The translations under genes were made by a program, and so were the position numbers. This document shows positions 1 to 64,000 of a DNA stretch of 64,000 bases, piece by piece. Every line of letters starts with the position of its first letter. Position 1 is the first letter of the stretch. Under the pieces are notes generated by a model. The model saw only the letters and a program-made list of their open reading frames with translations. It had not been told where the DNA came from and did no database searches. Origin of the DNA: a virus (taxonomy: Duplodnaviria; Caudoviricetes). The DNA is taken from IMG/VR virus record IMGVR_UViG_3300029305_003514, positions 98,355-162,354 of that record, one strand, 5' to 3'.

Positions 1-126
1 TGGATTATCCAATTTGTATATGGCATAGTTTGCGCCATTAATAAAATCCCTATTCATCCCGCATTGTTTTTATGTGCCGTAGTAATATGTATTGCAAATT
101 ATATTAAAGAAATTATTCAGGGATAA
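1..126 (+). CDS. 3' end of a small hydrophobic (membrane) protein, truncated by the window start
   Basis: Frame 1 reads WIIQFVYGIVCAINKIPIHPALFLCAVVICIANYIKEIIQG then TAA at 124-126. Confidence 0.55.
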   Translation, partial: WIIQFVYGIVCAINKIPIHPALFLCAVVICIANYIKEIIQG

Positions 127-172
127 AAATTAGTAGGCCAGAATGGTGCCCGCTCAAGGAAGAGGTGATATA

Positions 173-406
173 ATGCCAGAAATATATAAAGGAGATTGTC
201 ACAGCTGCCTATACAGACATAGCTGCTGCCCTCATCCTATCGATGAAGACTGCAAATATTGGAAACTAGGAAAATGTTACACCTGCAAGTTTGTAGATGA
301 TGATGACGAATGGGATGCAAGAGGATGCGAAACATGGTGCTTTGGTGGCTGCAAGCAATATAAAAGAAGTTGGAAGAAAACTTTTGAACTATTAGATAAG
401 TTTTAA
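173..406 (+). CDS. Small Cys-rich hypothetical protein
   Basis: GAGGTG RBS before ATG 173; multiple CxxC/CC motifs. Confidence 0.7.
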   Translation: MPEIYKGDCHSCLYRHSCCPHPIDEDCKYWKLGKCYTCKFVDDDDEWDARGCETWCFGGCKQYKRSWKKTFELLDKF

Positions 407-416
407 GAGGTAGATT

Positions 417-617
417 ATGTGCAAATATTGTGAACACCAAAATAATGATTTCATCATACTTAATGAAACCACCGCCTATAGTAATATTGAAATGGCTCTA
501 AATAAACAAGGTATGTTTAGAATTAGACATTATGAAGATGATGGTTGGATATGGTTTACGCAAGATGTTATAAATATTAAGTTTTGTCCTGTTTGCGGCA
601 AAGAATTTAAGAGGTAA
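417..617 (+). CDS. Small Zn-ribbon phage protein
   Basis: MCKYC start and IKFCPVCGK end; GAGG RBS. Confidence 0.75.
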   Translation: MCKYCEHQNNDFIILNETTAYSNIEMALNKQGMFRIRHYEDDGWIWFTQDVINIKFCPVCGKEFKR

Positions 618-624
618 AAAATAT

Positions 625-936
625 ATGAAAAAGAAATTATTGACAATTATATTTATTTACACCCTCGCCCTTTCATTAGTTGGTTGCGCAGAAACAGTCG
701 TTAATGTAAACGTAGAAAATAATAGTTCCTTGGCAAATACAGTACTTGGCAAAGATGCATTAATAAAGATTGGTAATGGGTTATGGTATGACTCAACAAC
801 TAGAATTGTATATTGGTGGAATGGTAGAATGAATATACATTATAGCGACACAGTACCCACACCATATTATGCACCAAATGGATTCCCATATAGATATAAT
901 CCAGAAACAAATACATTTGAAGAAATAAACAATTAA
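625..936 (+). CDS. Putative phage lipoprotein
   Basis: MKKK + hydrophobic stretch + lipobox LVG-C. Confidence 0.7.
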   Translation: MKKKLLTIIFIYTLALSLVGCAETVVNVNVENNSSLANTVLGKDALIKIGNGLWYDSTTRIVYWWNGRMNIHYSDTVPTPYYAPNGFPYRYNPETNTFEEINN

Positions 937-955
937 ATTTTAAGAGGTATAAAAT

Positions 956-1207
956 ATGATTAGAATTTTTTCAAAAGACAGAAAAGAATTACATAGCGAC
1001 ATAGATACTTGGATTGTAAAATGGACTACATACGAATATTCTTTTACTGGCATTAAATATCCAAATACTAAAGAATGTTATAAGGCATTCACTAATAAGG
1101 ATGAAGCCAATGAATATGCGGCCGCACTAAATGATGCAATGAAATTAGTTGGTATAACAGCTTTGCCAAGCGCAAAGGTATATAAACAAGAAGTTAATAG
1201 TATATAA
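956..1207 (+). CDS. Hypothetical phage protein
   Basis: GAGG RBS; tightly packed with neighbours. Confidence 0.7.
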   Translation: MIRIFSKDRKELHSDIDTWIVKWTTYEYSFTGIKYPNTKECYKAFTNKDEANEYAAALNDAMKLVGITALPSAKVYKQEVNSI

Positions 1208-1217
1208 GAGGTAATAT

Positions 1218-1457
1218 ATGTGGTATAGATTTGAAGAAGGCAACCCTATTGGTGTCCTTGATGTAAAATATTATCAAGTGGCTTGGTATAACAATGGTGT
1301 ATGCTTTGATGAGGATTTTTTCACACCAGATGAGATAGAATCAGTCATTACTTATGTTGAAACGATTGAAGACACTAAGCGCGAGGATAGAAGTAGAGTA
1401 TTTGTCTGTTTTGGCAATGGAGATAAGTATGAATTAAAGTTAGAAAAGATTGAGTAA
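1218..1457 (+). CDS. Hypothetical phage protein
   Basis: GAGG RBS; tightly packed. Confidence 0.7.
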   Translation: MWYRFEEGNPIGVLDVKYYQVAWYNNGVCFDEDFFTPDEIESVITYVETIEDTKREDRSRVFVCFGNGDKYELKLEKIE

Positions 1458-1767
1458 TAAAAATGAGGTTAATATGGATTACAGAATAAGAGATTATTAT
1501 CTAGTAAATTTAAACTACTTAACACACAACATGAGAATAAGGAACTTTAAATTAGCTGCCCCTTCATTAAAAATTAGCCCAGCACATTATCATATCAGGA
1601 GTAATAAACATTCACAAGATTATATCAATGGTTGCTATTGGCAAATGCTAATAAGCTGTAGAAAAGAAGACTCAGAAGCTCTTGAATATGAATTAAGAAA
1701 AGCTGAAAGAAGAGATGATTATGGTAGTCGATTTTTCAAATTAAGTAAAGAATTATGCGGGCAATGA
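1450..1767 (+). CDS. Hypothetical phage protein (start may be ATG 1474)
   Basis: Open frame; GAGG RBS precedes the internal ATG. Confidence 0.65.
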   Translation: MSNKNEVNMDYRIRDYYLVNLNYLTHNMRIRNFKLAAPSLKISPAHYHIRSNKHSQDYINGCYWQMLISCRKEDSEALEYELRKAERRDDYGSRFFKLSKELCGQ

Positions 1768-1772
1768 GGTGA

Positions 1773-2015
1773 ATGATTATGATTTGGAAATACGAAAAGT
1801 TTAGCGGAGATGCGGCCATTTACGCATTTTGCCCGCAGTGTGGATTTTATCATTGTCCAAGTGAGTTGGATACTGATATGAATCCTGTAATCAGATATGA
1901 ATATAACTACTGCCCTATATGTGGTGAATATTTACATGACGAAAATTTCGAAAATGGAGTTGAAGTCATTTGGAATGAAAGAAAGATTGAGGAACTATAT
2001 AATGAAGAGAATTAA
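1773..2015 (+). CDS. Small Zn-ribbon protein
   Basis: CPQCG and YCPICG motifs; GAGGTG RBS. Confidence 0.7.
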   Translation: MIMIWKYEKFSGDAAIYAFCPQCGFYHCPSELDTDMNPVIRYEYNYCPICGEYLHDENFENGVEVIWNERKIEELYNEEN

Positions 2016-2298
2016 AGATTTAGAATATAATTGGATATTTCAAAGTAGCTTTTATGTAAATGCATATACCGTTAAACATAATAATGGTAAAACATATGTA
2101 ATTTATGCTCATGACTTTAATGACATGTCCTTCTTTTTTACAAAGCTCGATCTTTTTGAAGGCGGCATATTTACTTATCAGAAGGATTGTTTTGATCATT
2201 TTGAAACTCGAAAATTACTTTCATATATTCCAGATAAAAATGGATTTCCAAAAAAGAAGCCATTTTGGTATCGTGGCCGAGTTTATGAGCTAAATTAA
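2002..2298 (+). CDS. Hypothetical phage protein
   Basis: GAGG RBS then ATG 2002, in frame with track ORF 1897..2298. Confidence 0.65.
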   Translation: MKRIKDLEYNWIFQSSFYVNAYTVKHNNGKTYVIYAHDFNDMSFFFTKLDLFEGGIFTYQKDCFDHFETRKLLSYIPDKNGFPKKKPFWYRGRVYELN

Positions 2299-2304
2299 AT
2301 AATA

Positions 2305-2367
2305 TATACCCTTTCGGGTATAAAGAAGACATAAATAATATTATTTATACCCTAACGGGTATAAAGA
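2305..2367. repeat. Two palindromic direct repeats TATACCC-N4-GGGTATAAAGA, 41 bp apart
   Basis: TATACCCtttcGGGTATA (2305-2322) and TATACCCtaacGGGTATA (2346-2363); perfect palindrome ATAAATAATATTATTTAT at 2331-2348. Confidence 0.85.
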
Positions 2368-2389
2368 TATATTTCATTGGAGGTATAAA

Positions 2390-2665
2390 ATGAAGCCAGT
2401 ATTTAAATGCGATTATTGTACCTTTATGGGAACCGAAGAAGAAGTTAAAGAACATGAGCCTAAATGTATGGATAACTACGATAGAAAGAGTTGTTATACA
2501 TGTATTCATAAACAGTTTAATGGTGTAAAGGGATTCAAATGTAATTGCGGCATTGAAATTCCCGAAGGTAAAATTTATGAGTTTTGCCCTAGTTATGAAA
2601 GAAAAGAAAGATCCAATTATGATCTTGGTAACATTTTTGGAGAGATTTTAGGAGGCACTAGATGA
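2390..2665 (+). CDS. Cys-rich Zn-binding hypothetical protein
   Basis: CDYC, HEPKC, CYTC motifs; GGAGG RBS. Confidence 0.75.
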   Translation: MKPVFKCDYCTFMGTEEEVKEHEPKCMDNYDRKSCYTCIHKQFNGVKGFKCNCGIEIPEGKIYEFCPSYERKERSNYDLGNIFGEILGGTR

Positions 2666-3171
2666 CGGCTAAGTTAATTATTAATGGTAAAGAATTTGAT
2701 ATTGAAATTTTAGATCCTAAGTTGCAGGAACTTATAGCTCCTAAAAAGCAAACTGGATATGAGATTGTTGAACTTAATAAGATATATTATTATGATAATG
2801 GTTGCGACACTGTATCAAGTAAAGTAAAAGAAAAAGTTAACGAAGATATAGTTTTGCTAAATAACGGAAATTGTTATTCTGTTTTTTCAGTAGCCAAGCA
2901 AAACGTTCGTGCAGATAAATTAATGCGCCAGCTCAGACGTTTTTCTGTAGAAAATAGAGAAAATGAACTTGATTGGTCAGATGACGATCAGGCAAAATAT
3001 AAAATTACATATTTCCATGAATTAAATAAATTATATCCCGAAGATGTATATAATATTCACGACTTTGGCTCGATTTATTTTGATTCCGCTGAAACTGCAT
3101 GCAAGGCAATTGATACATTTCATGATGAACTAATTTGGTATTTTACTGAATATAAAGACAGTTTGAGGTGA
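2662..3171 (+). CDS. Hypothetical phage protein
   Basis: 169 aa; ATGA overlap with upstream gene; AGGAGG RBS. Confidence 0.75.
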   Translation: MTAKLIINGKEFDIEILDPKLQELIAPKKQTGYEIVELNKIYYYDNGCDTVSSKVKEKVNEDIVLLNNGNCYSVFSVAKQNVRADKLMRQLRRFSVENRENELDWSDDDQAKYKITYFHELNKLYPEDVYNIHDFGSIYFDSAETACKAIDTFHDELIWYFTEYKDSLR

Positions 3172-3175
3172 TTAT

Positions 3176-3415
3176 ATGTATTTATGTTTAGATTGTAAAG
3201 GAACTTTTGAAGAACCTAATTGTTATATAGAATATCATGGGCAATATAATTTGCCTGGTGAAACCTTTTATGTGTGTCCTTATTGCGATGGGCCTTTTGT
3301 AGAGGCCATAATATGTGATGGTTGTGATGAATATATTACTGATAATTATGTTGAAACCGCTCATGGCACTAAATACTGTGAAGAGTGTTATATAATTAAA
3401 AATGTCGAAGATTAA
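3176..3415 (+). CDS. Small double Zn-ribbon protein
   Basis: CLDC, CPYC, CDGC, CEEC motifs. Confidence 0.75.
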   Translation: MYLCLDCKGTFEEPNCYIEYHGQYNLPGETFYVCPYCDGPFVEAIICDGCDEYITDNYVETAHGTKYCEECYIIKNVED

Positions 3416-3434
3416 TTAAAAATAATAAAGGGCG

Positions 3435-6239
3435 GTGATACCATTGGCAAAACAAAATAAACTGCCACAATATATATATAAAATTAATTCAACCTTGCTT
3501 GAGACAAGCAATTGGAATTTAGCTCTTCCTTTAAATAGGGCTAGAAAAATTCCAGGTCTAGTTGTTTCTTTGGCTGATTCTCAGATTTTATCATGGATAA
3601 ACGAGCTAAATGGCACAGAAAATTATGATATACAGGCCAAAGAAGTTAAGCAAAAGATTAAGGATGTAAAAAAACAACCAAGTAGTAGAGAAAATAAAAT
3701 TAAAATTAGTAGTCTTTACGAGCAGTTATATAGACTGCAGTTTAAAGAAGACTATGTAACCGTAGTAATGGATAAGAAATCTCATTATGATAGGGCCAAT
3801 AAAGGCTTTTATATTAATGGAATCTTATATAAGCGACTTATTTGCACCACAAATGGCGTAAAAACATCAAGTGTTGTATATATTAGTGACAGATTACATG
3901 ATGAACTAAAGAAAAGAATCGAAAATGGCAAAAATAATGATGTAAAACTTGTGCCCGCTAAATTAGGTGCATATGAAGCTTTGGCGGCAAGCGCATCTCT
4001 TCCAGTAAGTTGGCCTAAGGATAAAAATGCAAAAATTCCTGGCGGCATTATTGTAGTAAGAGATTGTTTTACTAAATTTAAGACAGATTTGATTAATATA
4101 GACACTAGTGATAAGACAAAAGAGCCTGTTGTGACTTATTTACATGACGCAGAAATGGAAAATAACTGCTCAGATGGATGTTCCATGATGCTCCCATCAC
4201 TCTCCCGCCGTTGGAACGGCGAGCTCAATAAGGACTACAATCATACCATGAGTGGCTGTAATTTAAGATGCGCATGGACAAAAGGCATGACATTTACCTT
4301 CGATTTTATTAAATTCGCAGAAGAAATCGTTGGAGCCTCAGAAAATAATCAAGAAAAGTACTTGATTACTGATGTGTGGGGAGATAAACGTGATGTTAGA
4401 GATGCTGAGTTGATTTTAACAGAGGGACAACTTAAATTATGGGCCTGTTACAGTTCTTGGGAGGATTATTTTAATAAATGCCTTGAAAATAAGTATACAA
4501 TTCGTGTTGCTAAGACTGCGCCGCATGAAAATGATGATATAAGGCAGTTAAATTATCAATTTATTCAATCTTTAGAGTTAAATAATGAGGACGTTGAGGA
4601 ATTAATCTCTCCTACTGTAAATGAAATTCAAGATATTATGGGTCTAGATCCAGTAAAAAGCGTTATTTATTTATGCGGTAAAGGGCTTGATGATAACACT
4701 GTAAGGCATGCAGATTCATGCGCAAAAGCCCTGATGATTGATAAAAGTGCAATAGATGACCCATATATTCGCAAAAAGATAAGAAAAATGATAAATAAAC
4801 GTATCAGAGATGCTAAAATTGGCGTTTTAGATGTGCGCGGCAACTTTCAAATCTTATCTGGAGACCTTTATGCTTTATGTGAGAACATGTTTGGTATGGA
4901 ACCTACTGGATTGCTTAAAGCTGGTGAAATTTATAGTAAATATTGGTCTGATAATGATGTAAAAAGGGTTTTATGCTTTAGAGCACCTATGAGTAATGCA
5001 CATTCTATTGTGGCGCAGGATATTTGTTATAATGAAAAGGCCGCAAAATGGTTTGAATATATTGATACATGTGTCGTTGTTAATGCATGGGATAGTATGC
5101 CTGCGGCATTAAATGGTTTTGATTTTGATGGAGACCTTTTATTTACAACAGATAATGCTCCATTAATGAGAAGGCAGACTAATTTGCCCGCATTAAATTG
5201 TATTCAGCATAATGCCTCTAAGAAAGTTGTTGGTGAAGAAGATGTAGTGCTTGCGAATAAGCAGGGATTTGGTTCTAAAATTGGTCAGATAACTAACCGT
5301 ATTACATGCATAACTTCATTAATGGCAAATTATAAACCAGGCAGCGTTGAATATGAGACTCTTAGATATAGAACTCAATGCGGACAGGCTCTCCAGCAAG
5401 AGGAAATTGACAAAGCAAAAGGAATTATTCCTACTCCAATGCCTCTTCATTGGTATATTGACAAAGAAAATATGATTCACGAAGAGGATAATGAGGAAAT
5501 TAGGGCCAAAAAAGAGCTAAATCACATATTATGCGCCTCAAAAAAGCCATATTTCTTTGCATATAATTATCAGTCTTTAAAAACTGAATATGATGAATTA
5601 ATGGCGGGCATTAACTCAAAATTAATAAATATGTTCCAAAAAACCTTCAAAGAGATGCAAAAAAGTACAAATTTAACCGAAACAGAGCAAAAAATGCTTG
5701 ATTTATGCGTAAAAAAGATAAATTTAGACCTCTCCCCTTCTACTATGAATAAAATTTGTTGGGCTGTAGAGGATAAATTTGACGGTGTAGATCTGTTTAA
5801 GGATGTTATATTTGACTATTCTTTATATAAAAGTAATATCAGATACGATGATATTACATACGTACAGATAAAAGATTTATGTAAAGATTATTTGAAGAAG
5901 ATTCGTCAGATAAATAAACGTCGTGCCTTTGATAATCAAGATGATTTAAATTATGCGGCAGATAAAGAGCAATTATTCACTATGCTTGCCGAAGAATGTG
6001 CGAAAATTTGTCCTAATGAGAAGGAATTATGTGAAATCTTACTTGATTTATGTTATAACGATGGCATAAATACTTCGGTTGTTTGGAATATTTCTTCGGA
6101 AGTTATTATAAATAATATGTTAGCCAAGCACGATTCTACTCTTTCATATCCATTAAAAACTCCTAATGGAGATATACAGTGCTGCGGCAATACTTTTATT
6201 CAGAAAACCATTAAGATTGGAGTTGACAAAGATGATTAA
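3435..6239 (+). CDS. YonO-like single-polypeptide DNA-dependent RNA polymerase (two-barrel family)
   Basis: 934 aa; catalytic GFDFDGD loop, upstream RAP motif, SDGC motif and QQEEIDKAKG; sits upstream of an SPbeta-like late cluster. Confidence 0.85.
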   Translation: MIPLAKQNKLPQYIYKINSTLLETSNWNLALPLNRARKIPGLVVSLADSQILSWINELNGTENYDIQAKEVKQKIKDVKKQPSSRENKIKISSLYEQLYRLQFKEDYVTVVMDKKSHYDRANKGFYINGILYKRLICTTNGVKTSSVVYISDRLHDELKKRIENGKNNDVKLVPAKLGAYEALAASASLPVSWPKDKNAKIPGGIIVVRDCFTKFKTDLINIDTSDKTKEPVVTYLHDAEMENNCSDGCSMMLPSLSRRWNGELNKDYNHTMSGCNLRCAWTKGMTFTFDFIKFAEEIVGASENNQEKYLITDVWGDKRDVRDAELILTEGQLKLWACYSSWEDYFNKCLENKYTIRVAKTAPHENDDIRQLNYQFIQSLELNNEDVEELISPTVNEIQDIMGLDPVKSVIYLCGKGLDDNTVRHADSCAKALMIDKSAIDDPYIRKKIRKMINKRIRDAKIGVLDVRGNFQILSGDLYALCENMFGMEPTGLLKAGEIYSKYWSDNDVKRVLCFRAPMSNAHSIVAQDICYNEKAAKWFEYIDTCVVVNAWDSMPAALNGFDFDGDLLFTTDNAPLMRRQTNLPALNCIQHNASKKVVGEEDVVLANKQGFGSKIGQITNRITCITSLMANYKPGSVEYETLRYRTQCGQALQQEEIDKAKGIIPTPMPLHWYIDKENMIHEEDNEEIRAKKELNHILCASKKPYFFAYNYQSLKTEYDELMAGINSKLINMFQKTFKEMQKSTNLTETEQKMLDLCVKKINLDLSPSTMNKICWAVEDKFDGVDLFKDVIFDYSLYKSNIRYDDITYVQIKDLCKDYLKKIRQINKRRAFDNQDDLNYAADKEQLFTMLAEECAKICPNEKELCEILLDLCYNDGINTSVVWNISSEVIINNMLAKHDSTLSYPLKTPNGDIQCCGNTFIQKTIKIGVDKDD

Positions 6240-7128
6240 ATTTAAGTTTCATGAAGAAAGAGATATTATAAATGCAGTCGAGTCCAATTCCATGGATTTT
6301 TCTAATCCAAGAAAAGTAATTTGGATGTTGGCACTGTATTATGTTAAAGTTCATAACAATGATGACAAAATGGCTTTTAAAAATATAAAAGAATATATAG
6401 AAGAACATAATAAGGATATTTATTATGAGCAATATGTATCAGATATAAACAAGTGTATTAGAAAAGCAAAGAAATATGCGTTAAAGAATATTGATCAGAT
6501 TATTATTACAAAGTCTGAAATGGCTACTATTCAGTCTTTTAATGATATTAAAAAGGAAAAGATTGTATTTGTATTAATTGCTCTTGCCAAATATTTTAAT
6601 GCACTTTATAATCAAGATTCAGATTGTTTGTTTGCAAAAACGAGTGAGATATTTAAATATGCGCGAGTTGTAATACCAGCTTCGGAAAGAGATTATTATT
6701 TACATTTTGCATACGATAGCGGAGTTTTATTGCCCAATTTTAGTATTGGTTCTAATATGCAGCTGGTCGGTGTGATATCACATGAAGAAGATGATGAGCC
6801 CGCTCTTACTTTAAATGAATATGATTATCAAGAGTTAGCATATACGTATTTGAATTTTAAAAATGGCGGTTATAAGAGATGTGCTCAATGTGGAAGTTGG
6901 TTTAAAACTAAGACAACAGAGCCTGGGGCTTTATATTGTCACCTACATAAACCTAAGGAATATGAATCTATTGGTTATAAAAAATGTGAATGCAAAGATT
7001 GCGGAGAGGTTTTTTATGTTGATGCTCGCAATATGACAAAGTGCAGATGTGATATATGCCAAGAAAAAAGAGATAAAGAAATGAAATCTTTGCGAAATGC
7101 AAGATATTATGAAAAGCATAAAAATTAA
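6232..7128 (+). CDS. Protein overlapping the RNAP stop, with C-terminal Zn ribbons
   Basis: GGAG RBS, ATG 6232; CAQCG, CKDCG, CDIC motifs. Confidence 0.75.
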   Translation: MIKFKFHEERDIINAVESNSMDFSNPRKVIWMLALYYVKVHNNDDKMAFKNIKEYIEEHNKDIYYEQYVSDINKCIRKAKKYALKNIDQIIITKSEMATIQSFNDIKKEKIVFVLIALAKYFNALYNQDSDCLFAKTSEIFKYARVVIPASERDYYLHFAYDSGVLLPNFSIGSNMQLVGVISHEEDDEPALTLNEYDYQELAYTYLNFKNGGYKRCAQCGSWFKTKTTEPGALYCHLHKPKEYESIGYKKCECKDCGEVFYVDARNMTKCRCDICQEKRDKEMKSLRNARYYEKHKN

Positions 7129-7145
7129 GACGGTATGTTTTTTAG

Positions 7146-7163
7146 TTTACAATACAAAATTAA
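7146..7163 (+). promoter_or_regulatory. Motif TTNACAAYACAAAATTAA, copy 1, upstream of the clpP-phoH-HU block
   Basis: TTTACAATACAAAATTAA; also at 17074, 18301 and 29049. Confidence 0.65.
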
Positions 7164-7269
7164 CGAGTAATTTACTTACATTTTTGAGATAGGGCTTTAT
7201 TTTTCTATAATGATAAGAAAGTATAAAGCCTTATCTTATAAAATTAACAAAAACAACGGAGGTACAAAT

Positions 7270-7899
7270 ATGAGTGATATGTTAAATGAACTATTGGTAG
7301 GTATTCCTGAGAATGTTGCTAACTTACAGCTTCCAGATCCTACTCTTAGACAGTTTTATTTGGACGAGGAAGATCGTGTCTTTTATGTAGATGACACAAT
7401 CAACGCTTCTACTCTTGATCTTGTTAAAATGATTATGCGTTGTAACAGAGAGGATAAGGGTAAGCCCGTAGAAGCACGTAAGCCTATCACTGTTATGATT
7501 GATAGCCCTGGTGGTTCTGTAGAATGTCTATTATCTATTATTAAGACAATTGATCTTAGCAAGACTCCAGTTAGAACTGTATGTTATTGTTCTGCAATGA
7601 GTGCAGCTGCAGATTTACTTGCTAGCGGACATAAAGGTATGAGATATTGCCTCCCCGGTACAAGTGTAATGATGCATTCTGGAAGTTGTGCATATCAGGG
7701 TACTGCTAGTCAGGTTGATGCCGCAAAGAAATTTTTTGATGCTATGGGTAAAAGAGTTACCGATCATGTTTTCAGCAGAACTGAAATTGATACAAAAACT
7801 CAGCGAAAAATGAAAGATGACTATTATATGAATGAAGAAGACGCTTTAAAACTTGGCATCATTGACCATATTATTGATGATTTAGATGTGTTGTTTTAA
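7270..7899 (+). CDS. clpP: ClpP-family protease subunit
   Basis: IDSPGGSV, AMSAAA (Ser), MMH (His), DYYM..EDALKLGIIDHI; GGAGG RBS before ATG 7270. Confidence 0.85.
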   Translation: MSDMLNELLVGIPENVANLQLPDPTLRQFYLDEEDRVFYVDDTINASTLDLVKMIMRCNREDKGKPVEARKPITVMIDSPGGSVECLLSIIKTIDLSKTPVRTVCYCSAMSAAADLLASGHKGMRYCLPGTSVMMHSGSCAYQGTASQVDAAKKFFDAMGKRVTDHVFSRTEIDTKTQRKMKDDYYMNEEDALKLGIIDHIIDDLDVLF

Positions 7900-7911
7900 A
7901 GGAGGGTGTTT

Positions 7912-8619
7912 ATGTCTAGTAAGAAGAAACAGACATTTGAAACTTATGGTGATGTACCTAGAGATTTAAATGACCATCCATTTTATGGAATAAAACTAGA
8001 TAAAGACCAGTTAAATTTTGCTAATGCAATTTTAAATCCTGAAAAATTAATCGTTTTTTGTGATAGTAAAGCAGGAACTGGTAAAACCACTATAGCAACG
8101 GGCGTTGCAAATCTTTTAGTTCAGCATAGAGAATATGATGGTATTGTTTATATTGCTGCGCCGGTTCAAGAAGAAAAACTGGGATATATGCCTGGAGATT
8201 TACAGAGTAAAGTTAGTTTGTATTTTGATCCATTGTATCAGGCATTAATTAAATTAAATATTACTCCAGAGAATGTCATAAATCAATTGGCTATAGAGAA
8301 TATGAAAAATGGTACTGGTTATATAGATACGATTACACACGTTTTTTTAAGAGGCCAAAATTTTGAAAATAAAGTTGTTATTATCGAAGAGGCTCAAAAC
8401 TTATATCTTGATGAACTCCGTAAAGTATTAACTAGAATTCATGATAATTGCAAAACAATTGTTATTGGACATTGCGGCCAGTGTGATTTATATCATAACC
8501 CACAAAATAGTGGATTTGCTAAATATATTGAGCATTTTAGAAATGAGCCATATGCTCAAGTTTGTGAATTAACTAAGAATTATAGAGGCAAAGTTTCTAC
8601 TCATGCAGATAGCCTTTGA
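7912..8619 (+). CDS. phoH: PhoH-family ATPase
   Basis: AGTGKT Walker A, EKLGYMPGD, FLRGQNF, IIEEAQN, LTRI. Confidence 0.9.
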   Translation: MSSKKKQTFETYGDVPRDLNDHPFYGIKLDKDQLNFANAILNPEKLIVFCDSKAGTGKTTIATGVANLLVQHREYDGIVYIAAPVQEEKLGYMPGDLQSKVSLYFDPLYQALIKLNITPENVINQLAIENMKNGTGYIDTITHVFLRGQNFENKVVIIEEAQNLYLDELRKVLTRIHDNCKTIVIGHCGQCDLYHNPQNSGFAKYIEHFRNEPYAQVCELTKNYRGKVSTHADSL

Positions 8620-8640
8620 GTAATTATTAGGAGGTGCAAA

Positions 8641-8937
8641 ATGGAACTTCGAAAAAAGGAAATTGTAAATGAATTAGCAAAAAGATGTGATTTTTATAAA
8701 AAATCTGTTGAGCAAATTTTAAATGAGTTAGAGAATATTATTGTTGAAAATTTGGGTCAAGCAACTCTTGATGAAGATATAGAGATTCATCTTGCAAAAG
8801 GACTGGTTATTGGAGCTAAAAGATATCCAGAACGTGAAGCACATGACCCAAGAAATCAAAAGACTATTATAACTCCAGAAAAATCCATTCCATATGCTAA
8901 ATTTACATATACGTTTAAACAAAAAATTAACGAATGA
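8641..8937 (+). CDS. HU/IHF-like DNA-binding protein
   Basis: KKEIVNELA helix, REAHDPRNQKTIITP arm and terminal FKQKIN. Confidence 0.75.
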   Translation: MELRKKEIVNELAKRCDFYKKSVEQILNELENIIVENLGQATLDEDIEIHLAKGLVIGAKRYPEREAHDPRNQKTIITPEKSIPYAKFTYTFKQKINE

Positions 8938-8945
8938 GGTGCGGT

Positions 8946-10148
8946 ATGGAATATAGAAAATTAAATGAAGAAAATGAGAATGAGTATATATTGCGAATAT
9001 GTTCTATGAAAGAGCGGAATAATTGGACATGGGAAGATATTGCCAAGATTTTAAATGAGTCTTTGGGAAATAATTTTGGTGAATCTGCATATCGTAAGAA
9101 ATATCAGCATTTTAAAAAGATGCTTGAGGATAATGAGTCTAAAATATTCCCTGAAGATGCATATTTGAAGAAGATTCAAGAAGAGAAGATTGAACTCGAA
9201 AAAGAGCGTCAGAAATTATATACTACCAAGGTTGAAATGCAGCGAAGAATCCGTCAGGAAGCTCGTTTCGAGATGTTTTATGAAAACGTAAAGAATGCAA
9301 TTGAGATTCTTCCTATGCCTGAAATTAAAAGAAATATAGAGTCTTTTAATAATGAGAAAGAATATCTATTGTGCATCGCAGATATTCATGCTGGAGCTAA
9401 ATTTGATCTTCCTACTAATAGTTATTCTATGGAGGAATGTGAGCGCAGATTTAGTGTGCTGCTAGATAGAGTTGTTGATTATGTTAAAAAGAATGACATC
9501 GGATTAATTCGTATAGCATCTCTTTCTGATGATATCCAGGGTATTCTTAGAATTAGTGATTTACAGCTTAATGAAACTTCTGTAGTTGAGGCTACTGTAT
9601 TTGTAGCAAGATTGATTGCGAGTTTCTTAAATGAGTTATCTGCATATTGTTATGTAGATTATTATCATGTTGGACAATCTAACCATTCTCAAAATAGAAA
9701 TCTTGGCACAAAAGCTAGTGAATTAGCTAGTGAGGATGTAGAGTATATAATTGGCAATTACATTAAGGATATGTTGAGATTTAATAATCATGTTGATGTT
9801 AATACTAATTTTGGACATGATTATATTAATATTCCCATTTTTGATTATAATATTCTAGCAATGCATGGTCATACTATTAATAATTTAGATACTGCATTAA
9901 AGGATTTAAGTACCTTACATAATAAATTAATAGATTATTTAGTTGTAGGACATATGCATTGTAATAAAACTATTCAAGGCAACGAGCGCGACTCGTATGA
10001 TACTGAGGTTTTAATGTGTCCCTCTTTCCAAGGCACCGACCCATTTGCTTTTAATAAGCTAGGAAAGAGTTCAAAAGCGGCATGCAAGATGTTTATTTTT
10101 GATGAAAAGTACGGCTGTACTGGTACGGAAAAGTTTATATTAAATTAA
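8946..10148 (+). CDS. Calcineurin-like metallophosphoesterase with N-terminal HTH/coiled coil
   Basis: DIHAG, DDIQG, SNH, MHGH and GHMH motifs. Confidence 0.8.
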   Translation: MEYRKLNEENENEYILRICSMKERNNWTWEDIAKILNESLGNNFGESAYRKKYQHFKKMLEDNESKIFPEDAYLKKIQEEKIELEKERQKLYTTKVEMQRRIRQEARFEMFYENVKNAIEILPMPEIKRNIESFNNEKEYLLCIADIHAGAKFDLPTNSYSMEECERRFSVLLDRVVDYVKKNDIGLIRIASLSDDIQGILRISDLQLNETSVVEATVFVARLIASFLNELSAYCYVDYYHVGQSNHSQNRNLGTKASELASEDVEYIIGNYIKDMLRFNNHVDVNTNFGHDYINIPIFDYNILAMHGHTINNLDTALKDLSTLHNKLIDYLVVGHMHCNKTIQGNERDSYDTEVLMCPSFQGTDPFAFNKLGKSSKAACKMFIFDEKYGCTGTEKFILN

Positions 10149-10154
10149 AATGTT

Positions 10155-10184
10155 TACGAGGGGCTTCGGCTCCTCGTATTGTTT
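10155..10184 (+). terminator. Intrinsic terminator
   Basis: TACGAGGGGC-TTCG-GCTCCTCGTA followed by a T-rich tail. Confidence 0.75.
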
Positions 10185-10203
10185 ATAGAAAGGAAAAGTT
10201 ACT

Positions 10204-10401
10204 ATGGAAGAGAAAAAGTGTAAGATTATTTTTAATGCAGGCGTAGCAAGAAATTTACTTAAAATGGGTTGCCAGATCGTTGATATTAAGCCTGATCGTG
10301 CAAACCCTGATCGCTCTTTATTTATTTTTGAGAGAACTGATGCATTTGAAAAGGCTTTTGCTGAAATAAATACTGCATTAAAGAATAAGAGTGCTGAGTA
10401 A
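10204..10401 (+). CDS. Small DUF5659-like protein
   Basis: IFNAGVARNLLKMG...IVDIKP...SLFIFE pattern. Confidence 0.6.
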   Translation: MEEKKCKIIFNAGVARNLLKMGCQIVDIKPDRANPDRSLFIFERTDAFEKAFAEINTALKNKSAE

Positions 10402-10441
10402 TTTAATTTATTAAATACTAGACGAAGGGAGGGAGATCGCT

Positions 10442-11671
10442 GTGGCTAAAAATCCAGGTAAAAGATCTACAAAGAAAGAAACAAAAGAATATCTCTGTCC
10501 TTATTGTAATGTTATAAAAAAAGAAAGCGATTTTTATACAAGTTCAGATCCACTTGTAATGACTGGTAAAACTTCTATGTGTAAAGATTGTGCTGAAAAG
10601 ATCGCAAGAAATTGGGATGGTCGAAAGCGTATGTACGGAGAGTGTACTAAGGTTTCGGTACAAGAGGCGCTCGAACGTCTCGACAAACCATGGCTTGATA
10701 ATATTTGGGATGCTAGTTATTTTGAATATATAAATAGTGACGCTGGTAATAAAAAAACTAATATATGGGCCGCATATATTAAAAATATTGGTATGCCGCA
10801 ATATCGTGGTATGCGTTGGCGTGACGGAGATTTATTTTCTAATTATAAAGAGACGGCGATCAAACAAGCACGTCAAGAGGTTCAAAATGATGAAGTCCCT
10901 AAAGAGCAAGAGATTAGCGAAGAATATGTAAAAAATAAATTAGATGTTATTAGACTTCTTGGTTATGATCCATTTGAAAAGGAGCAAGAAGAAGATAAAC
11001 CCCTTCTCTACTCTCAATTAATTGGATATCTCGATGCCAGTGGAGAAAATGATGATATGATGAGAACATCATCAGCCATCACTATTGTGCGCGGATTTTT
11101 ACAGCAAGCAAAGCTTGATGATATGATAGCGAAGGCAATGAGCTCTCCTAATGTCGCCAATAAGACTGGCGAGATCAAGTCTTGCCTAGACGCGAAGCAA
11201 AAGGTTGCCTCAACAGTATCGCAACTTGCGGAGCAGTCTTGCCTCAGTTTAAAGCATAATAAGAATCAAAGTAAGGGCGAAAATACTTGGACTGGAAAAA
11301 TTAAAAAAATTAAAGAACTTAATTTGCGTGAAGGAGAAGTTAATGGCTTTGATATAGGTACATGTCGTGGCATGCAGCAAGTTATGGATTTAAGTAATGC
11401 TTCTATCTTAAAACAGCTTGCTCTTGATGAGTCAGAATATACTGATATTATTGCGGAACAAAGAAAGCTTGTAACTAACCTCACATTAGAAAGAGATAAT
11501 TATAAAGAGATAAGCAGAATTTTACTTAGGGAAAACTTAGATTTAAAAGATACTTTATCAGAAAATGAGTTATTATTACCGGAAAATCTTGTTGATTTAA
11601 ATGAGCTCTTCTCTGCTTTTAGCGAAGTCGAACAGGAGGAGACAGAAGATGAACAGACAGATGAAAATTAA
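10442..11671 (+). CDS. Zn-finger protein upstream of terminase (possible small terminase subunit)
   Basis: CPYC/CKDC N-terminus; position directly before and overlapping terL. Confidence 0.55.
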   Translation: MAKNPGKRSTKKETKEYLCPYCNVIKKESDFYTSSDPLVMTGKTSMCKDCAEKIARNWDGRKRMYGECTKVSVQEALERLDKPWLDNIWDASYFEYINSDAGNKKTNIWAAYIKNIGMPQYRGMRWRDGDLFSNYKETAIKQARQEVQNDEVPKEQEISEEYVKNKLDVIRLLGYDPFEKEQEEDKPLLYSQLIGYLDASGENDDMMRTSSAITIVRGFLQQAKLDDMIAKAMSSPNVANKTGEIKSCLDAKQKVASTVSQLAEQSCLSLKHNKNQSKGENTWTGKIKKIKELNLREGEVNGFDIGTCRGMQQVMDLSNASILKQLALDESEYTDIIAEQRKLVTNLTLERDNYKEISRILLRENLDLKDTLSENELLLPENLVDLNELFSAFSEVEQEETEDEQTDEN

Positions 11672-13697
11672 AATAGTAGAAAATATGGAAGATAAATATC
11701 TTTCAGATATTATGAATGATAATAATGTTGTTTATTTAAAACCTGGCTCATATGCTATGTCGACAAGAAAAATTGAAGCACTTGTTAAAATTGCTCAAAT
11801 GCAAAAATATTACCAATGTAATCCGGTGCGTTTTATAAGTGATTTTTTTAGTATTGAATTACTTGATGCGCAGGCTTGGATAGTTCAGCGTTCTTGGAAT
11901 TGTCCTAATGTACTCGTTGTTGCAACTCGTGGTTTTGGTAAAAGTACAATAATTGACGTAATAATTATGTCAAAGGGTATGTTGTTTAATAACTTTTGGA
12001 GTTACATAGCATCGGGATCTGGTGGACAAGCTGAGCAAACTTTTACCACTCTAGAACGTTTAGCTAATGATAATATCGACGAAATGGTTGGTTCTACTGG
12101 ATATATATTTAAGAATGAAGTAGAAATCAAAAATGCAGCAGGCGATGGATTTAGTCATTCGAGCAATGGCTTTACATACTCTCTATATAATGGTTCAATG
12201 ACTCAAACTTTGAACAGTAATATAGATGCCAAGAGAGGTATGCGTGGTACTGTAATATTTGATGAGTCTGGATTCCTTTCAGCAGAAATGATGAAGGTTT
12301 ATGGTGCATTTGCCATTGTTAATAAGAGTTTTAAAACTGGTAAAGATAGAGATGGTAATTTGATAGACCCGATCAGGCTTCGTACATTCCCATCAAATAT
12401 TCCTAACCAAAAATTTTATATTAGCTCGGCATCTAGTACAGATACCGAGTTTTATCGTTTATATCGTGAATTTTCTAAAAGACAATTAATGGGTGATCAA
12501 GATTATTTTGTGGCACATATAGATTGTGAGGTTGCATTTGCACCTACTATGCATGGCAAAACTATTGCTCCATTGTTAATGCGTAGCACTGTAGAAACTG
12601 AAATGGCAACAAATCCAGAAAAGGCAAGAAGAGAGTATTATTGCGAGTTTACCACAGACGCAGGTCTTAATGCTATTATTAAGCGTGGTACTATTGTTAG
12701 AAATAGTGAAACTCGTACTCCCCTATTATTTAATGATACTGGAGATAAAAAATTTGTAATAGCATACGACCCCGCTCGTTCAAGAGATAATAGTGTTATT
12801 TTGATAATGGAATTATATATAGATGAGCATGGATATTATAAGGGACGCATAGTCAATTGTGTTAACTTAATTGATATTGGTAAAAAGCGTAAAAGTCCAA
12901 TGCAAACTCCTGATCAGATTAAATATTTAAAAGAACTGATTTTGGATTACAATGGAAATGCTCCTGATTATGAAAATATAGAAATGATTTTAATTGATGC
13001 AGGTTCTGGTGGTGGCGGTGTAAATATTGCCGACTATCTTATGGAGGACTGGGTTGATGATAAAGGAAATAAACATAGAGGACTTATAGATAAAGAATAT
13101 AGCGCTGATTATGTTGGTAAATTTCCTAATGCAATTAATAAATTAAGGTTAGTCTCCCCTACTCAATATAAATCAATTATATATGAAGCATTAATCGAAA
13201 TGATGAATCTTGATTGTATTAATTTTACATCTGATTATGATAATAAAGGATATTTGACTTTATTTGAAGTTGATGATAAAAAATATAATGCCGAAAAGAA
13301 ACGAATTATAGAAGAATTAAAAAAAGAAAAGATACCAGAAATAGAACTTAATAAAAAGCTTGAAGAGGAAATGAAAAAATCTTCTTGTATCAAAACTAAG
13401 GTTGTACGTCTTGATCCATATCAAGAAATTGCTCTTAAGAACATAGATGCTCTTAAGGAAGAAATGGTTAATATGGTGCGTAAAAAAAGAGAGTCTGGTA
13501 AGGATTCATTTGAATTAATTCCAGAAAAAGCTAATAAACTGCATGATGACCGAAGTTACTGTGCAGCATTATGTGCATGGGCCCTATCAGAAAAACGTGC
13601 AGAACATATACGTAATAAAAAGAGACCGCAACCAAATAATATATTAGATTTATTCACTTTAACAAAGGCAAAACAGCCAAATAAAATGTTCGGATAG
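11649..13697 (+). CDS. terL: Terminase large subunit
   Basis: ATRGFGKS Walker A, VIFDES Walker B, YISSAS motif III, REYYCEF, AYDPARSRDNS and HDDRSY nuclease motifs. Confidence 0.9.
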   Translation: MNRQMKIKIVENMEDKYLSDIMNDNNVVYLKPGSYAMSTRKIEALVKIAQMQKYYQCNPVRFISDFFSIELLDAQAWIVQRSWNCPNVLVVATRGFGKSTIIDVIIMSKGMLFNNFWSYIASGSGGQAEQTFTTLERLANDNIDEMVGSTGYIFKNEVEIKNAAGDGFSHSSNGFTYSLYNGSMTQTLNSNIDAKRGMRGTVIFDESGFLSAEMMKVYGAFAIVNKSFKTGKDRDGNLIDPIRLRTFPSNIPNQKFYISSASSTDTEFYRLYREFSKRQLMGDQDYFVAHIDCEVAFAPTMHGKTIAPLLMRSTVETEMATNPEKARREYYCEFTTDAGLNAIIKRGTIVRNSETRTPLLFNDTGDKKFVIAYDPARSRDNSVILIMELYIDEHGYYKGRIVNCVNLIDIGKKRKSPMQTPDQIKYLKELILDYNGNAPDYENIEMILIDAGSGGGGVNIADYLMEDWVDDKGNKHRGLIDKEYSADYVGKFPNAINKLRLVSPTQYKSIIYEALIEMMNLDCINFTSDYDNKGYLTLFEVDDKKYNAEKKRIIEELKKEKIPEIELNKKLEEEMKKSSCIKTKVVRLDPYQEIALKNIDALKEEMVNMVRKKRESGKDSFELIPEKANKLHDDRSYCAALCAWALSEKRAEHIRNKKRPQPNNILDLFTLTKAKQPNKMFG

Positions 13698-13717
13698 AAA
13701 GGATGGTGAGAATACTT

Positions 13718-15223
13718 ATGCCTGCAAAATCGACCAAAGAAAGAATTGAATATTTAGCAAAACAAGAGCAAGCAAAAGCGGTTTATGCGCAACTTAAAGA
13801 TATTTTGCAATTAATTAACCCTGAACAAACAAAAAATATTACATCAACTACATATAATAAGGAAAATTTAAGGCAGTATTTACAAGCTCCTGCTACCGAA
13901 TCAAACCAGAAGAGTCTTCGTAAATTATCTGATTTTCTATATAGTATTTCTCAGACATATAGAAGAATGATAAATTATAAGGCCGAACAAATAGATTGCA
14001 AGTCTTGGATAGCCTATCCTATTTTAAATATAGTTGAAAATATAGATGCCGAGTCTATGAAGCAAGAATATGAAAGAGTAACACGTATAACTCATAATAT
14101 GCATCTTGAGTCACAGATTTTAAAAGTTATGTTGCAGTCATGGAAACATGATGTATTTTATGGATTTACTTATGGAGATCCTGAAACAGATGGAACTTTT
14201 TATATACATCCTTTAAATCCAGATTATTGCAGAATTTATAGCGCATCATATAATCAAGGGTGTTTAGGTATTGCATTTGATATGTCTTATTTTAGATCAT
14301 TTGCTGATGATTTGGAATATTTTGATCCAATATTTAAAAAATTATATAATCAATATTTAAAAGATAATATTAGATGGAAGGAGTTGCCCATTGAGCGCAC
14401 TCTTTGCATAAAAATTAATATTGATAATTTAGATTATCCTATTATACCATTTAGTGGTATTCTTGAGGATATTATTAGTCTTGAAGATTTGCAAGCTGTT
14501 CAAAATGTAACAGATGAACTTAGTGCATATAAATTAATTTGGGCAAAGATTCCAACAATATCTGGTTCTAAAGAAGTAGATGATTTTGCCATTGATTTAA
14601 ATTTAGCAAATGATTTTTATAAAAAATTAGCGACATTAATGCCAGAGGGTGTTAACATTGGTTTATCTCCAATGGATCTTAATACATTAGAATTTAAAGG
14701 TGATTCCGCAGCTGAAGATACTAATACTTTAAATAAGGCATATAGTCAGCTTATTGAAACCAACGGTTCTATTGTTCTTAATTCAAATAAAATTACAAAT
14801 AGCGAAAGCTTTAAAAAGGCAATGCAGGTTGAGTGTATTGATGCTATGAAACCAATCACTCAAATCAATGCGTGGGTTAATTTGTATTTAAAGATGAATT
14901 ATAATGTTGAAAATTGGGTTGTTGAATATAGCGACGTTTCTCCTTATTTTGTAGAGGAGAAAATTAAAACATTAAAAGAGGCAGGTCAGTATGGTTTACC
15001 TGTTAAGCTTACTTATGCTTCTTTATTGAATGTTAACCCTGTTAAAGAAAGAGGATTGGCATTTGTTGAAAACATGTTGGGACTTGGAACTACAGATTGG
15101 ATCTATCCTCTTGTTAGCTCTAACACTCAAAGTGGCTTAACTGAAGACACTTCGCCAGGCGCTCCTACTAAGGACGGAGACGATCTATCCGACGAAGGCG
15201 TAAAGAGCAGAGATAAAAAATGA
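13718..15223 (+). CDS. Portal protein
   Basis: ~500 aa directly after terL; LNPDYCRI motif; C-terminal SSNTQSG...GAP tail. Confidence 0.75.
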   Translation: MPAKSTKERIEYLAKQEQAKAVYAQLKDILQLINPEQTKNITSTTYNKENLRQYLQAPATESNQKSLRKLSDFLYSISQTYRRMINYKAEQIDCKSWIAYPILNIVENIDAESMKQEYERVTRITHNMHLESQILKVMLQSWKHDVFYGFTYGDPETDGTFYIHPLNPDYCRIYSASYNQGCLGIAFDMSYFRSFADDLEYFDPIFKKLYNQYLKDNIRWKELPIERTLCIKINIDNLDYPIIPFSGILEDIISLEDLQAVQNVTDELSAYKLIWAKIPTISGSKEVDDFAIDLNLANDFYKKLATLMPEGVNIGLSPMDLNTLEFKGDSAAEDTNTLNKAYSQLIETNGSIVLNSNKITNSESFKKAMQVECIDAMKPITQINAWVNLYLKMNYNVENWVVEYSDVSPYFVEEKIKTLKEAGQYGLPVKLTYASLLNVNPVKERGLAFVENMLGLGTTDWIYPLVSSNTQSGLTEDTSPGAPTKDGDDLSDEGVKSRDKK

Positions 15224-15231
15224 GGTGCAAT

Positions 15232-15411
15232 ATGAATAAAAAATTTGTAATTACTACTGATAAATCTGTGGCAGATAAACTTTCTGCTGCGGGTTTTGTT
15301 TTAGTGTCTGAAATTGGAGGCACATATACTTTTATGAATAATCAGAAGAATTTTAACTTTTCTGATATTGGTAAAGGTAAAATACATCATACAAATGTTT
15401 TAAGCCTATAA
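15232..15411 (+). CDS. Small protein (DUF5659-like)
   Basis: GAGGTG RBS; FVITTDKSVADKL..AGF.LV..YTFMN. Confidence 0.6.
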   Translation: MNKKFVITTDKSVADKLSAAGFVLVSEIGGTYTFMNNQKNFNFSDIGKGKIHHTNVLSL

Positions 15412-15455
15412 TCTCCACCAGGAGTTTATAAATTCTAATGAAAGGAGGAAGATAT

Positions 15456-17069
15456 ATGGGTAAAAGAATATTAACTCTTGATAATTTATACGAGTTTTTT
15501 GTGCAGCAAGGTAAGAACTTTAATTTTAATGATAATAAAAGTCCTATTGTAGTATCAGTTCCTGGCACATTTGCGGCCAGTGAAGATGATATGCCTGGAA
15601 TGTTGAAGTTAAAATTAAAAGTTTGTCATACTTTATTAAATAGAAATGGCAGTTTTATTTCTCAGGAAAATATGGAAAACGCAATGCCTACTTTAAAATA
15701 CCGTCCTATTTTAGCTTATATTCATGAGCTTGAAGATGGAACTAAAGATTTTTATGCTCATAATGTTGAATTTATTGAGAATGAAGATGGCGAAGAAGAA
15801 GTTGTATATCTTGAGAAGCAAGTTGGTTGCTTTACAGCAGATCAACCTTGGCTAGAATATGATAAAGATATGGACAAGACTTATGTTATGGCCTACGCTG
15901 TTATTCCAGAAGAATACACGGAGACTGCAGATATTATCCGCAGAAAGAATGGAACTAAAGTTTCATGTGAGCTAGTTATTAATGAACTTGCTTATAATGC
16001 TAAAGAAAAATATCTGGATCTTACTGATTTTTATTTTGGAGCAACTACTCTACTCGGCTCCGATGAGCATGGTAATGAAATTGGTGAAGGTATGCTTGGC
16101 TCTAGAGCTGATATTACAGATTTTTGCCACAAAGAACCTGTGTTTACATATCAAGATAAATTAGTTGAAGTTTTAGATAAGTTAAATATTACTTTATCTA
16201 ACTTTAATATAAACCAATCTGAAGAGGAAGGAGGAAATGAAGAGATGAACAAATTTGAGGAGCTTCTAGCTAAATATAATAAGACTACCGAAGATATCAC
16301 TTTTGAAATTGAGGGTCTTTCTGATGATGAACTAGAGGCAAAATTCAAAGAGGCTTTCGAGGAAACCGAAACTGTGGAAGTAGAAACTGAAGAAACTACA
16401 GTCGTTGCTGAGGAAGAAGAAACTGTAATTGAGAATTCTTCTGATTCTGAAGATGGTGACGAAGATCCTGTAGAAGAAAAGTTTACTAAGACTTTCTCAG
16501 TTGAGCTATCACATGATGATATTCGTTATGCGCTATATAATCTAATCAGTGTTTATGAAGAAGAAGATAATGAATGGTATGGTATTTATGCTGTTTATGA
16601 TTCTTATTTTGTAATGCAGGGTTGGATGAATGGTAAATTCTATAAACAGAGTTATACCGTTGATGGCGAAGATGTTTCTCTAAGTGGCGATAGACAGGAA
16701 ATGTTCTTAATGCTTCTAAGCGAAAGTGAAAAATTAGAAGTAGAAAGTATGCGTAAGGATTATTCTGTATTAAAGGAATTTAAGGAGAATTATGAATCTG
16801 CGCAGTTAAAGGTTCAGAAAGATGAAATTCTTGCTCGTGAAGAATATTCCGAGTTAACTGAATCTGATGAATTTAAGGCTTTAGTTTCTGATATGGATAA
16901 GTATTCCGTAGAGGAATTAGAGGTTAAGTGCGACCTATTATTTGCCGCACATGCTAAGGCTGCTTTTGCTGTTGATAACAAAGATAAGAAGCCTGTCGCT
17001 ATGAAATTTAATGTAAAAACAGTTGATAAGACAAATGATAAACCTTATGGTAATCTATTTGATGACTAA
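15456..17069 (+). CDS. Prohead protease/scaffold protein
   Basis: LNRNGSFI and KVSCEL motifs in the N-half; acidic coiled-coil C-half; position between portal and capsid genes. Confidence 0.7.
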   Translation: MGKRILTLDNLYEFFVQQGKNFNFNDNKSPIVVSVPGTFAASEDDMPGMLKLKLKVCHTLLNRNGSFISQENMENAMPTLKYRPILAYIHELEDGTKDFYAHNVEFIENEDGEEEVVYLEKQVGCFTADQPWLEYDKDMDKTYVMAYAVIPEEYTETADIIRRKNGTKVSCELVINELAYNAKEKYLDLTDFYFGATTLLGSDEHGNEIGEGMLGSRADITDFCHKEPVFTYQDKLVEVLDKLNITLSNFNINQSEEEGGNEEMNKFEELLAKYNKTTEDITFEIEGLSDDELEAKFKEAFEETETVEVETEETTVVAEEEETVIENSSDSEDGDEDPVEEKFTKTFSVELSHDDIRYALYNLISVYEEEDNEWYGIYAVYDSYFVMQGWMNGKFYKQSYTVDGEDVSLSGDRQEMFLMLLSESEKLEVESMRKDYSVLKEFKENYESAQLKVQKDEILAREEYSELTESDEFKALVSDMDKYSVEELEVKCDLLFAAHAKAAFAVDNKDKKPVAMKFNVKTVDKTNDKPYGNLFDD

Positions 17070-17073
17070 TGGT

Positions 17074-17091
17074 TTAACAACACAAAATTAA
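17074..17091 (+). promoter_or_regulatory. Motif TTNACAAYACAAAATTAA, copy 2, upstream of the capsid genes
   Basis: TTAACAACACAAAATTAA in the short intergenic gap. Confidence 0.65.
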
Positions 17092-17117
17092 TTTGAAAAT
17101 TATAGGAGGATTATATT

Positions 17118-17597
17118 ATGGCTCAGGATTTAATGAATAAACACTGGGTTGCCGAGATCTCTCGTGTCTCTGCAGTGTATGGTGATGGTCACATTCTATC
17201 TGGTGAAATGGATAAGGATCGTGATAATGGTGAGTTAGTTGCAGTTGTTGATTATAAGGAAGGCGAGTACTACATTGTAGGCGCATTCTCTGGCGACTTC
17301 AGCGCAAAGGTAATTGAGATTGTTCCTAAGAGCAATCAGACTATGGTTCGTTTTGAGCTACAGGCAGATTGTGATGCTTATTTTGTACACAATCCCGAGA
17401 CTATGCCTAACGATTTCTTAAAGATTTATCAGGAAATCTTTAACTACTACAACAAGGCTGGCGAGCGTGCTCGTATGTATCCTATGAAGAAGCATGATGT
17501 ATTTACTGTTTCTGTTGATGCTTTTGGTGGCGTTGTTCCCGCTGTTGGCGCTGTAGTAACTTGGTCTGACGCTGCTGGTTACGGCGTTCAGGGCTAA
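17118..17597 (+). CDS. Putative capsid decoration/minor head protein
   Basis: 159 aa between scaffold and MCP; DNG.LV motif; strong RBS and high-expression codon bias. Confidence 0.6.
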   Translation: MAQDLMNKHWVAEISRVSAVYGDGHILSGEMDKDRDNGELVAVVDYKEGEYYIVGAFSGDFSAKVIEIVPKSNQTMVRFELQADCDAYFVHNPETMPNDFLKIYQEIFNYYNKAGERARMYPMKKHDVFTVSVDAFGGVVPAVGAVVTWSDAAGYGVQG

Positions 17598-17625
17598 TTG
17601 ATATTTTGAAAGGAGGAAATTAATT

Positions 17626-19966
17626 ATGGCTAATTTTATGAGATTTAATAGCACCGTTCAGGCTGCTTTTGATAACAATTCTGAAAACTTTGCTAACTTC
17701 CAGAAGCTTCTAGTTGATGCTGCTAATAAGGAAGTTAAGGAATATTCTGCTAAGGAAGCTAACGCTAAGATTGTTGAGAAGTTCCGTGCTGCTCTAGGCA
17801 TTTCTAAGGAAGATAAGCCTCAGTTTGTTAAGCGTGCAATCCGCGCTAACCGTGAGTTAGTATTTACCATTATTGAAGAGACTATTGAGGAGGTTCTTAT
17901 CGCTGGTTGGATGGAGAATCCTTTCTTCATGCAGTTCGTTGATAGCCGTAACCTAGCTCTAAATGATGAGAATGACTTCTATGTTGAAGACGATTCTATT
18001 CTAAGTGTTTCTAAGGTAAGCGGTAATCACCATAATATGATTCGCCAGAGATTAGGTGCTGGTAGACATTTCTCTGTTGCTGGCGAATGGTTTGGCATTA
18101 AATTTAGTGCCCTTATAGCGTAAGCTGTTCGAATAAAATATGCATCGAATTGCTGGAAAATCCTAAAGCTGTATTGGCTACAACGTGGTGTGTAAACACG
18201 AGCGTGAATGCTACGAAAGTAGAAAAAACAAATACAGATTACATATGGTTAAATCCTAAGTGTAACTATAATGGATAATCAGCAGCTAAGTTCCCAAATA
18301 TTGACAATACAAAATTAATGTAGTATAATATTTGCGGAAAAAGTTCAACGACTAGTCGGAAGACGTAGGATTACAAGCGATTGGTAATCCGAAGTGGTGC
18401 ATACCCATTATTATGGGTAAAGATATAGTCTGATCTTTAGTGAAAGCTAAAGGGTTTTAAACCAACATAGGAGTAGCGTCCTAAATATCATTTTTCTGAA
18501 TAATTACATAAAGGTTTGAGCTAATGAGAAAATATTTATGTGGAATTTACTGCATAGAAAATATAATAAATAATAAAAAATACATTGGTTTATCACGGGA
18601 TATATATAGAAGATGGAATGAACATAAAAGCGAACTCCGTAATAATAGTCATGCAAACATTTATTTGCAAAGAGCATGGAATATAAATGGAGAAGAGGCT
18701 TTTAAGTTTAATATCTTAGAATTATGCGACCCTTCTGTTATTTGTGACAAAGAACGTTATTATATTGCAAAATATCATACACTATCTCATGAAAATGGAT
18801 ACAATTTAACAAGTGGTGGCGAAAGCGCCCCGACTACTAATAAAAAAGTTATTCATTTATTATCTGGGAAAGTATACGAATCGGTAAAAGAAGCGGCAAA
18901 AAATAATAATGTCGTTGATATTACTATGATAGATTGGTGTAAAAAATATTATAATTTTATGTATTTTGATGAGTATAATTCAATGGATCAAGAACAAATA
19001 AATTATTATACAAATTTTGATTGGACAACATTTGTACATAATAAATTAAGTAGAGCACATTCTCGTGAAAATTTAAGTCAGGAGTCGCTATTACGATATA
19101 GTCAATGCACTTCTGGTAAAAATAATCCAAGAGCAACCGCTATTTATTCACCAGAATTAGATGAGTCGTTCTGGGGAGCAAAAGAGGCGTCAGAAAAGTA
19201 TGGAGTTAATCATACTAGTATTTCGTCTTGTATTAACGGAAAATTAAAACATGCAGGCAAACATCCTGTTACTGGTAAGCCATTAACATGGCAAAAAATA
19301 GAAAAATGATATTTTAATGTTAAACACAAATGTAAGATTTACGCTGATTTTGAGCGCGTTCTTCTAGGCGCTGAGGATTGGGCTTCTTTTGTAACTAAGG
19401 TTACTGAAGCTATCAACCGTTATCTCTATGACGCACTTTACGCTTCTTTACGTGGCGCTAAGGAAAGCCTTGGTGCTAACTGGGTTAAGTCTGGTGCTCT
19501 AGAGACTGCTAACAAGGCTACTCTTGTTAAGCTTTGCCAGGATATTTCCATGGCTACCGGTTCTGAGGTTACCATCTTTGGTGCTCGTACCGCTCTATCT
19601 TCTCTAACTGCTATGGCTGATGTTAATTGGCTTTCTGAGAATATGAAGGACGAGTATTATAAGAACGGCGGCATTCTTGGTAACTGGGAAGGCTTCCAGG
19701 TTGCTGAGATTGGTCAGGGTCTAAAGCGTGGCGCTTCTATCAATAGCGCTTCCGTTGAGTATCAGCTTGATACCGACAGACTTTACATCATCCCCACTTC
19801 TGTTGCAAACAAGTTTATCAAACTTGTTAACTATGGTGAGACTCAGGTTTCTCAGGTTACTGATAAGGATACCAACAGAGATATGAGCCAGGAATACGAA
19901 GTACTCTACAAGATGGGTATTAACGTAATTCTCGCTACCGTATTTGGTGTTTGGGAAATCATCTAA
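17626..19966 (+). CDS. Major capsid protein, spliced: join(17626..18098,19333..19966), 368 aa
   Basis: Removing the intron gives ...EWFG-I-KIYADFERVLLGAEDW... in frame with track ORF 19550..19966; size, position and codon bias fit an MCP. Confidence 0.85.
18301..18329 (+). promoter_or_regulatory. Consensus sigma-A/70 promoter inside intron 1, overlapping motif copy 3
   Basis: TTGACA-17 nt-TATAAT, with ACAATACAAAATTAA at 18304-18318. Confidence 0.8.
18524..19309 (+). CDS. Intron-encoded GIY-YIG homing endonuclease
   Basis: GIYCIENIINNKKYIG, RRW..H, ERYYI, GYNLTSGG; NUMOD-like C-terminal HTH. Confidence 0.92.
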   Translation: MRKYLCGIYCIENIINNKKYIGLSRDIYRRWNEHKSELRNNSHANIYLQRAWNINGEEAFKFNILELCDPSVICDKERYYIAKYHTLSHENGYNLTSGGESAPTTNKKVIHLLSGKVYESVKEAAKNNNVVDITMIDWCKKYYNFMYFDEYNSMDQEQINYYTNFDWTTFVHNKLSRAHSRENLSQESLLRYSQCTSGKNNPRATAIYSPELDESFWGAKEASEKYGVNHTSISSCINGKLKHAGKHPVTGKPLTWQKIEK

Positions 19967-19997
19967 TTAATTTTAAAGGATAAAAGGAGAAAATAAT

Positions 19998-20564
19998 ATG
20001 GCTAATGCAAAAAAGAACACTACCATAAAAGATGAAATTATTGAAGAAATTACTGAAGAAATCGTCGAAGAGGTTGTTGAAGAGGTTGAAAAACCTAAGA
20101 AAATCAACAAACCTAAGCATGATCCTAGTGAACTAATTCTTTGCAGAAGTGTTCGTTTTGGAGAACTAATTCTAATTGGCCCTAAGACTCGTATGCCTTA
20201 TTCTTGGGCTAACGAAGGCGATGTTAGAGAAGTTGAATATCAGGATCTTATGTCTTGGAGAGCTTTACGTTCCAAATATCTTTTTGATCCAATGATTATC
20301 ATTGAGGATGAGGATCTTGTAGAGGAATGGAAGGCAGACCTGGGCAAGATTTATGATAATGTGCAGGCTATTGATCTTAAGGAAATGTTTAAACTACCTC
20401 ATAGACAATTTGTTGCACAGCTTAAGAGACTTCCTACAAGTATGAAGTCTACCGTACAGAATATGGCATATGCTATGATTCAGGACGGTACTTTATATGA
20501 CCTTAGAACAATTAGAGCAATCGACGAAATTTTAGGTACTGAATTAATCATGATGATTGGATAA
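19998..20564 (+). CDS. Virion morphogenesis protein (post-capsid)
   Basis: Position after MCP; strong RBS. Confidence 0.55.
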   Translation: MANAKKNTTIKDEIIEEITEEIVEEVVEEVEKPKKINKPKHDPSELILCRSVRFGELILIGPKTRMPYSWANEGDVREVEYQDLMSWRALRSKYLFDPMIIIEDEDLVEEWKADLGKIYDNVQAIDLKEMFKLPHRQFVAQLKRLPTSMKSTVQNMAYAMIQDGTLYDLRTIRAIDEILGTELIMMIG

Positions 20565-20578
20565 GGAGGCTGATATAT

Positions 20579-21004
20579 ATGGCCACCTCTTATGAAAACA
20601 TTTATGATTTAGCCACAAGAAAAATAACAGATTTTGATTTGGCAGCTATGAATGACGTAGACTTAGAAGATACTCTGCATGGGTATCTTCTAAGCGCCAT
20701 TGCAAATTTTCGTAAATGTAAGAATGACCTCTCGGATCGAGACGATGAACTAAGAAGATTTAACGTAGATCTGTTAGATATCGAGAAAGAAATTCTTGCA
20801 ATCTTGATGGTAAGAGCTTGGTTGGCTCCGCAGATTTCCAGTACTCTTTTGACCTCGCAGGTTTTTTCTGATAAAGAGGCAAAATATTACTCGCAAGCTG
20901 CGCATATATCAGAACTACTAGCACATGATGAGAAATTGAAACTTGAGGCACAAAAACTATCTAGAGATTACAGCTATGAATTTAGCTCTTATTTGGAGGG
21001 ATAA
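20579..21004 (+). CDS. Putative head-tail connector
   Basis: 141 aa; MATSYENIY start and YSQAAH motif; position. Confidence 0.55.
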   Translation: MATSYENIYDLATRKITDFDLAAMNDVDLEDTLHGYLLSAIANFRKCKNDLSDRDDELRRFNVDLLDIEKEILAILMVRAWLAPQISSTLLTSQVFSDKEAKYYSQAAHISELLAHDEKLKLEAQKLSRDYSYEFSSYLEG

Positions 21005-21006
21005 TT

Positions 21007-21294
21007 ATGAACATTCCCTCTTCTCAATTAGTTGCACAAAAGCGCTATTTTTATGGGGCCATTATTAATTGCTTGTATCAGAAAGAGAAAAATGATCCAA
21101 GTCTTGATGCCCATATTCAATCTCTTATTAATCAAATTGGTGGTTCTAGCAAGATATTTAACTATCAGCCTGAAATCTTAACAATCGTAGCATGTTTAGA
21201 AACTGCCCGTAATAATCCGAAGCAGTTTAGAAAATCTATTTTAGATGCAGCAAATTTTGTTAATGTATTAAAGGATGGTGATTGTAATGCTTGA
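21007..21294 (+). CDS. Hypothetical protein in the neck module
   Basis: GGAGG RBS; packed between structural genes. Confidence 0.6.
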   Translation: MNIPSSQLVAQKRYFYGAIINCLYQKEKNDPSLDAHIQSLINQIGGSSKIFNYQPEILTIVACLETARNNPKQFRKSILDAANFVNVLKDGDCNA

Positions 21295-22495
21295 TTTATT
21301 TAAAGCCAGAATGGCTATTCAAGGAGCGGGACAATCACAAGCGTATCGGCGTAATGCTGATATGGTAATTGATAAAACATTTAAGCGCGACCCAGCATAT
21401 CGAGAGGTGTATGTAACTCATGCTCCAAGCGATATGTTCAATGTTAAATATGATGCCAAATTTTTTATTAATACAAGAAGATCTCTTGCAGGTGATGAAG
21501 AAGATTATAACATCCAGCTTCGTCAGCATATGAGTATTCCTGTTGGTTCTTATATTGATATTCCAGATAATAATGGAGAATTAGAAAGATGGCTTGTTGT
21601 ATTAAAAGATAGCCATCCACAGTTTCCTACTTATTATGTTTTAAAATGTAACTGGACTCTTAAGTGGAAAATTGGAGATATTGTTTATAGTATTTTGGGT
21701 GTTTTGAGAACACAGAGTTCCTACAATAGTGGTGTTTGGACGGACTATGTCATGACTTCTGTAGAAAACCAACAGAAGTTTTGGTGCCCAACAACACCTT
21801 ATTCTCAAACTATAAACTACGACCAAAGAGTTCTTATGAATGAACCTGGTCGCCCAATCCCTATTGCTTGGAGAGTTTCTAAATATGAACCTCTTCAACC
21901 ATTAGGTGTAACAAAGCTAACATTTACTCAGGAACTTGCTTCTTTGCCAGAAGATTGCGGCCAATATGGTATTGCAAACTTCTGTCCGCATAAAGAACAT
22001 TCTGGGCTTAAATCGGAGCTCTGTGCGCATTGTTCATTGAAAGAGCCAATATACATTGATGCAGGTATTGAAATGCCTACTCCCGAATCTGCCAAAGGCC
22101 GTATCACATATACTGGTAACGCAAATATTCGTGTAGGTGGCAGTCCGAAAATATTAACTGCGGAATATTGGGATGAATTAAATGGAGAATTTGTGCCATA
22201 TGATGCTTATTGGAAAATTACATTTGATAATTGCGCAATTCATGCTCATTTTAATGGGTTTAATTGGGAAGTAATTCCTGATAGTTCTGAATTTGGGCTT
22301 GAGGTTAAAGGCGGCAATGTAAGATGTTTTATTGATAAAAAAGATATTTTTAAAATTAAACTTGCGGCAGACGGTAAATCACTTAAATTAAGTTGTGACC
22401 AGCTATACAGTATGGTTGGAAAACAAATGAAGATTGAATCTAGAGATGATACCGGTGGTAATGCTGCAGAAATTAGTATGGAGGTGATTAGCTAA
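21287..22495 (+). CDS. Putative head closure/neck protein
   Basis: LKCNWTLKW and SYNSGVWTD motifs; position. Confidence 0.55.
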   Translation: MLDLFKARMAIQGAGQSQAYRRNADMVIDKTFKRDPAYREVYVTHAPSDMFNVKYDAKFFINTRRSLAGDEEDYNIQLRQHMSIPVGSYIDIPDNNGELERWLVVLKDSHPQFPTYYVLKCNWTLKWKIGDIVYSILGVLRTQSSYNSGVWTDYVMTSVENQQKFWCPTTPYSQTINYDQRVLMNEPGRPIPIAWRVSKYEPLQPLGVTKLTFTQELASLPEDCGQYGIANFCPHKEHSGLKSELCAHCSLKEPIYIDAGIEMPTPESAKGRITYTGNANIRVGGSPKILTAEYWDELNGEFVPYDAYWKITFDNCAIHAHFNGFNWEVIPDSSEFGLEVKGGNVRCFIDKKDIFKIKLAADGKSLKLSCDQLYSMVGKQMKIESRDDTGGNAAEISMEVIS

Positions 22496-23010
22496 TGGTT
22501 AGAGATATTCAAAATATTGATGATGATATTTGCGCGATGAAACGTCTGATTCGTCAGAAATTAACATCTGATCCAGATATTATTGAAGTATTAAATAATC
22601 AGCAGCTAGATCCTTCAAGTCCAGATGATTATTTGAATCGTAATATCTATGCATATATTCGTGTACCACAGATTCAAGATGTAGCGAATAATTTTATCTG
22701 TTTTAGTGTTGATGACATGGAGCCAGACAGAGATAATTCTATTATGAAGATTCAATATGTACAATTTGTAATATTTTGTCATGGTGATGATGTGAAGACT
22801 CCATATGGAATTGAAAGACACGATTTACTTGGATATTTAATTCGTGATATTTTTGGCCATAGTCATATGTTTGGTATGACGGCTAAATTGGTTTATAACC
22901 GTGAAAGTACAACCGACACAAACTATTCATGTAGAACTTTAAAGTTCGAGCTTATCAAAACTAATTCTTTAAACAATAATCTTGTAAGGAATAAGTATGA
23001 GAAGTATTGA
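22495..23010 (+). CDS. Putative tail terminator/completion protein
   Basis: RHDLLGYLIRDIF motif; TAATG coupling with upstream gene. Confidence 0.5.
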   Translation: MVRDIQNIDDDICAMKRLIRQKLTSDPDIIEVLNNQQLDPSSPDDYLNRNIYAYIRVPQIQDVANNFICFSVDDMEPDRDNSIMKIQYVQFVIFCHGDDVKTPYGIERHDLLGYLIRDIFGHSHMFGMTAKLVYNRESTTDTNYSCRTLKFELIKTNSLNNNLVRNKYEKY

Positions 23011-23737
23011 TTTAATGCATATTGAACCTTTAGATTTATATATAGGAAAACCATATAAAATCAATGAGCAAGTTATTTGCTATCAGCCTAAAATTGGCGA
23101 CATTGCTGAATATGGTGAGAATGCATATTTTTCTATGGTTCATGCGCTTTGTTCCACTCCTGCTGATATGAAAGTTCGTCTTTTTGATGCAGGTATTAAT
23201 TGGATGGAGATTAGTAATTTTGAGCTATTTGCAATGATTGCTCCGTCTCTGCCAGTTGATCAAACTCGTATTATTCTTGGAGATCTTGATTTATCAAAAA
23301 TGAAGGTTTATAAGAATAAAGAAAATGGCGAAGTTTTGTTAGCAAGTATGGAACAACAAATCAAAATAGATAGGCTAATTTATGAAAGAATGATTGGTTG
23401 TATTCGTAAAATGCATGGTTTAAAACCTAATAATGAAAAGGCCCATAATAAAGCAACTATGCGAGCAATGATAGAGAATGATAGACAAACTATGGAAATA
23501 AATTCTAAAAAAGAACCTAGTTCGTACCTACTACCTCTTATCTCAGCGGTTCGTTGTAAAATGGGCTGGACATTAGATTATATTATTCAAGAAGGAATTT
23601 ATTCGTTTTTTGATACTGTGAATAGATTGAATGTAATAGATAATTCTACTCATTTAATGAGTGGAATATATGCTGGCACCGTGGATGCCAAGAAGATTTC
23701 ACGAGAAAATCTTAACTGGATGCGTGAATTAAAATAA
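22997..23737 (+). CDS. Tail-module protein
   Basis: 246 aa ending GIYAGTVDAKKI...LNW; position. Confidence 0.55.
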   Translation: MRSIDLMHIEPLDLYIGKPYKINEQVICYQPKIGDIAEYGENAYFSMVHALCSTPADMKVRLFDAGINWMEISNFELFAMIAPSLPVDQTRIILGDLDLSKMKVYKNKENGEVLLASMEQQIKIDRLIYERMIGCIRKMHGLKPNNEKAHNKATMRAMIENDRQTMEINSKKEPSSYLLPLISAVRCKMGWTLDYIIQEGIYSFFDTVNRLNVIDNSTHLMSGIYAGTVDAKKISRENLNWMRELK

Positions 23738-23768
23738 TTATTATAAAATTTATTAGGAGGAAAATATT

Positions 23769-24536
23769 ATGGCAATTAATGTTAATAATCTTGTATTTGA
23801 CAAGGTTCTTCGTGTTGTTGCGTTCAACAAATCTACCGATGCTTATCTATACAGCATGAGCCAGGTTCAGGATGCTGCTATCAATGGTGCTGCTGAGGCT
23901 ACTGAGGTTCTTGACAACGTTGGTGCTCGTATCATGACCCTTTATCGTGCTAAGACCGCTGAGTTCTCTGGTGCTAACGCTCTATTTGATCTTGGCCTAC
24001 TTGGCGCTCAGGTTGGTTCTGAGAAGAAGATTGGCGCTGCTACCGTTCCTGCTTTCGAGACCATCGAAGTTGGCGGTGAGATGAAACTTGCTCACACTCC
24101 TGTTGGCGAGATCACTGAGATCTTTGCTCTCAATGGCGACAGCTCTCTTGGTACCAAGTATGTTGCTGGCACCGCTGCTTCTGAGACCGAGTTTGTTATT
24201 ACTGAAGACGGTACTGTTACTGCTCCTACTAGCCTAGCTGCTGGCGCTAAGCTCTTCGTTATGTATGATTATGAGGCTACTGATGCCATCTCTATCGTTA
24301 ACGAATCCAACGCTTTCCCCAAGGCTGTTAAGCTCGTAATTGAGGCTCTTTGCTATGATCCTTGCGATCAGGATACTAAGATTCTCTGCTACATCACTGC
24401 TAAGAATGCTATCATGTCTTCTGACTTTGATGTAACTCTTGCAGCAGGCGAGACTCATCCTTTCACCTATCAGCTACAGCAGGATTACTGCGACTCTGAG
24501 AAGAGACTTTACGAAGTAGTAGTTGTAGAGGACTAA
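23769..24536 (+). CDS. Major tail (tube) protein
   Basis: 255 aa; strong RBS, extreme high-expression codon bias, followed by a terminator-like hairpin. Confidence 0.7.
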   Translation: MAINVNNLVFDKVLRVVAFNKSTDAYLYSMSQVQDAAINGAAEATEVLDNVGARIMTLYRAKTAEFSGANALFDLGLLGAQVGSEKKIGAATVPAFETIEVGGEMKLAHTPVGEITEIFALNGDSSLGTKYVAGTAASETEFVITEDGTVTAPTSLAAGAKLFVMYDYEATDAISIVNESNAFPKAVKLVIEALCYDPCDQDTKILCYITAKNAIMSSDFDVTLAAGETHPFTYQLQQDYCDSEKRLYEVVVVED

Positions 24537-24546
24537 TTTATTAATT

Positions 24547-24575
24547 AAGGCCCCTGTTTTTCAGGGGCCTTTATT
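24547..24575 (+). terminator. Intrinsic terminator-like hairpin
   Basis: AAGGCCCCTG-TTTTT-CAGGGGCCTT. Confidence 0.7.
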
Positions 24576-24599
24576 AAAATATTTTAAAGGAGGCTAATT

Positions 24600-25034
24600 A
24601 TGGCAAAGTCTAAACGTTCCTGTTATTTATGTGGGAACACTTATGAATATTGTGACTGTAATCGCCAGCCCCCATTCATGGCAACTTTCTGCTCAGAAAA
24701 TTGTAAAGATATATTTAAAACATTATGCTCTTACGGTTCAGGCATGATTTCTGCGGAAGATTGCAAGGAGTTGCTCGGTTGTTGTGATTTAAGCAATAAA
24801 GATTCTTATAAGGAGTCCATCCGTGGCACTATTGATAATTTATATGCTATTCCTTCAGTAATAATTGAAGAACCTAAAGTGGCAGAAGAGCCAGTAGTGG
24901 AATCGGTTGTCGAGGAAGTTATCGAAGAGGTTAAATTAGAACAACCCGCAGAAATTCCTGACGGTATTCCTGAATTTAATTTAGCACGCAAAAATAAAAA
25001 GCGTAAACATGAAGTAGTTGTAGAAGATATCTAA
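24600..25034 (+). CDS. Cys-rich protein with acidic linker
   Basis: CYLCG..YEYC..FCSENC; AAGGAGG RBS. Confidence 0.7.
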   Translation: MAKSKRSCYLCGNTYEYCDCNRQPPFMATFCSENCKDIFKTLCSYGSGMISAEDCKELLGCCDLSNKDSYKESIRGTIDNLYAIPSVIIEEPKVAEEPVVESVVEEVIEEVKLEQPAEIPDGIPEFNLARKNKKRKHEVVVEDI

Positions 25035-25069
25035 TAAGGTGCTACTTTATGTGGTACCTTATTTTTTTT
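25033..25069 (+). terminator. Intrinsic terminator
   Basis: AATAAGGTGCTA...TGGTACCTTATT followed by a T run. Confidence 0.65.
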
Positions 25070-25090
25070 CGGACAAAAGGAGAAAGCATT

Positions 25091-25309
25091 ATGACAAAAA
25101 GCGGATTAATTCCCGGTGTTGAATATAGTCCAACCAATGTTGCTTATATTACAAATTTGCGCCAAGCATATTTGTATTTAAGAAACGGTGCAAAGTTGGT
25201 AGATATTTTATATTTTAATACCAAAAATGATTCTTTAGTATTTTTATTTGAAAAATCTACACATCTTAAATTATTATATGAGCTGTGGAATAAACATGAA
25301 TTAGTATAA
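25091..25309 (+). CDS. Small DUF5659-like protein
   Basis: AAGGAG RBS; YITNLRQAYLYL.NG...LVFLFEK...LYELW. Confidence 0.6.
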   Translation: MTKSGLIPGVEYSPTNVAYITNLRQAYLYLRNGAKLVDILYFNTKNDSLVFLFEKSTHLKLLYELWNKHELV

Positions 25310-25325
25310 AGTAAGGAGGCTAAAA

Positions 25326-28300
25326 ATGGCACGTTCATTTGAAGAATCTAAAAAACTATTAATGCAACAAGCAGCAACGTCAATGATGATGTCATCGCCT
25401 ACTGATAATATTGGAATAATGACGTTGGCTGCCGATGATACCATGGGAATTCCAGCATATTCCGAATTTACAAGAAGCGATAAATATATTTGGAATGATC
25501 AATATGCCGACAATAGGATATCTAATATTGATGAAAATAAAAATATTACACTTGATAGTTCTCAGATTAATATAACCCAAGAAGAAAATAGCCAATATAT
25601 TCCATTCCAGATGCCAAGATATGCTGATGGTTTTGATTTAATGTCTACCGCCATTTCTATTCATTACTTAACAAGTGATGGATATCATGGAGAAGCCGCA
25701 CCAATTAATGTTAGTTATGATACTGCGACTATTAGATTTGGATGGCTTATAGATGGAAATGTAACTCATGTAGCGGGAAATGTTAAGTTTGAAATTCGTG
25801 CAATCGGTGTAAATAATAATGGCAACGGGTATATGTGGAAGTCAAAAACATTTGAAAAGTTAAATGTTTTAAAATCATTGATTGATGACAGAACCATAGA
25901 GTTAGATAAAACATGGCTCGAGGATCTTGTTACTAGAGTAACTGAAAATGTTACCGAGCAAATTGCAGAAGTGCAAGTCGCTGAACAAGTTGCGGCTGCA
26001 GAAAGTGCCGCCAATAGAGCTGAAACAGCCGTTGAAACAATAGGCGCATCATTAAATAATTATTATACAAAATCAGAAGTAGATAACGCTGTTGCTAATG
26101 TAAAAGTTGATTTAACAGGATATGCTACTGAGTCATATGTCCAACAACAAATATATACAATTCCAGAATTATTTTTAAGTGACTATGCGTTAAAATCTGA
26201 TATTCCAACAAATATTTCTGAGTTTGTTAACGATGCTGGATATTTGACTGAGCATCAAAGTCTTGAAGCATATGCATTAAAATCTGAAATTCCAAGTATT
26301 GCAGGATTAGCTACTACGTCTTATGTAGACGAAGCCGTTGCAAATGTTGATGTAACCGATCAGCTATCAGAGTATGCTAAAGTTTCAGATGTTTACACTA
26401 AGGGCGAAATTGATGAAGCAATTTCTAATGTTGAAGTTGACCTTAGCGGCTATTACACTAAAACTGAAATTGATACTAAGACTGGTACTTTGGCTGATTC
26501 TATTTCAACTAATACAGATAGTATTACATCTTTGAATAATACAGTCAAAGATATCAATCAAAGTTTAGAAAATATAGATCAAGCTCCTCGCGTAACATAT
26601 GAAGCAACATATGGCAATGTAGATATGGATGATGGTACTACTGCGGAGTATATGTTTACTCTTTGGGAAACCGAGGGCGAAAATACCCCGACTGTTAAGA
26701 GTCGTTTTCAAATTATGGGAGGCGGCGGACAAACTAGTAGCGTAGTATTACGTATTGCTTATGTTGAAGGATATGCCACCCCTATTGTTGCGACTATTAA
26801 CGATCCTGTAATTGTAAAATATGAATTTTCTGGCGAAGACTCTGCCGGAGATACCAATCTGGATGGTACTGCATCTTGGAAGGTCGGCAATAGAGTTGTT
26901 GCTACTGAGGAAGTTTCTACTGGTATTTGTGAATTTGATTTAACCAAATATGTAAGTATTGGTGATAATAAAATAGTTCTTACTATCACACATGCAACTG
27001 GTGCAATTGCAACTAAGGCATGGACTATTAAAGTTGTTGATGTTAGATTAGAATCTAGCTTTGATGATACTCGTAAATATGTTGCTGGTGAAAATGTTAG
27101 TTTTACATTTACTCCATATGGTGGTGTTGATAAAACTGTGCATTTTCTATTGGATGGCAAGGAAATTGCGACAAAAACAAGTCCTGCATCCGCTGCTGGT
27201 TTGTCAGATTCTTATATGATTCCTGCGCAAGAACACGGAGTTCATTTATTTGAAATTTATTTAACAACAGTTATTAATAATAATACTATTGAATCTAATC
27301 ATATTATAAAAGATGTTATTTGGTATGATGAAAATTCTGATGTGCCAGTTATTAGCTGTATTGATCAGGACTTTACTGTTCGTCAGTATGATGTTAAAAA
27401 CATTGTTTATACTGTTTATGATTCTAATACCGAGACTCCTAGTGTAAATTTGCGTGCTACTTATGTAGATGAAGAAGGTAATACTATTGAGGAATTTAAT
27501 TCTAATTTAGTATTAAATTCTAATACTCAAACCTGGCAGTATAAGAGTGATGTTATTGGAGAGCATATTCTTACAATTACTTGCGGAGAAACTGTTAAAA
27601 CTTTAGTTGCCACAGTTACTGAACTCGGAATCAATATAAGCCCAATCACTGCGGGATTAGCATTTGATTTTAATCCTGTTGGATATTCTAATAGTGATGA
27701 GAATCGTTTGTGGTCTAGCGGAGATATTGCAATGACAGTATCTGAGAACTTTGACTGGGTAAATGGCGGATATCAAATTGATGAGAATGGTAACCAGTAT
27801 TTCTGTATTAAAGCTGGTACAAGCGCAGATATTAATTATGAGCTATTTGGTGATGATGCCAAGGTTGATGGCAAACAAATGAAGCTTATTTTTAAGACCA
27901 TGAATGTTGCAGACACCGAAGCAACATTTATGTCATGTGTAAGCCAATCTTCTGCAGGTGACAATATTGGTATTGTTATGAAGGCACATGAGGCAATAAT
28001 TTATGCTAGTGCAGACCAAGATAAATTACCATTACCATACGCAGAAGAAGAAATTATTGAATTTGAGTTTAATATTACACCTAGCACAGAATCTCCATCT
28101 ATGATTATGGGTTATGAAGATGGTGTGTCTACCAGACCTTTTGTATATAATAGCACACATAATTTCCAACAGCAAATGGGTTCTAGAAAAACAATTACTC
28201 TCGGATCTCCTGATTGTGATTTGTATATTTATCGCTTTAAGGTGTATAAGAATTCTCTATCTGATAGAGATATTTTAAATAACTTTATTGCAGATGCTCG

Positions 28301-31300
28301 TAGTGCAGAAGAAATGATTGCTCGTTATGATCGTAATCAGATTTATAAAGAAGGCATCCTTGACCCAGATTATCTGGCGGAAGTTTGCCCTGATTTAAGA
28401 ATTATTAAGTTAGAAGTGCCCTATTTTACTAGCGATAAAGATGAAAAAATTGGTCGTTTTATTAGTTCGACTGGTGATGAGTTAATTTCTAGTGTTGAAT
28501 GTATATACAAAAATGGTGATCCAATTTTAGATAACTGGGTTGCAACTGATATTGTACACAGCGGTCAAGGAACCTCTTCTAATAACTACGGCCCCGCAGG
28601 TCGAAATCTTGATATCATTATTAAGAGATATAGAGATAAAAAGACCGAAAAATATTTGAACGAGAATCCTATTATCACTTTAAGTGATGGCACTGAGGTT
28701 AATAAGGTTTCTTTAACAAGAAACTCTATTGATGTTAATTACTTCAATGTAAAAGTTAATATAGCTAGTTCCGAAAATGCAAATAATGCTTTGCTTGCAA
28801 AGAGATTTAATGCATATCAGCCTTATAAGCGTCCAATTGTACGTGATACTGAGGCGGAAGCAGCTAAGGTTAAGGATACTATGGAATTCCAGAATTGTGT
28901 AATCTTTGTTAAAGAAAGTGATCCAGATTTAAGTACTCATCGTGAGTTTAATGATAACAATTGGCATAAAATAGCGTAAATGTGCCAGTAAAACTCTCAC
29001 TAATATACGGCGAAACCCCAGAGATGGGCAACGCCTTCCAACTATATATTCACAATACAAAATTAATGTAAAGGAGGTGCAATATGAGTATAATAATAAA
29101 TGGAAAAGAATATTATGGCATTATTTATAAAATTGAAAACATTATAAACCATAAAGTTTATATTGGGCAAACTTCGCAAGAACGAGGTTTTAAAGATAGA
29201 TATTGCAGAAAAGGACAAGGTATAGAACGAGTATACAATAGCTATTTGTATGAACAAAAACACAATAGATCTTATAATATTCATTTGTTTAGAGCGATTG
29301 AAAAATATGGTTTTAATGCTTTTGTTATAGACGAAATATTTGATGTTGCTTTAACTGAATGTGAACTGAATGAAAAAGAAATGTTCTATATAAAACAGTT
29401 TGATAGTTTTTATAATGGTTATAATTCAACATTGGGCGGAGAAGGTATGAGTGGATATCAACCACCAACTGGTAAAAATCATCAACAAAGTGTGCGTGTA
29501 TGTCAAATTAGTCCAGATGGCAAACTAATTAAAATTTGGGATAGTTTTGGTGATATTTACAGAAAACTTGGACTTGGCAAAGGTGCGATTTCTAATGTGT
29601 GTACTGGTCGTAAAGAGACTTCAGGTGGATTTGTATGGGTGTATGAAAAAGATTACGACCCAAATAGGGATTATAGTCGCATTCCTAAAACAAGGGGAGG
29701 AAGAAATTTTTCAAAGCCAGTGTTGTTATTGGATTTAAACAATAATATTATACAAGAATTCTTTTCTGCTGTTGAAGCAAGTACATTTTTTGGGATATCT
29801 AAACAAGAAGTGAGCAGAATATGCAGACACGAAAGAAAGAAACCAAAATACAATTTAATTTTTAAAAGTGAATATATAGAGGAACAACGACTGAACGTGA
29901 GAGACATTGTATGTTGATTGCAATGTATGCAACAGTCTGAACTGCGGCTATAATCTTATAATGAAACCGCAGAGAAGAGGTCAAGTGTAAAGACACTTTT
30001 GGAAGAACCTCTTTCGCCTATAATATATAGGTATAAATAGTTGACTTCCGACAGCTATTAGTAACATATTGTTTTACGCAATCGGAAATTTTGGTGACTC
30101 TAAGAAGGGCGACGATAGTAGATTAACTGATCCATCCGACCCCTATGAGTGTATCCTTGAAGTTATGGATAATGAGCTTCCTAACTCTACTATGCCTACT
30201 GGTATAGTTGATGAAAATGGCGCTCCTGTTTATCCTATTCCTCCTGAACAGTGGGTTGCTGGCAATCCTGCTTTCGATGCCCTTGCTGGCGAACTATTTG
30301 ATGAGAGCAAGAGTGATGATAAAGAAAATGGACTAGCAGACACCTATGGCTGGCGTTATATTTACGAAGACGGAACTGATGAACAGAATGCAGAATATAA
30401 GGCATATGTTGAAAATAAGTGGCGCGAATTCTATACATTCGTAGTTACTGCTACTAATGAAGAATTTAAAGCTCATCTTGGTGACTATTGTGTGCTAAAT
30501 TCTGTAATGTATTATTATCTATTTACCCTTCGTTATACTATGACCGATAATCATGCTAAGAACTCTTTCTGGCATTATGGTAAAACTGGAGAGGTTGATT
30601 CTAATGGTAATCCAATTCGTAAATGGGATTTAAACTTTGACTATGATAATGATACATCTTTAGGAATTGATAACTATGGTCGTATGACCTATCGCTATGG
30701 TTATGAGGAAATTGACTATGTTGATGGAACAAACGATTGGGTTTGGAATGCACCACAGCATGTATTCTTCTTACGTCTACGTGAACTATTCGATGAAGAG
30801 CTTAGCGCTCTATACAACGTACTCCCAGCAGACTGTTGGAGTGCAACTTCTCTAATTAACCAGTTTAATGACTGGCAAATGCAATTCCCAGAAGAATTAT
30901 GGAGACTCGATACGGAACGTAAATATATTCGTACCTATACAGGTTCTTATATTAATGGCCCCGCATATCCCGAGTTCCTAACTGAGCGTGCTAATGGTCG
31001 TAAGAAGACTCAGCGCGCACAATATGAAAAGAATCAAGAAAAATATATGGCATCCAAATTTGGTAGTACCGTAGCTGCGGCAGATGATATCATCCTGCGC
31101 TGCTCCGTGCCTAATACCACTCTTGCCGTACCCGCAAACTTTGATATGCATCTAACTCCATATGCTTATATGTATATAAATGTTAAATATAATACCTCTC
31201 CTCCTATTAAGGTGCGTGCCGTACCTAATCAGGAATATACAATTGAGTATACTGGAGACGTAGCCGACATTATTGAGATTTATAGCGCATCCTGCTTAAA

Positions 31301-33641
31301 ATCTGTTGGTGATCTATCTGCATGCTATTTAACAAATGGTACCTTTGCTAATGCAACTAAGATTCGTGAACTTGTTCTTGGTAATGGTACTGAAGGTTAT
31401 AATAATACAAATGTTATGACTCTTGGCCTTGGTTCTAATGGCCTGTTAAATAAACTCGATATTCAAAATATGTCTGGATTAACTCATTCTCTTGAATTGT
31501 CTGGATTAAAGAATTTAGAGGAACTTTATGCATTTGGTTCAGGCGTAAGCGGCGTAGTGTTTGCTGATGGTGGTAATATTAGAGTTGTTGAAATACCAGA
31601 TGTTGGTAGCTTATCAATGAAAAATCTTAACTATCTAGTTGATGATGGATTTGAAATAACATCTTATAACAAACTATCTAAGCTTGTTGCAGAAAATTCG
31701 TTACTTGATTTAATTACTTTAATTAATGATAGCGCAAATCTATATCAAATTAGATTAGTTGGCATTGATTGGGATCTTGAAAATGTAACATTGTTAGAAC
31801 GTCTATATAATTTGGCGGGCGTAACTAACACTGATGGCAACTCTGATAGATCTGTTTTATCAGGAGCGGTTCATGTTCCCGTAATTAAAGAGAAGCAGCT
31901 TACCGATTATAATATAGCATGGCCTGATTTAAATATTGCATACAACACCTTAGTTCAGCAGTTTGCTGTTACATTTGTAAACGCAGATGGAACTATATTA
32001 GATGTTCAATATATTGACAAGGGCAGCAAGCCTGTAAACCCAATTACTAGAGAAGATAATCCAATTGCAACACCTACTCTTGAAAGTACTGTTAGCACCG
32101 ATTATGCTTTTGCGGGTTGGGACAAAGAATTTACAGATGTGTTTGCTGATATTGTAATTAACGCTACATATACTGAATCTACAAGAAAATACACAATAAA
32201 ATATGTATCTAATAATAATATTCTACAGGAAACCGTTGAATCTTATGGTAATGTTGTTTCTTATAATGGAGAAATGCCTACTTATACAGCAGAAGAAGGC
32301 GCATATAAATATTATTTATTTGACCATTGGGATAAACCTGGTTATGTAGATGGAGATAAAATAATTAATGCGGTTTATGATAGCTGCGAATATACTGAGG
32401 GCTACTTTGTAGATAAAGAAATTTCTGATATGCGCCCAGTAGAAATCTATATGATGACTAAACTCGGTGCATTAAATGTTATTTCTGTGTCCGATTATGT
32501 TGTTTCAAAAGATACTATAACAATTGAACTCGGTAAAGATTTTAGCTATGCTGATATCGAAGAGAAAGTTCTTATTGACGAAGCAGTTATTTTCAATGGT
32601 AGCAATCACATTGATACCAATGTTCAGCTTTTATCTGAAGATAGAGACTTTGTCTTAGCCATTGATTGTAAGATTGATAATGGCAACGATGTTAATGCAG
32701 TCTTTGCACAATGCTTCTCTGGCTTAGATACAAGTGGTTTTAAATTATTTTATAATAATGGTGTAAAATTATCATGGGGTAGCGCAACTACAATTCCATG
32801 CGAAGCTAATAATAGAGAAATGATTGTTCTAAGACATAAAAAGGGTGAAAATGGAGTCCACATATACACTTCTAACCTATCTGGTGACGCTCCTAATTAT
32901 GTAGAACTAAATGGCATCCATTCTATGATACACAATACATCTCTTGTATTTGGTTGTGCCAAATTAGAAGATGGCTCATATGAGCAACATGCTAAGGGCA
33001 CAGTATATTGGAGTAAAGTATGGTATGCGGATTTAGGAGAAGATATGTGTTATAAACTTGCTTCTTGGCCTCATGAAAAAATTGACCTTGAAACTTGTTG
33101 TGAAACTAATGGATCTCTTAAGCGTTATTATCTGAGCGACAATTCTGGTATGCGTTCCTCTATTACCTTCATCTCTTCTACAACGCTCTCAAGACCTATG
33201 AGAATGGATACCTCTAGTTTGAATACCGGAGGTTGGGCAGAGTATGACTTAAATAGATACTTAAATACTAGAGTACGCGACGCACTTCCTGATAAATGGA
33301 AGCAACTCTTAAAACAAGTCAAAGTTAGATCTTCTATTGGTGGTAAATCTACAGAAGTTTCTAGTTCTGATTGTTATATTTTTGTACCATCTATTTTAGA
33401 AATGGTTCCAAGCATGTCTCAAGAGCCTTATAGCAGCGAGGGCACACATATTAGTCATTTTACAACAAATCAATCAAGAATTTGCACTAATACCAATGGT
33501 ATCCCTGTAGAATATTGGACTCGTTCACCTAGCACAGACTGGGAAAATTATGTATATAGAATCTCAGCAGATGGTTATGCTCAGCCTGTTACTCAGTTAT
33601 CCGCTTATGATGTATATGCGAGAATTATGATTTCAATTTAA
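25326..33641 (+). CDS. Giant multidomain virion-type protein, spliced: join(25326..28967,30072..33641), 2403 aa; BppU-like N-terminus, CotH-kinase-like core, LRR, B-repeat-like, LamG-like and DUF6273-like C-terminus
   Basis: Splicing gives NNWH|FYAIGNFGDSKK; kinase-like QGTSS, KVNIASSE, DNHAKNSF and DYDNDTSLGIDN motifs; LSGLKNLEELY LRR; terminal YWTRSP. Confidence 0.8.
29049..29066 (+). promoter_or_regulatory. Motif TTNACAAYACAAAATTAA, copy 4, just before the RBS of the intron 2 endonuclease
   Basis: TTCACAATACAAAATTAA-tgta-AAGGAGGT...ATG 29084. Confidence 0.65.
29084..29917 (+). CDS. Intron-encoded GIY-YIG homing endonuclease with NUMOD1-like repeats
   Basis: GIIYKIENIINHKVYIGQT, EKEMFYI, GYNSTLGG; VCQISPDGKLIKIWDS. 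Confidence 0.92.
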   Translation: MSIIINGKEYYGIIYKIENIINHKVYIGQTSQERGFKDRYCRKGQGIERVYNSYLYEQKHNRSYNIHLFRAIEKYGFNAFVIDEIFDVALTECELNEKEMFYIKQFDSFYNGYNSTLGGEGMSGYQPPTGKNHQQSVRVCQISPDGKLIKIWDSFGDIYRKLGLGKGAISNVCTGRKETSGGFVWVYEKDYDPNRDYSRIPKTRGGRNFSKPVLLLDLNNNIIQEFFSAVEASTFFGISKQEVSRICRHERKKPKYNLIFKSEYIEEQRLNVRDIVC

Positions 33642-33654
33642 GGAGGATGGTCGA

Positions 33655-33969
33655 ATGTTTTATAAAGTATTAAAAGATAATCGCGTTATAGATGTTTTAG
33701 ACCGTCTAACTTTTGTTAAATATCAACCTAAACATGAGATTATGATTGCCTGTGAAGAATTTGAAGCGCAGGCAATCATTTCTTCTAATGGAGAATATAT
33801 TTGGCATATTGATGGTTTATATGGCATCCCCGTTGATGGGTACGACACAGTTGAACTAAAACAAATTGATGAATACGAATATAAGCAATTAAAAATTTTA
33901 AACATGAAAACTCCAGAAGAAATTTTAGATGCGTATACTCTTTTTCTTATTGAAGGAGGTATATTATGA
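33655..33969 (+). CDS. Putative fibre assembly chaperone-like protein
   Basis: 104 aa right after the giant protein and before an XkdX-like gene. Confidence 0.5.
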   Translation: MFYKVLKDNRVIDVLDRLTFVKYQPKHEIMIACEEFEAQAIISSNGEYIWHIDGLYGIPVDGYDTVELKQIDEYEYKQLKILNMKTPEEILDAYTLFLIEGGIL

Positions 33970-34100
33970 ATCAGTTAGTTGAAAGTTTAGCTAGATTGTA
34001 TAAAGATGGTAAAGTCTCTCAAAAAACTTTAGATTCTTTGCTTTCTAATAAAAAAATTACAGAGCTTGAGTACGCATATATTCAAGCTACTTCCAAGTAA
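33966..34100 (+). CDS. XkdX-like small protein, 44 aa (below track cutoff)
   Basis: AAGGAGG RBS; MNQLVESLARLYKDGKVSQKTLDSLLSNKKITELEYAYIQATSK. Confidence 0.65.
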   Translation: MNQLVESLARLYKDGKVSQKTLDSLLSNKKITELEYAYIQATSK

Positions 34101-34112
34101 GGGAGGGATTAA

Positions 34113-34970
34113 ATGTATACTATTTTAGTTAGTGATACAAACGAATTAGTTACTACTGTTAAAGAGCGCATTGTTCAAAGAAGTAAGTTGATTGACAACC
34201 TACACTTCTTAGTTTCCCCTACATATAAAGAATATGATATGCAAAATTTTACTGCTATGCTGGAGTATATTCTTCCTGTTAGTAGAGAACTACATAGCGA
34301 AATCTTAACGAAGTCTGACGAACTATATAAGGGCATGATTGAGTATAAGATTCCCCTCGACACCTCTATTACCAAAGAGGCGGGCAACGTAGAAATGCAA
34401 ATCACCTTTGCATATGTTGAAATGGCTCCAGATGGCCAGGTATATCAACGTGTAAGAAAAACAACCCCAACTACTCTCCAAGTTATATCTGTTCCCTCTT
34501 GGTGCGATATTGTTCCCGATGGTGCTTTAACTGCTTTAGACCAGCGTTTAATTCAGGTTGAAGCGATGATGCAGGCTGCTAATGATATGGCGCAATCCTT
34601 GTCTGATACAAAGGCAGATAACATTACATATAATAAGACAGATAATTCACTACAGCTTATGGCTAATGATAATCTCATCGGTCAAAAGGTTTATCTCAAT
34701 GGAGGCGGATCTGGTATCGCTCAAATTCGTGTAGATGACATTGGCAATCTAGTAGTAGTTTATAGCGACGGCACTGAAGAAATTATTGGTAAGCTTTCTG
34801 GTAATTGCGCGGGAATTTATATTCCTTCAATGAAAGAGGATATTATGACATTTACTCTTGCTGATAAGGCTACTGAAAATGTTATAAGCTTTGATATTGA
34901 TACTAATAATGAATGGAACCAAATTGATGGGCCAGAAGCAAAAAGTAATTATATTTGGAAAGAGATATAA
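34113..34970 (+). CDS. BppU-like baseplate/fibre-anchoring protein
   Basis: YKIPLDTSITKEAGNVEMQITF resembles the N-terminal domain of the 25326 protein (WLIDGNVTHVAGNVKFEI). Confidence 0.6.
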   Translation: MYTILVSDTNELVTTVKERIVQRSKLIDNLHFLVSPTYKEYDMQNFTAMLEYILPVSRELHSEILTKSDELYKGMIEYKIPLDTSITKEAGNVEMQITFAYVEMAPDGQVYQRVRKTTPTTLQVISVPSWCDIVPDGALTALDQRLIQVEAMMQAANDMAQSLSDTKADNITYNKTDNSLQLMANDNLIGQKVYLNGGGSGIAQIRVDDIGNLVVVYSDGTEEIIGKLSGNCAGIYIPSMKEDIMTFTLADKATENVISFDIDTNNEWNQIDGPEAKSNYIWKEI

Positions 34971-35032
34971 TTTTGTTGGTTAAGCTAAGATAGCTTTCCA
35001 TATATAATTTTTTTATGAAAGGAGAGGAAATA

Positions 35033-36364
35033 ATGGCATTTCAAAATGTACAATTTTACTTTGGTAGTCAAGCCAGATATGATGCGTTAGTTGAAAAGGA
35101 TAGTCTTGCTTTGTATTTTATTGAAGATACTCAAAGACTATATAAAGGTAACGTTCTACTTGGCGCTGGCGCTGAAGTAACAGAAAAAGCAGCAGGTTTA
35201 TTATCTGCCGAGGATTATGCTCAATTAAAAAAGTTAATTGAAGCAGGCCCTACGGCGGCACTTAAGCCTGTTGATGGTACAATCTCTATTGTAGACAATA
35301 AGATTGGCGTTAAAGTATCTAAAACAGAAGGAAATTTAGTATCTGTTAAAGATGACGGTTTATTCGCCGCAGTTGAGTCCTTATCTCTTGACAAGATTAT
35401 TGGCTTAGAGGAACGACTTAGCAACATCGAAAGTGCTGCAATTGGAGGCGTTCATTACAGAGGTAGCGTACCCACCGAGGCTGATCTTCCTAAGAATGCT
35501 GCTCAGGGTGACCTGTATGAAGTTCTTGAGGATAACAGTGAATGGTGCTTCAATGGTGAAAAGTGGTTTAAGTATGGCTATACTATAGACTATAGCCTTG
35601 TAGCTGGCACTGGTATTGCAATAGATGGTCGCAAAGTCTCTGTTAAAATCGCTCCTGATTCTCATGGTTTAACCGCTGTTGATGGTGGCATGACTATGCT
35701 TCTTGCTACCGCAGAACAAGACGGTGCAATGTCTAAGAAGGATAAGGCATTTATTGATTCTATCCCTGGTACTTATGCAACTATTGATAGACTCAAGAAA
35801 ATTGCTCTTCTTAACAAGTTTGAAATTTCTTCTAAACCTGAAGGCACAATTGTTAATTATGGCGAGAAGGAAATTCGTGTTATGTGTCCTGCCAATACTA
35901 AGTGGGTTAAACAGACTGTTGGTAATGGCGGAAATGCAAATATGTACTACATGGGCTTCAAGGCTTATGCTCCCGATGGCGCTGTAAGTTTTAAGGAAGG
36001 CGATCGTGGTGTAATCGTTGATGAGATGTTTACATTTGATAGTGCATTTGCTGGCACTGATGAGTTTGGCCGCAATTATAGTATTTGCTGGCTTGCTCTG
36101 GCTTCTTATGATGCTACTTCCGATACTTGGACTTATTTTGGTAAGAATTCTTCTGTTGAAAGATATATTGGATGGGATTATATCGTTGAATGGTATGACG
36201 CTAATGGCGTAATGATTTCTACTGACAACATCCGTATTAATCTATCTAATGAGGATTGTCATAATAATGCAATTCCTTATTATATGAATTCTTATGCAAC
36301 CGTTGAACAAATCAACGCTCTCGAAGAGAATGTGACTGAAATGTATTCTTGGAGTGAACTATAA
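35033..36364 (+). CDS. Fibre-like structural protein
   Basis: AAGLLS/DGAMSKKDK fibre motifs; YRGSVPTEADLP..QGDLY..W.FNG.KW module. Confidence 0.6.
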   Translation: MAFQNVQFYFGSQARYDALVEKDSLALYFIEDTQRLYKGNVLLGAGAEVTEKAAGLLSAEDYAQLKKLIEAGPTAALKPVDGTISIVDNKIGVKVSKTEGNLVSVKDDGLFAAVESLSLDKIIGLEERLSNIESAAIGGVHYRGSVPTEADLPKNAAQGDLYEVLEDNSEWCFNGEKWFKYGYTIDYSLVAGTGIAIDGRKVSVKIAPDSHGLTAVDGGMTMLLATAEQDGAMSKKDKAFIDSIPGTYATIDRLKKIALLNKFEISSKPEGTIVNYGEKEIRVMCPANTKWVKQTVGNGGNANMYYMGFKAYAPDGAVSFKEGDRGVIVDEMFTFDSAFAGTDEFGRNYSICWLALASYDATSDTWTYFGKNSSVERYIGWDYIVEWYDANGVMISTDNIRINLSNEDCHNNAIPYYMNSYATVEQINALEENVTEMYSWSEL

Positions 36365-36393
36365 TTTTTTAAATTTTAAGGAGGAAATTTTTT

Positions 36394-38388
36394 ATGGCTG
36401 ATATGATTAAGTTTTTTAAAGGTAGCGTAGGCTCTCTTCCCACTACTGGCGTTAATGGTGCTCTTTATATCACCACTGATGAGGGTGGTATTTATTTAGG
36501 TACTGGTACTGGCATGAAGCGCCTTGGCGACTTTGTACAGGTTGCTAATGTTGCTGCTCTACCTACTGGCGGTGCTCATGAAAATTGTCTTTACTACTGC
36601 GTAGCTGAGAACATTCTCGCTAAGTGGAATGGTACTGAGTGGAAACAGGTTAATAAACAGCCTACCGCTGACGAGATGAAGGCACTTCTTGGCCTTGGTT
36701 CTATGGCTTATAAGTCTGAGGTTGTTGAGGATGATCTAAGCTCTGCTCTTAAAGAGAAGGTAAATGCCGCTGCCGAGGGCAACCATTCTCACTCTAACAA
36801 GGCTCTTCTTGATACCTATACTCAGACTGAGGCTAACCTTGCTGATGCTGTAGCTAAGAAGCATGAGCATGCTAATAAGGCTGAGCTTGACAAGATCGTT
36901 GCTGGCGATAAGGCTAAGTGGGACGCTGTAGTTGCTGATCACCTTGTTGCTGCTGATAAGGCTGCTCTCGAGGATGCTATTGGCGATGTAAACACCGCTC
37001 TTGGTGCCGAAGTTGATCGCGCTAAGGCCGCTGAGAAGGTTAACTCTGATGCTATCGCTGCTATCAAGGATGGCGCTTCTATCGACAGCTTTGCTGATGT
37101 AGAGTCCGCTCTTGCTGGTAAGCAGGCTGTTGGCGACTACGCTACTAAGGCTGAGGCTCAGGGCTACGCTAATGCTAAGGACGAGGCTATTGCTGAGGCT
37201 AAGGCTGCTGGTACCGCCGCATCTACTGCTCTTGGTGAGTACAAGACCGCTAACGATGCTGCTGTTGCAGGTCTAGGCACTCGTATTGGCACTGCTGAGA
37301 CCGACATTGCTAACCTAAAGAGCGCTGTTGGTGAGGGCGGTTCTGTTGATGAGAAGATCGCTGCTGCTGTTAAGGTTGAGACTGATGCTCGCGCTGCTGC
37401 TGTTAAGGGCGTTCAGGATGAGCTTGATCTCTTTGAGGAGACTTATGCTACCGATAAGGCTGCTATTGAGAAGTCTATCTCTGATGAAGTTGCTGCTCGT
37501 GATGCTGGCGATAAGGCTATCGAAGCTAAGATTGGTACCGTTACTGCAGGCAAGACCGTTGTTCAGATGATTGCTGATGCTCAGGCCGCTGCTACTTATG
37601 ATGACACTGCTCTTGCTGGTCGTGTATCTACCGTTGAGGGCAAGGTTGCTACCATCGAAGGCGACTATCTAAAGGCTGCTGATAAGACCGAGGTTGAGGG
37701 TAAGATCACTGCTGAGGCTACCACTCGTAAGGCTGCTGACGATGCTTTAGATGCTCGTGTTACCGCTGTTGAGACCTTCTTTAAGACTGCTGAAGGCGAG
37801 ACCTTAGACGAGGCTCTTGATACTTTAGTTGAGCTTCAGACCTACATCACTGGCGAAGCTTCTGCTGCTGATGAGATGCTTAAGGATGTTGCTGCTAACA
37901 AGGCTGCTATCCAGACTCTAAATGCCGATGCTACTACCGCTGGTTCTGTTGATAAGAAGATTGCTGACGCTATTGCTGCTGAGAATCTTGCTCAGTATGC
38001 TACTGATGGCGATCTAGCTGGTGTTTCTAGCCGCGTTAAGGCTATTGAGGATAAGAATATCTCTACTGGCGCTAACAAGGTTGAGGCTTCTGCTACCAAT
38101 GGCAGCATCAAGATTGATGGTGTTGAAACTGTAGTTTATACTCATCCTTCTGCACACGCTATCTCTGAAGTAACTGGTCTACAGGATGCTTTAAATGCTA
38201 AGGCTACCGTTGAGGCTCTAAATGCTGAGGTTGCTCGCGCTGACGCTGCTGAGAAGGCTAACAAGGTTCTTATCGAGGCTAATGCTACTGAGATTGCTAA
38301 GAAGGCAAACGCTGCTGACGTTTATGCTAAGACTGAGACTTATAGCAAGACTGAAATTGATGCTCTTATGACTTGGGGCTCCTTTTAA
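36394..38388 (+). CDS. Ala-rich coiled-coil fibre protein, probably abundant
   Basis: EVDRAKAAE-type repeats, LDTLVEL, HAISEVTGLQDAL; codon bias as strong as MCP and tail tube. Confidence 0.7.
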   Translation: MADMIKFFKGSVGSLPTTGVNGALYITTDEGGIYLGTGTGMKRLGDFVQVANVAALPTGGAHENCLYYCVAENILAKWNGTEWKQVNKQPTADEMKALLGLGSMAYKSEVVEDDLSSALKEKVNAAAEGNHSHSNKALLDTYTQTEANLADAVAKKHEHANKAELDKIVAGDKAKWDAVVADHLVAADKAALEDAIGDVNTALGAEVDRAKAAEKVNSDAIAAIKDGASIDSFADVESALAGKQAVGDYATKAEAQGYANAKDEAIAEAKAAGTAASTALGEYKTANDAAVAGLGTRIGTAETDIANLKSAVGEGGSVDEKIAAAVKVETDARAAAVKGVQDELDLFEETYATDKAAIEKSISDEVAARDAGDKAIEAKIGTVTAGKTVVQMIADAQAAATYDDTALAGRVSTVEGKVATIEGDYLKAADKTEVEGKITAEATTRKAADDALDARVTAVETFFKTAEGETLDEALDTLVELQTYITGEASAADEMLKDVAANKAAIQTLNADATTAGSVDKKIADAIAAENLAQYATDGDLAGVSSRVKAIEDKNISTGANKVEASATNGSIKIDGVETVVYTHPSAHAISEVTGLQDALNAKATVEALNAEVARADAAEKANKVLIEANATEIAKKANAADVYAKTETYSKTEIDALMTWGSF

Positions 38389-38409
38389 TATCTATATCAT
38401 TTAAAGTTG

Positions 38410-38441
38410 AGGGCTAGCGAGGAAACTCGCTAGCCTTTTTT
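38410..38441 (+). terminator. Intrinsic terminator
   Basis: GGCTAGCGAG-GAAA-CTCGCTAGCC-TTTTTT. Confidence 0.9.
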
Positions 38442-38574
38442 ATAAAATTTATTTTTTAATTTATACCTAGTATTTTAATTTCGAAAACAATAGTTGGCTT
38501 TGGACAGTAAGATACGCAAAGTTAATTTTTATATAAAGCCAACTTCATCTAATTCTTAGAAAGGATTGATATAA

Positions 38575-41500
38575 TTGGCACTTTTTAAAATTAGTAAAGG
38601 TTTAAAAGCAAACTTACCTTCAACCAAAACAGAAGGTTTTTGTTATTATACTACTGACGATTCTTTATTCTATATAGATTATAAAGATACTAATGGTAAT
38701 TTACAACGTAAGCCTTTAAATGCTAAAGAAGCCGAAAAATTATCTGGAGCATCTTTAGCAACTATTTTAAATTCAAGCAATATAGAAATACCTACTTCAA
38801 AGGCAGTTTTAGATGCTTTAAAAGAAAAAGAAGTATTTATGGCTATTGTAGGAGAAACAACCTATCAAGAGGTTGTTGATGCTGCAAATGCAGGACGTGT
38901 TGTACAAGCTGCGGATGAAAATGGCATTATTCATAATCTTGCTATGGTTTCTGGCGATGGTTGTGTATTTACACAAACAGATGCTTCTAGTGTATATGCT
39001 TTAATTGTAACTAGTGAGAATTATTGGCAAACAGGACTAATTCCATTAGTAACTCAAGAATCTTTTGATTCTCAACTTGCGGAATCTCTTGCTAATAAAG
39101 CAAATATCTCTCATACACACGATGATAGATATTATACCGAGACTGAGATAAATAGCAAATTAAGCGGTAAAGCCGACAAGGAACATACTCATAGTTATGT
39201 ACCAACTTCTCGCACCGTTAATGGTAAAGCACTAAGTTCTAATATTGCATTATCAGCCTCTGATGTTGGCGCACTACCTAGCGACACCGAAATCCCTAAT
39301 GCTCTTTCTGATCTTACTGCAGACTCTACTCACAGAACTGTAACTGATGCAGAAAAGGCAACTTGGAACGCAAAGTCCAATTTTTCTGGAAGCTACAATG
39401 ATTTAACCAATAAGCCTACTATTCCTTCCATTTCTGGACTTGCGGCCACTTCTTATGTAGATGCGCAAGATAGTGCAACTTTAGCATCTGCAAAATCTTA
39501 TATTGATGATGAAATTGATGCTCTTGGTGATACTTATTATACCGAGGATGAAATTGACGCTAAAGTAGCAACCATAAATTCTTCTATTTCTGGTAAAGCA
39601 AATGCAACTCACTCTCATGATAACGCAACTACTACTAGTGCGGGTTTTATGAGTAAGGATGATAAAACTAAACTTAATAATATTGCAGCTGGTGCAGAAG
39701 TTAACCAAAATGCATTCTCTAATGTTGTAGTTGGTTCTACTACAATTGCCGCTGATTCTAAAACTGACAGCTTAACTATTGCTGCGGGCACTGGAATCTC
39801 TGTATCTGGCGATGCTACCAATGATAAGGTGACTATTACCAACTCCGGTGTGCGCTCTATTTCCACAGGCGGCACCAATGGTACTATTTCTGTAAATACT
39901 AATGGCTCTTCTAAAGAGGTTGCCGTTAAAGGATTAGGTTCTGCTGCTTATACAGCTTCTACTGCTTATGATGCTGCGGGTACTGCACAGACTAAGGCTG
40001 ATGCTGCATTAGCTTCTGCTAAAACTTATGCTGATGGCATTAAGAACGAGCTTTTAAATGGTGCGGGTGATGCATATGACACCCTTAAAGAACTTGGCGA
40101 TTTAATTGATAACAACGCTGATGCTATTGACGCGCTTGAGACCATTGCTGCAGGTAAGGCTGATCAAACACACTCTCATGCAATTTCTGAAGTATCTGGC
40201 CTTCAGTCTGCATTAGATGGTAAAGCAGCTTCTTCTCATGGCACCCACGTATCATATTCAACTACCGCTCCTGTAATGGACGGCTCTGCTTCTGCAGGAT
40301 CTGCAAATACTGTTGCACGTTCTGACCATAAGCATCCTACTGATACTTCGAGGGCCGCTAAAACCGATCTTGATACACATACTGGTAATACAACTCTGCA
40401 CATTACTTCTACTGAAAGAACTAATTGGGGCACTGCTTATACTCACTCTCAGGCAGCGCATGCTCCTAGTAATGCGGAGAAGAACCAGAATGCATTTAGC
40501 AATGTAACTGTAGGGTCTACAACTATTGCAGCTGATTCTGTTACAGATACTCTTACAATTGCGGCAGGATCTAATGTAACTATTACTCCTGATGCCACTA
40601 ATGACAAGATTACAATTTCTGCTACAGACACAGTATATACTCATCCTACTTATACAGCTAAAAATAATGGTTTATATAAAGTAACTGTAGATTCCACAGG
40701 TCACGTAAGTGGTACTGCTGCTGTTGCTAAGGCTGATATTACAGCCCTTGGTATACCTGCACAGGATACAACTTATTCTGCCGCTACCCAGTCGGCTGCT
40801 GGCTTGATGTCTGTTGATGATAAGAAAAAATTAGATGGAATTGCTACAGGTGCCACTGCAAATACTGGTACCATTACAGGTGTAAGCGCAAATGGCACAA
40901 GTGTAGCCACTAGTGGCGTTGCAAATATTCCTGCTGCAACCACAAGTAAATATGGTGTAACTAAGTTAAGTTCTTCTACTTCAAGTACAAGTACTTCTCT
41001 TGCAGCAACACCTTCTGCCGTAAAAGCTGCATATGATTTAGCCGCTAGTAAAGCGGATACTACCGCCGCTACTACTGAAGCCGCAGGTCTTATGTCTGCT
41101 GCAGATAAAACTAAATTAGACGGAATTGCCACTGGAGCTACAGCCAACATTGGCACTATTACTGGAGTAAGTGTAAATGGTACATCGGTAGCAACAAGTG
41201 GAGCAGCTAATATTCCTGCTGCTTCTACAAGTGCATATGGCGCAACTAAATTAAGCTCTTCTGTTAGTAGTACAAGCGAGGTTCTTGCTGCTACTCCTAA
41301 GGCAGTAAAGACTGCTTATGATCTTGCAGCTAGTAAAGCATCTACAAGTGTAGCTACTACTTCTGCAAATGGTCTTATGAGCTCCGATGATAAAACCAAG
41401 CTCGATGGCATTGCTACTGGCGCAAATAAGTATACCCATCCTAGTTATACTGCTAAATCTAGTGGTTTATATAAAGTGACTGTAGATAGTTCTGGACATG

Positions 41501-44500
41501 TTAGCGGAACTTCTGCTGTTACCAAATCAGACATTACTGCTTTAGGCATCCCCGCTCAGGATACTACTTACACTTTAGGCAGTTTTGGAGTTACCGCTAC
41601 TGCGGCTGAATTAAATAAATTAGATGGAATTACAGCAACTACCACAGAACTTAATTATGTAGACGGTGTAACATCTAATATTCAAACCCAATTAGATAGT
41701 AAGGCTAAAAAGACTGCTGGAATTTTCTATATCGAAGGTACTGGTAGTACCGCAGGAACTTGGTTGGGTTCACATCCTGATATTACCGAATATTATGACG
41801 GTTTAATGATAGCTTATAAGGTAGGCGTTGCTGGTGCAAGCACTACTACTCTTAATATTAATGATTTAGGTGCTGTGACTGTAGTAAGAAATGTTACAAC
41901 TGCTGTATCAACTGCTTATGCTGTTGATGTCATAGTATTCTTAACTTATACTACTGACAGTAGTGGAAAAGCTTATTGGAAAATCGCAGAATATGATAGC
42001 GATTCCAAGACCAGATCTTCTAATAAAACTGGTTCTAAAATGTTCTTAATTGGCGCTACTTCTCAAAGCTCTAGCGGACAAACTACATATTCTAATAGCA
42101 ATTGTTATATTGGTACTGATAACTGCTTATATAGCGGTGGCGCAAAAGTTTCTACTACTGACACCAACACCACCTATACTCTTACTAAAGACGGTTCTAC
42201 CATTACTTTAACTGGTAGCGACGGATCTACCACATCTGTTACTGATGCTGACACCAATACAACTTCTTTCACTATCACTGCTGAAGCAGGAGATGATGAT
42301 GTAGTAGTTCTTTCTGGAACAAGCGGTACAAATAAAGTAAATTATACTGCTAGCCATGCTAAGAAAGGCCCTTCTACTACAACTAGCACAACTAAAGGTG
42401 CTACTTCTAATGTAACTATTAGTGGTTCTGGCGCTTCTGGTTCTATTAAAATTCCTAAAGTTACCACTGATATGTATGGCCACACTACTGGTTTAACTGA
42501 GCAGACTTTAAGTATTACAATGCCTACACTTCCTACTGCTTTAAAGAATCCTACTGCTCTTACTGTAGGTTCTAAGAGTTATGATGGCTCTTCTGCTATT
42601 GAAATTACAGCCGCTGACCTTGGTCTTGCTTCTGCAATGAAGTTCTTAGGTACTAGCGCAACCGCTATTACTGATGGGGCAACTACAAACCCAATTACAA
42701 TAGGTTCGACTTCTACCACTGTGACTTCTGGTAACGTAGTTCTTTATGGCTCTAAAGAATTTGTATGGAACGGCTCTGCTTGGGAAGAATTGGGTAATGA
42801 AGGTAGCTATAAGGTAGTTCAAGCTGCCGTTGCAAGTCCTTCTGCTTCTGGTACTGCTACTGCATTTATTGATACTATTTCTCAGGATACTAATGGTAAG
42901 ATTACTGCAACTAAGAAAAATGTAACTAGCGCCTCCGCTTCTGCTTCTGGTTTAATGAGTAGTGCTCATTACTCTAAGTTAGAAGGCATTGAAGCAGGCG
43001 CAAATAAATATAGCCATCCTACTTATACTGCAAAGTCTAGCGGACTATATAAAGTTACTGTAGATGGCACTGGTCATGTTAGCGCGGCAACCGCTGTTGC
43101 TAAGTCTGATATTACAGCACTTGGAATTCCTGCACAAGATACCACTTACAGCGCAGCTTCTCAATCTGCAGCGGGCTTAATGAGTGCGGATGATAAGAAG
43201 AAATTAGACGGAATTGCTGCGGGCGCTAATAATTATACTTATACACTTCCTACTGCATCTAGTTCTACTCTTGGTGGTATTAAGGTTGGTTCTAACCTTT
43301 CTATCTCTAGTGGAACTTTAAGTGTTCCTGACGCTTCTGGTTCTGTTAAGGGTGTAACTATTGTTTATCCATCAGCAAGCTGTACTACATTCTCTTCTGA
43401 TAGTGGTACTGTTACTCCTTTAGCAGTTCAAAAAGGCGCTAAAATGTTCGCTATTACCAGACCCACTTCTTCTACTAATAAAGCTATTACAAGATATAGT
43501 AATACTACTGGTGATGTTCAAGATTCTAAGATAATCATTGAAGATGTAACTAATAGTAGAGATAGTAGTAAAACAGCTCAAGTTATTGCAATTCCTGCCG
43601 AAGGTGGCAAAAAGATGGTGTATGGTTACTGCACCGATCAAGTTGATGGCACTTCCTTTATCGGCGGTGTATTTGATCAGTCTGCTACTGAATATCCATA
43701 TAATCAAGGTTTAGCAATTGGAGGAACTTCTGGAAACCTTCTTTGGAAAGGCGTTAAAGTTGCTACTGTCAATGATCTCCCAACAGTATCATTGTCCGCT
43801 TTGGGTATAACTGCTACTGCAGCCGAACTCAATAAAATGGACGGTGTTACTGCTACTACCGCAGAACTTAATTATGTTGATGGTGTAACTTCAAATATTC
43901 AAACTCAGTTAAACAATAAGGCTTCTACTGCAAGCGCAACTCAGTCTGCAGCTGGTCTTATGTCTGCGGCTGATAAGAAAAAGCTTGATGGAATTGCAAG
44001 CGGAGCTAATGCTTATACACTACCTGCGGCTACCAGCTCTACCCTTGGTGGTGTTAAGACCACTTCTACAGTTACTAGTGTAAGTGGCTTAACTCCTGTG
44101 CCTATTATTGATGGTGTTCCTTATTATAAAGATACCAATACTACTTATAGTGCGGCTACTACCTCTGCAGCAGGTTTAATGTCTGCAGCAGATAAGGCTA
44201 AACTTGATGGTATTGCTGAAAATGCAAATAATTATACTTATACACTTCCCGCCGCGGGTTCTTCTCTTGGCGGTGTAAAGAGTGGTGGAGACGTTACTAT
44301 TTCTAACGGTGTAATTACTGTTAGTGATGATAGTCATAATCATGTTATTTCAAATGTAGATGGCTTACAGACTGCACTTGATGGCAAGGCTGCAAGCGAT
44401 CATATTCATTACTATGGCGTTTGCGGAACTGCCGCTGATACAGTTGCAAAGGAAGTAACCGTTAGCAGTACATTTAAATTAGTTGAAGGTGCTCAGGTAA

Positions 44501-45492
44501 CTGTTAAATTTACAAATGCAAATAGTATTGCCTCGCCCACCTTAAACGTAAACGGAACAGGCGCAAAGCCTATTTATCGATATGGGACAACTGCTGTAAG
44601 TACAGGCACAACCACTACAGGTTGGATAGCAGGTGCTGTTCAAATGTTTACTTATGATGGCACTGCTTGGATTAGAGATTATTGGAATAACACAACTTAT
44701 TCTAATGTCTCTCTTGGTCAGGGTTATGCTACCTGCTCTACCGCAGCTGCAACCACAGCTAAGACTGCAAGTTTGTCTAGTTACGCTTTAACAACTGGCG
44801 GTATTGTAGCGGTAAAGTTTACAAACGATGTTCCTGAAGGAGCAACGCTTAATATCAACAGCAAGGGCGCAAAAGCTATTTACCATAGAGGGGCAAAAAT
44901 TGCGGCTGGTGTTATTAAAGCCGGAGATACTGCAACCTTTATTTATAGTAGTTATTATCACTTACTCTCTATTGACAGAGATGAAGATAATACTACCACA
45001 CTTTCTGATTTAGGCGTAACAGCTACTGCTTCCGAACTAAATGTGCTTGATGGTATTACCGCCACTGTTACAGAGCTTAATTATATAGACGGCGTTACTT
45101 CTAATATTCAAACTCAGTTAAATGGAAAAGCACCTACTAGTCATGCTTCTACTGCTACAACTTATGGTGCGGCATCTGCATCCAATTATGGACACGCAAT
45201 GGCTTCTTCTACTACACCTAAGGCCAACGGAACTGCTGCTGTAGGTTCTGAAACAGCTAAGTTTGCAAGAGGAGACCATGTTCACCCACTTCAGACGACA
45301 GTTAGTGGAAACGCGGGCACTGCAACCAAGCTTGCATCTGCAAAGACCATTACACTTTCTGGTGATATTTCTGGTAGTGTTTCTTTTGACGGTTCTACTA
45401 ATGTAACAATAACAACTGCTATTACTGATGCTTTAACGCAGAAAGTAATCGCTGCACTACCAATTTATAACGGAGAGGAAGTTGAAGTATGA
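38575..45492 (+). CDS. Long modular tail fibre, 2305 aa
   Basis: Thr/Ser/Ala-rich; repeated AGLMS..DK.KLDGIA, HP.YTAK..GLYKVTVD and ELNYVDGVTSNIQTQL modules; HTH/HSH knots. Confidence 0.85.
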   Translation: MALFKISKGLKANLPSTKTEGFCYYTTDDSLFYIDYKDTNGNLQRKPLNAKEAEKLSGASLATILNSSNIEIPTSKAVLDALKEKEVFMAIVGETTYQEVVDAANAGRVVQAADENGIIHNLAMVSGDGCVFTQTDASSVYALIVTSENYWQTGLIPLVTQESFDSQLAESLANKANISHTHDDRYYTETEINSKLSGKADKEHTHSYVPTSRTVNGKALSSNIALSASDVGALPSDTEIPNALSDLTADSTHRTVTDAEKATWNAKSNFSGSYNDLTNKPTIPSISGLAATSYVDAQDSATLASAKSYIDDEIDALGDTYYTEDEIDAKVATINSSISGKANATHSHDNATTTSAGFMSKDDKTKLNNIAAGAEVNQNAFSNVVVGSTTIAADSKTDSLTIAAGTGISVSGDATNDKVTITNSGVRSISTGGTNGTISVNTNGSSKEVAVKGLGSAAYTASTAYDAAGTAQTKADAALASAKTYADGIKNELLNGAGDAYDTLKELGDLIDNNADAIDALETIAAGKADQTHSHAISEVSGLQSALDGKAASSHGTHVSYSTTAPVMDGSASAGSANTVARSDHKHPTDTSRAAKTDLDTHTGNTTLHITSTERTNWGTAYTHSQAAHAPSNAEKNQNAFSNVTVGSTTIAADSVTDTLTIAAGSNVTITPDATNDKITISATDTVYTHPTYTAKNNGLYKVTVDSTGHVSGTAAVAKADITALGIPAQDTTYSAATQSAAGLMSVDDKKKLDGIATGATANTGTITGVSANGTSVATSGVANIPAATTSKYGVTKLSSSTSSTSTSLAATPSAVKAAYDLAASKADTTAATTEAAGLMSAADKTKLDGIATGATANIGTITGVSVNGTSVATSGAANIPAASTSAYGATKLSSSVSSTSEVLAATPKAVKTAYDLAASKASTSVATTSANGLMSSDDKTKLDGIATGANKYTHPSYTAKSSGLYKVTVDSSGHVSGTSAVTKSDITALGIPAQDTTYTLGSFGVTATAAELNKLDGITATTTELNYVDGVTSNIQTQLDSKAKKTAGIFYIEGTGSTAGTWLGSHPDITEYYDGLMIAYKVGVAGASTTTLNINDLGAVTVVRNVTTAVSTAYAVDVIVFLTYTTDSSGKAYWKIAEYDSDSKTRSSNKTGSKMFLIGATSQSSSGQTTYSNSNCYIGTDNCLYSGGAKVSTTDTNTTYTLTKDGSTITLTGSDGSTTSVTDADTNTTSFTITAEAGDDDVVVLSGTSGTNKVNYTASHAKKGPSTTTSTTKGATSNVTISGSGASGSIKIPKVTTDMYGHTTGLTEQTLSITMPTLPTALKNPTALTVGSKSYDGSSAIEITAADLGLASAMKFLGTSATAITDGATTNPITIGSTSTTVTSGNVVLYGSKEFVWNGSAWEELGNEGSYKVVQAAVASPSASGTATAFIDTISQDTNGKITATKKNVTSASASASGLMSSAHYSKLEGIEAGANKYSHPTYTAKSSGLYKVTVDGTGHVSAATAVAKSDITALGIPAQDTTYSAASQSAAGLMSADDKKKLDGIAAGANNYTYTLPTASSSTLGGIKVGSNLSISSGTLSVPDASGSVKGVTIVYPSASCTTFSSDSGTVTPLAVQKGAKMFAITRPTSSTNKAITRYSNTTGDVQDSKIIIEDVTNSRDSSKTAQVIAIPAEGGKKMVYGYCTDQVDGTSFIGGVFDQSATEYPYNQGLAIGGTSGNLLWKGVKVATVNDLPTVSLSALGITATAAELNKMDGVTATTAELNYVDGVTSNIQTQLNNKASTASATQSAAGLMSAADKKKLDGIASGANAYTLPAATSSTLGGVKTTSTVTSVSGLTPVPIIDGVPYYKDTNTTYSAATTSAAGLMSAADKAKLDGIAENANNYTYTLPAAGSSLGGVKSGGDVTISNGVITVSDDSHNHVISNVDGLQTALDGKAASDHIHYYGVCGTAADTVAKEVTVSSTFKLVEGAQVTVKFTNANSIASPTLNVNGTGAKPIYRYGTTAVSTGTTTTGWIAGAVQMFTYDGTAWIRDYWNNTTYSNVSLGQGYATCSTAAATTAKTASLSSYALTTGGIVAVKFTNDVPEGATLNINSKGAKAIYHRGAKIAAGVIKAGDTATFIYSSYYHLLSIDRDEDNTTTLSDLGVTATASELNVLDGITATVTELNYIDGVTSNIQTQLNGKAPTSHASTATTYGAASASNYGHAMASSTTPKANGTAAVGSETAKFARGDHVHPLQTTVSGNAGTATKLASAKTITLSGDISGSVSFDGSTNVTITTAITDALTQKVIAALPIYNGEEVEV

Positions 45493-46856
45493 GTAAATTT
45501 AAATTTAAATTAACTCCCGGCAAGGCGACTAGTTTAATAACTACAGGTAAATATTGCGATCGTGATATACTCTTTGGTGCTACTGATAGTAATTTTTTTA
45601 CTAATCAGTTACCAATTTCTACTGATACCGACGGAACTATATATAATGGGACTGGTTATAAATATGGACAGCGTTTAAGTAGTAGCGGTACATTAGGAAA
45701 TCAAAACAATTCTTATGTCACTGGATTTATCCCCTGTAAGGTCGGAGACATTATTCGCATGAGAAATATGAAATACCAAAAAACTACTATAGATGGTAGT
45801 GTGGCTCCTGGAAATCAGCGTATTACTTTTTATGATTCTAATAAACAACCATTAGCAACATCATCAACTAATACTGCTATTTTTCAAATTAATACTCAAG
45901 GACTTGGCGGTGTAGCGAATGGAATTTATGATAGTAATGATTGTGGAATACAATGGACTATAAGATCTAATATGTTTGCTAATACATCAAAAATTGCTTA
46001 TTTTAGATTGAATGCTAGAGAAATTGGGCCTAATTCTATCATTACTGTTAATGAAAATATTCCATATGTAAATCAATTACCTCTTTCATTAGATACTAGT
46101 GGCACTCTTTATGAAGATGGTTGGGGATATAAATACGATACTCGTCTTAATTCTTCAAATGTAGAGACTGCCGCTGCTGGTTGGGATTTAACTGGTTATA
46201 TCCCTTGTAAAACAGGCGATGTTATTAGAATGAAAAATATACAATTTTTAGATCTGGATGGTACCGGGGGAGAATATTCAAGAGCGGGAGTAACTCTTTT
46301 TGATTCTTCTTTTAATTATGTGGATAAGTCTGCAAATTATACCCCAACGTCTCTTCCTTCTTCAGCATGGAATGCCGTTTATAATGATAGAGGTGACTTA
46401 ATTCAGTTTACCGTACCAACATCATACAGCTCATCTACTGCATATATAAGAATTTGTGCAAGAGATATTAGACCAAATGCTATTATTACTGTAAATGAAA
46501 AAATAGTTGAGATGACTTTTGATACAGGTATTCAAACTACTAATGTTACAATGAGTATTGGTGGCGGATATACTGATGTATTCTATACTAAATATAGTAA
46601 TTCCAACTCTTCTCCAGAATACTTTTATTCACCTGATGATGTTCCCGTAGATTATAATCTTAATAATGTTTTAGTAGGCTCAAGCATAGTAGTAACTTGT
46701 AATACTAATGCTACAGTGGATTATTCCGGCGGTGTAAATTTAGTTTTAACAGGTACAACTCTTTCAGCATATAACGGAGTTCAATATTATATATTCGCTG
46801 TTACTTCTGCAGACGATGGATTTATTTTTATTGAAGGCGAAGGAGAATGGGAGTAA
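45489..46856 (+). CDS. Tail-associated protein with an internally duplicated ~150-aa domain
   Basis: NQLP.S.DT.GT.Y...GYKY..RL.SS...TG(F/Y)IPCK.GD.IRM.N occurs twice. Confidence 0.65.
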   Translation: MSKFKFKLTPGKATSLITTGKYCDRDILFGATDSNFFTNQLPISTDTDGTIYNGTGYKYGQRLSSSGTLGNQNNSYVTGFIPCKVGDIIRMRNMKYQKTTIDGSVAPGNQRITFYDSNKQPLATSSTNTAIFQINTQGLGGVANGIYDSNDCGIQWTIRSNMFANTSKIAYFRLNAREIGPNSIITVNENIPYVNQLPLSLDTSGTLYEDGWGYKYDTRLNSSNVETAAAGWDLTGYIPCKTGDVIRMKNIQFLDLDGTGGEYSRAGVTLFDSSFNYVDKSANYTPTSLPSSAWNAVYNDRGDLIQFTVPTSYSSSTAYIRICARDIRPNAIITVNEKIVEMTFDTGIQTTNVTMSIGGGYTDVFYTKYSNSNSSPEYFYSPDDVPVDYNLNNVLVGSSIVVTCNTNATVDYSGGVNLVLTGTTLSAYNGVQYYIFAVTSADDGFIFIEGEGEWE

Positions 46857-46925
46857 TTAATTAGATTTATATATCTGATTATACTAATAATATAAAAAAT
46901 TCAATAAATATTAGGAGATGATTTT

Positions 46926-47024
46926 ATGATAAATATAATTCATCTATTATGGATAATTCCTTTATCCAGTTCATTCGGTTTCCTGATCGCAGCTATCATG
47001 GCTGCGTCAGGAGGCCAAGATTAA
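46926..47024 (+). CDS. 32-aa single-TM peptide (below track cutoff)
   Basis: AGGAG RBS; MINIIHLLWIIPLSSSFGFLIAAIMAASGGQD. Confidence 0.6.
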   Translation: MINIIHLLWIIPLSSSFGFLIAAIMAASGGQD

Positions 47025-47039
47025 AAAGGAAGTGATGAT

Positions 47040-47912
47040 TTGGCAAATTTAACATTAACATTGCCCGCTGGCATACCTATTTGTAGCGGCAAACAGGTAA
47101 CATTTAAAGCTCCTTGTGATTGCACGGATGTGCAAGCTATTATTATTAATGATGTTACATATGCTTTAGTTGATTCAAATAAAAGTGAAATTTCTAGTTG
47201 TGGCAATTTATTCTGCAAGGATGCTTATGTTTCTGTTTTACTTGATTGTGAAAATAATTTAGCATATGTTCATACTGGCGGAGGTAGTGGTAATTCATTA
47301 TTAATAAAAAATATTAATGTACCACTAGATAGTTTTTCTGCATATACTCCTGATGCTAATATTGAAGAAGAAAATTTATTTAATTTAGGCTATAAATACA
47401 AGGCCGTTGTTGCAATAGAAAATGCAAAAGAAGTAATGATTCCTGATGTTACTTTTTCTGTATCTAATTTAGAAGCTTCAGGCGTTGATATAGCTAATCA
47501 GGTAAATTGCTGCAATGGTAGTATTCATATATATGCTACTGGTATTCCTAATAATGATATAAAAATATTAACTTTAGAATTAAGTTGGAATGAAAAAGTT
47601 GTTAATGTAAGCAATATTTTAACTCCAGATGATATAGGCGCTATTTCCGTAAACCAAAAAGGTGTTGCTAATGGTGTTGCCACTCTTGATGCTAACGGAA
47701 AGTTAGTTCAGATGCCCACTGCCGAAGATATTAGTACAATACTCGAAGGGACGAATATAGGTGCAGTAAAAAGTGTAAATGGACAGATAGGCGAAGTGAT
47801 ATTAACTCCAGAAAATATAGGTGCTGCTCCTTCTAATCTTTATGGTACGGAAGAGTTGATTACAGGAGTTTCTGAACTTGCAGACGGTGTAATCTATTGT
47901 ATGTATGAATAA
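47040..47912 (+). CDS. Fibre-associated protein
   Basis: KGVANGVATLDANGK and VKSVNGQIGEVILT fibre motifs. Confidence 0.65.
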   Translation: MANLTLTLPAGIPICSGKQVTFKAPCDCTDVQAIIINDVTYALVDSNKSEISSCGNLFCKDAYVSVLLDCENNLAYVHTGGGSGNSLLIKNINVPLDSFSAYTPDANIEEENLFNLGYKYKAVVAIENAKEVMIPDVTFSVSNLEASGVDIANQVNCCNGSIHIYATGIPNNDIKILTLELSWNEKVVNVSNILTPDDIGAISVNQKGVANGVATLDANGKLVQMPTAEDISTILEGTNIGAVKSVNGQIGEVILTPENIGAAPSNLYGTEELITGVSELADGVIYCMYE

Positions 47913-47924
47913 GGCGGTGGAAGT

Positions 47925-49094
47925 ATGGCTAAATCGTCTTATATAGGTGTCGATGGTATATCAAAAAAAGTTAAGAAAATATATATAGGTATAGATGGTA
48001 TTGCCCGCAAGGTTAAAAAAGCTTGGATTGGTATTAATGGTATAGCTAGATTATTTTTTAGCGGTAATGAGCTTAGCTATTATGGAACAACATTAAAACC
48101 ATTAAGTGCAGCAAGGTATGGTTTAGCAGCCACTACAGTTGGAGATTATGCTTTATTTGCAGCATCAGGTAATACTCCCACGGCGGCTATTGTGGACGCT
48201 TATGGCAAAGATTTAATGCATTATATACCTAAAGAGCAATTAAGCATAGCTAAATTTAATTTAGCAGCAACTACATTTGGAAATTATGCTTTATTTGGTG
48301 GTGGAAGAAAAGCTGATTCATCTATTATACCAATGAATACTGTAGAATATTATGATAAAGATTTGATGCGCGGAACATTAGAGTTCTCTTTAAGTGTAGC
48401 CAGACATAATTTAGCAGCAACTGCTACAGAAGATTATGCATTTTTTGGAGGCGGAACTGGGGATAATTCAACCTACACTAATACAGTAGATGTATATGAT
48501 AGAGATTTAATCAGATTTGATTCTGATAAACCATTAAGTATACCAAGGTGTAGTTTGGCTGCAGTCTCTATTGGAGATTATGCTGTATTTGGCGGAGGAC
48601 ATAGTGGGCTCGGTGCACCTTCTAATGTTATAGATGCGTTTAACGGACTAACTCGTTTAACATCTACTATAGATCCATTAAGTATAGCAAGAAGTGGCCT
48701 AGCAGTAGCCACTGTGGGAAATTATATTTTATTTGCTGGCGGTAATAAACACGAAGCTAATATAAGATTAGATACTGTAGATGTGTATGATAAAGATTTA
48801 ATTCGTTCAACATCCACTATAGAATCATTAAGTGTAGCAAGGTATGAGTTAGCAGCCACTACAGTTGGAGATTATGCTTTATTTGGCGGTGGTATATCAA
48901 CATCAATTGATGGTGTCGAAGTTGATACTATTGATGTATATGATGCATTGCTAATAAGAACTGTAGAGTCTTTAAGTGCAGCAAGGTATGGTTTAGCAGC
49001 CACTACAGTTGGAGATTATGCTTTATTTGGTGGCGGTAGAAAAATATCAGATAATAACGTATTAGATATAGTAGATGTCTATCAGATTTCTTAA
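47925..49094 (+). CDS. Kelch-like beta-propeller protein (putative receptor-binding)
   Basis: Seven repeats of LS.AR..LAATTVGDYALFGGG...VDVYD; N-terminal YIGVDG..KKVKK repeats. Confidence 0.8.
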   Translation: MAKSSYIGVDGISKKVKKIYIGIDGIARKVKKAWIGINGIARLFFSGNELSYYGTTLKPLSAARYGLAATTVGDYALFAASGNTPTAAIVDAYGKDLMHYIPKEQLSIAKFNLAATTFGNYALFGGGRKADSSIIPMNTVEYYDKDLMRGTLEFSLSVARHNLAATATEDYAFFGGGTGDNSTYTNTVDVYDRDLIRFDSDKPLSIPRCSLAAVSIGDYAVFGGGHSGLGAPSNVIDAFNGLTRLTSTIDPLSIARSGLAVATVGNYILFAGGNKHEANIRLDTVDVYDKDLIRSTSTIESLSVARYELAATTVGDYALFGGGISTSIDGVEVDTIDVYDALLIRTVESLSAARYGLAATTVGDYALFGGGRKISDNNVLDIVDVYQIS

Positions 49095-49108
49095 AGGAGG
49101 AATTTACA

Positions 49109-49468
49109 ATGGCAAGATATGCAATTTGGGACAAAATAAGCCCTATGATTACCCCTGTTGGCAAAATACTTTCAGCCGAACAGTGGAAGGAACGTTATCC
49201 TGTGGCAACGCTTGATAATATTAAAGTTGTTTGTGGTGGTGGAGAAATTAATGGTTCTTTCTTTAGTACTTTTGGTCAAATGATTGAAATGTATACAAAA
49301 TTAGGTTGTGATTTTTCTGATTGCGAAGCCGATCAGGATTATTTAAATGCGATTGAAGCTTTTGAAGATGAGATGAATAAACCGTCTACCGAACCTACTA
49401 CTGACGAGCGCATTGCTGCAGCACTCGAATATCAGGTAATGATGAGTTTACCTGATGAGGAAGCATAA
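49109..49468 (+). CDS. Putative fibre chaperone
   Basis: C-terminal PTTDERIAAALEYQ; directly precedes an XkdX-like gene. Confidence 0.55.
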   Translation: MARYAIWDKISPMITPVGKILSAEQWKERYPVATLDNIKVVCGGGEINGSFFSTFGQMIEMYTKLGCDFSDCEADQDYLNAIEAFEDEMNKPSTEPTTDERIAAALEYQVMMSLPDEEA

Positions 49469-49480
49469 GGAGGCATATAT

Positions 49481-49612
49481 ATGAATTTCGAAACTATTAA
49501 GAGAAATTATGAACATAAACTTTGGAATAAAGCTATGGTAAAAATGGCTGTAAAAAAAGGTGTTATTACTAAAGAAGAATATAAGAAAATAGTTGGAGAA
49601 AATTATAATTAA
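49481..49612 (+). CDS. XkdX-family small protein, 43 aa (below track cutoff)
   Basis: AAGGAGG RBS; MNFETIKRNYEHKLWNKAMVKMAVKKGVITKEEYKKIVGENYN. Confidence 0.8.
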   Translation: MNFETIKRNYEHKLWNKAMVKMAVKKGVITKEEYKKIVGENYN

Positions 49613-49623
49613 ATATAAAGAAT

Positions 49624-50871
49624 GTGAGAATAATGGTAACTAATTTAAATTTATCTCGTAAAATTAAAAGTTTCGTATTGCAATTAATTTTAGAAGTATT
49701 AGATCGTCCACAAGATAAACTTAAATTTATTCATATCACTGGAACAAATGGTAAGGGCTCTACGGCCGCAATGTTATCTAAAATTCTTGAGGATGCAGGA
49801 TATAAAGTTGGTCTATATACTAGCCCGCATATTCGCTTTGTTAATGAGCGCATTCAAATTAATTCCAGTCCTATTCCTATGTTAGAACTGAGGCAATTAG
49901 AGCAGGAAGTCAAATCAATATATTTACGATTTGGAGTTACACCAACGGAAGGATTTTCACAAACAGCGATAGCATTAAAATATTTTGCAGATAATAATGT
50001 TGATATAGTAGTTTTTGAATCTCATATTGGCGGTTTATACGATCCAACAAATATAATTAAAAATACAGAAGTAGCAGTATTAACTGATATTGACGCCGAT
50101 CATTTTGATGTATTAGGTGATACAATTGAGGATATTGCTACAAATAAATCTTATATAATTAAAGAGAATTCTAGTGTAGTGTTATATCCATCTAAACATA
50201 ATTCAGTAATTGAAATAATTAAAGAAAAGAGTATTGGTCATAAATTAACAATATCGGATTTTTCGGCATTATGTATTAAGAAAAATGATATGAATGGATT
50301 AATAGTAGATTATAAAAATTATAAAGATATTAACCTTCCGTTGTTAGGAGAATATCAAAGTAAAAATTTAGCAGTTGTAATAGATACAATTGAGTTTTTG
50401 ATAAATAAAGGTTATAACATATCTAAAGATAATATTTATAATGGTATTAAAAATACTAAATGGCCTGGACGTTTTGAAATTAGAGATAATATGGTATTAG
50501 ATGTTGCTCATAATCCACAAGGGCTACAAGTGTTGCTCGATTCTATTAATTATTATTTGCCAAATAAAAAGAATATTTTTGTTTTTGGTAATTATACCAA
50601 TCATGATTATAAAGAAATGTTGAGAATGATAGAAGAAAGTGGAGCAGAATTTGTTTATTTTCTTAAAGGTCGCCTCAAAAGAGAAGTAAATCCTGAAGTT
50701 TTATCCGAAAATTATAGCGGAGAACATATGGTTTGTGATTCAATAGATCAAGTATTTAAGTTATTATCTAATTATGATAAAGATAAATATAATATTATTA
50801 TTACTGGTTCCTTTCCTGTCGTTGCAATGGCTAAAAATATTATAGAAAGGGGCATAAAACGATGTATTTAA
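49624..50871 (+). CDS. FolC-like (folylpolyglutamate synthase/Mur-ligase family) protein, copy 1, divergent
   Basis: IHITGTNGKGST, GLYTSPH, NERI, FE..IGGLYDPTN, DH..LGDT, WPGRFE, LDVAHNPQG. Confidence 0.85.
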   Translation: MRIMVTNLNLSRKIKSFVLQLILEVLDRPQDKLKFIHITGTNGKGSTAAMLSKILEDAGYKVGLYTSPHIRFVNERIQINSSPIPMLELRQLEQEVKSIYLRFGVTPTEGFSQTAIALKYFADNNVDIVVFESHIGGLYDPTNIIKNTEVAVLTDIDADHFDVLGDTIEDIATNKSYIIKENSSVVLYPSKHNSVIEIIKEKSIGHKLTISDFSALCIKKNDMNGLIVDYKNYKDINLPLLGEYQSKNLAVVIDTIEFLINKGYNISKDNIYNGIKNTKWPGRFEIRDNMVLDVAHNPQGLQVLLDSINYYLPNKKNIFVFGNYTNHDYKEMLRMIEESGAEFVYFLKGRLKREVNPEVLSENYSGEHMVCDSIDQVFKLLSNYDKDKYNIIITGSFPVVAMAKNIIERGIKRCI

Positions 50872-52160
50872 AACCGTTTTGTTATCCTGATTTAGAAATA
50901 ACAGATGAAGAAACTAAAAGAAAAATTCGTTTATATTCTCTCTCTATAGCTTTAGATTTAATGGGTAATCCACAAGATAAATTAAAGTTTATTCATATGA
51001 CTGGAACGAATGGCAAGGGTTCAACAAGCGCTATGATAGCCTCTATATTACAGGCAGCAGGTTATAAAGTTGGGTTATTTACTTCTCCGCATATTAAAGA
51101 AATTAATGAAAATATTCAAATTAATTTTGAACCAATTTCTTTTGAAGATATGACACGTATCGAAACCGAAGTCTATAAAATTTTTAATGATATTCATTCA
51201 AAACCTTTTGCTAATGCGGTTCGTGCAGCAATTGCTATAAAATATTTTGCAGAACAAAATGTAGATATTGTAGTATTTGAAGTTGGCGCAGGGGGTAAAA
51301 ACGATCCTACAAATGTAATTGCTACTACTGAAGCGGCTGTTATGGTTAATATGGAAATTGATCATACAAATTTATTTGGTGATACTTTAGAAGAAATTAC
51401 TTATAATAAAGCGCATATATTAAAACCTGGTTGTGATTTTATTTTATATCCATCTTATCAAATTGTTGAAGATGTAATGCGTAAAGCTTGTGCAGACTTT
51501 AATATTCCTTTTCACAAGGCAGACTTTTCACAGTTAACAATATTAAGAAATGATCTTCATGGTCAAATAATTAATTATAAAGATTATGAAAGAATATGTT
51601 TGCCACTATTAGGAGACCATCAGCCTTATAATATGGCGACTGCAATAGAAGTTATTGAAGTATTGATTAATAGAGGCTGGAGTATTTCTAAAAAAGATAT
51701 TTATTATGGTCTATCAAAGTTAAAATGGCCAGGGCGTTTAGAAGTTTTGAGATATGCTCCCAATATTATATGTGACGCAGCTCATAATCCACAAGGATTA
51801 GAAGTATTATTTAATTCTATTGACTATTATTATCCTAATAAAAATAAACATTTTGTTTTTGGTTGTATGAGAGATAAAGATATTTTATCTATGTTGAAAT
51901 TATTAAAAAATCAAGCCACTTCTGTTTATTTTACAAAAGGAGAAGGTATTAGACCTCTTAAAGCAAATAAAGTATTAGAGCTTTATGAATCGATAGGCGG
52001 AGTCGGAGTTGCTTGTAATGATACTGCAGAGGCCGTTGATTTATGTAAGGAGCATTTAAAAACTAGTGATGATATAATGATTGGAACGGGAACTTTTCGT
52101 TTAATCGGAGATTTTAAAGATAGAGTTTTTGAAATTTATCCTCAATATGAAGAGGATTAA
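50862..52160 (+). CDS. FolC-like protein, copy 2, divergent
   Basis: IHMTGTNGKGST, GLFTSPH, FEVGAGGKNDPTN, DH..FGDT, LLGDHQ..N, WPGRLE, DAAHNPQG, FGCMRDKD. Confidence 0.88.
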   Translation: MYLKPFCYPDLEITDEETKRKIRLYSLSIALDLMGNPQDKLKFIHMTGTNGKGSTSAMIASILQAAGYKVGLFTSPHIKEINENIQINFEPISFEDMTRIETEVYKIFNDIHSKPFANAVRAAIAIKYFAEQNVDIVVFEVGAGGKNDPTNVIATTEAAVMVNMEIDHTNLFGDTLEEITYNKAHILKPGCDFILYPSYQIVEDVMRKACADFNIPFHKADFSQLTILRNDLHGQIINYKDYERICLPLLGDHQPYNMATAIEVIEVLINRGWSISKKDIYYGLSKLKWPGRLEVLRYAPNIICDAAHNPQGLEVLFNSIDYYYPNKNKHFVFGCMRDKDILSMLKLLKNQATSVYFTKGEGIRPLKANKVLELYESIGGVGVACNDTAEAVDLCKEHLKTSDDIMIGTGTFRLIGDFKDRVFEIYPQYEED

Positions 52161-52208
52161 AAAAAATATGGGAGAGATTGAAGCTCTCTTATAAAGGAGG
52201 AGTTTAAA

Positions 52209-52517
52209 ATGGCATGGGGCAATTCAAATAGCAATGAAAGATCTAAAGTAAAAACAGGAATAATTACCCTTACTGCATCTGATTGGGTTGGAGATGTCGA
52301 GCCATATTATCAGAAAATTAACTCTTTCCCAATTGGAGTTAATACCCAAATAGATTTAATACCAAACATGGCCGCGATGAGTGACATGAATATGGATAAT
52401 GTTGATATGATTTATATTCAAAATGAAAATGGTGTGGCTTCTGCCGTAGCTATAGGAGGCAAACCTACCGTTGATTTAAAAATACAAGCTAATTTTACGG
52501 AGGTAAATCCTATATGA
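52209..52517 (+). CDS. Small tail-associated beta-domain protein
   Basis: ITLTASDW...PYYQ...QIDLIPN; paralogous to 57165..57569. Confidence 0.6.
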   Translation: MAWGNSNSNERSKVKTGIITLTASDWVGDVEPYYQKINSFPIGVNTQIDLIPNMAAMSDMNMDNVDMIYIQNENGVASAVAIGGKPTVDLKIQANFTEVNPI

Positions 52518-53572
52518 GTATGATAAATGGTTTTCCAATTTATTCAATTGGTTCTTCGGTTATAAGTGGATCTAATGCCGAAATGTTTGGTACTGGCGCA
52601 GATGGCGATTTAGTTATTGCTAGTGGCGAAACCGTTACATTAAGTGTAAGCGCATCCCATCTTTCAATAGTTGAAATGAATTATAATACAATTAATATTG
52701 AAGATGGCGGCACTTTAATTTGTGATACAAATAATAATGGCCTAATACTTAGATGTAAAGGCGATTGTGTAATCAATGGCACAATTGACCAGAGCGCTAA
52801 ATCAGGTATTCCTAATCCTAGTATTTCTTTTGATTATCCAGATGAAATAGCTTGCGGCAATGGCGGCGATGGCGGCGATGGCAATCAAGATGGATTTTAT
52901 GGTAAAGCTACGGGAGGCACAGCTATGGAAGCCCACAAGGGTGGAGGCGGATGGTCTGGCGGTGGTGCAGGTGGTTGCACTTATCGTTGGAACAATGATG
53001 ACGGCGGTTCTTATGATGCTTCTGAACCTGGATTTGATGGCGGTTCGGTTAATAACATTGCCACGAACGTAAGTCTTGATGATTTATTTAAAGGTGGCGA
53101 ACCTGGTAATGCTGGTACTTATGGTGGTGGCGGTTCTGGATATTTCTCCACTAATGTTAGTAGCAGTTACACAGGAGCAGGTGCCTCTGGTGCAGGTGGC
53201 AATGCTCAAGACACATTTGGAACTAACATCAAATTCCCTGGAGGTGGCGCAGGTAACTATGGAGGCGGCGTAGTAATGCTGTATGCTGGTAGAAACTGCA
53301 CCATTAATGGTTATATTTTATGTAACGGTGGTAACGGAGGTAATGGCGGTAGTAGACCTGTAGGTAATCTCTGGGAAAACGGCGGCTCCGGTGGTGGAGG
53401 CGGCGGTGGCGGCGCTTTCTATTGTGTATATAAAGGCGCTTATACCAACTATGGTTCAGTTGATGTAAATGGTGGTTTCGGCGGCAAAGGAAATGGATTA
53501 GGCACGGATGGTGACGCAGGCACCCCGGGCTCTATTACTGTTAAAAAGTATGAAAATAGTATGACAAAGTAA
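52514..53572 (+). CDS. Glycine-rich tail/adhesin protein
   Basis: FGTGADGDL start; many GGxGG runs. Confidence 0.7.
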   Translation: MSMINGFPIYSIGSSVISGSNAEMFGTGADGDLVIASGETVTLSVSASHLSIVEMNYNTINIEDGGTLICDTNNNGLILRCKGDCVINGTIDQSAKSGIPNPSISFDYPDEIACGNGGDGGDGNQDGFYGKATGGTAMEAHKGGGGWSGGGAGGCTYRWNNDDGGSYDASEPGFDGGSVNNIATNVSLDDLFKGGEPGNAGTYGGGGSGYFSTNVSSSYTGAGASGAGGNAQDTFGTNIKFPGGGAGNYGGGVVMLYAGRNCTINGYILCNGGNGGNGGSRPVGNLWENGGSGGGGGGGGAFYCVYKGAYTNYGSVDVNGGFGGKGNGLGTDGDAGTPGSITVKKYENSMTK

Positions 53573-53595
53573 TTTAATGAAAGAGGGTTTATATT

Positions 53596-53940
53596 ATGGC
53601 AAGAGTACCCGCGAATTCTTATGGAAATGGCAGAAAATATGCCGGCGGCAATACTTTTATTAATGCTGACGGTAGCGTAGAGAAGATTTATGGTTATCAT
53701 ACTTCTCCTAGTGGAAAGGTAACTTATACCTATGAGGACGACAGCATTATTGTATTAGATGGTGCTAATTTTAAAGAAATCGGCACAATTTATAAAGATA
53801 ATAAAGTAATTTATCAGCCCAAGGCAGTAATGTCCTATATAGAGATTAAAGAAAAGGCTGCGGATCTCGCTGTGGCAGGTCGACCTATAGAAAATTACTT
53901 TATTGAAGCCGCTAAGATATTAGGCGAAGCTATGGAATAA
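53596..53940 (+). CDS. Hypothetical protein
   Basis: GAGG RBS; 114 aa. Confidence 0.6.
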   Translation: MARVPANSYGNGRKYAGGNTFINADGSVEKIYGYHTSPSGKVTYTYEDDSIIVLDGANFKEIGTIYKDNKVIYQPKAVMSYIEIKEKAADLAVAGRPIENYFIEAAKILGEAME

Positions 53941-53942
53941 GT

Positions 53943-53971
53943 AGGGTGAGGATAAATTCCTCGCCCTTATT
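53943..53971 (+). terminator. Hairpin, possible terminator
   Basis: AGGGTGAGGA-TAAAT-TCCTCGCCCT; short T tail. Confidence 0.5.
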
Positions 53972-53977
53972 GGAGGA

Positions 53978-54226
53978 ATGAATATGAAGAAATCTGATAA
54001 AAAGACTGAAAAACAAATTATATGTTTCTCCAAGAAAATTGTAATATCATGTATATTATTTATTGTATTATATACTATATTTCAAGTATTTGTAAGTTTC
54101 AAATTAGGAATAGAATTGACTCCCGCCTTAACTGCATGTGTATATGCTTTTTTTGGCACAGAGTTAGCTGCATGTGCTTTAATTCGTATTTTTGATTCTC
54201 GCAAAGATAATATAGATGATAAATAA
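53978..54226 (+). CDS. Two-TM membrane protein (holin-like)
   Basis: Two hydrophobic segments, FFGTELAACALI; directly precedes the endolysin. Confidence 0.6.
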   Translation: MNMKKSDKKTEKQIICFSKKIVISCILFIVLYTIFQVFVSFKLGIELTPALTACVYAFFGTELAACALIRIFDSRKDNIDDK

Positions 54227-54239
54227 TGGAGGAATTAAT

Positions 54240-55304
54240 ATGTTAACACCCGATAAAGTTAGATATGAAAATGGTGTAAAAATAAATGAGAAGATTATAC
54301 CTGATTCTGCTAGAGCATCCAGAGCTATAGCTTCTTGGGTTCCTAAGGGTGGTAAGATGAAGCCTGGGCTCAAGATGAAGCCTATCGGGGTGACTATGCA
54401 CAATACTAACGACCTTGCCAAAATACATGATGATGCTGAGCAATATACTCGTGCTACATGGCCTAATTGTAATATGGCCGGAGTAGCTGTACATTATTAT
54501 GTAGATGATACATGTGCTTGGCAGAATTTAGAAGAAGATGAGCAAGGTTGGCATGCCGCAGATGGATTTGGCCCTGGCAATACTCAAACAATTGCTATTG
54601 AGTGTATTATGGATGGCTCAGGTTCTAAAGAAGATTTAGGGGCTAGAGATAATGCTGCAAGATTGGCCGCTTCTATTCTTAAAAGACATGGGTGGACTAT
54701 AGATAATTTATACACACATAATCATTGGATGGGTCAACCTGATAAAATAGCTTATGGTGTTCGTAAAAATTGTCCTATTTTCTTGCTTCCTAAATGGGAA
54801 GAGTTTAAAAATTTAGTAAAATTTTATTTACAAAATGGTAACAAAGAAGCTCCAGTTGAGACTCAAAAGCCCGCATCTGCAACTAGCGGCCTTACTTTTA
54901 ACGATATAAAAGTTGGCGATATTCTTAATTTTAAAGGCACTGAACAATATGTAGCGTCTGGGTTAACCCAAGGCATACCTGCTAAGCCCGGCAAAGTAAA
55001 AGTAACGAAGAAATATGTAGAAGTTGCTAAACATCCTATCTTAGTAAGATCCGTAGATGATTCGGGCAAATTTATTTCAGGTGTTTTTGGATGGGTTAAT
55101 ATTGAGGATTTAGAATTAGATATTAAGTTACCATATTTAGTAAGAGTAACCGCAGATACAAAGATTTATTCTGATTCGTCAGATAAGAATGTTGCGGCTA
55201 TTATTAAAAAGGGAACTTATACAATTATACAGCAAGAAAATGGATTTGGTTTATTAAAATCTAAAGCAGGATGGATTCCCTTTTCTGATACAGAAAAGAT
55301 ATAA
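54240..55304 (+). CDS. Endolysin, Amidase_2-type N-acetylmuramoyl-L-alanine amidase
   Basis: TMHNT, HYYVDD, WHAADG, IAIEC, THNHW..KNCP; C-terminal GLLKSKAGWI cell-wall-binding module. Confidence 0.88.
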   Translation: MLTPDKVRYENGVKINEKIIPDSARASRAIASWVPKGGKMKPGLKMKPIGVTMHNTNDLAKIHDDAEQYTRATWPNCNMAGVAVHYYVDDTCAWQNLEEDEQGWHAADGFGPGNTQTIAIECIMDGSGSKEDLGARDNAARLAASILKRHGWTIDNLYTHNHWMGQPDKIAYGVRKNCPIFLLPKWEEFKNLVKFYLQNGNKEAPVETQKPASATSGLTFNDIKVGDILNFKGTEQYVASGLTQGIPAKPGKVKVTKKYVEVAKHPILVRSVDDSGKFISGVFGWVNIEDLELDIKLPYLVRVTADTKIYSDSSDKNVAAIIKKGTYTIIQQENGFGLLKSKAGWIPFSDTEKI

Positions 55305-55322
55305 ATTAAAGGAGGAAGTATT

Positions 55323-55649
55323 ATGGAGATTAACATTACTGAAGTTGTTGTTGCGCTAATTGGTTTATTAGGTACTATTATTACTGCTTTTGTTGTTCCT
55401 TGGGTAAATAGTAAGCTAAAGAATGAAAAACTTAAGACTGTTGTTGAAATTGCACGTCAGGCAGTACATGCCGCTCATGAGCTTAATATCACCAATGAAC
55501 TTGTTGAATTAGGTATGGATAAAGCTACTTATGCGTGGACTGAAGCTAAGAAAGCTCTATCTGATAAAGGCATCAAAATTGACGATGATGAACTGAAGGC
55601 TGCCATTAAGGCCGAAGTTACAAATCTAAGAAAAGATATAACTTGGTAA
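55323..55649 (+). CDS. Holin (LL-H-like)
   Basis: N-terminal TM, AVHAAHEL and AAIKAEV pattern; follows the endolysin. Confidence 0.7.
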   Translation: MEINITEVVVALIGLLGTIITAFVVPWVNSKLKNEKLKTVVEIARQAVHAAHELNITNELVELGMDKATYAWTEAKKALSDKGIKIDDDELKAAIKAEVTNLRKDITW

Positions 55650-55680
55650 TTTTATAGAAGTTAATAAGGAGGTGACTTCA

Positions 55681-56439
55681 ATGGCGTATATAATGAAACA
55701 AGAAACTCTGGATGGCATTGCTGATGCGCTTAGACTTAAAACAGGCACTGAACATGACATCCAAGCCGAAGATTTTGAAGCCACTATTTTAAGTATTAGA
55801 ACATGTGAAGATACAAATGCGGCAAAAGCAGCGGCAAAATCTGCAGCAGAGAGTGCAGAGAATGCAGAGATAAGTGCTGTTAGCGCTGATACAAGTGCGT
55901 TGGCTGCTAGTGAATCAGCAACTCGAGCAGCAGCATCGGAAGAAGTTGCTAAACAAAAGGCAGCTGAAGCTTCGGATAGTGCAGCGGCCGCATTAGAAAG
56001 TCAAAATGCCGCTAAAATTAGTGAAGATAACGCTAAAGAAAGTGAACTTATTGCTACAGCGGCAGAGGCTCACATTGTTGAAATGGAGGCCGTTGTAGTT
56101 GCTGCTGAAGCGGTTGTGGTTGCTGCTGAAGCTGTAGCTAAAGAAAGTGCAACTAATGCAAAGACCAGTGAAATTAATGCAGCAAGCAGTGAGGCCAATG
56201 CTAAAGCTAGCGAAACAATCGCAGTAGAATCGGCTACTATAGCAGAAATTGCAGCAGAGGCCGCATCTTATTACGGTGGTTTAAACTCTGAGGCGTATGC
56301 TGTTGGTACAAGAGCTGGCGTGCCTGTAACAGAAGATGATATAACTTATAATAATAATGCAAAATATTATGCTGAATTAGCAGGATCTTATATAGTTCCA
56401 ACAGCTAATGTGTTGGCTACTGCTACTATTACTGAATAA
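55681..56439 (+). CDS. Ala/Ser/Glu-rich fibre-like protein
   Basis: AAASE/NAK.SE repeats; SEAYAVG...NNAKYYAE. Confidence 0.65.
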   Translation: MAYIMKQETLDGIADALRLKTGTEHDIQAEDFEATILSIRTCEDTNAAKAAAKSAAESAENAEISAVSADTSALAASESATRAAASEEVAKQKAAEASDSAAAALESQNAAKISEDNAKESELIATAAEAHIVEMEAVVVAAEAVVVAAEAVAKESATNAKTSEINAASSEANAKASETIAVESATIAEIAAEAASYYGGLNSEAYAVGTRAGVPVTEDDITYNNNAKYYAELAGSYIVPTANVLATATITE

Positions 56440-56451
56440 GGAGTTGTTCTT

Positions 56452-56952
56452 ATGATTTTTGGAAATAAAATTGGAGGCAACTCCGCAGGAAATAAAACTT
56501 TTGTAATTGATATTAATGGCGATGAAGTTTGGGGCGTTATGGTTGACGATCCAAATATACCAGAACCTACGGCTTGTTGTACAGATGTTATGATAGGTCA
56601 AGTTTTTGTTGGGCCTGAGGGGCTTCAGGTTGGTGAAAATGATTCTCCTTGCTGTCGTGTTACAGATGGTGTTCATGAAATTGGTTCTGGAGTTGAGGTT
56701 TTATTGCGTATTGAAAAATGTGAACAATGGGATTTTAATACTCTTCATGGCATAATTGTGCAAAAGAGCACCCCTCATAAAGTTGAAAAACTAATCATGA
56801 ATAATATTGTATATGATTCTGAGGGCAATGAAATTTCAAGAGTCACAAAAGACTCTAGTACCTGTTCAATTAGATTTAATATTAAAAATGAAACTGCTGA
56901 ACCTCAGTTGCTCTACTTCTTTATTTGTAAGGAGGAGCGCCATGAAGTATAA
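56452..56952 (+). CDS. Hypothetical tail-associated protein
   Basis: AAGGAG RBS; 166 aa. Confidence 0.6.
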   Translation: MIFGNKIGGNSAGNKTFVIDINGDEVWGVMVDDPNIPEPTACCTDVMIGQVFVGPEGLQVGENDSPCCRVTDGVHEIGSGVEVLLRIEKCEQWDFNTLHGIIVQKSTPHKVEKLIMNNIVYDSEGNEISRVTKDSSTCSIRFNIKNETAEPQLLYFFICKEERHEV

Positions 56953-57172
56953 TTACGCCGTTATTAACGATATAGGTAAATGTTATGAAGTTTATAAAAC
57001 AACAAATTGTACATGTGACCAATATCATGTGCCGATACCAAGGGTAGATGTTAATTATCTATCTAAATATTATCATCCTATGCCGCAATATGTAGATGGA
57101 GATTTTGATTTTACTGGTGATTGGTATCTTGATGTAGAGCATCTGATTAAGGAGGTGGCGCAAGATGGCTAA
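56942..57172 (+). CDS. Hypothetical protein
   Basis: AAGGAGGAG RBS before ATG 56942; MKYNYAVINDIGKCYEV. Confidence 0.65.
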   Translation: MKYNYAVINDIGKCYEVYKTTNCTCDQYHVPIPRVDVNYLSKYYHPMPQYVDGDFDFTGDWYLDVEHLIKEVAQDG

Positions 57173-57569
57173 AAAAATACAAATTGTAAGTGGCAGACCT
57201 TTTCAGGCAGATTGGAATATGGAAGATGAAACTAATGTGGCTTATATTAGAAATAAACCTAAGCTATCAGATAATATTAAGTTAAAAAATATTGTATTGT
57301 CTGCTTCTGCGTGGAGCTATGATGTCCCTTATATTCAGCAGATTGAGCTTGATGTTACACCAAATAGTAAGGTTGACATACAACCTAATGTTGATGTTAT
57401 TAGCGCTACTTCTGCTGTAAATTCACATTTATTAATAAAGAATGATAATGGCAATGTAGCTATATATGCTTTAAATAATAAGCCACTTGTAGATTTAAAC
57501 TTACAATTATCTATTACCGAAGTTACAAGAGAAAATGATATAGACGTAATTTGGGGTAATGGAATTTAA
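57165..57569 (+). CDS. Small tail-associated protein, paralog of 52209..52517
   Basis: QADWN...AYIRNKP; IVLSASAW...PYIQ...KVDIQPN. Confidence 0.65.
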   Translation: MAKKIQIVSGRPFQADWNMEDETNVAYIRNKPKLSDNIKLKNIVLSASAWSYDVPYIQQIELDVTPNSKVDIQPNVDVISATSAVNSHLLIKNDNGNVAIYALNNKPLVDLNLQLSITEVTRENDIDVIWGNGI

Positions 57570-58227
57570 AGAGGTGATTACGGTGTCTATAAATGAAGTA
57601 TTAGAAATTGCTCGCAAGGAAGTAATGAGTATTACTGAATGTGATGATGGGCAGAAATTTGTGAATAAGTGTTTAGGCACCGAATTCATAGATTGCGCAG
57701 AATCATTTAGGTGGTATGAGCGCCGTGGGCGCATTTATGACGCACCTAAGCGTGGAGATCAAATATTTGTCGGTGATAGTACTGGCATTGTTGAATTGGT
57801 TTCTGGCAACGTAGTACATACAATTGAGATAGATACTGATATTGATTCTACTTTTTTTGGATTACTTCGCCGCAAAGAAAGAAATGTTGGTGAGGGCAAA
57901 TATGGTAGACCTGAATATAAATCAGTTGAATTAATTGTTGGACTTAAAGGTGAAGAAGCTAGACAGTGGCTAGATACTCAGAATATTGAGATTGAAGAAT
58001 GGAATCCTGTAAAACGTGGTGATATTGGTTTTAATGTGCAGGTTGTACAGGCCGCTTTGATTTGTTTAGGATATTCATGTGGTGAATATGGTGCTAATGG
58101 ATATTTTAATAATGATTCTGTTGATGCCGTGAAGAGATTTCAAAAAAATAATAAAATGATTTGTGACGGAATTGTTGGTAAAGCCGTTGCAATGAAACTG
58201 TTTAAGGGAATGTCTTCCTCAAAGTAG
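57559..58227 (+). CDS. Degenerate CHAP-like domain plus peptidoglycan-binding domain (start may be downstream GTG)
   Basis: PKRGDQIF..TGIVELV....HTIE...YGRPEY; C-terminal VQAAL..LGY.CG.YGANG.F...AVKRFQ....DGIVG. Confidence 0.7.
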   Translation: MEFKEVITVSINEVLEIARKEVMSITECDDGQKFVNKCLGTEFIDCAESFRWYERRGRIYDAPKRGDQIFVGDSTGIVELVSGNVVHTIEIDTDIDSTFFGLLRRKERNVGEGKYGRPEYKSVELIVGLKGEEARQWLDTQNIEIEEWNPVKRGDIGFNVQVVQAALICLGYSCGEYGANGYFNNDSVDAVKRFQKNNKMICDGIVGKAVAMKLFKGMSSSK

Positions 58228-58235
58228 TTTTATAG

Positions 58236-58267
58236 AGGGGAGGGCTTTGGCTCTCCCCTATTTTTTT
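58236..58267 (+). terminator. Intrinsic terminator
   Basis: AGGGGAGGGC-TTTG-GCTCTCCCCT-ATTTTTTT. Confidence 0.85.
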
Positions 58268-58347
58268 AATAGCTTAGGTATGAGATATGGTGTTTAATTA
58301 TGTCTGATACTTAGGCTATTTTATTACATTTAAAGGAGTGTTGTAAA

Positions 58348-59016
58348 ATGGCAAAAGTTTTTTTATCTCCTTCAAATCAGAAGGATAACAAATATGCTCA
58401 CGGAGGCGCAACAGAAGATGTAGTTTGCGGCAAAATCGCACAAGCATGCAAGAAAGCATTAGAAAGATGTGGTATTACAGTTGGTTTAAATCATTATGGA
58501 TCTTTATCTGAAAAGTGTAATGAAGCTAATAATGGTGGTTATGATGCGTTTGTAAGTATTCATACTAATGCTCATAATGGAGTAGTTACTGGAACAAGGA
58601 TGTTTACATACGGAAATGGTGTAAATGAGACTAAGTTAGCAAAATGTATATTTAATGTATTGGCTCCATATACACCTGGGACAAGCGAAAATATTAAACC
58701 TTATCCTGAACTTTATGAAATGAAGGCAACTAAGATGGCAGCAACATTAGTAGAGGTGGATTTTCACGATCATGCACAAACGGCTAAATGGTTAATTGAA
58801 CATACATCTGAGATTGGAGAAAAAATTGCCGAGGGCGTATGTCAATATTTTGGAATAAAATATGTTGCGGTTAATATCAATGTTAATGTGAACGCTAATA
58901 CTGGTTTTAAGAAATATCGTGTAGTATGCGGAAGTTTTGGACAAAGAAAAAATGCAGAAGCCAGACAAAAAGAATTAAAGGCAAAGGGTTTTGATAGTTT
59001 TATAGAGATTAAATAA
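58348..59016 (+). CDS. Amidase_3-type N-acetylmuramoyl-L-alanine amidase with C-terminal SPOR domain
   Basis: VFLSPSNQ, TE, VSIHTNA, LVEVDFHD; YRVVCGSF..RKNAE....LKAKGFDSFI. Confidence 0.85.
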   Translation: MAKVFLSPSNQKDNKYAHGGATEDVVCGKIAQACKKALERCGITVGLNHYGSLSEKCNEANNGGYDAFVSIHTNAHNGVVTGTRMFTYGNGVNETKLAKCIFNVLAPYTPGTSENIKPYPELYEMKATKMAATLVEVDFHDHAQTAKWLIEHTSEIGEKIAEGVCQYFGIKYVAVNINVNVNANTGFKKYRVVCGSFGQRKNAEARQKELKAKGFDSFIEIK

Positions 59017-59018
59017 AT

Positions 59019-59041
59019 AGGGAGGCGCAAGCCTCCTTTTT
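59019..59041 (+). terminator. Intrinsic terminator
   Basis: GGAGGC-GCAA-GCCTCC-TTTTT. Confidence 0.8.
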
Positions 59042-59058
59042 GATTGGAGGAATTTAAA

Positions 59059-59559
59059 TTGAAAGTACTTTCATTTGACCAGAGTACAAAAGTGTCAGCG
59101 TATTCTTGGTGGATTGATGGCGAATATATTGAAAGTGGATGTATTGATTTACATAAAAATACTAATACACCAGAGCGTGTTAGAATTATGGGTGTTAAGC
59201 TGTGCAATGTAATTGCCAAATATGAGCCGAACAAAGTCGTAATAGAAGAAGTCGCTCAGCAAAGCAATCCTCAAACATTGAAACTTTTAGCAAGAATACA
59301 AGGTGTAATTATTGGATTTTGTGCCGCTCGTAATATTGAAACATATATTATTGAGCCGACTAAATGGCGCTCTGCGCTATCATTCAAGTTAGGGCCTAAG
59401 GTGAAAAGAGAAGAGCTTAAAGAACAGGCAATTAAGTATGTTAAAAAAACATATGGACTCGAATTAGACGAAGATGAATGCGAAGCAATTTGCATAGGCA
59501 ATGCTGCGCATAAGATTTATCGGTTTGTAAATGATGCCGATGGCATAGATATAGAATAA
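59059..59559 (+). CDS. RuvC-like Holliday junction resolvase
   Basis: LSFDQST, VVIEE, LARIQG, PTKWR, DECEAICIG. Confidence 0.8.
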   Translation: MKVLSFDQSTKVSAYSWWIDGEYIESGCIDLHKNTNTPERVRIMGVKLCNVIAKYEPNKVVIEEVAQQSNPQTLKLLARIQGVIIGFCAARNIETYIIEPTKWRSALSFKLGPKVKREELKEQAIKYVKKTYGLELDEDECEAICIGNAAHKIYRFVNDADGIDIE

Positions 59560-59580
59560 CAAAAAAATGGAGGAGTTATT

Positions 59581-60108
59581 ATGAAAATTAATGAATTTGT
59601 ACAGAAAGCAACTACAAAGGGTTATATGCCCATCGCTGTTAATGAACAGAATGATAAATTAAAGAAGGATTTAAATATTAAATCTTATCTCGGCATTAAA
59701 GAAAAGAAAAAACTTATTGATGCAATTGTGGATGACACTATAATTTATGAAAATGGTCTAATGAAATTCAATGGCATAGATCAGTATGTGGTGTACATAA
59801 TGAAGTGTATTGAAGCATACACAGATCTTGAACTTGGCGAAGATATTGAAGAGGATTATGATGAGCTATGTAAATCTGGTCTTTTAGATAAAATACTTCG
59901 TACATTTGAAGAGGAATTCAATACTGTATTATCTTTACTTAAAATGCAGTGTGATTATATCCTAATGGATAATAGTGTAACTGCTAATATTAATGTATTA
60001 CTAACTGCCGCTACTTCTGCTATTAATAAGTTTGGCAATTCTGCAAGCGACATATTTAAAAATGTAAGGCCAGAAGATGTTGCGGCAATTATATCTAAAT
60101 TAAAATAA
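59581..60108 (+). CDS. Hypothetical protein (possible tail assembly chaperone)
   Basis: YTDL...YDEL..SGL; lies upstream of the tape-measure-like gene. Confidence 0.55.
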   Translation: MKINEFVQKATTKGYMPIAVNEQNDKLKKDLNIKSYLGIKEKKKLIDAIVDDTIIYENGLMKFNGIDQYVVYIMKCIEAYTDLELGEDIEEDYDELCKSGLLDKILRTFEEEFNTVLSLLKMQCDYILMDNSVTANINVLLTAATSAINKFGNSASDIFKNVRPEDVAAIISKLK

Positions 60109-60120
60109 TGAGGTGAGCTC

Positions 60121-60627
60121 ATGGCAAAGAGATTTAGTGATTTTAATAAAGTATATGCTGCCGTACTAGAAAATGCCAAACGAGCTGCTGTTCAGGCAGC
60201 AAAAGAAACTGCTAAACAAATTTCAAGAGATATGCATAAAGAAGCGCTTAAAGCATTGAAATATTATTATGCCGATTATGATCCAGATTATTATGATAGA
60301 ACATATAATTTGCGTGATAATTCTTTGACTAAAATATATAAAGATAATTCAAATGATACCGTTGTTGATATTGTAATAGGTGAGAGATTTGATGAAGGAA
60401 CTATGGATCTATATGAACATGGTAAAAACAAAAAATTTACCAACGATCCAAAATATGCAGTTGCTGCATTTTTAGAAGGTGTTCATCCTAATACTGGTTA
60501 TACTCAGTCAACAGAAAGAATTGCAGAAATTATGATGAATAAATTTATTGATGAAAAAGTAGAGAAGCTTAAGGATAAATACTTTACTTCTGCTATTTTA
60601 CAAGAGTTTAAAAAGCGAATTAAATAA
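60121..60627 (+). CDS. Hypothetical tail-module protein
   Basis: YYADYDPDYYDRTYNL motif; GAGGTG RBS. Confidence 0.55.
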   Translation: MAKRFSDFNKVYAAVLENAKRAAVQAAKETAKQISRDMHKEALKALKYYYADYDPDYYDRTYNLRDNSLTKIYKDNSNDTVVDIVIGERFDEGTMDLYEHGKNKKFTNDPKYAVAAFLEGVHPNTGYTQSTERIAEIMMNKFIDEKVEKLKDKYFTSAILQEFKKRIK

Positions 60628-60641
60628 GGAGGTGGACTGCA

Positions 60642-63600
60642 TTGAAAACATTTGATTTTAAAATAACAGCAGATACTTCAGAAATTACAAAGCAATTTGA
60701 AAATGGCGCAAAAGCGGTTAGAGAACTTGCGTTACAGGCTGAAAAAGCAGAGGACAAACTAGAAGTTCTGCAAGAAACTAGTAATTATATAAAACAAATG
60801 GACGCTGCTTTAGCTAAGGTTAAAAAGAAATATCCAAATTTATTCCAAGAAATATTTGGAAATGTTAATAAGCAAATTAATGAGTCTTTAGCTCCATTAA
60901 AGAAGATGCCAGAAGAAATGACAAAAATATTCGGCAAGACTAAGGTAAAGTTAGATACGTTAATAGCAAATCCTACTGCAGCCACAGTTAGCGACATTCA
61001 AGAGATTGGTAATGCATTTAAACTTTTAGCTAAAACAATGGGAGATACCTCTCTTGATTTTAAGTTTTTAGATGGCGCAAGTAAAAACGAAACTAAGATA
61101 AAGAAACTTACTGCCGCAATGAAGGAACTTGAGCAGTCTTATTTTAATGTGGGGGCTGCTGCAAATACAGTTGGTGGTGAAATTAAAGCGCCAAAAGTAA
61201 AAACTTCAAAACAACAAAAGGGCCCAAATATTCCAAAAGTTGATAATCTTATAAAATCTTATTTGCAGCTTGAAAATACTATTATTAGGGCAAAACAGGC
61301 AATGGATTCAGATAATGATAAGGCATTTGACAAAGAATTTGATTTATTAGAAAAATCATTTAATTTCGATAATGATATGGCGGCAGAAATAACAGGTATA
61401 TTATTGGATACAGAAGATTCAATTGAAACAATCGTAGAAAGAATTAAAAAGAAATTAAATGTTGAATTACCATTTGTTTTTTCTATCGATGATATTGAAA
61501 ATGCAATTCAAAGATTTATTGATATACAAAATAAGCTTGATACTGCTAAGACAAATGAAGAATTTAATCAATTATTAAATGCATCTGATAGAATTGAGAA
61601 TGGTTTTAATAAAATATCTGATGCGTCTGAAGAAATTTTTGCAAAATTAGGAGAAGGCGACTTAACTAAAGATAATGCTATTAATCAACTTGCTAATATA
61701 TTAGGAGTTCAGGTTCCCCAGGCCGCTATGTCTGGTGCTCAGCAAGTAGAAAATGCATATAAAAATGTTGAGAATTCTGTTAAAAAAACATCTGAAGTTA
61801 TTAAAGAAGTTATTGCAGACACTAATGATGTAGAAAAATTAATGCTTCTAAATACCAAAAATGAAACTGCTTCTAATTATATTGGAGGTAACCATACTGG
61901 TGTTTCTCCAAGTAAATTAATAGAAAATTATGATGGTGGTAAGGGATTCGATGCTACATTACATACGCATCCAAACAATGTAGCGACTCCGTCATCTTGG
62001 GATCCAATTAGTAAAACTTCTGATTTTAATGTATGGATACAAAATTTTGAACAATTTAAAAAACATTTTATTTTAGCTGGTGAACAATTAGCCGAAGTTG
62101 ATTTTTCATCTTTAACTCGAGAACAGCTAGAAAATTTACATAAAATTTATCAAGCAAAAGCTAATGAGATTGTTGAACCAAATGATATAAAAATTAATGA
62201 TGCTATATCATTAACATATGATATGATTCCAAACATTATCAATCAAATGAAGTCAAATTTGGAATCGACATTATTACAAAATCAAAATGGTAATGATCCT
62301 GCAATAAAAGATGTTGTACAATCATATACACAGCGGATTATCAAATTTTTCCAAGATGTAGATGTTGGAAACTTATCATATGCAGAAATTGAAGAGCGAT
62401 TTGATCAAGTTGCAACTGATATTCTTAAACAGTATCCTGAGGATATGCGTAAGAAAATAAAATCTACATTGTCAAATAGCGCATTTGAAGCATTTGGAAA
62501 TGTAACAGGTATCGAACAGTCAATATCCGATCAGTATCAACAGCTTTTACAAAACGCTTTTATTAATTCGATAAAAGATGCTGATTTAGATTCATCTAAG
62601 GTATTTAAATTATATGATGCTAAAAGTTTTGATTTTGACACATTTACTGGTAAACAACTTGAAATTCAAGATTCGTCCGCAGCTTTAGAAAGTGCTACTA
62701 GCGATGCTAACGAGCTTCGTACTGCGTTAGAAGGAGCAGGTCAGGAGACACGCGATCTTAAAGCTGAGGCAGAAGCTGCCAAGAAAGCATTTAGTGCATT
62801 GACTGCTGAAATTCAATCTGCCGCTATAAGTGGTTCTATGACAGATATAGATATCGGTAAAAACACCGAAGGTTTAGAATCTGCATATAATCATCTCAAG
62901 AAACTTGCTGAGCAAGGCACAATTACTGCCGAAGAAATGGAACAAGTAGAAGCGGCGTATAAAGAAGCAAACCAAAATCTTAAAACAGCTTACGATTCAA
63001 ATGAGCGCGGTGGATCCATAAAGTATATCGAATATCAAAATAGAATTGATGAAGAATTAAGTTTGGCTAGAAAAGAAGTTGAATCATTAGAAGATCAACT
63101 TGATGATTTAAATAGCAGTTTAAGCATAAAAGCAGTAGACACCAAGGAAGCCTTTAGTGCATTGACTACTGAGATTGGCGAGAATTGGTATCAGATGTCT
63201 GATGTTGATATTGGACGAAGTGAAAAGGGGCTTGAGGATGCTCGCAATCAATTAAAAGAGCTTGCAGAGCAAGGATTTATTACCGCTGAAGCAATGGATA
63301 AATTTGAATCCGAATATAGCGAAGCTATGCATCAGCTTGATATGAGAAAGACTTCTAATAAATATGATAGAGAAGCTGCTCAAGATGCTTTAAAATATGG
63401 CGGTTATGAAGACGGATATCAAGATGGTTATAATAATGCCAGAAATGATTATCATGAAGAACTAGATGAATATCAAAATACTATTAAGAAACTCCGAGAA
63501 GAACTTAATGAAGCATCACAAAAAGCTTCTTCTACTGGTGGTCAAATCAGTACTTCTTTTGATGAAGAATCTGATTCTGTTAAAACCAATGTTCAAGAAG

Positions 63601-64000
63601 AAATAAATCAACTTGAAAGATTAGAGAAAAAAATCTTTGAAGTCAAGCATGCAGTAGAACAAAAGATTCAAGCCTTTGTAAATGAGCGCAAAGCTGTTGA
63701 TTCAAATGTTATTAAAGAAATTGCAGCACTTGATAACCTTATTAAAAAGTTAAAAGAAGTTAAAGATGCTGTTGATGGCAAAACCGATGCATTTAAGCAA
63801 GAAGAAGGGGTAGTAAAAGATTCGGTAAAAAAAGCCACTAGAAAGAAAAAAGAGTCTGATTCTAAGAAACAAGAAACGACTGATGAACCTAAAAAACAAG
63901 AATCTACCGATAACTCTAGTAAAGAGATCACTGAGGCAGAAAAACAAGCTGCTGCAGAAAAAAAAGAAAATGAAGAAAAAGAAAAACAAAATGCTATAAA
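60642..64000 (+). CDS. 5' part (>1100 aa) of a tape-measure-like protein containing a JAB/MPN domain; runs off the window
   Basis: AAGGAGGTG RBS + TTG 60642; frame open at every point checked and absent from the track, consistent with no stop in the window; helical E/K/A-rich; HTHPNNVATPSSWD at 61962-62003. Confidence 0.75.
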   Translation, partial: MKTFDFKITADTSEITKQFENGAKAVRELALQAEKAEDKLEVLQETSNYIKQMDAALAKVKKKYPNLFQEIFGNVNKQINESLAPLKKMPEEMTKIFGKTKVKLDTLIANPTAATVSDIQEIGNAFKLLAKTMGDTSLDFKFLDGASKNETKIKKLTAAMKELEQSYFNVGAAANTVGGEIKAPKVKTSKQQKGPNIPKVDNLIKSYLQLENTIIRAKQAMDSDNDKAFDKEFDLLEKSFNFDNDMAAEITGILLDTEDSIETIVERIKKKLNVELPFVFSIDDIENAIQRFIDIQNKLDTAKTNEEFNQLLNASDRIENGFNKISDASEEIFAKLGEGDLTKDNAINQLANILGVQVPQAAMSGAQQVENAYKNVENSVKKTSEVIKEVIADTNDVEKLMLLNTKNETASNYIGGNHTGVSPSKLIENYDGGKGFDATLHTHPNNVATPSSWDPISKTSDFNVWIQNFEQFKKHFILAGEQLAEVDFSSLTREQLENLHKIYQAKANEIVEPNDIKINDAISLTYDMIPNIINQMKSNLESTLLQNQNGNDPAIKDVVQSYTQRIIKFFQDVDVGNLSYAEIEERFDQVATDILKQYPEDMRKKIKSTLSNSAFEAFGNVTGIEQSISDQYQQLLQNAFINSIKDADLDSSKVFKLYDAKSFDFDTFTGKQLEIQDSSAALESATSDANELRTALEGAGQETRDLKAEAEAAKKAFSALTAEIQSAAISGSMTDIDIGKNTEGLESAYNHLKKLAEQGTITAEEMEQVEAAYKEANQNLKTAYDSNERGGSIKYIEYQNRIDEELSLARKEVESLEDQLDDLNSSLSIKAVDTKEAFSALTTEIGENWYQMSDVDIGRSEKGLEDARNQLKELAEQGFITAEAMDKFESEYSEAMHQLDMRKTSNKYDREAAQDALKYGGYEDGYQDGYNNARNDYHEELDEYQNTIKKLREELNEASQKASSTGGQISTSFDEESDSVKTNVQEEINQLERLEKKIFEVKHAVEQKIQAFVNERKAVDSNVIKEIAALDNLIKKLKEVKDAVDGKTDAFKQEEGVVKDSVKKATRKKKESDSKKQETTDEPKKQESTDNSSKEITEAEKQAAAEKKENEEKEKQNAI

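What the first reader, a model, noticed from the sequence alone, without database searches (positions are those of the whole stretch)
7146..29066. Recurrent 18-nt motif TTNACAAYACAAAATTAA: candidate phage RNAP promoter or operator, also carried by both introns
Seen: four copies, all + strand and non-coding: 7146 (before clpP), 17074 (before capsid genes), 18301 (intron 1 P6 region) and 29049 (intron 2 P6 region, next to the endonuclease RBS). Only the 18301 copy has a good -10 box. Established: YonO of SPbeta transcribes late genes, and T4 intron endonucleases have their own phage promoters. Inference: the motif is the recognition site of the YonO-like RNAP or of a phage regulator overlapping -35, and the introns have captured it.
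Basis: partly seen in the sequence, partly recalled or inferred. Interest (0 to 1): 0.7.

Follow-up and report, generated by a model that had tools for sequence, protein, structure and literature searches.

The report
Repeated operator of an integrase-fold phage repressor
The recurring 18-nt motif is real and occurs about 30 times in this 162-kb gut phage, and it is most likely the DNA box bound by the phage's own integrase-shaped master repressor (as in Bacillus phage SPbeta), not the promoter of the phage's YonO-like RNA polymerase.

Summary
All four copies sit at the stated coordinates, and none is expected by chance. The whole 162-kb phage has about 30 copies. 28 of 30 point the same way as the local genes, and at least 21 are intergenic. 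At least six related IMG/VR phages carry 27-35 copies each.

The copies fall into three contexts:
- directly after the -10 box of strong sigmaA promoters (1-nt gap in most);
- inside the -35/-10 spacer, as in the intron 1 copy;
- between a stop codon and the next RBS, with no host promoter, as in the 7146 and 17074 copies.

Three copies precede tRNA genes.

The phage encodes a 299-aa homologue of MrpR/YopR/SroF, the monomeric integrase-fold master repressor of SPbeta and phi3T. That repressor binds a long, asymmetric, A-rich repeated box (SPBRE/Phi3TRE) found in the same three contexts. SPbeta and phi3T have 98% identical YonO but different boxes, so such boxes follow the repressor, not the polymerase.

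Verdict: an SPBRE-type operator, a new member of a known kind. Binding is inferred, not shown.

The parts
7147..7165 (+). Motif copy 1 (core 7149-7163). It has no sigmaA promoter. It lies about 20 nt after the stop of the ORF that follows the YonO-like RNAP gene and ahead of the late (protease, terminase, portal) genes.
   Evidence: the best upstream sigmaA score is 7-9 of 13. The same position is occupied in relatives G001, G005 and G006.
7180..7244 (+). Strong leader hairpin between copy 1 and the RBS/ATG (7270) of the ClpP-like protease gene.
   Evidence: MFE -25.7 kcal/mol, z = -4.97, 0 of 200 shuffles as stable. Relatives also have hairpins after this copy.
17075..17093 (+). Motif copy 2 (core 17077-17091, variant ACAACAC...). 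It has no sigmaA promoter. It begins 7 nt after the stop at 17069 and ends 26 nt before the ATG at 17118, ahead of the capsid genes.
18302..18320 (+). Motif copy 3 (core 18304-18318). It fills the spacer of a perfect sigmaA promoter inside intron 1.
   Evidence: (TTGACA-17-TATAAT, 12/12, 18301-18329).
18089..18452 (+). Catalytic core of group I intron 1, in the capsid gene. The motif lies in its P6 insertion.
   Evidence: RF00028, 85.8 bits, E 1.9e-20.
18524..19309 (+). Endonuclease ORF of intron 1, downstream of the motif-bearing promoter.
   Evidence: (ORF) and the sequence. I did not run a family assignment for this ORF.
29050..29068 (+). Motif copy 4 (core 29052-29066). A weak -10 (TATATT) ends 1 nt before it; the RBS follows after 5 nt and the ATG is at 29084.
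28980..30068 (+). Intervening sequence 2, a presumed intron with a GIY-YIG homing endonuclease ORF at 29084-29917, splitting a giant structural gene.
   Evidence: the exon ends are contiguous in G002 and G003; homing endonuclease PHROGs; no Rfam hit, so the intron class is unproven.
3435..6239 (+). YonO-family single-chain RNA polymerase gene. It is context, not part of the element as I read it.
   Evidence: tblastn to SPbeta-group yonO at 27% identity, E 1e-24, and to c-st and Enterocloster phages at 35-36%; phrog_8308.
6232..7128 (+). Overlapping 'partner' ORF after the RNAP gene. This gene pair is conserved in relatives and in phages PMBT24 and BUCT082.
   Evidence: same arrangement; 30-44% identity in the family. 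Function unknown.

Best explanation
The motif is this phage family's version of the 'repeated element' of SPbeta-like phages (SPBRE in SPbeta, Phi3TRE in phi3T). That element is a long, asymmetric, A-rich operator. One molecule of an integrase-fold, non-recombining master repressor of the MrpR/YopR/SroF family clamps around it.

The candidate repressor is the 299-aa product of G000:C1:65720-66619 (minus strand). It lies outside the window, 31.7 kb before the window's start.

Inferred mechanism:
- A bound repressor covers about 20 bp.
- Where the box starts 1 nt after the -10 hexamer, it would block open-complex formation or promoter escape by host sigmaA RNA polymerase.
- Where the box fills the -35/-10 spacer, as in intron 1, it would block polymerase binding.
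- Where there is no host promoter, as at 7146, 17074 and most other copies, it would act as a roadblock to read-through, or cover promoters not yet recognised.
- In a lysogen or carrier state this would keep early genes, tRNAs, the late operon and the intron-borne homing endonucleases silent. An inverted copy in the repressor's own promoter would give autoregulation.

Shown here: the motif's statistics, its contexts and its family-wide conservation; the homology and fold of the protein; and the equivalence in architecture with the experimentally defined boxes.

Inferred only: that this protein binds this motif, that it represses, and that the phage is temperate.
For: 1. The element is real and genome-wide.
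- There are about 30 copies at up to 2 mismatches, against 3 for the reversed control.
- It is the only strongly over-represented k-mer in the genome.
- 28 of 30 copies are co-oriented with the local genes.
- At least 21 of 30 lie between gene calls that cover 90% of the DNA.
- About 150 genes have an RBS without the motif, so it is not general RBS context.

2. Six relatives carry 27-35 copies each, with controls of 0-1. Median protein identity to them is only about 43%.

3. The contexts fit an operator.
- 11 of the 16 best sigmaA promoters carry the motif.
- In five genomes, 31 of 60 promoter-linked copies start exactly 1 nt after the -10 box, and 22 lie in the spacer.
- Three copies precede tRNA genes.

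4. A repressor homologue is present.
- Pfam MrpR_N_CB scores 56.4 bits, E 4.7e-15.
- PDB sequence hits: SroF-phi3T (9rd5) at E 1.5e-12 over residues 2-267, and YopR/MrpR at E 1e-10.
- BLASTP to SPbeta YopR gives E 4e-13.
- Foldseek on the AF2 model puts SroF-DNA, SroF-Sar, MrpR and YopR on top (E 4e-11 to 2e-10). True recombinases reach only 1e-4.
- The gene follows a XerD/YopP-like integrase, as yopR does in SPbeta.
- It is full-length in all four relatives checked, at 46-63% identity.

5. The known boxes behave the same way.
- My k-mer scan of BUCT082 and phi3T recovered GAATAAAAATAAAAT. That is the reverse complement of the core of the 26-bp box crystallised with SroF (bioRxiv 10.1101/2025.11.27.690993).
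- The SPBRE I derived de novo, AAATACAAAWAATATGTATA, lies at the ChAP-seq peaks named in PMC10516654.
- Both known boxes occur in spacers, after the -10 box, directly before an RBS, and just before yonO.

6. SPBRE and this motif share 12 of 17 positions in register, including AATACAAAA and the terminal ATG. I estimate p at about 0.02.

7. An inverted copy lies in the spacer of the repressor gene's promoter in G000, G002 and G003.

8. Residues aligned with the SroF DNA readers L25, Y26, F234, H237 (Y here) and R238 are invariant within the family.

9. SroF binds as a monomer and reads an asymmetric box (same preprint), which explains a non-palindromic site.
Against: - No binding or repression data exist for this protein or this motif.
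- About 60% of copies in the family (116 of 198) have no recognisable sigmaA promoter within 120 nt. A promoter-occluding repressor does not obviously need them.
- The near-total co-orientation with transcription is not required for a DNA-binding repressor, although the SPbeta and phi3T boxes show the same bias.
- The box is identical across relatives whose repressor homologues are only 46-63% identical. SPbeta and phi3T SroF, about equally diverged, read different boxes.
- G005 and G006 lack the inverted copy at the repressor promoter.
- The C-terminal domain matches Pfam MrpR_C_cat only weakly (E 4.5e-4, below the cut-off). The region aligned to SroF helix alpha18 is deleted.
- The AF2 model is of moderate quality (pLDDT 69).
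- No Sar-like antirepressor or canonical SOS box was found.
- A temperate lifestyle is inferred only from the integrase and the repressor.
Confidence: 0.68

Rival explanations
1. The motif is the promoter, or part of it, for the phage's YonO-like RNA polymerase, alone or with the overlapping downstream ORF as specificity factor. Transcription would start at or near the conserved G two bases after the 15-mer.
For: - The phage and all six relatives encode the polymerase.
- About 30 near-identical, co-oriented, intergenic copies per genome resemble the promoter sets of phages that carry their own RNAP.
- Most copies lack host promoter elements.
- One conserved copy lies right after the RNAP-partner gene pair, ahead of the late genes. 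That position is analogous to P_YonO upstream of yonK (PMC5467207).
- In 9 of 198 sites a hairpin starts within a few bases of the conserved G, as would suit a 5'-terminal stem.
- The YonO promoter sequence is unknown (PMC5467207).
Against: - The copies also sit at fixed register on strong sigmaA promoters of early-type genes: DNA polymerase, HU and tRNAs.
- There are no copies in the roughly 56 kb of tail and lysis genes.
- An inverted copy in the repressor promoter would fire antisense.
- Some copies are followed at once by terminator-like hairpins with U tracts.
- In the SPbeta group the equivalent repeats are repressor boxes, and they differ between SPbeta and phi3T although YonO is 98% identical (PMC10516654).
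- The primer-bounded P_YonO region of SPbeta holds no SPBRE.
- The motif is unchanged where the RNAP is only 39-41% identical.
Confidence: 0.1
2. The motif acts in RNA or at the promoter itself. It would be a conserved initially transcribed region and 5' leader (ACAAAAUUAA plus RBS) tuned for promoter escape, translation or stability, or a processing site that gives internal genes the same 5' end.
For: - The distance to the RBS is short and uniform. The start codon follows 10-21 nt after most G000 copies, and an SD-like word starts within 6 nt of the motif end at 101 of 198 sites.
- With the 1-nt gap, the sigmaA start site falls inside the motif, so primary transcripts would all begin with the same leader.
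- In some copies the motif lies 12 to about 100 nt downstream of the -10 box, fully inside the transcript.
Against: - With the 1-nt gap the first 5-7 bases are not transcribed, yet they are as conserved there as elsewhere.
- Spacer-type copies lie upstream of the start site.
- Three copies precede tRNAs, which have no RBS.
- About 150 genes have good RBSs without the motif.
- An inverted copy is conserved at the repressor promoter.
- No complementarity or structure partner was evident.
Confidence: 0.08
3. The element is bifunctional. It is the repressor's box, and also the entry or start signal used by the phage polymerase or another phage factor once the repressor is removed.
For: It would explain the mixture of host-promoter-linked and promoter-less copies, the strict co-orientation, and the conserved copy at the head of the late operon.
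Against: There is no direct evidence. It adds a second unproven function to the first. The analogous SPbeta boxes are not reported to have it (PMC10516654; PMC5467207).
Confidence: 0.08

Closest known systems
SPBRE (SPbeta repeated element), operator of the master repressor MrpR (YopR/SroF) of Bacillus phage SPbeta (PMC10516654)
   Same: - A 15-20 bp non-palindromic A-rich box in many copies across the phage, co-oriented with the genes.
- Found in -35/-10 spacers, just after the -10 box, directly before an RBS, and in degenerate form before yonO.
- The phage encodes an integrase-fold repressor placed after a YopP-like integrase.
- The phage also has YonO, an HU-like protein and a YonJ-like exonuclease.
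- 12 of 17 positions are identical in register.
   Different: - SPbeta has about 10 bound regions; this phage has about 30 copies, most without a host promoter.
- The preferred position here is 1 nt after the -10 box.
- Copies occur inside group I introns, before tRNAs and before late genes.
- The protein is only 25% identical and 26 aa shorter.
- Binding is untested here.
Phi3TRE box with the SroF repressor of phage phi3T (PDB 9rd5, 9rgl; bioRxiv 10.1101/2025.11.27.690993)
   Same: - A monomeric clamp reading a long asymmetric box.
- It is the best sequence and fold match of the 299-aa protein.
- The related phage BUCT082 carries 25 copies at up to 1 mismatch (41 at up to 2), in mixed contexts.
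- Residues aligned with the DNA readers L25, Y26, F234 and R238 are kept.
   Different: - The box sequence is different (GAATAAAAATAAAATTACTG).
- The phi3T boxes often lie just upstream of the -35 element.
- The helix alpha18 readers (Q300, K304) have no counterpart here, and the conserved box is shorter (about 19 bp against 24 bp).
- No Sar-like antirepressor was found.
Promoter sets of phage-encoded RNA polymerases (T7 class II/III promoters, from my own knowledge; P_YonO of SPbeta, PMC5467207)
   Same: Many near-identical, co-oriented, intergenic copies in a phage that encodes its own polymerase. One copy lies between the polymerase genes and the late genes.
   Different: - The copies sit in register on host promoters of early genes and in inverted form at a repressor promoter.
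- They are absent from the tail region.
- SPbeta uses a single mapped YonO start, with no repeated box at it.
Own promoters of intron-encoded homing endonucleases in phage T4 (from my own knowledge)
   Same: The endonuclease ORFs of both intervening sequences have their own upstream signal inside the intron. Intron 1 has a perfect sigmaA promoter.
   Different: Here the signal carries the phage's repeated repressor box. That would tie endonuclease expression to the lysis-lysogeny switch rather than to late or middle timing.

Membership tests
SPBRE/Phi3TRE-type repeated operator (SroF/MrpR system) | A long (15-26 bp), non-palindromic box present in many copies spread over the phage genome | tested here: met
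   About 30 copies in G000 and 27-35 in each relative, against controls of 0-3. The conserved span is about 19 bp.
SPBRE/Phi3TRE-type repeated operator (SroF/MrpR system) | The phage encodes an MrpR/YopR/SroF-family protein (integrase fold; CB plus CAT domains) | tested here: met
   Pfam MrpR_N_CB 56.4 bits; PDB sequence hits at 1e-10 to 1e-12; Foldseek top hits 9rgl, 9rd5, 8a0a, 8bj6. The C-terminal Pfam domain is below its cut-off.
SPBRE/Phi3TRE-type repeated operator (SroF/MrpR system) | Boxes overlap or adjoin promoters of phage genes | tested here: met
   14-15 of 30 copies in G000 and 82 of 198 in the family touch a strong sigmaA promoter. The rest have none, as do some SPbeta-group copies.
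SPBRE/Phi3TRE-type repeated operator (SroF/MrpR system) | The repressor binds the box and represses (ChAP-seq, EMSA, reporters) | not testable with these tools
   This needs purified protein or in vivo assays. The complex predictor offered does not take DNA.
SPBRE/Phi3TRE-type repeated operator (SroF/MrpR system) | Loss of recombinase catalytic residues | not tested
   Indirect only: the protein matches the MrpR Pfam families and not Phage_integrase, whereas its neighbour matches Phage_integrase at 122 bits.
SPBRE/Phi3TRE-type repeated operator (SroF/MrpR system) | Cognate small antirepressor (Sar) under an SOS box | tested here: inconclusive
   No GAAC-N4-GTTC box in G000. The neighbouring 99-aa ORF is not similar to Sar. 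A palindrome CAAACATATGTTTG sits on that ORF's promoter.
Promoter of a phage-encoded RNA polymerase (YonO type) | The phage encodes the polymerase | tested here: met
Promoter of a phage-encoded RNA polymerase (YonO type) | The repeated motif tracks the polymerase rather than another factor | tested here: not met
   In the SPbeta group YonO is 98% identical between SPbeta and phi3T while their repeated boxes differ. No box lies in the primer-bounded P_YonO region. Within this family the test gives no answer.
Promoter of a phage-encoded RNA polymerase (YonO type) | Polymerase-dependent primary 5' ends at a fixed distance from the motif | not testable with these tools
   No transcript data are available.
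   Met by 4 of 30 copies in the genome and 1 of 4 in the window. T three bases before the core is only 41%.
Group I intron (carrier of copies 3 and 4) | Match to the RF00028 catalytic core | tested here: met
   This holds for intron 1 only, at 85.8 bits. The second intervening sequence gives no Rfam hit. Evidence that it is an intron is limited to the split-gene comparison and its endonuclease ORF.

The most novel reading that the evidence does not exclude
The box may do more than block host promoters. The many promoter-less, strictly co-oriented copies, including the conserved one at the head of the late operon, could be polar roadblocks or insulators that let one monomeric repressor silence a 160-kb genome gene by gene. 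Alternatively the same box could double as the start or loading signal for the YonO-like polymerase once the repressor is displaced. That second case would give the first sequence-defined promoter for this polymerase class.
Probability: 0.12. Interest if true: 0.75.

Novelty: new member of a known kind. Interest (0 to 1): 0.45.

Why it matters
Integrase-fold monomeric repressors and their repeated boxes were described only in 2023-2025, and only for Bacillus SPbeta-like phages. These phages share only about 25% repressor identity with SPbeta.

It supplies a precisely defined box, a candidate repressor and about 200 natural sites for testing. It also indicates that tRNA genes, late genes and intron homing endonucleases are wired into the switch.

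It removes a tempting but probably wrong candidate for the still unknown YonO promoter.

Tried and rejected
- Megablast of 17 kb of the window against INPHARED phages found no match.
- Rfam on the second intervening sequence found no hit at E up to 1.
- Sigma70_r2 in the genome: none, so I found no detectable phage sigma factor to explain the motif.
- I tried to place the SPbeta P_YonO start site (position 2225998 of strain 168). The paper's primers bound it to L045 545-738. A genome-contig scan for the forward primer found nothing, so the exact base could not be placed. That stretch holds only a weak resemblance (ACACAAAAC), which I do not count as evidence.
- The motif is absent beyond chance from c-st, PMBT24 and BUCT082. 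PMBT24 showed no clear dominant repeat.
- I first took promoter-less copies to be 'more perfect' than promoter-linked ones. That held in G000 but not across the family, so I dropped it.
- General RBS context was rejected.
- The 16S rRNA complementarity and IHF-site ideas were considered from memory only and found unconvincing. I ran no test.
- The XerD-like integrase as the binding protein: it is not similar to YopR and only weakly similar to YopP. Its neighbour is the MrpR homologue.
- The Sar-like antirepressor and SOS-box searches were negative.
- A 21-mer repeated five times turned out to be a coding repeat in a tail gene, unrelated to the motif.

Full report
**1. The observation**

The pattern TTNACAAYACAAAATTAA matches four times in the window, at 7146, 17074, 18301 and 29049. 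All matches are on the + strand, and 100 dinucleotide-preserving shuffles gave none. Allowing three mismatches adds only one chance-level hit.

- The ORF map puts 7146 and 17074 in short intergenic gaps.
- Rfam finds a group I intron core at 18089-18452 (85.8 bits). The 18301 copy lies in the large insertion of its P6 region.
- The consensus scan shows that the 18301 copy starts a perfect TTGACA-17-TATAAT promoter, the best in the region.
- The fourth copy lies 17 nt before the ATG of a GIY-YIG homing endonuclease ORF.
- That ORF sits in a 1.09-kb insertion that interrupts a giant structural gene. The two exon ends are contiguous in relatives G002 and G003. Rfam does not recognise this insertion as an intron.

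**2. The four copies are part of a genome-wide set**

The window is the right-hand 64 kb of a 162,354-bp virus record that is about 99% complete. The core ACAATACAAAATTAA occurs 16 times exactly, 11 times with one mismatch and 3 times with two. The reversed control gives 0, 0 and 3.

- It is by far the most repeated 10-14-mer in the genome.
- Copies are on the minus strand through the minus-strand arm (23-94 kb) and on the plus strand from 96 to 127 kb. 28 of 30 agree with local gene direction.
- At least 21 of 30 lie wholly between crude gene calls that cover 90% of the DNA.
- There are none in the roughly 56 kb of tail and lysis genes.
- Over 161 sites from five related genomes, conservation runs from two bases before the core to two bases after it. 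T is 76% at +16 and G is 68% at +17.
- The G is kept even where no RBS follows, in 68 of 108 such sites.

**3. Three contexts**

In G000:

- Ten copies begin 1-2 nt after the -10 hexamer of a strong sigmaA promoter of the form TTGACA-17-TGnTATAAT. An eleventh begins 12 nt after.
- These lead the DNA polymerase, an HU-like protein, a tRNA and the first genes of the plus arm.
- Four copies fill the -35/-10 spacer, with TTGACA overlapping the first ACA. These are the intron 1 copy, one before tRNA-Arg, and two others.
- About twelve copies have no sigmaA elements. They include 7146, 17074 and, with only a weak TATATT, 29049.

Eleven of the sixteen best sigmaA promoters in the genome carry the motif.

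In five family genomes there are 198 sites: 60 promoter-linked (31 with a gap of exactly 1 nt), 22 in spacers and 116 promoter-less. The promoter-less copies are mostly squeezed between a stop codon and the next RBS.

About 150 genes have a normal RBS without the motif, so it is not RBS context. Three copies precede tRNA genes, which points to transcription rather than translation.

**4. Relatives**

The YonO-like protein led to one IMG/VR relative. An exact-motif scan led to several more.

- Six records of 128-170 kb each carry 27-35 copies, with controls of 0-1.
- All six encode the polymerase, at 39-87% identity.
- The family is diverse, with median protein identity about 43%, yet the box is unchanged.
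- The copy after the polymerase-partner gene pair is kept in G001, G005 and G006, and is followed by a hairpin in the latter two.
- In G000 the leader after 7146 folds into a strong hairpin, z = -4.97.
- A homologous intron in G001 has its copy at the same distance from the P7 strand but without promoter hexamers.

**5. What turned the reading**

Distant YonO-encoding phages lack this motif. However, a k-mer scan of Bacillus phage BUCT082 found its own dominant A-rich repeat, GAATAAAAATAAAAT. It has 25 copies at up to one mismatch and 41 at up to two, and it occurs in the same mix of contexts. phi3T has the same repeat in the spacer of the yonP promoter, before yonO and before yonT.

The literature identifies such repeats:

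- The SPbeta repeated element (SPBRE) is the ChAP-seq, EMSA and reporter-verified operator of the master repressor MrpR (YopR). MrpR is an integrase-fold protein without recombinase function (PMC10516654).
- A 2025 preprint shows that the phi3T homologue SroF clamps as a monomer onto a 26-bp box, CAGTAATTTTATTTTTATTCTTAATG, and reads 24 bp of it. It also shows that the SPbeta and phi3T repressors have different boxes (bioRxiv 10.1101/2025.11.27.690993).
- The reverse complement of that box contains the repeat I had found.

I then derived the SPbeta box de novo from the promoter regions named in the paper. The result is AAATACAAAWAATATGTATA, at yonP, yonT, yonX (twice), aimR, yopM, yopV and yorE. 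These copies lie in spacers (yonP, yorE), after a -10 box (yopV, yonX) and directly before an RBS (yopM, yopV). Those are the same three contexts as in this phage.

**6. The repressor homologue**

G000 has one Phage_integrase match, a XerD-like protein. The gene immediately after it, G000:C1:65720-66619 on the minus strand, encodes a 299-aa protein.

- It matches Pfam MrpR_N_CB at 56.4 bits (cut-off 27) and MrpR_C_cat weakly.
- It matches SPbeta YopR by BLASTP at E 4e-13.
- It matches PDB chains of SroF-phi3T (E 1.5e-12, residues 2-267) and of YopR/MrpR (E 1e-10).
- An AlphaFold2 model built from five family members has mean pLDDT 69.3.
- Foldseek on that model puts SroF-Sar, SroF-DNA, MrpR and YopR on top (E 4e-11 to 2e-10, TM about 0.5-0.57). 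True recombinases score only about 1e-4.
- The protein is full-length in all four relatives examined, at 46-63% identity, always after the integrase.
- Residues aligned with the SroF DNA readers L25, Y26, F234, H237 (Y here) and R238 are invariant in the family.
- The region of helix alpha18 (Q300, K304) is deleted. This might go with the shorter conserved box, but that is inference.
- In G000, G002 and G003 the repressor gene's own promoter carries an inverted copy of the motif in its spacer. That is a typical autoregulatory arrangement and hard to reconcile with a directional promoter. G005 and G006 lack it.

**7. Weighing the polymerase-promoter reading**

YonO transcribes the SPbeta late operon from one mapped start upstream of yonK, and its promoter sequence is unknown (PMC5467207). 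The paper's primers bound that start to L045 545-738. No SPBRE lies there.

YonO is 98% identical between SPbeta and phi3T, yet their repeated boxes differ and follow the repressor. By analogy, the motif here should follow the repressor as well.

Within this family the test gives no answer, because the polymerase and the repressor both vary while the box does not.

In favour of the promoter reading:
- the majority of copies are promoter-less;
- co-orientation is strict;
- a conserved copy heads the late genes;
- nine sites have a hairpin starting within a few bases of the conserved G.

Against it:
- copies sit in register on early sigmaA promoters;
- there is an inverted copy at the repressor promoter;
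- some of the hairpins look like terminators;
- the tail region has no copies.

**8. The RNA-level reading**

This is weakened by three observations. The untranscribed 5' half of the motif is equally conserved at sites with the 1-nt gap. Spacer-type copies lie upstream of the start site. Some copies precede tRNAs.

**9. Conclusion**

The motif is best read as the SPBRE/Phi3TRE-type operator of an SroF/MrpR-family repressor in a new, distant phage family. I put this at about 0.68.

- The sequence similarity between the boxes, 12 of 17 in register, is suggestive only. Windows matching that well occur at about 8e-4 in SPbeta DNA, which gives about 0.02 after allowing for offsets.
- Binding, repression and a temperate lifestyle remain to be shown.
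- The role of the promoter-less copies is the main open point.

An earlier first-reader note on the neighbouring window (e1-5756532) listed the minus-strand copies and called them an operator or leader motif. My scans confirm those positions.

Noticed in passing
window 7180-7275: A strong hairpin (z = -4.97) lies in the leader after the 7146 copy. The ATG at 7210 sits in its loop, and an RBS precedes the ATG at 7270, so the ClpP-like gene probably starts at 7270.
   Followed up: partly
window 3435-7128; L202 3869-7079; L203 3260-6870: The YonO-like RNAP gene is followed by an overlapping ORF of 240-320 aa with no known family. This is seen here, in Enterocloster phage PMBT24 and in Bacillus phage BUCT082, with an HU-like gene nearby in those two. 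It is a candidate polymerase cofactor.
   Followed up: partly
G000:C1:95990-96115 (just before the window): The divergent control region between the two gene arms holds tandem degenerate motif-like units (ACAATATAATATTA, twice). It also holds direct and inverted repeats of TTCCAAAAAATAGGACA just upstream of the first plus-arm promoter. These may be a second operator type or an origin.
   Followed up: no
G000:C1:65655-65668 (L217 439-452, minus strand): A perfect 14-bp palindrome, CAAACATATGTTTG, overlaps the -35 element of a sigmaA-like promoter for a 99-aa ORF right after the repressor gene. It is an SOS-box-like site and the ORF is an antirepressor candidate, but the ORF is not similar to phi3T Sar.
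   Followed up: partly
G005:C1:9364 and G006:C1:3370: In two relatives a motif copy sits directly before the RBS of the YonO-like RNAP gene. This mirrors the degenerate SPBRE/Phi3TRE copies before yonO in SPbeta and phi3T.
   Followed up: partly
G002:C1:146679-150505; G003:C1:89188-92414; G006 ends; L044 4620-7527; L201 4001-7934: The YonO-like gene is split into two or more pieces in several relatives, in phi3T and in phage c-st. This could reflect an intron, an inserted gene or a record break. It is intact in this window.
   Followed up: no
G000:C1:46900-50310 (L040 8904-12305, minus strand): A cluster of 10 tRNA genes. Motif copies precede tRNA-Leu(taa), tRNA-Arg(acg) and, in degenerate form, tRNA-Asn.
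   Followed up: partly
nine sites in G000, G002, G005 and G006, e.g. G005:C1:29856 and G000:C1:23916: The motif is followed within 1-13 nt by a GC-rich hairpin plus a T-run (terminator-like), and only then by the next gene's RBS. In some cases the stem starts at the conserved G.
   Followed up: partly
window 48139-49029 (minus-strand reading): A 21-mer, CAAATAAAGCATAATCTCCAA, recurs five times. It is the antisense of a coding repeat in a tail-region gene and is unrelated to the motif.
   Followed up: partly
L209-L215 (BUCT082, MZ969646.1): BUCT082 carries 25 copies at up to one mismatch (41 at up to two) of the phi3T-type SroF box core. That is far more than the ten MrpR peaks reported for SPbeta, and many stand directly before an RBS without a promoter.
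   Followed up: partly

Follow-up and report, generated by a model that had tools for sequence, protein, structure and literature searches.

Organization of the folC-like gene pair

The window (the whole stretch of 64,000 nucleotides analysed here) belongs to a 162-kb, 99%-complete virus record of a gut phage, and carries two overlapping genes, FolC-A and FolC-B, between XkdX and the lysis cassette. The features of this region are as follows.

47040-47912, + strand: tail-fibre-like protein; the C terminus has a conserved ...IYCMYE motif
47925-49094, + strand: kelch-like beta-propeller protein (phrog_19111)
49109-49468, + strand: 119-aa protein, always before XkdX; left anchor of a variable slot
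49481-49612, + strand: XkdX, 43 aa (PF09693, 62 bits); likewise anchors the slot on its left side
49633-50871, + strand: FolC-A, FolC-family ligase, 412 aa; alternative GTG start at 49624
50845-50852, + strand: ribosome-binding site GAAAGGGG of FolC-B, within the 3' end of FolC-A
50862-52160, + strand: FolC-B, FolC-family ligase, 432 aa; the C-terminal tail is acidic and disordered and ends in ...YEED
52209-53572, + strand: 102-aa and Gly-rich 352-aa proteins, same variable cassette as the FolC pair
53596-53940, + strand: 114-aa protein, right anchor of the slot; 50% identity in L035
53978-55649, + strand: lysis cassette (82-aa membrane protein, endolysin, holin)
54216-55304, + strand: Amidase_2 endolysin
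55323-55649, + strand: holin

FolC-A and FolC-B are translationally coupled, with a 10-nt overlap and a ribosome-binding site (GAAAGGGG) 9 nt upstream of the FolC-B start. For FolC-A, the ATG at 49633 is likelier than the GTG at 49624; it is the gene callers' choice on the 13 contigs that carry the pair (the 10 of these 13 that were listed come from 10 samples), and the orthologue from a second phage begins at the matching position. The pair is co-directional and tightly packed with the late genes, its GC3 (0.15) equals that of the adjoining fibre genes, and no promoter or terminator bracketing it rose above the shuffled background. Host contamination or a prophage border was rejected, because phage genes flank the pair on both sides in the virus record and on the 13 contigs. 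True border cases were seen in L028 and L029, where a canonical FolC lies beside host genes or an integrase.

An earlier note on this DNA had named a kelch-like protein, XkdX, and a Gly-rich protein as neighbours, all of which were confirmed. In a relative, L035, the order fibre, kelch, 119-aa protein, and XkdX is kept, as is the 114-aa protein, with other genes between; the 102-aa and Gly-rich 352-aa proteins are absent, and no FolC was found in the XkdX slot or over 10 kb downstream. Since L035 shares the fibre, kelch, and XkdX genes but has no FolC in the slot, the pair is swappable cargo. The 114-aa protein had no relative in the phage database.

Family assignment and predicted fold

FolC-A and FolC-B share 44% protein identity and score 299.5 and 304.3 bits, respectively, against TIGR01499 (folC; curated cut-off, 162.65 bits), and the same model gives 297 bits for the relative P0122 and 290 bits for P0128. 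Both members of the pair match Pfam Mur_ligase_M and Mur_ligase_C. Together with the open reading frames, the identity and TIGR01499 scores bear out the description of two overlapping FolC/Mur-ligase paralogues in the earlier note. Structure prediction, suggested there as a check, gave full-length AlphaFold2 models with pLDDT values of 93.5 and 95.4. When the FolC-B model was searched with Foldseek, 17 FPGS/DHFS structures ranked first, with 2vor, 1o5z, 1w78, and 1jbw as the best matches (TM ~0.8). Both proteins are confidently predicted to fold as FPGS/DHFS of the two-domain Mur-ligase type.

Membership of neighbouring ligase families was rejected. The scores against PgsB/CapB (TIGR04012) were 33.6 and 34.2 bits (cut-off, 222.7), and every model of MurC-F/Mpl, cyanophycin synthetase, and CfbE (F430 synthase) fell far below its cut-off, the best being a MurE model with 83 bits against 373.

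Conservation of catalytic and pterin-pocket residues

We compared the pair with 345 cellular FolC domains, using the residue numbering of E. coli FolC. FolC-A and FolC-B both keep the P-loop, the Ser-cisPro omega loop, the Mg-binding Glu (E146), D172-H173, D154/T156/N157, K188 at the carbamyl-lysine position, R289, and D302/H305/N306. At the sequence level, the nucleotide, Mg, and carbamyl-lysine residues are retained in the pair as well as in the orthologous pair (A' and B').

Other positions, which contact the pterin in solved complexes or hardly vary among the 345 cellular domains, are replaced in both phage copies: F124 by Gly or Asn and E125 by Phe or Ala (the T.FE motif), A155 by Pro (giving DPTN), G190 by Tyr or His, and the GSLY tyrosine (equivalent to L. 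casei Y414) by Pro or Arg; the N-terminal GLxR loop is absent from both. In the cellular domains, position 124 is Phe or Tyr in 341 of 345, and the positions altered in the pair include one that is Phe in 337 and one that is Gly in all 345. The remaining changes differ between the copies. FolC-A keeps R92 and has G148H and DKD changed to NHD, so that G148 and K336, invariant or near-invariant in cellular domains, are altered; FolC-B keeps G148 and DKD and has R92N, L177F, and an altered S403. These complementary losses fit a division of labour or a complex. The unusual pocket residues are conserved between the orthologous pairs.

The structure papers for 1W78 and 1JBW reportedly link the T.FE motif to the substrate pocket. 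Its tie to this pocket is also indicated by S150 and E153 of the M. tuberculosis enzyme (PMC6664864). The divergence of the pair is far greater than ordinary FolC variation, and the canonical dihydropteroate pocket is dismantled in both copies, which suggests that the pair are probably not dihydrofolate synthases. The motifs quoted in the earlier note were all present, both the retained ones (P-loop, TSPH, the VVFE Mg-Glu, DH, WPGR, and D.AHN) and the divergent ones (TEGFSQTA/FANAVRAA, DPTN, NK, and the RKI N-terminus), and the departure from typical FolC that it had noticed falls exactly at the pterin pocket.

Phylogeny and phage relatives

The pair lies in a phage-only clade, (P0128,((A,A'),(B,B'))), with an SH-aLRT of 99 in two trees. 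Besides this pair, the clade holds a diverged copy of it from another phage and the single gene P0128 of a 112-kb phage. The pair is placed by these trees as the product of a duplication within the phage-only clade. A and A' are 60% identical and B and B' 70%, and these orthologue comparisons gave dN/dS values of 0.24-0.36, indicating purifying selection on both copies. P0128 replaces the invariant H305 and has no Mur_ligase_C Pfam match. It overlaps a GH25 lysozyme gene in a tight operon of sigma, FolC, lysozyme, and holin genes, an odd place for a replication-support enzyme. In all three known phage lineages the FolC gene lies in a tail or lysis module; no candidate partner gene common to the lineages was found. 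The phylogenetic and synteny checks proposed in the earlier note thus showed a separate phage-only clade not nested in cellular FolC, a pair kept in a second phage, and relatives again located in tail or lysis modules.

The most similar cellular FolC reaches 41% identity. The cellular FolCs closest to the pair are those of Clostridia (38-41%), many of which either form fusions with a folate ECF S-component or come after one, implying that such hosts rely on salvage. Recent transfer from a host was not supported, as the nearest cellular FolC is this distant, the clade is nested in no cellular group, and the GC3 is that of the neighbouring genes. Among isolated phages, megablast found no close relative. 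The tblastn matches were at most 41% identical and mostly on unannotated fragments. Single-sequence scans of IMG/VR with the pair gave no match, and the profile scan found only the 112-kb phage and two canonical border FolCs.

Folate-related genes in the phage genomes

Phage ThyX, ThyA, and DHFR are replication-support genes, and ThyX is a folate-dependent thymidylate synthase. ThyX is encoded in the same genome, in another module ca. 70 kb before the window start and ca. 120 kb from the pair, and also in the 112-kb phage carrying P0128. The statement in the earlier note that the window holds no other folate genes is correct, though ThyX occurs outside the window. No gene for ThyA, DHFR, FolP, FolE, SHMT, an ECF transporter, or gamma-glutamyl hydrolase (C26) was found in the genome, and a phage folate operon was rejected, since nothing of the kind was found apart from ThyX. 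As ThyX is common in large phages, its co-occurrence with FolC carries little weight.

Possible function of the pair

As the best explanation we tentatively propose a sub-functionalised pair of folate gamma-glutamyl ligases without dihydrofolate synthase activity. Both enzymes are very likely active, forming an acyl phosphate and adding an amino acid, which would most probably be L-glutamate. The acceptors would be of the folate type, namely pteroyl-(poly)glutamates that the host makes or imports, and the pair would lengthen their gamma-glutamyl tail after a first step supplied by the host FolC. The longer tails would retain folates in the cell and could serve the phage ThyX during DNA replication. 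The complementary conserved substitutions and the translational coupling suggest that the two proteins may divide the labour, handling different chain lengths or folate forms, or may form a complex. Their placement between tail-fibre and lysis genes reflects a variable cargo slot and, on this reading, not a structural role. Action on folates is favoured by the ThyX genes of this phage and of the 112-kb phage and by the folate salvage or biosynthesis clusters in which bacterial variants with similar changes lie, and a documented division of labour between two FolC genes exists in L. reuteri. Counting against it are the replacement of F124, E125, A155, G190, the GLxR loop, and the Y414 equivalent in both copies, the further changes at G148 and K336 in FolC-A, the lack of other folate genes in the genome, the distance of ThyX from the pair, and the tail or lysis setting of the gene in all three phage lineages.

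The same losses, kept in the orthologous pair, would also be expected if the phage clade had left folate chemistry for a new acceptor, a non-folate molecule ending in an N-acylated glutamate or another free carboxylate, to which gamma-glutamyl or other amino-acid residues would be added; candidates are a tail or lysis protein with Glu at its C terminus, a polymer of the wall, or a different cofactor. The replacement of even the invariant H305 in P0128 and the tail or lysis location in all three phage lineages point the same way, as do several Glu-ending proteins of the tail module nearby (45489-46856, 47040-47912, 53596-53940, and 55672-56439), whose C-terminal Glu would chemically resemble the end of a folate tail. 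However, Glu-ending proteins make up 4 of 20 in the window, not clearly above chance (estimated p ~0.06), the phage lineages have no common partner gene, the scores lie far below the PgsB, Mur, and cyanophycin cut-offs, and bacterial FolC paralogues that have converged on these changes occur in folate clusters. In addition, L035 and L037 retain the ...IYCMYE fibre terminus with no FolC on their recovered DNA (10 kb downstream for L035, a 15.8-kb contig for L037), which leaves fibre glutamylation via the C-terminal Glu unsupported; Streptomyces phage matches to the fibre cover an internal fibre domain only. We consider a new acceptor unlikely. Rather less likely still is its more specific form, in which the pair, as initiator and elongator or as a heterodimer, would add gamma-glutamyl residues to a non-folate target linked with the tail or lysis module, such as a virion or lysis protein with a C-terminal Glu or a component of the cell wall. 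If true, the pair would be the first glutamylase of proteins or polymers to derive from FolC, and its product would add a new type to the post-translational modifications encoded by phages.

A low probability, similar to that of a new acceptor in general, is given to a lysogenic-conversion "moron" with the same folate chemistry, which would be expressed from the prophage and improve the trapping of imported folate in a folate-auxotrophic Clostridia host instead of aiding lytic replication. The position between tail-fibre and lysis genes is a classic one for such cargo, the slot content differs between relatives, and the closest cellular FolCs come from Clostridia, many with folate ECF S-components. 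On the other hand, no promoter or terminator stands out, the genes are packed with the late genes in one direction, and the 112-kb phage has its gene in a lysis operon. That the proteins are pseudoenzymes or decaying copies, acting as a regulatory or structural partner or as an ATP/glutamate sensor timing lysis, or persisting as relics, is very improbable. The changes at invariant G148 and DKD in FolC-A and at R92, L177, and S403 in FolC-B, together with P0128 lacking H305 and a Mur_ligase_C match, would suit such a loss; the nucleotide, Mg, and carbamyl-lysine residues kept in all four proteins, the persistence of the unusual residues in orthologues that are 60-70% identical (dN/dS, 0.24-0.36), and the very confident full-length models argue against it.

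The earlier note had inferred a non-folate substrate, for example the fibre proteins; no evidence for this was found, and the ...YE fibre terminus occurs in related phages that have no FolC on the DNA recovered. Its idea of a heterodimer or an initiator/elongator pair fares better, as the complementary residue losses fit divided labour or a complex. "Undescribed system" is too strong a term; the pair is a phage-specific FolC variant with a putative substrate.

FolC, known from textbooks and a candidate drug target, has a substrate pocket that hardly varies among cells, and a phage lineage has rewritten this pocket twice, in a coupled pair, while keeping the catalytic machinery under selection. 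If folate-active, the pair would show a virus tuning the one-carbon cofactor pool of its host for ThyX-based DNA synthesis, and would illustrate in nature what sets tail elongation apart from dihydrofolate synthesis, a distinction that was not derivable by comparative genomics (PMC1971073). If it has left folate chemistry, it would represent a new modification enzyme.

Comparison with known systems

Bacterial FolC, a bifunctional dihydrofolate synthase/folylpolyglutamate synthase (DHFS/FPGS; TIGR01499; PDB 1W78 of E. coli, 1JBW of L. casei, 1O5Z of T. maritima, and 2VOR of M. tuberculosis), belongs to the same family and fold as the phage pair and shares the P-loop, omega loop, Mg-binding Glu, DH, carbamylated Lys position, WPGR, and D.AHN. 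In contrast, the phage genes occur as a tandem within a tail/lysis module, form a phage-only clade, and have their pterin-pocket residues replaced. No paper on a phage-specific FolC clade, the tandem pair, or the pocket changes was found in the literature, nor one on FolC with a holin or endolysin.

Bacteria also have a group of variant FolC modules. P0125-P0127 and P0135 are C-terminal halves of double-FolC proteins of ca. 870 aa, in which (P0125 type) the variant is fused to a canonical FolC and encoded directly after an ECF S-component gene. In the L031 cluster, the variant is in tandem with a canonical FolC, accompanied by a third FolC paralogue, FolE, FolK, and PabB/C. Like the phage pair, these variants have DPTN (A155P), lack the GLxR loop, and have lost the E125 acid, except that L031 FolC1 keeps E125; L031 FolC2 resembles FolC-B in having KNDPTN and L177F, and has also lost F124. 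A second FolC module accompanies the variant one in every case, either fused or with an overlap of ca. 10 nt. Unlike the phage pair, each is accompanied by canonical FolC and folate genes, and the variants keep G190, K336, and mostly the GSLY tyrosine, several changing D335. The trees place them in separate clades with independent duplications, so that a bacterial pair, tandem or fused, was rejected as the ancestor of the phage pair. No biochemical characterisation of these modules was found in the literature. The occurrence of DPTN without the GLxR loop and E125 in uncharacterised bacterial double-FolC and three-FolC clusters as well suggests an unrecognised functional subtype of FolC.

In Limosilactobacillus reuteri, FolC and FolC2 split the work, one for dihydrofolate and the other for the polyglutamate tail; they are not orthologues (COG0285 and COG1478) (PMC5061717). 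The phage pair differs in consisting of two COG0285-type paralogues, neither resembling a dihydrofolate synthase. FolC has also been counted among rumen viral auxiliary metabolic genes (PMC5704599, PMC7725336).

For T4, a link between folate enzymes and tail structure has been claimed; the phage pair likewise represents folate-family genes in a phage. Reports of the Kozloff era are said to have placed pteroyl-hexaglutamate in the T4 baseplate, and later structures reportedly did not confirm the baseplate claims. PMC7725336 cites Kozloff et al. (1977) for reports that thymidylate synthase and DHFR of T4 form part of the baseplate.

Gene pair, family, and fold

FolC-A and FolC-B, the two adjacent FolC-family genes of the window, were confirmed as a duplicated and coupled pair of a phage-only FolC clade, with an intact catalytic core and a rebuilt pterin pocket, which the tail-fibre/lysis region carries as cargo. 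The virus record containing them is 162,354 bp long and rated 99% complete; the window forms its final 64 kb, and all large ORFs of the window lie on the + strand.

49633 (ATG, more likely) or 49624 (GTG) to 50871, + strand: ORF of FolC-A
50862-52160, + strand: ORF of FolC-B

The ATG start of FolC-A (412 aa) was called on 13 contigs and agrees with the start of its orthologue. The two genes overlap by 10 nt, in agreement with the earlier note, and FolC-B has a ribosome-binding site (GAAAGGGG) 9 nt upstream; therefore, they are translationally coupled.

FolC-A shows 44% identity with FolC-B. Both proteins scored ~300 bits on TIGR01499 folC (cut-off, 162.65) and fell far under each cut-off of the MurC-F, Mpl, PgsB, cyanophycin synthetase, CfbE, and pseudomurein ligase models. 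On present evidence, the pair is a variant of the FolC family rather than the undescribed system proposed earlier. Pfam assigned Mur_ligase_M and Mur_ligase_C to both, and both belong to phrog_16655, a PHROGs family without an assigned function. Their AlphaFold2 models were very confident (pLDDT, 95.4 and 93.5). When the FolC-B model was compared with the PDB using Foldseek, the best 17 matches were all FPGS/DHFS structures, with a TM of ~0.8 to 2vor, 1o5z, 1w78, and 1jbw. The C-terminus of FolC-B (...YEED) is disordered.

Catalytic residues and pterin pocket

We aligned both proteins with 119 cellular FolCs and then with 345 cellular FolC domains including E. coli FolC, whose numbering is used here. 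The P-loop, the Ser-Pro omega loop, E146, D154/T156/N157, D172-H173, R289, D302/H305/N306, G331, and R361 are kept in both copies, and so is K188, the lysine found carbamylated in solved structures. The ATP/Mg motifs are thus retained, as the earlier note had it, and its observation of divergence from typical FolC was also borne out: both copies lack several residues that hardly ever vary in cellular FolC. Additionally, the residue differences between FolC-A and FolC-B are complementary.

Table. Residues altered in FolC-A and FolC-B (counts are of cellular FolC domains).
F124 (F/Y in 341/345): FolC-A, G; FolC-B, N
E125 (E/D in 336/345): FolC-A, F; FolC-B, A
A155 (S/A in 320/345): FolC-A, P (DPTN); FolC-B, P (DPTN)
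G190 (G in 329/345): FolC-A, Y; FolC-B, H
GSLY Tyr, L. casei Y414 by alignment (Y in 309/345): FolC-A, P; FolC-B, R
N-terminal GLxR loop (present in cellular FolC): FolC-A, absent; FolC-B, absent
R92: FolC-A, kept; FolC-B, N
G148 (G in 345/345): FolC-A, H; FolC-B, kept
DKD motif (K336 in 339/345): FolC-A, NHD; FolC-B, kept
L177: FolC-A, kept; FolC-B, F
S403: FolC-A, kept; FolC-B, T

The altered motifs correspond to T122-x-F124-E125 and D154-A155 of E. coli FolC. We take S150 and E153 of M. tuberculosis FolC to be the T.FE motif, and Y414 and F75 of L. casei FolC are presumably pterin contacts. In the 1W78 complex, the pterin is stacked between Phe, Ala, Ile, and Leu and hydrogen-bonded to a conserved Asp (review, PMC4790348); a study of para-aminosalicylate-resistance mutations in M. 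tuberculosis FolC locates S150 and E153 in the substrate-binding pocket (PMC6664864).

Phage relatives and phylogeny

Word-based searches of 5.8 billion proteins gave, besides the pair itself, no protein above 41% identity. Two further relatives, P0122 and P0128, came from a profile search run exhaustively over 1.84 billion cluster representatives. P0122 (528 bits in this search; 60% identity to FolC-A) is encoded on a short metagenome contig immediately 3' of XkdX and the gene of a 121-aa protein, and the gene 3' of it shows 70% identity to FolC-B. Therefore, both the pair and its gene order are retained in a diverged phage. The unusual A-type residues (ESHIGG..YDPTN and His at position 336) are kept in P0122 and the B-type ones (AN, KNDPTN, R92N, L177F, and NK.H) in the FolC-B orthologue; the orthologue dN/dS was 0.24-0.36, with dS close to saturation.

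P0128 (432 aa) has Y-A where F-E is usual, NDPTN, and Thr at the otherwise invariant H305. It occurs on at least 24 contigs, one of which is a 112-kb IMG/VR virus.

L017:9503-12514 (= L027): tight operon of a small sigma factor gene, the P0128 gene, an overlapping GH25 lysozyme gene, and a holin 4_1 gene

The sigma factor gave weak BotR and ECF-type matches, all under cut-off. Nearby, the opposite strand encodes another holin (6_1) and M23 peptidases. Over the 21 kb compared, this phage and that of the window have only the FolC gene and, weakly, a holin in common.

Two trees (IQ-TREE quick search, LG+C20) united the five phage sequences as (P0128,((A,A'),(B,B'))), where A' (P0122) and B' are the orthologues in the second phage, with an SH-aLRT of 99, and neither showed supported nesting of this clade within any cellular group. 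This topology indicates that the A/B duplication arose inside the phage lineage and that both copies have been retained since. No further member was found with a profile of the clade (score gap, 675 to 431 bits).

Neighbourhood and Glu-ended tail proteins

The pair is surrounded by tail and lysis genes, and the gene order agrees with the setting between a kelch/XkdX block and a Gly-rich protein reported earlier. Upstream are 2305-aa fibre-type, 290-aa fibre-like, kelch-like, and 119-aa (p119) proteins and XkdX; downstream, genes for a 102-aa and a Gly-rich protein precede those for a 114-aa protein (p114), a small membrane protein, an Amidase_2 endolysin, and a holin.

47040-47912: 290-aa fibre, C-terminus ...IYCMYE
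52514-53572, + strand: Gly-rich 352-aa protein of a sizeable, purely viral family without a Pfam model

The Gly-rich protein, whose only leads were weak ones to Mtd_N and GP38, may be a receptor-binding tip. The region 3' of the holin (55672-59016) encodes a 255-aa fibre-like protein and two lysin-like proteins (57559-58227 and 58348-59016); lysis and tail genes are unusually interleaved ahead of the tape measure gene at 60642.

On the related 76-kb phage contig L035, the genes are arranged as in the window (fibre, kelch, p119, XkdX ... p114; 45-81% identity), and its XkdX-p114 interval holds a second p119/XkdX/kelch-like set and no FolC. Therefore, the FolC pair and the 102-aa and Gly-rich proteins are exchangeable cargo of a variable slot. 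The swap site from XkdX to p114 lies within L035:10001-16560 and 47040-53940 of the window.

Four tail-module proteins end in Glu (45489-46856, 47040-47912, 53596-53940, and 55672-56439); Glu ends on about 4 of 20 proteins may be due to chance. The terminus of the 290-aa fibre is kept in three homologues, L035 being among the carriers. This fibre end also occurs on the small phage contig L037, which encodes ThyX and, within the 15.8 kb recovered, no FolC. The Glu-ended fibre is therefore independent of the FolC pair, which removes the most obvious candidate for the fibre modification suggested in the earlier note, although some other target may be modified. The C-terminal motif of this fibre, NLYGT...LA(D/N)G(V/A)IY(C/L)(M/Q)YE, stops exactly at the terminal Glu (47040-47912; P0341, P0345, and P0347) and is common to several phages, in fibres otherwise differing in length.

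Folate links and possible function

The same genome encodes ThyX (108 bits) ~70 kb ahead of the window's start. The earlier statement that the window has no other folate genes holds, as ThyX lies outside it; ThyA, DHFR, FolP, FolE, SHMT, an ECF transporter, and a C26 hydrolase were not found in this phage genome. ThyX requires methylene-tetrahydrofolate and yields tetrahydrofolate, not dihydrofolate, so a ThyX phage needs no DHFR. The 112-kb P0128 phage also has ThyX, and ThyA was not found in it.

Similar FolC variants were found in bacteria.

L023:10001-12625 and L026:1630-4251: double-FolC genes on bacterial contigs
L031:1753-16221: three-FolC cluster on a bacterial genome contig

The ~870-aa double-FolC proteins (P0125-P0127 and P0135, from the profile search) consist of a canonical first module (THFEF, DATN) and a second with NQFA/G, DPTN, and no GLxR loop. 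The first module also shows R92Y and LK(S/A)R for WPGR. The P0125 and P0126 genes are immediately 3' of an ECF S-component gene, that of P0125 in a chromosomal setting, and many single FolCs among the search matches carry a fused folate-type S component; the double proteins look like an uncharacterised double enzyme for folate salvage. In L031, the middle FolC has A-Q for F-E and shares KNDPTN and L177F with FolC-B; its gene runs 11 nt into that of the canonical FolC behind it. The other members are NUDIX, radical-SAM, gamma-glutamyltranspeptidase, circularly permuted ATP-grasp, GATase/C26, PabB/C, FolE, and FolK, and the product may be a folate with an unusual tail. A 715-aa beta-propeller is also encoded in this cluster. 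The trees gave the bacterial variants origins separate from the phage clade and from one another; therefore, the same changes recur each time a second FolC module evolves next to another, and the bacterial cases are set among folate genes.

Most simply, these variants can be read as a FolC subtype for which dihydropteroate is no longer a substrate and whose action lies further along the folate tail. As the most likely function, we tentatively favour gamma-glutamyl extension of host folates: the pair would lengthen the tails, the lengthened folates would support ThyX, and FolC-A and FolC-B would share out the work or form a complex. The same folate chemistry for the benefit of the lysogen is a close alternative, itself rather unlikely. 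An acceptor switched to a non-folate molecule is likewise improbable, with no positive evidence found for it, but it stays conceivable because the phage pocket changes exceed those of every bacterial variant and all phage copies adjoin tail or lysis genes. The pair is worth a bench test.

Both the favoured subtype and its phage location have precedents. In L. reuteri, dihydrofolate synthesis and tail addition are divided between two genes (PMC5061717), a precedent for the FolC subtype, and the listing of folC among rumen viral auxiliary metabolic genes (PMC5704599) is one for phage-borne folC.
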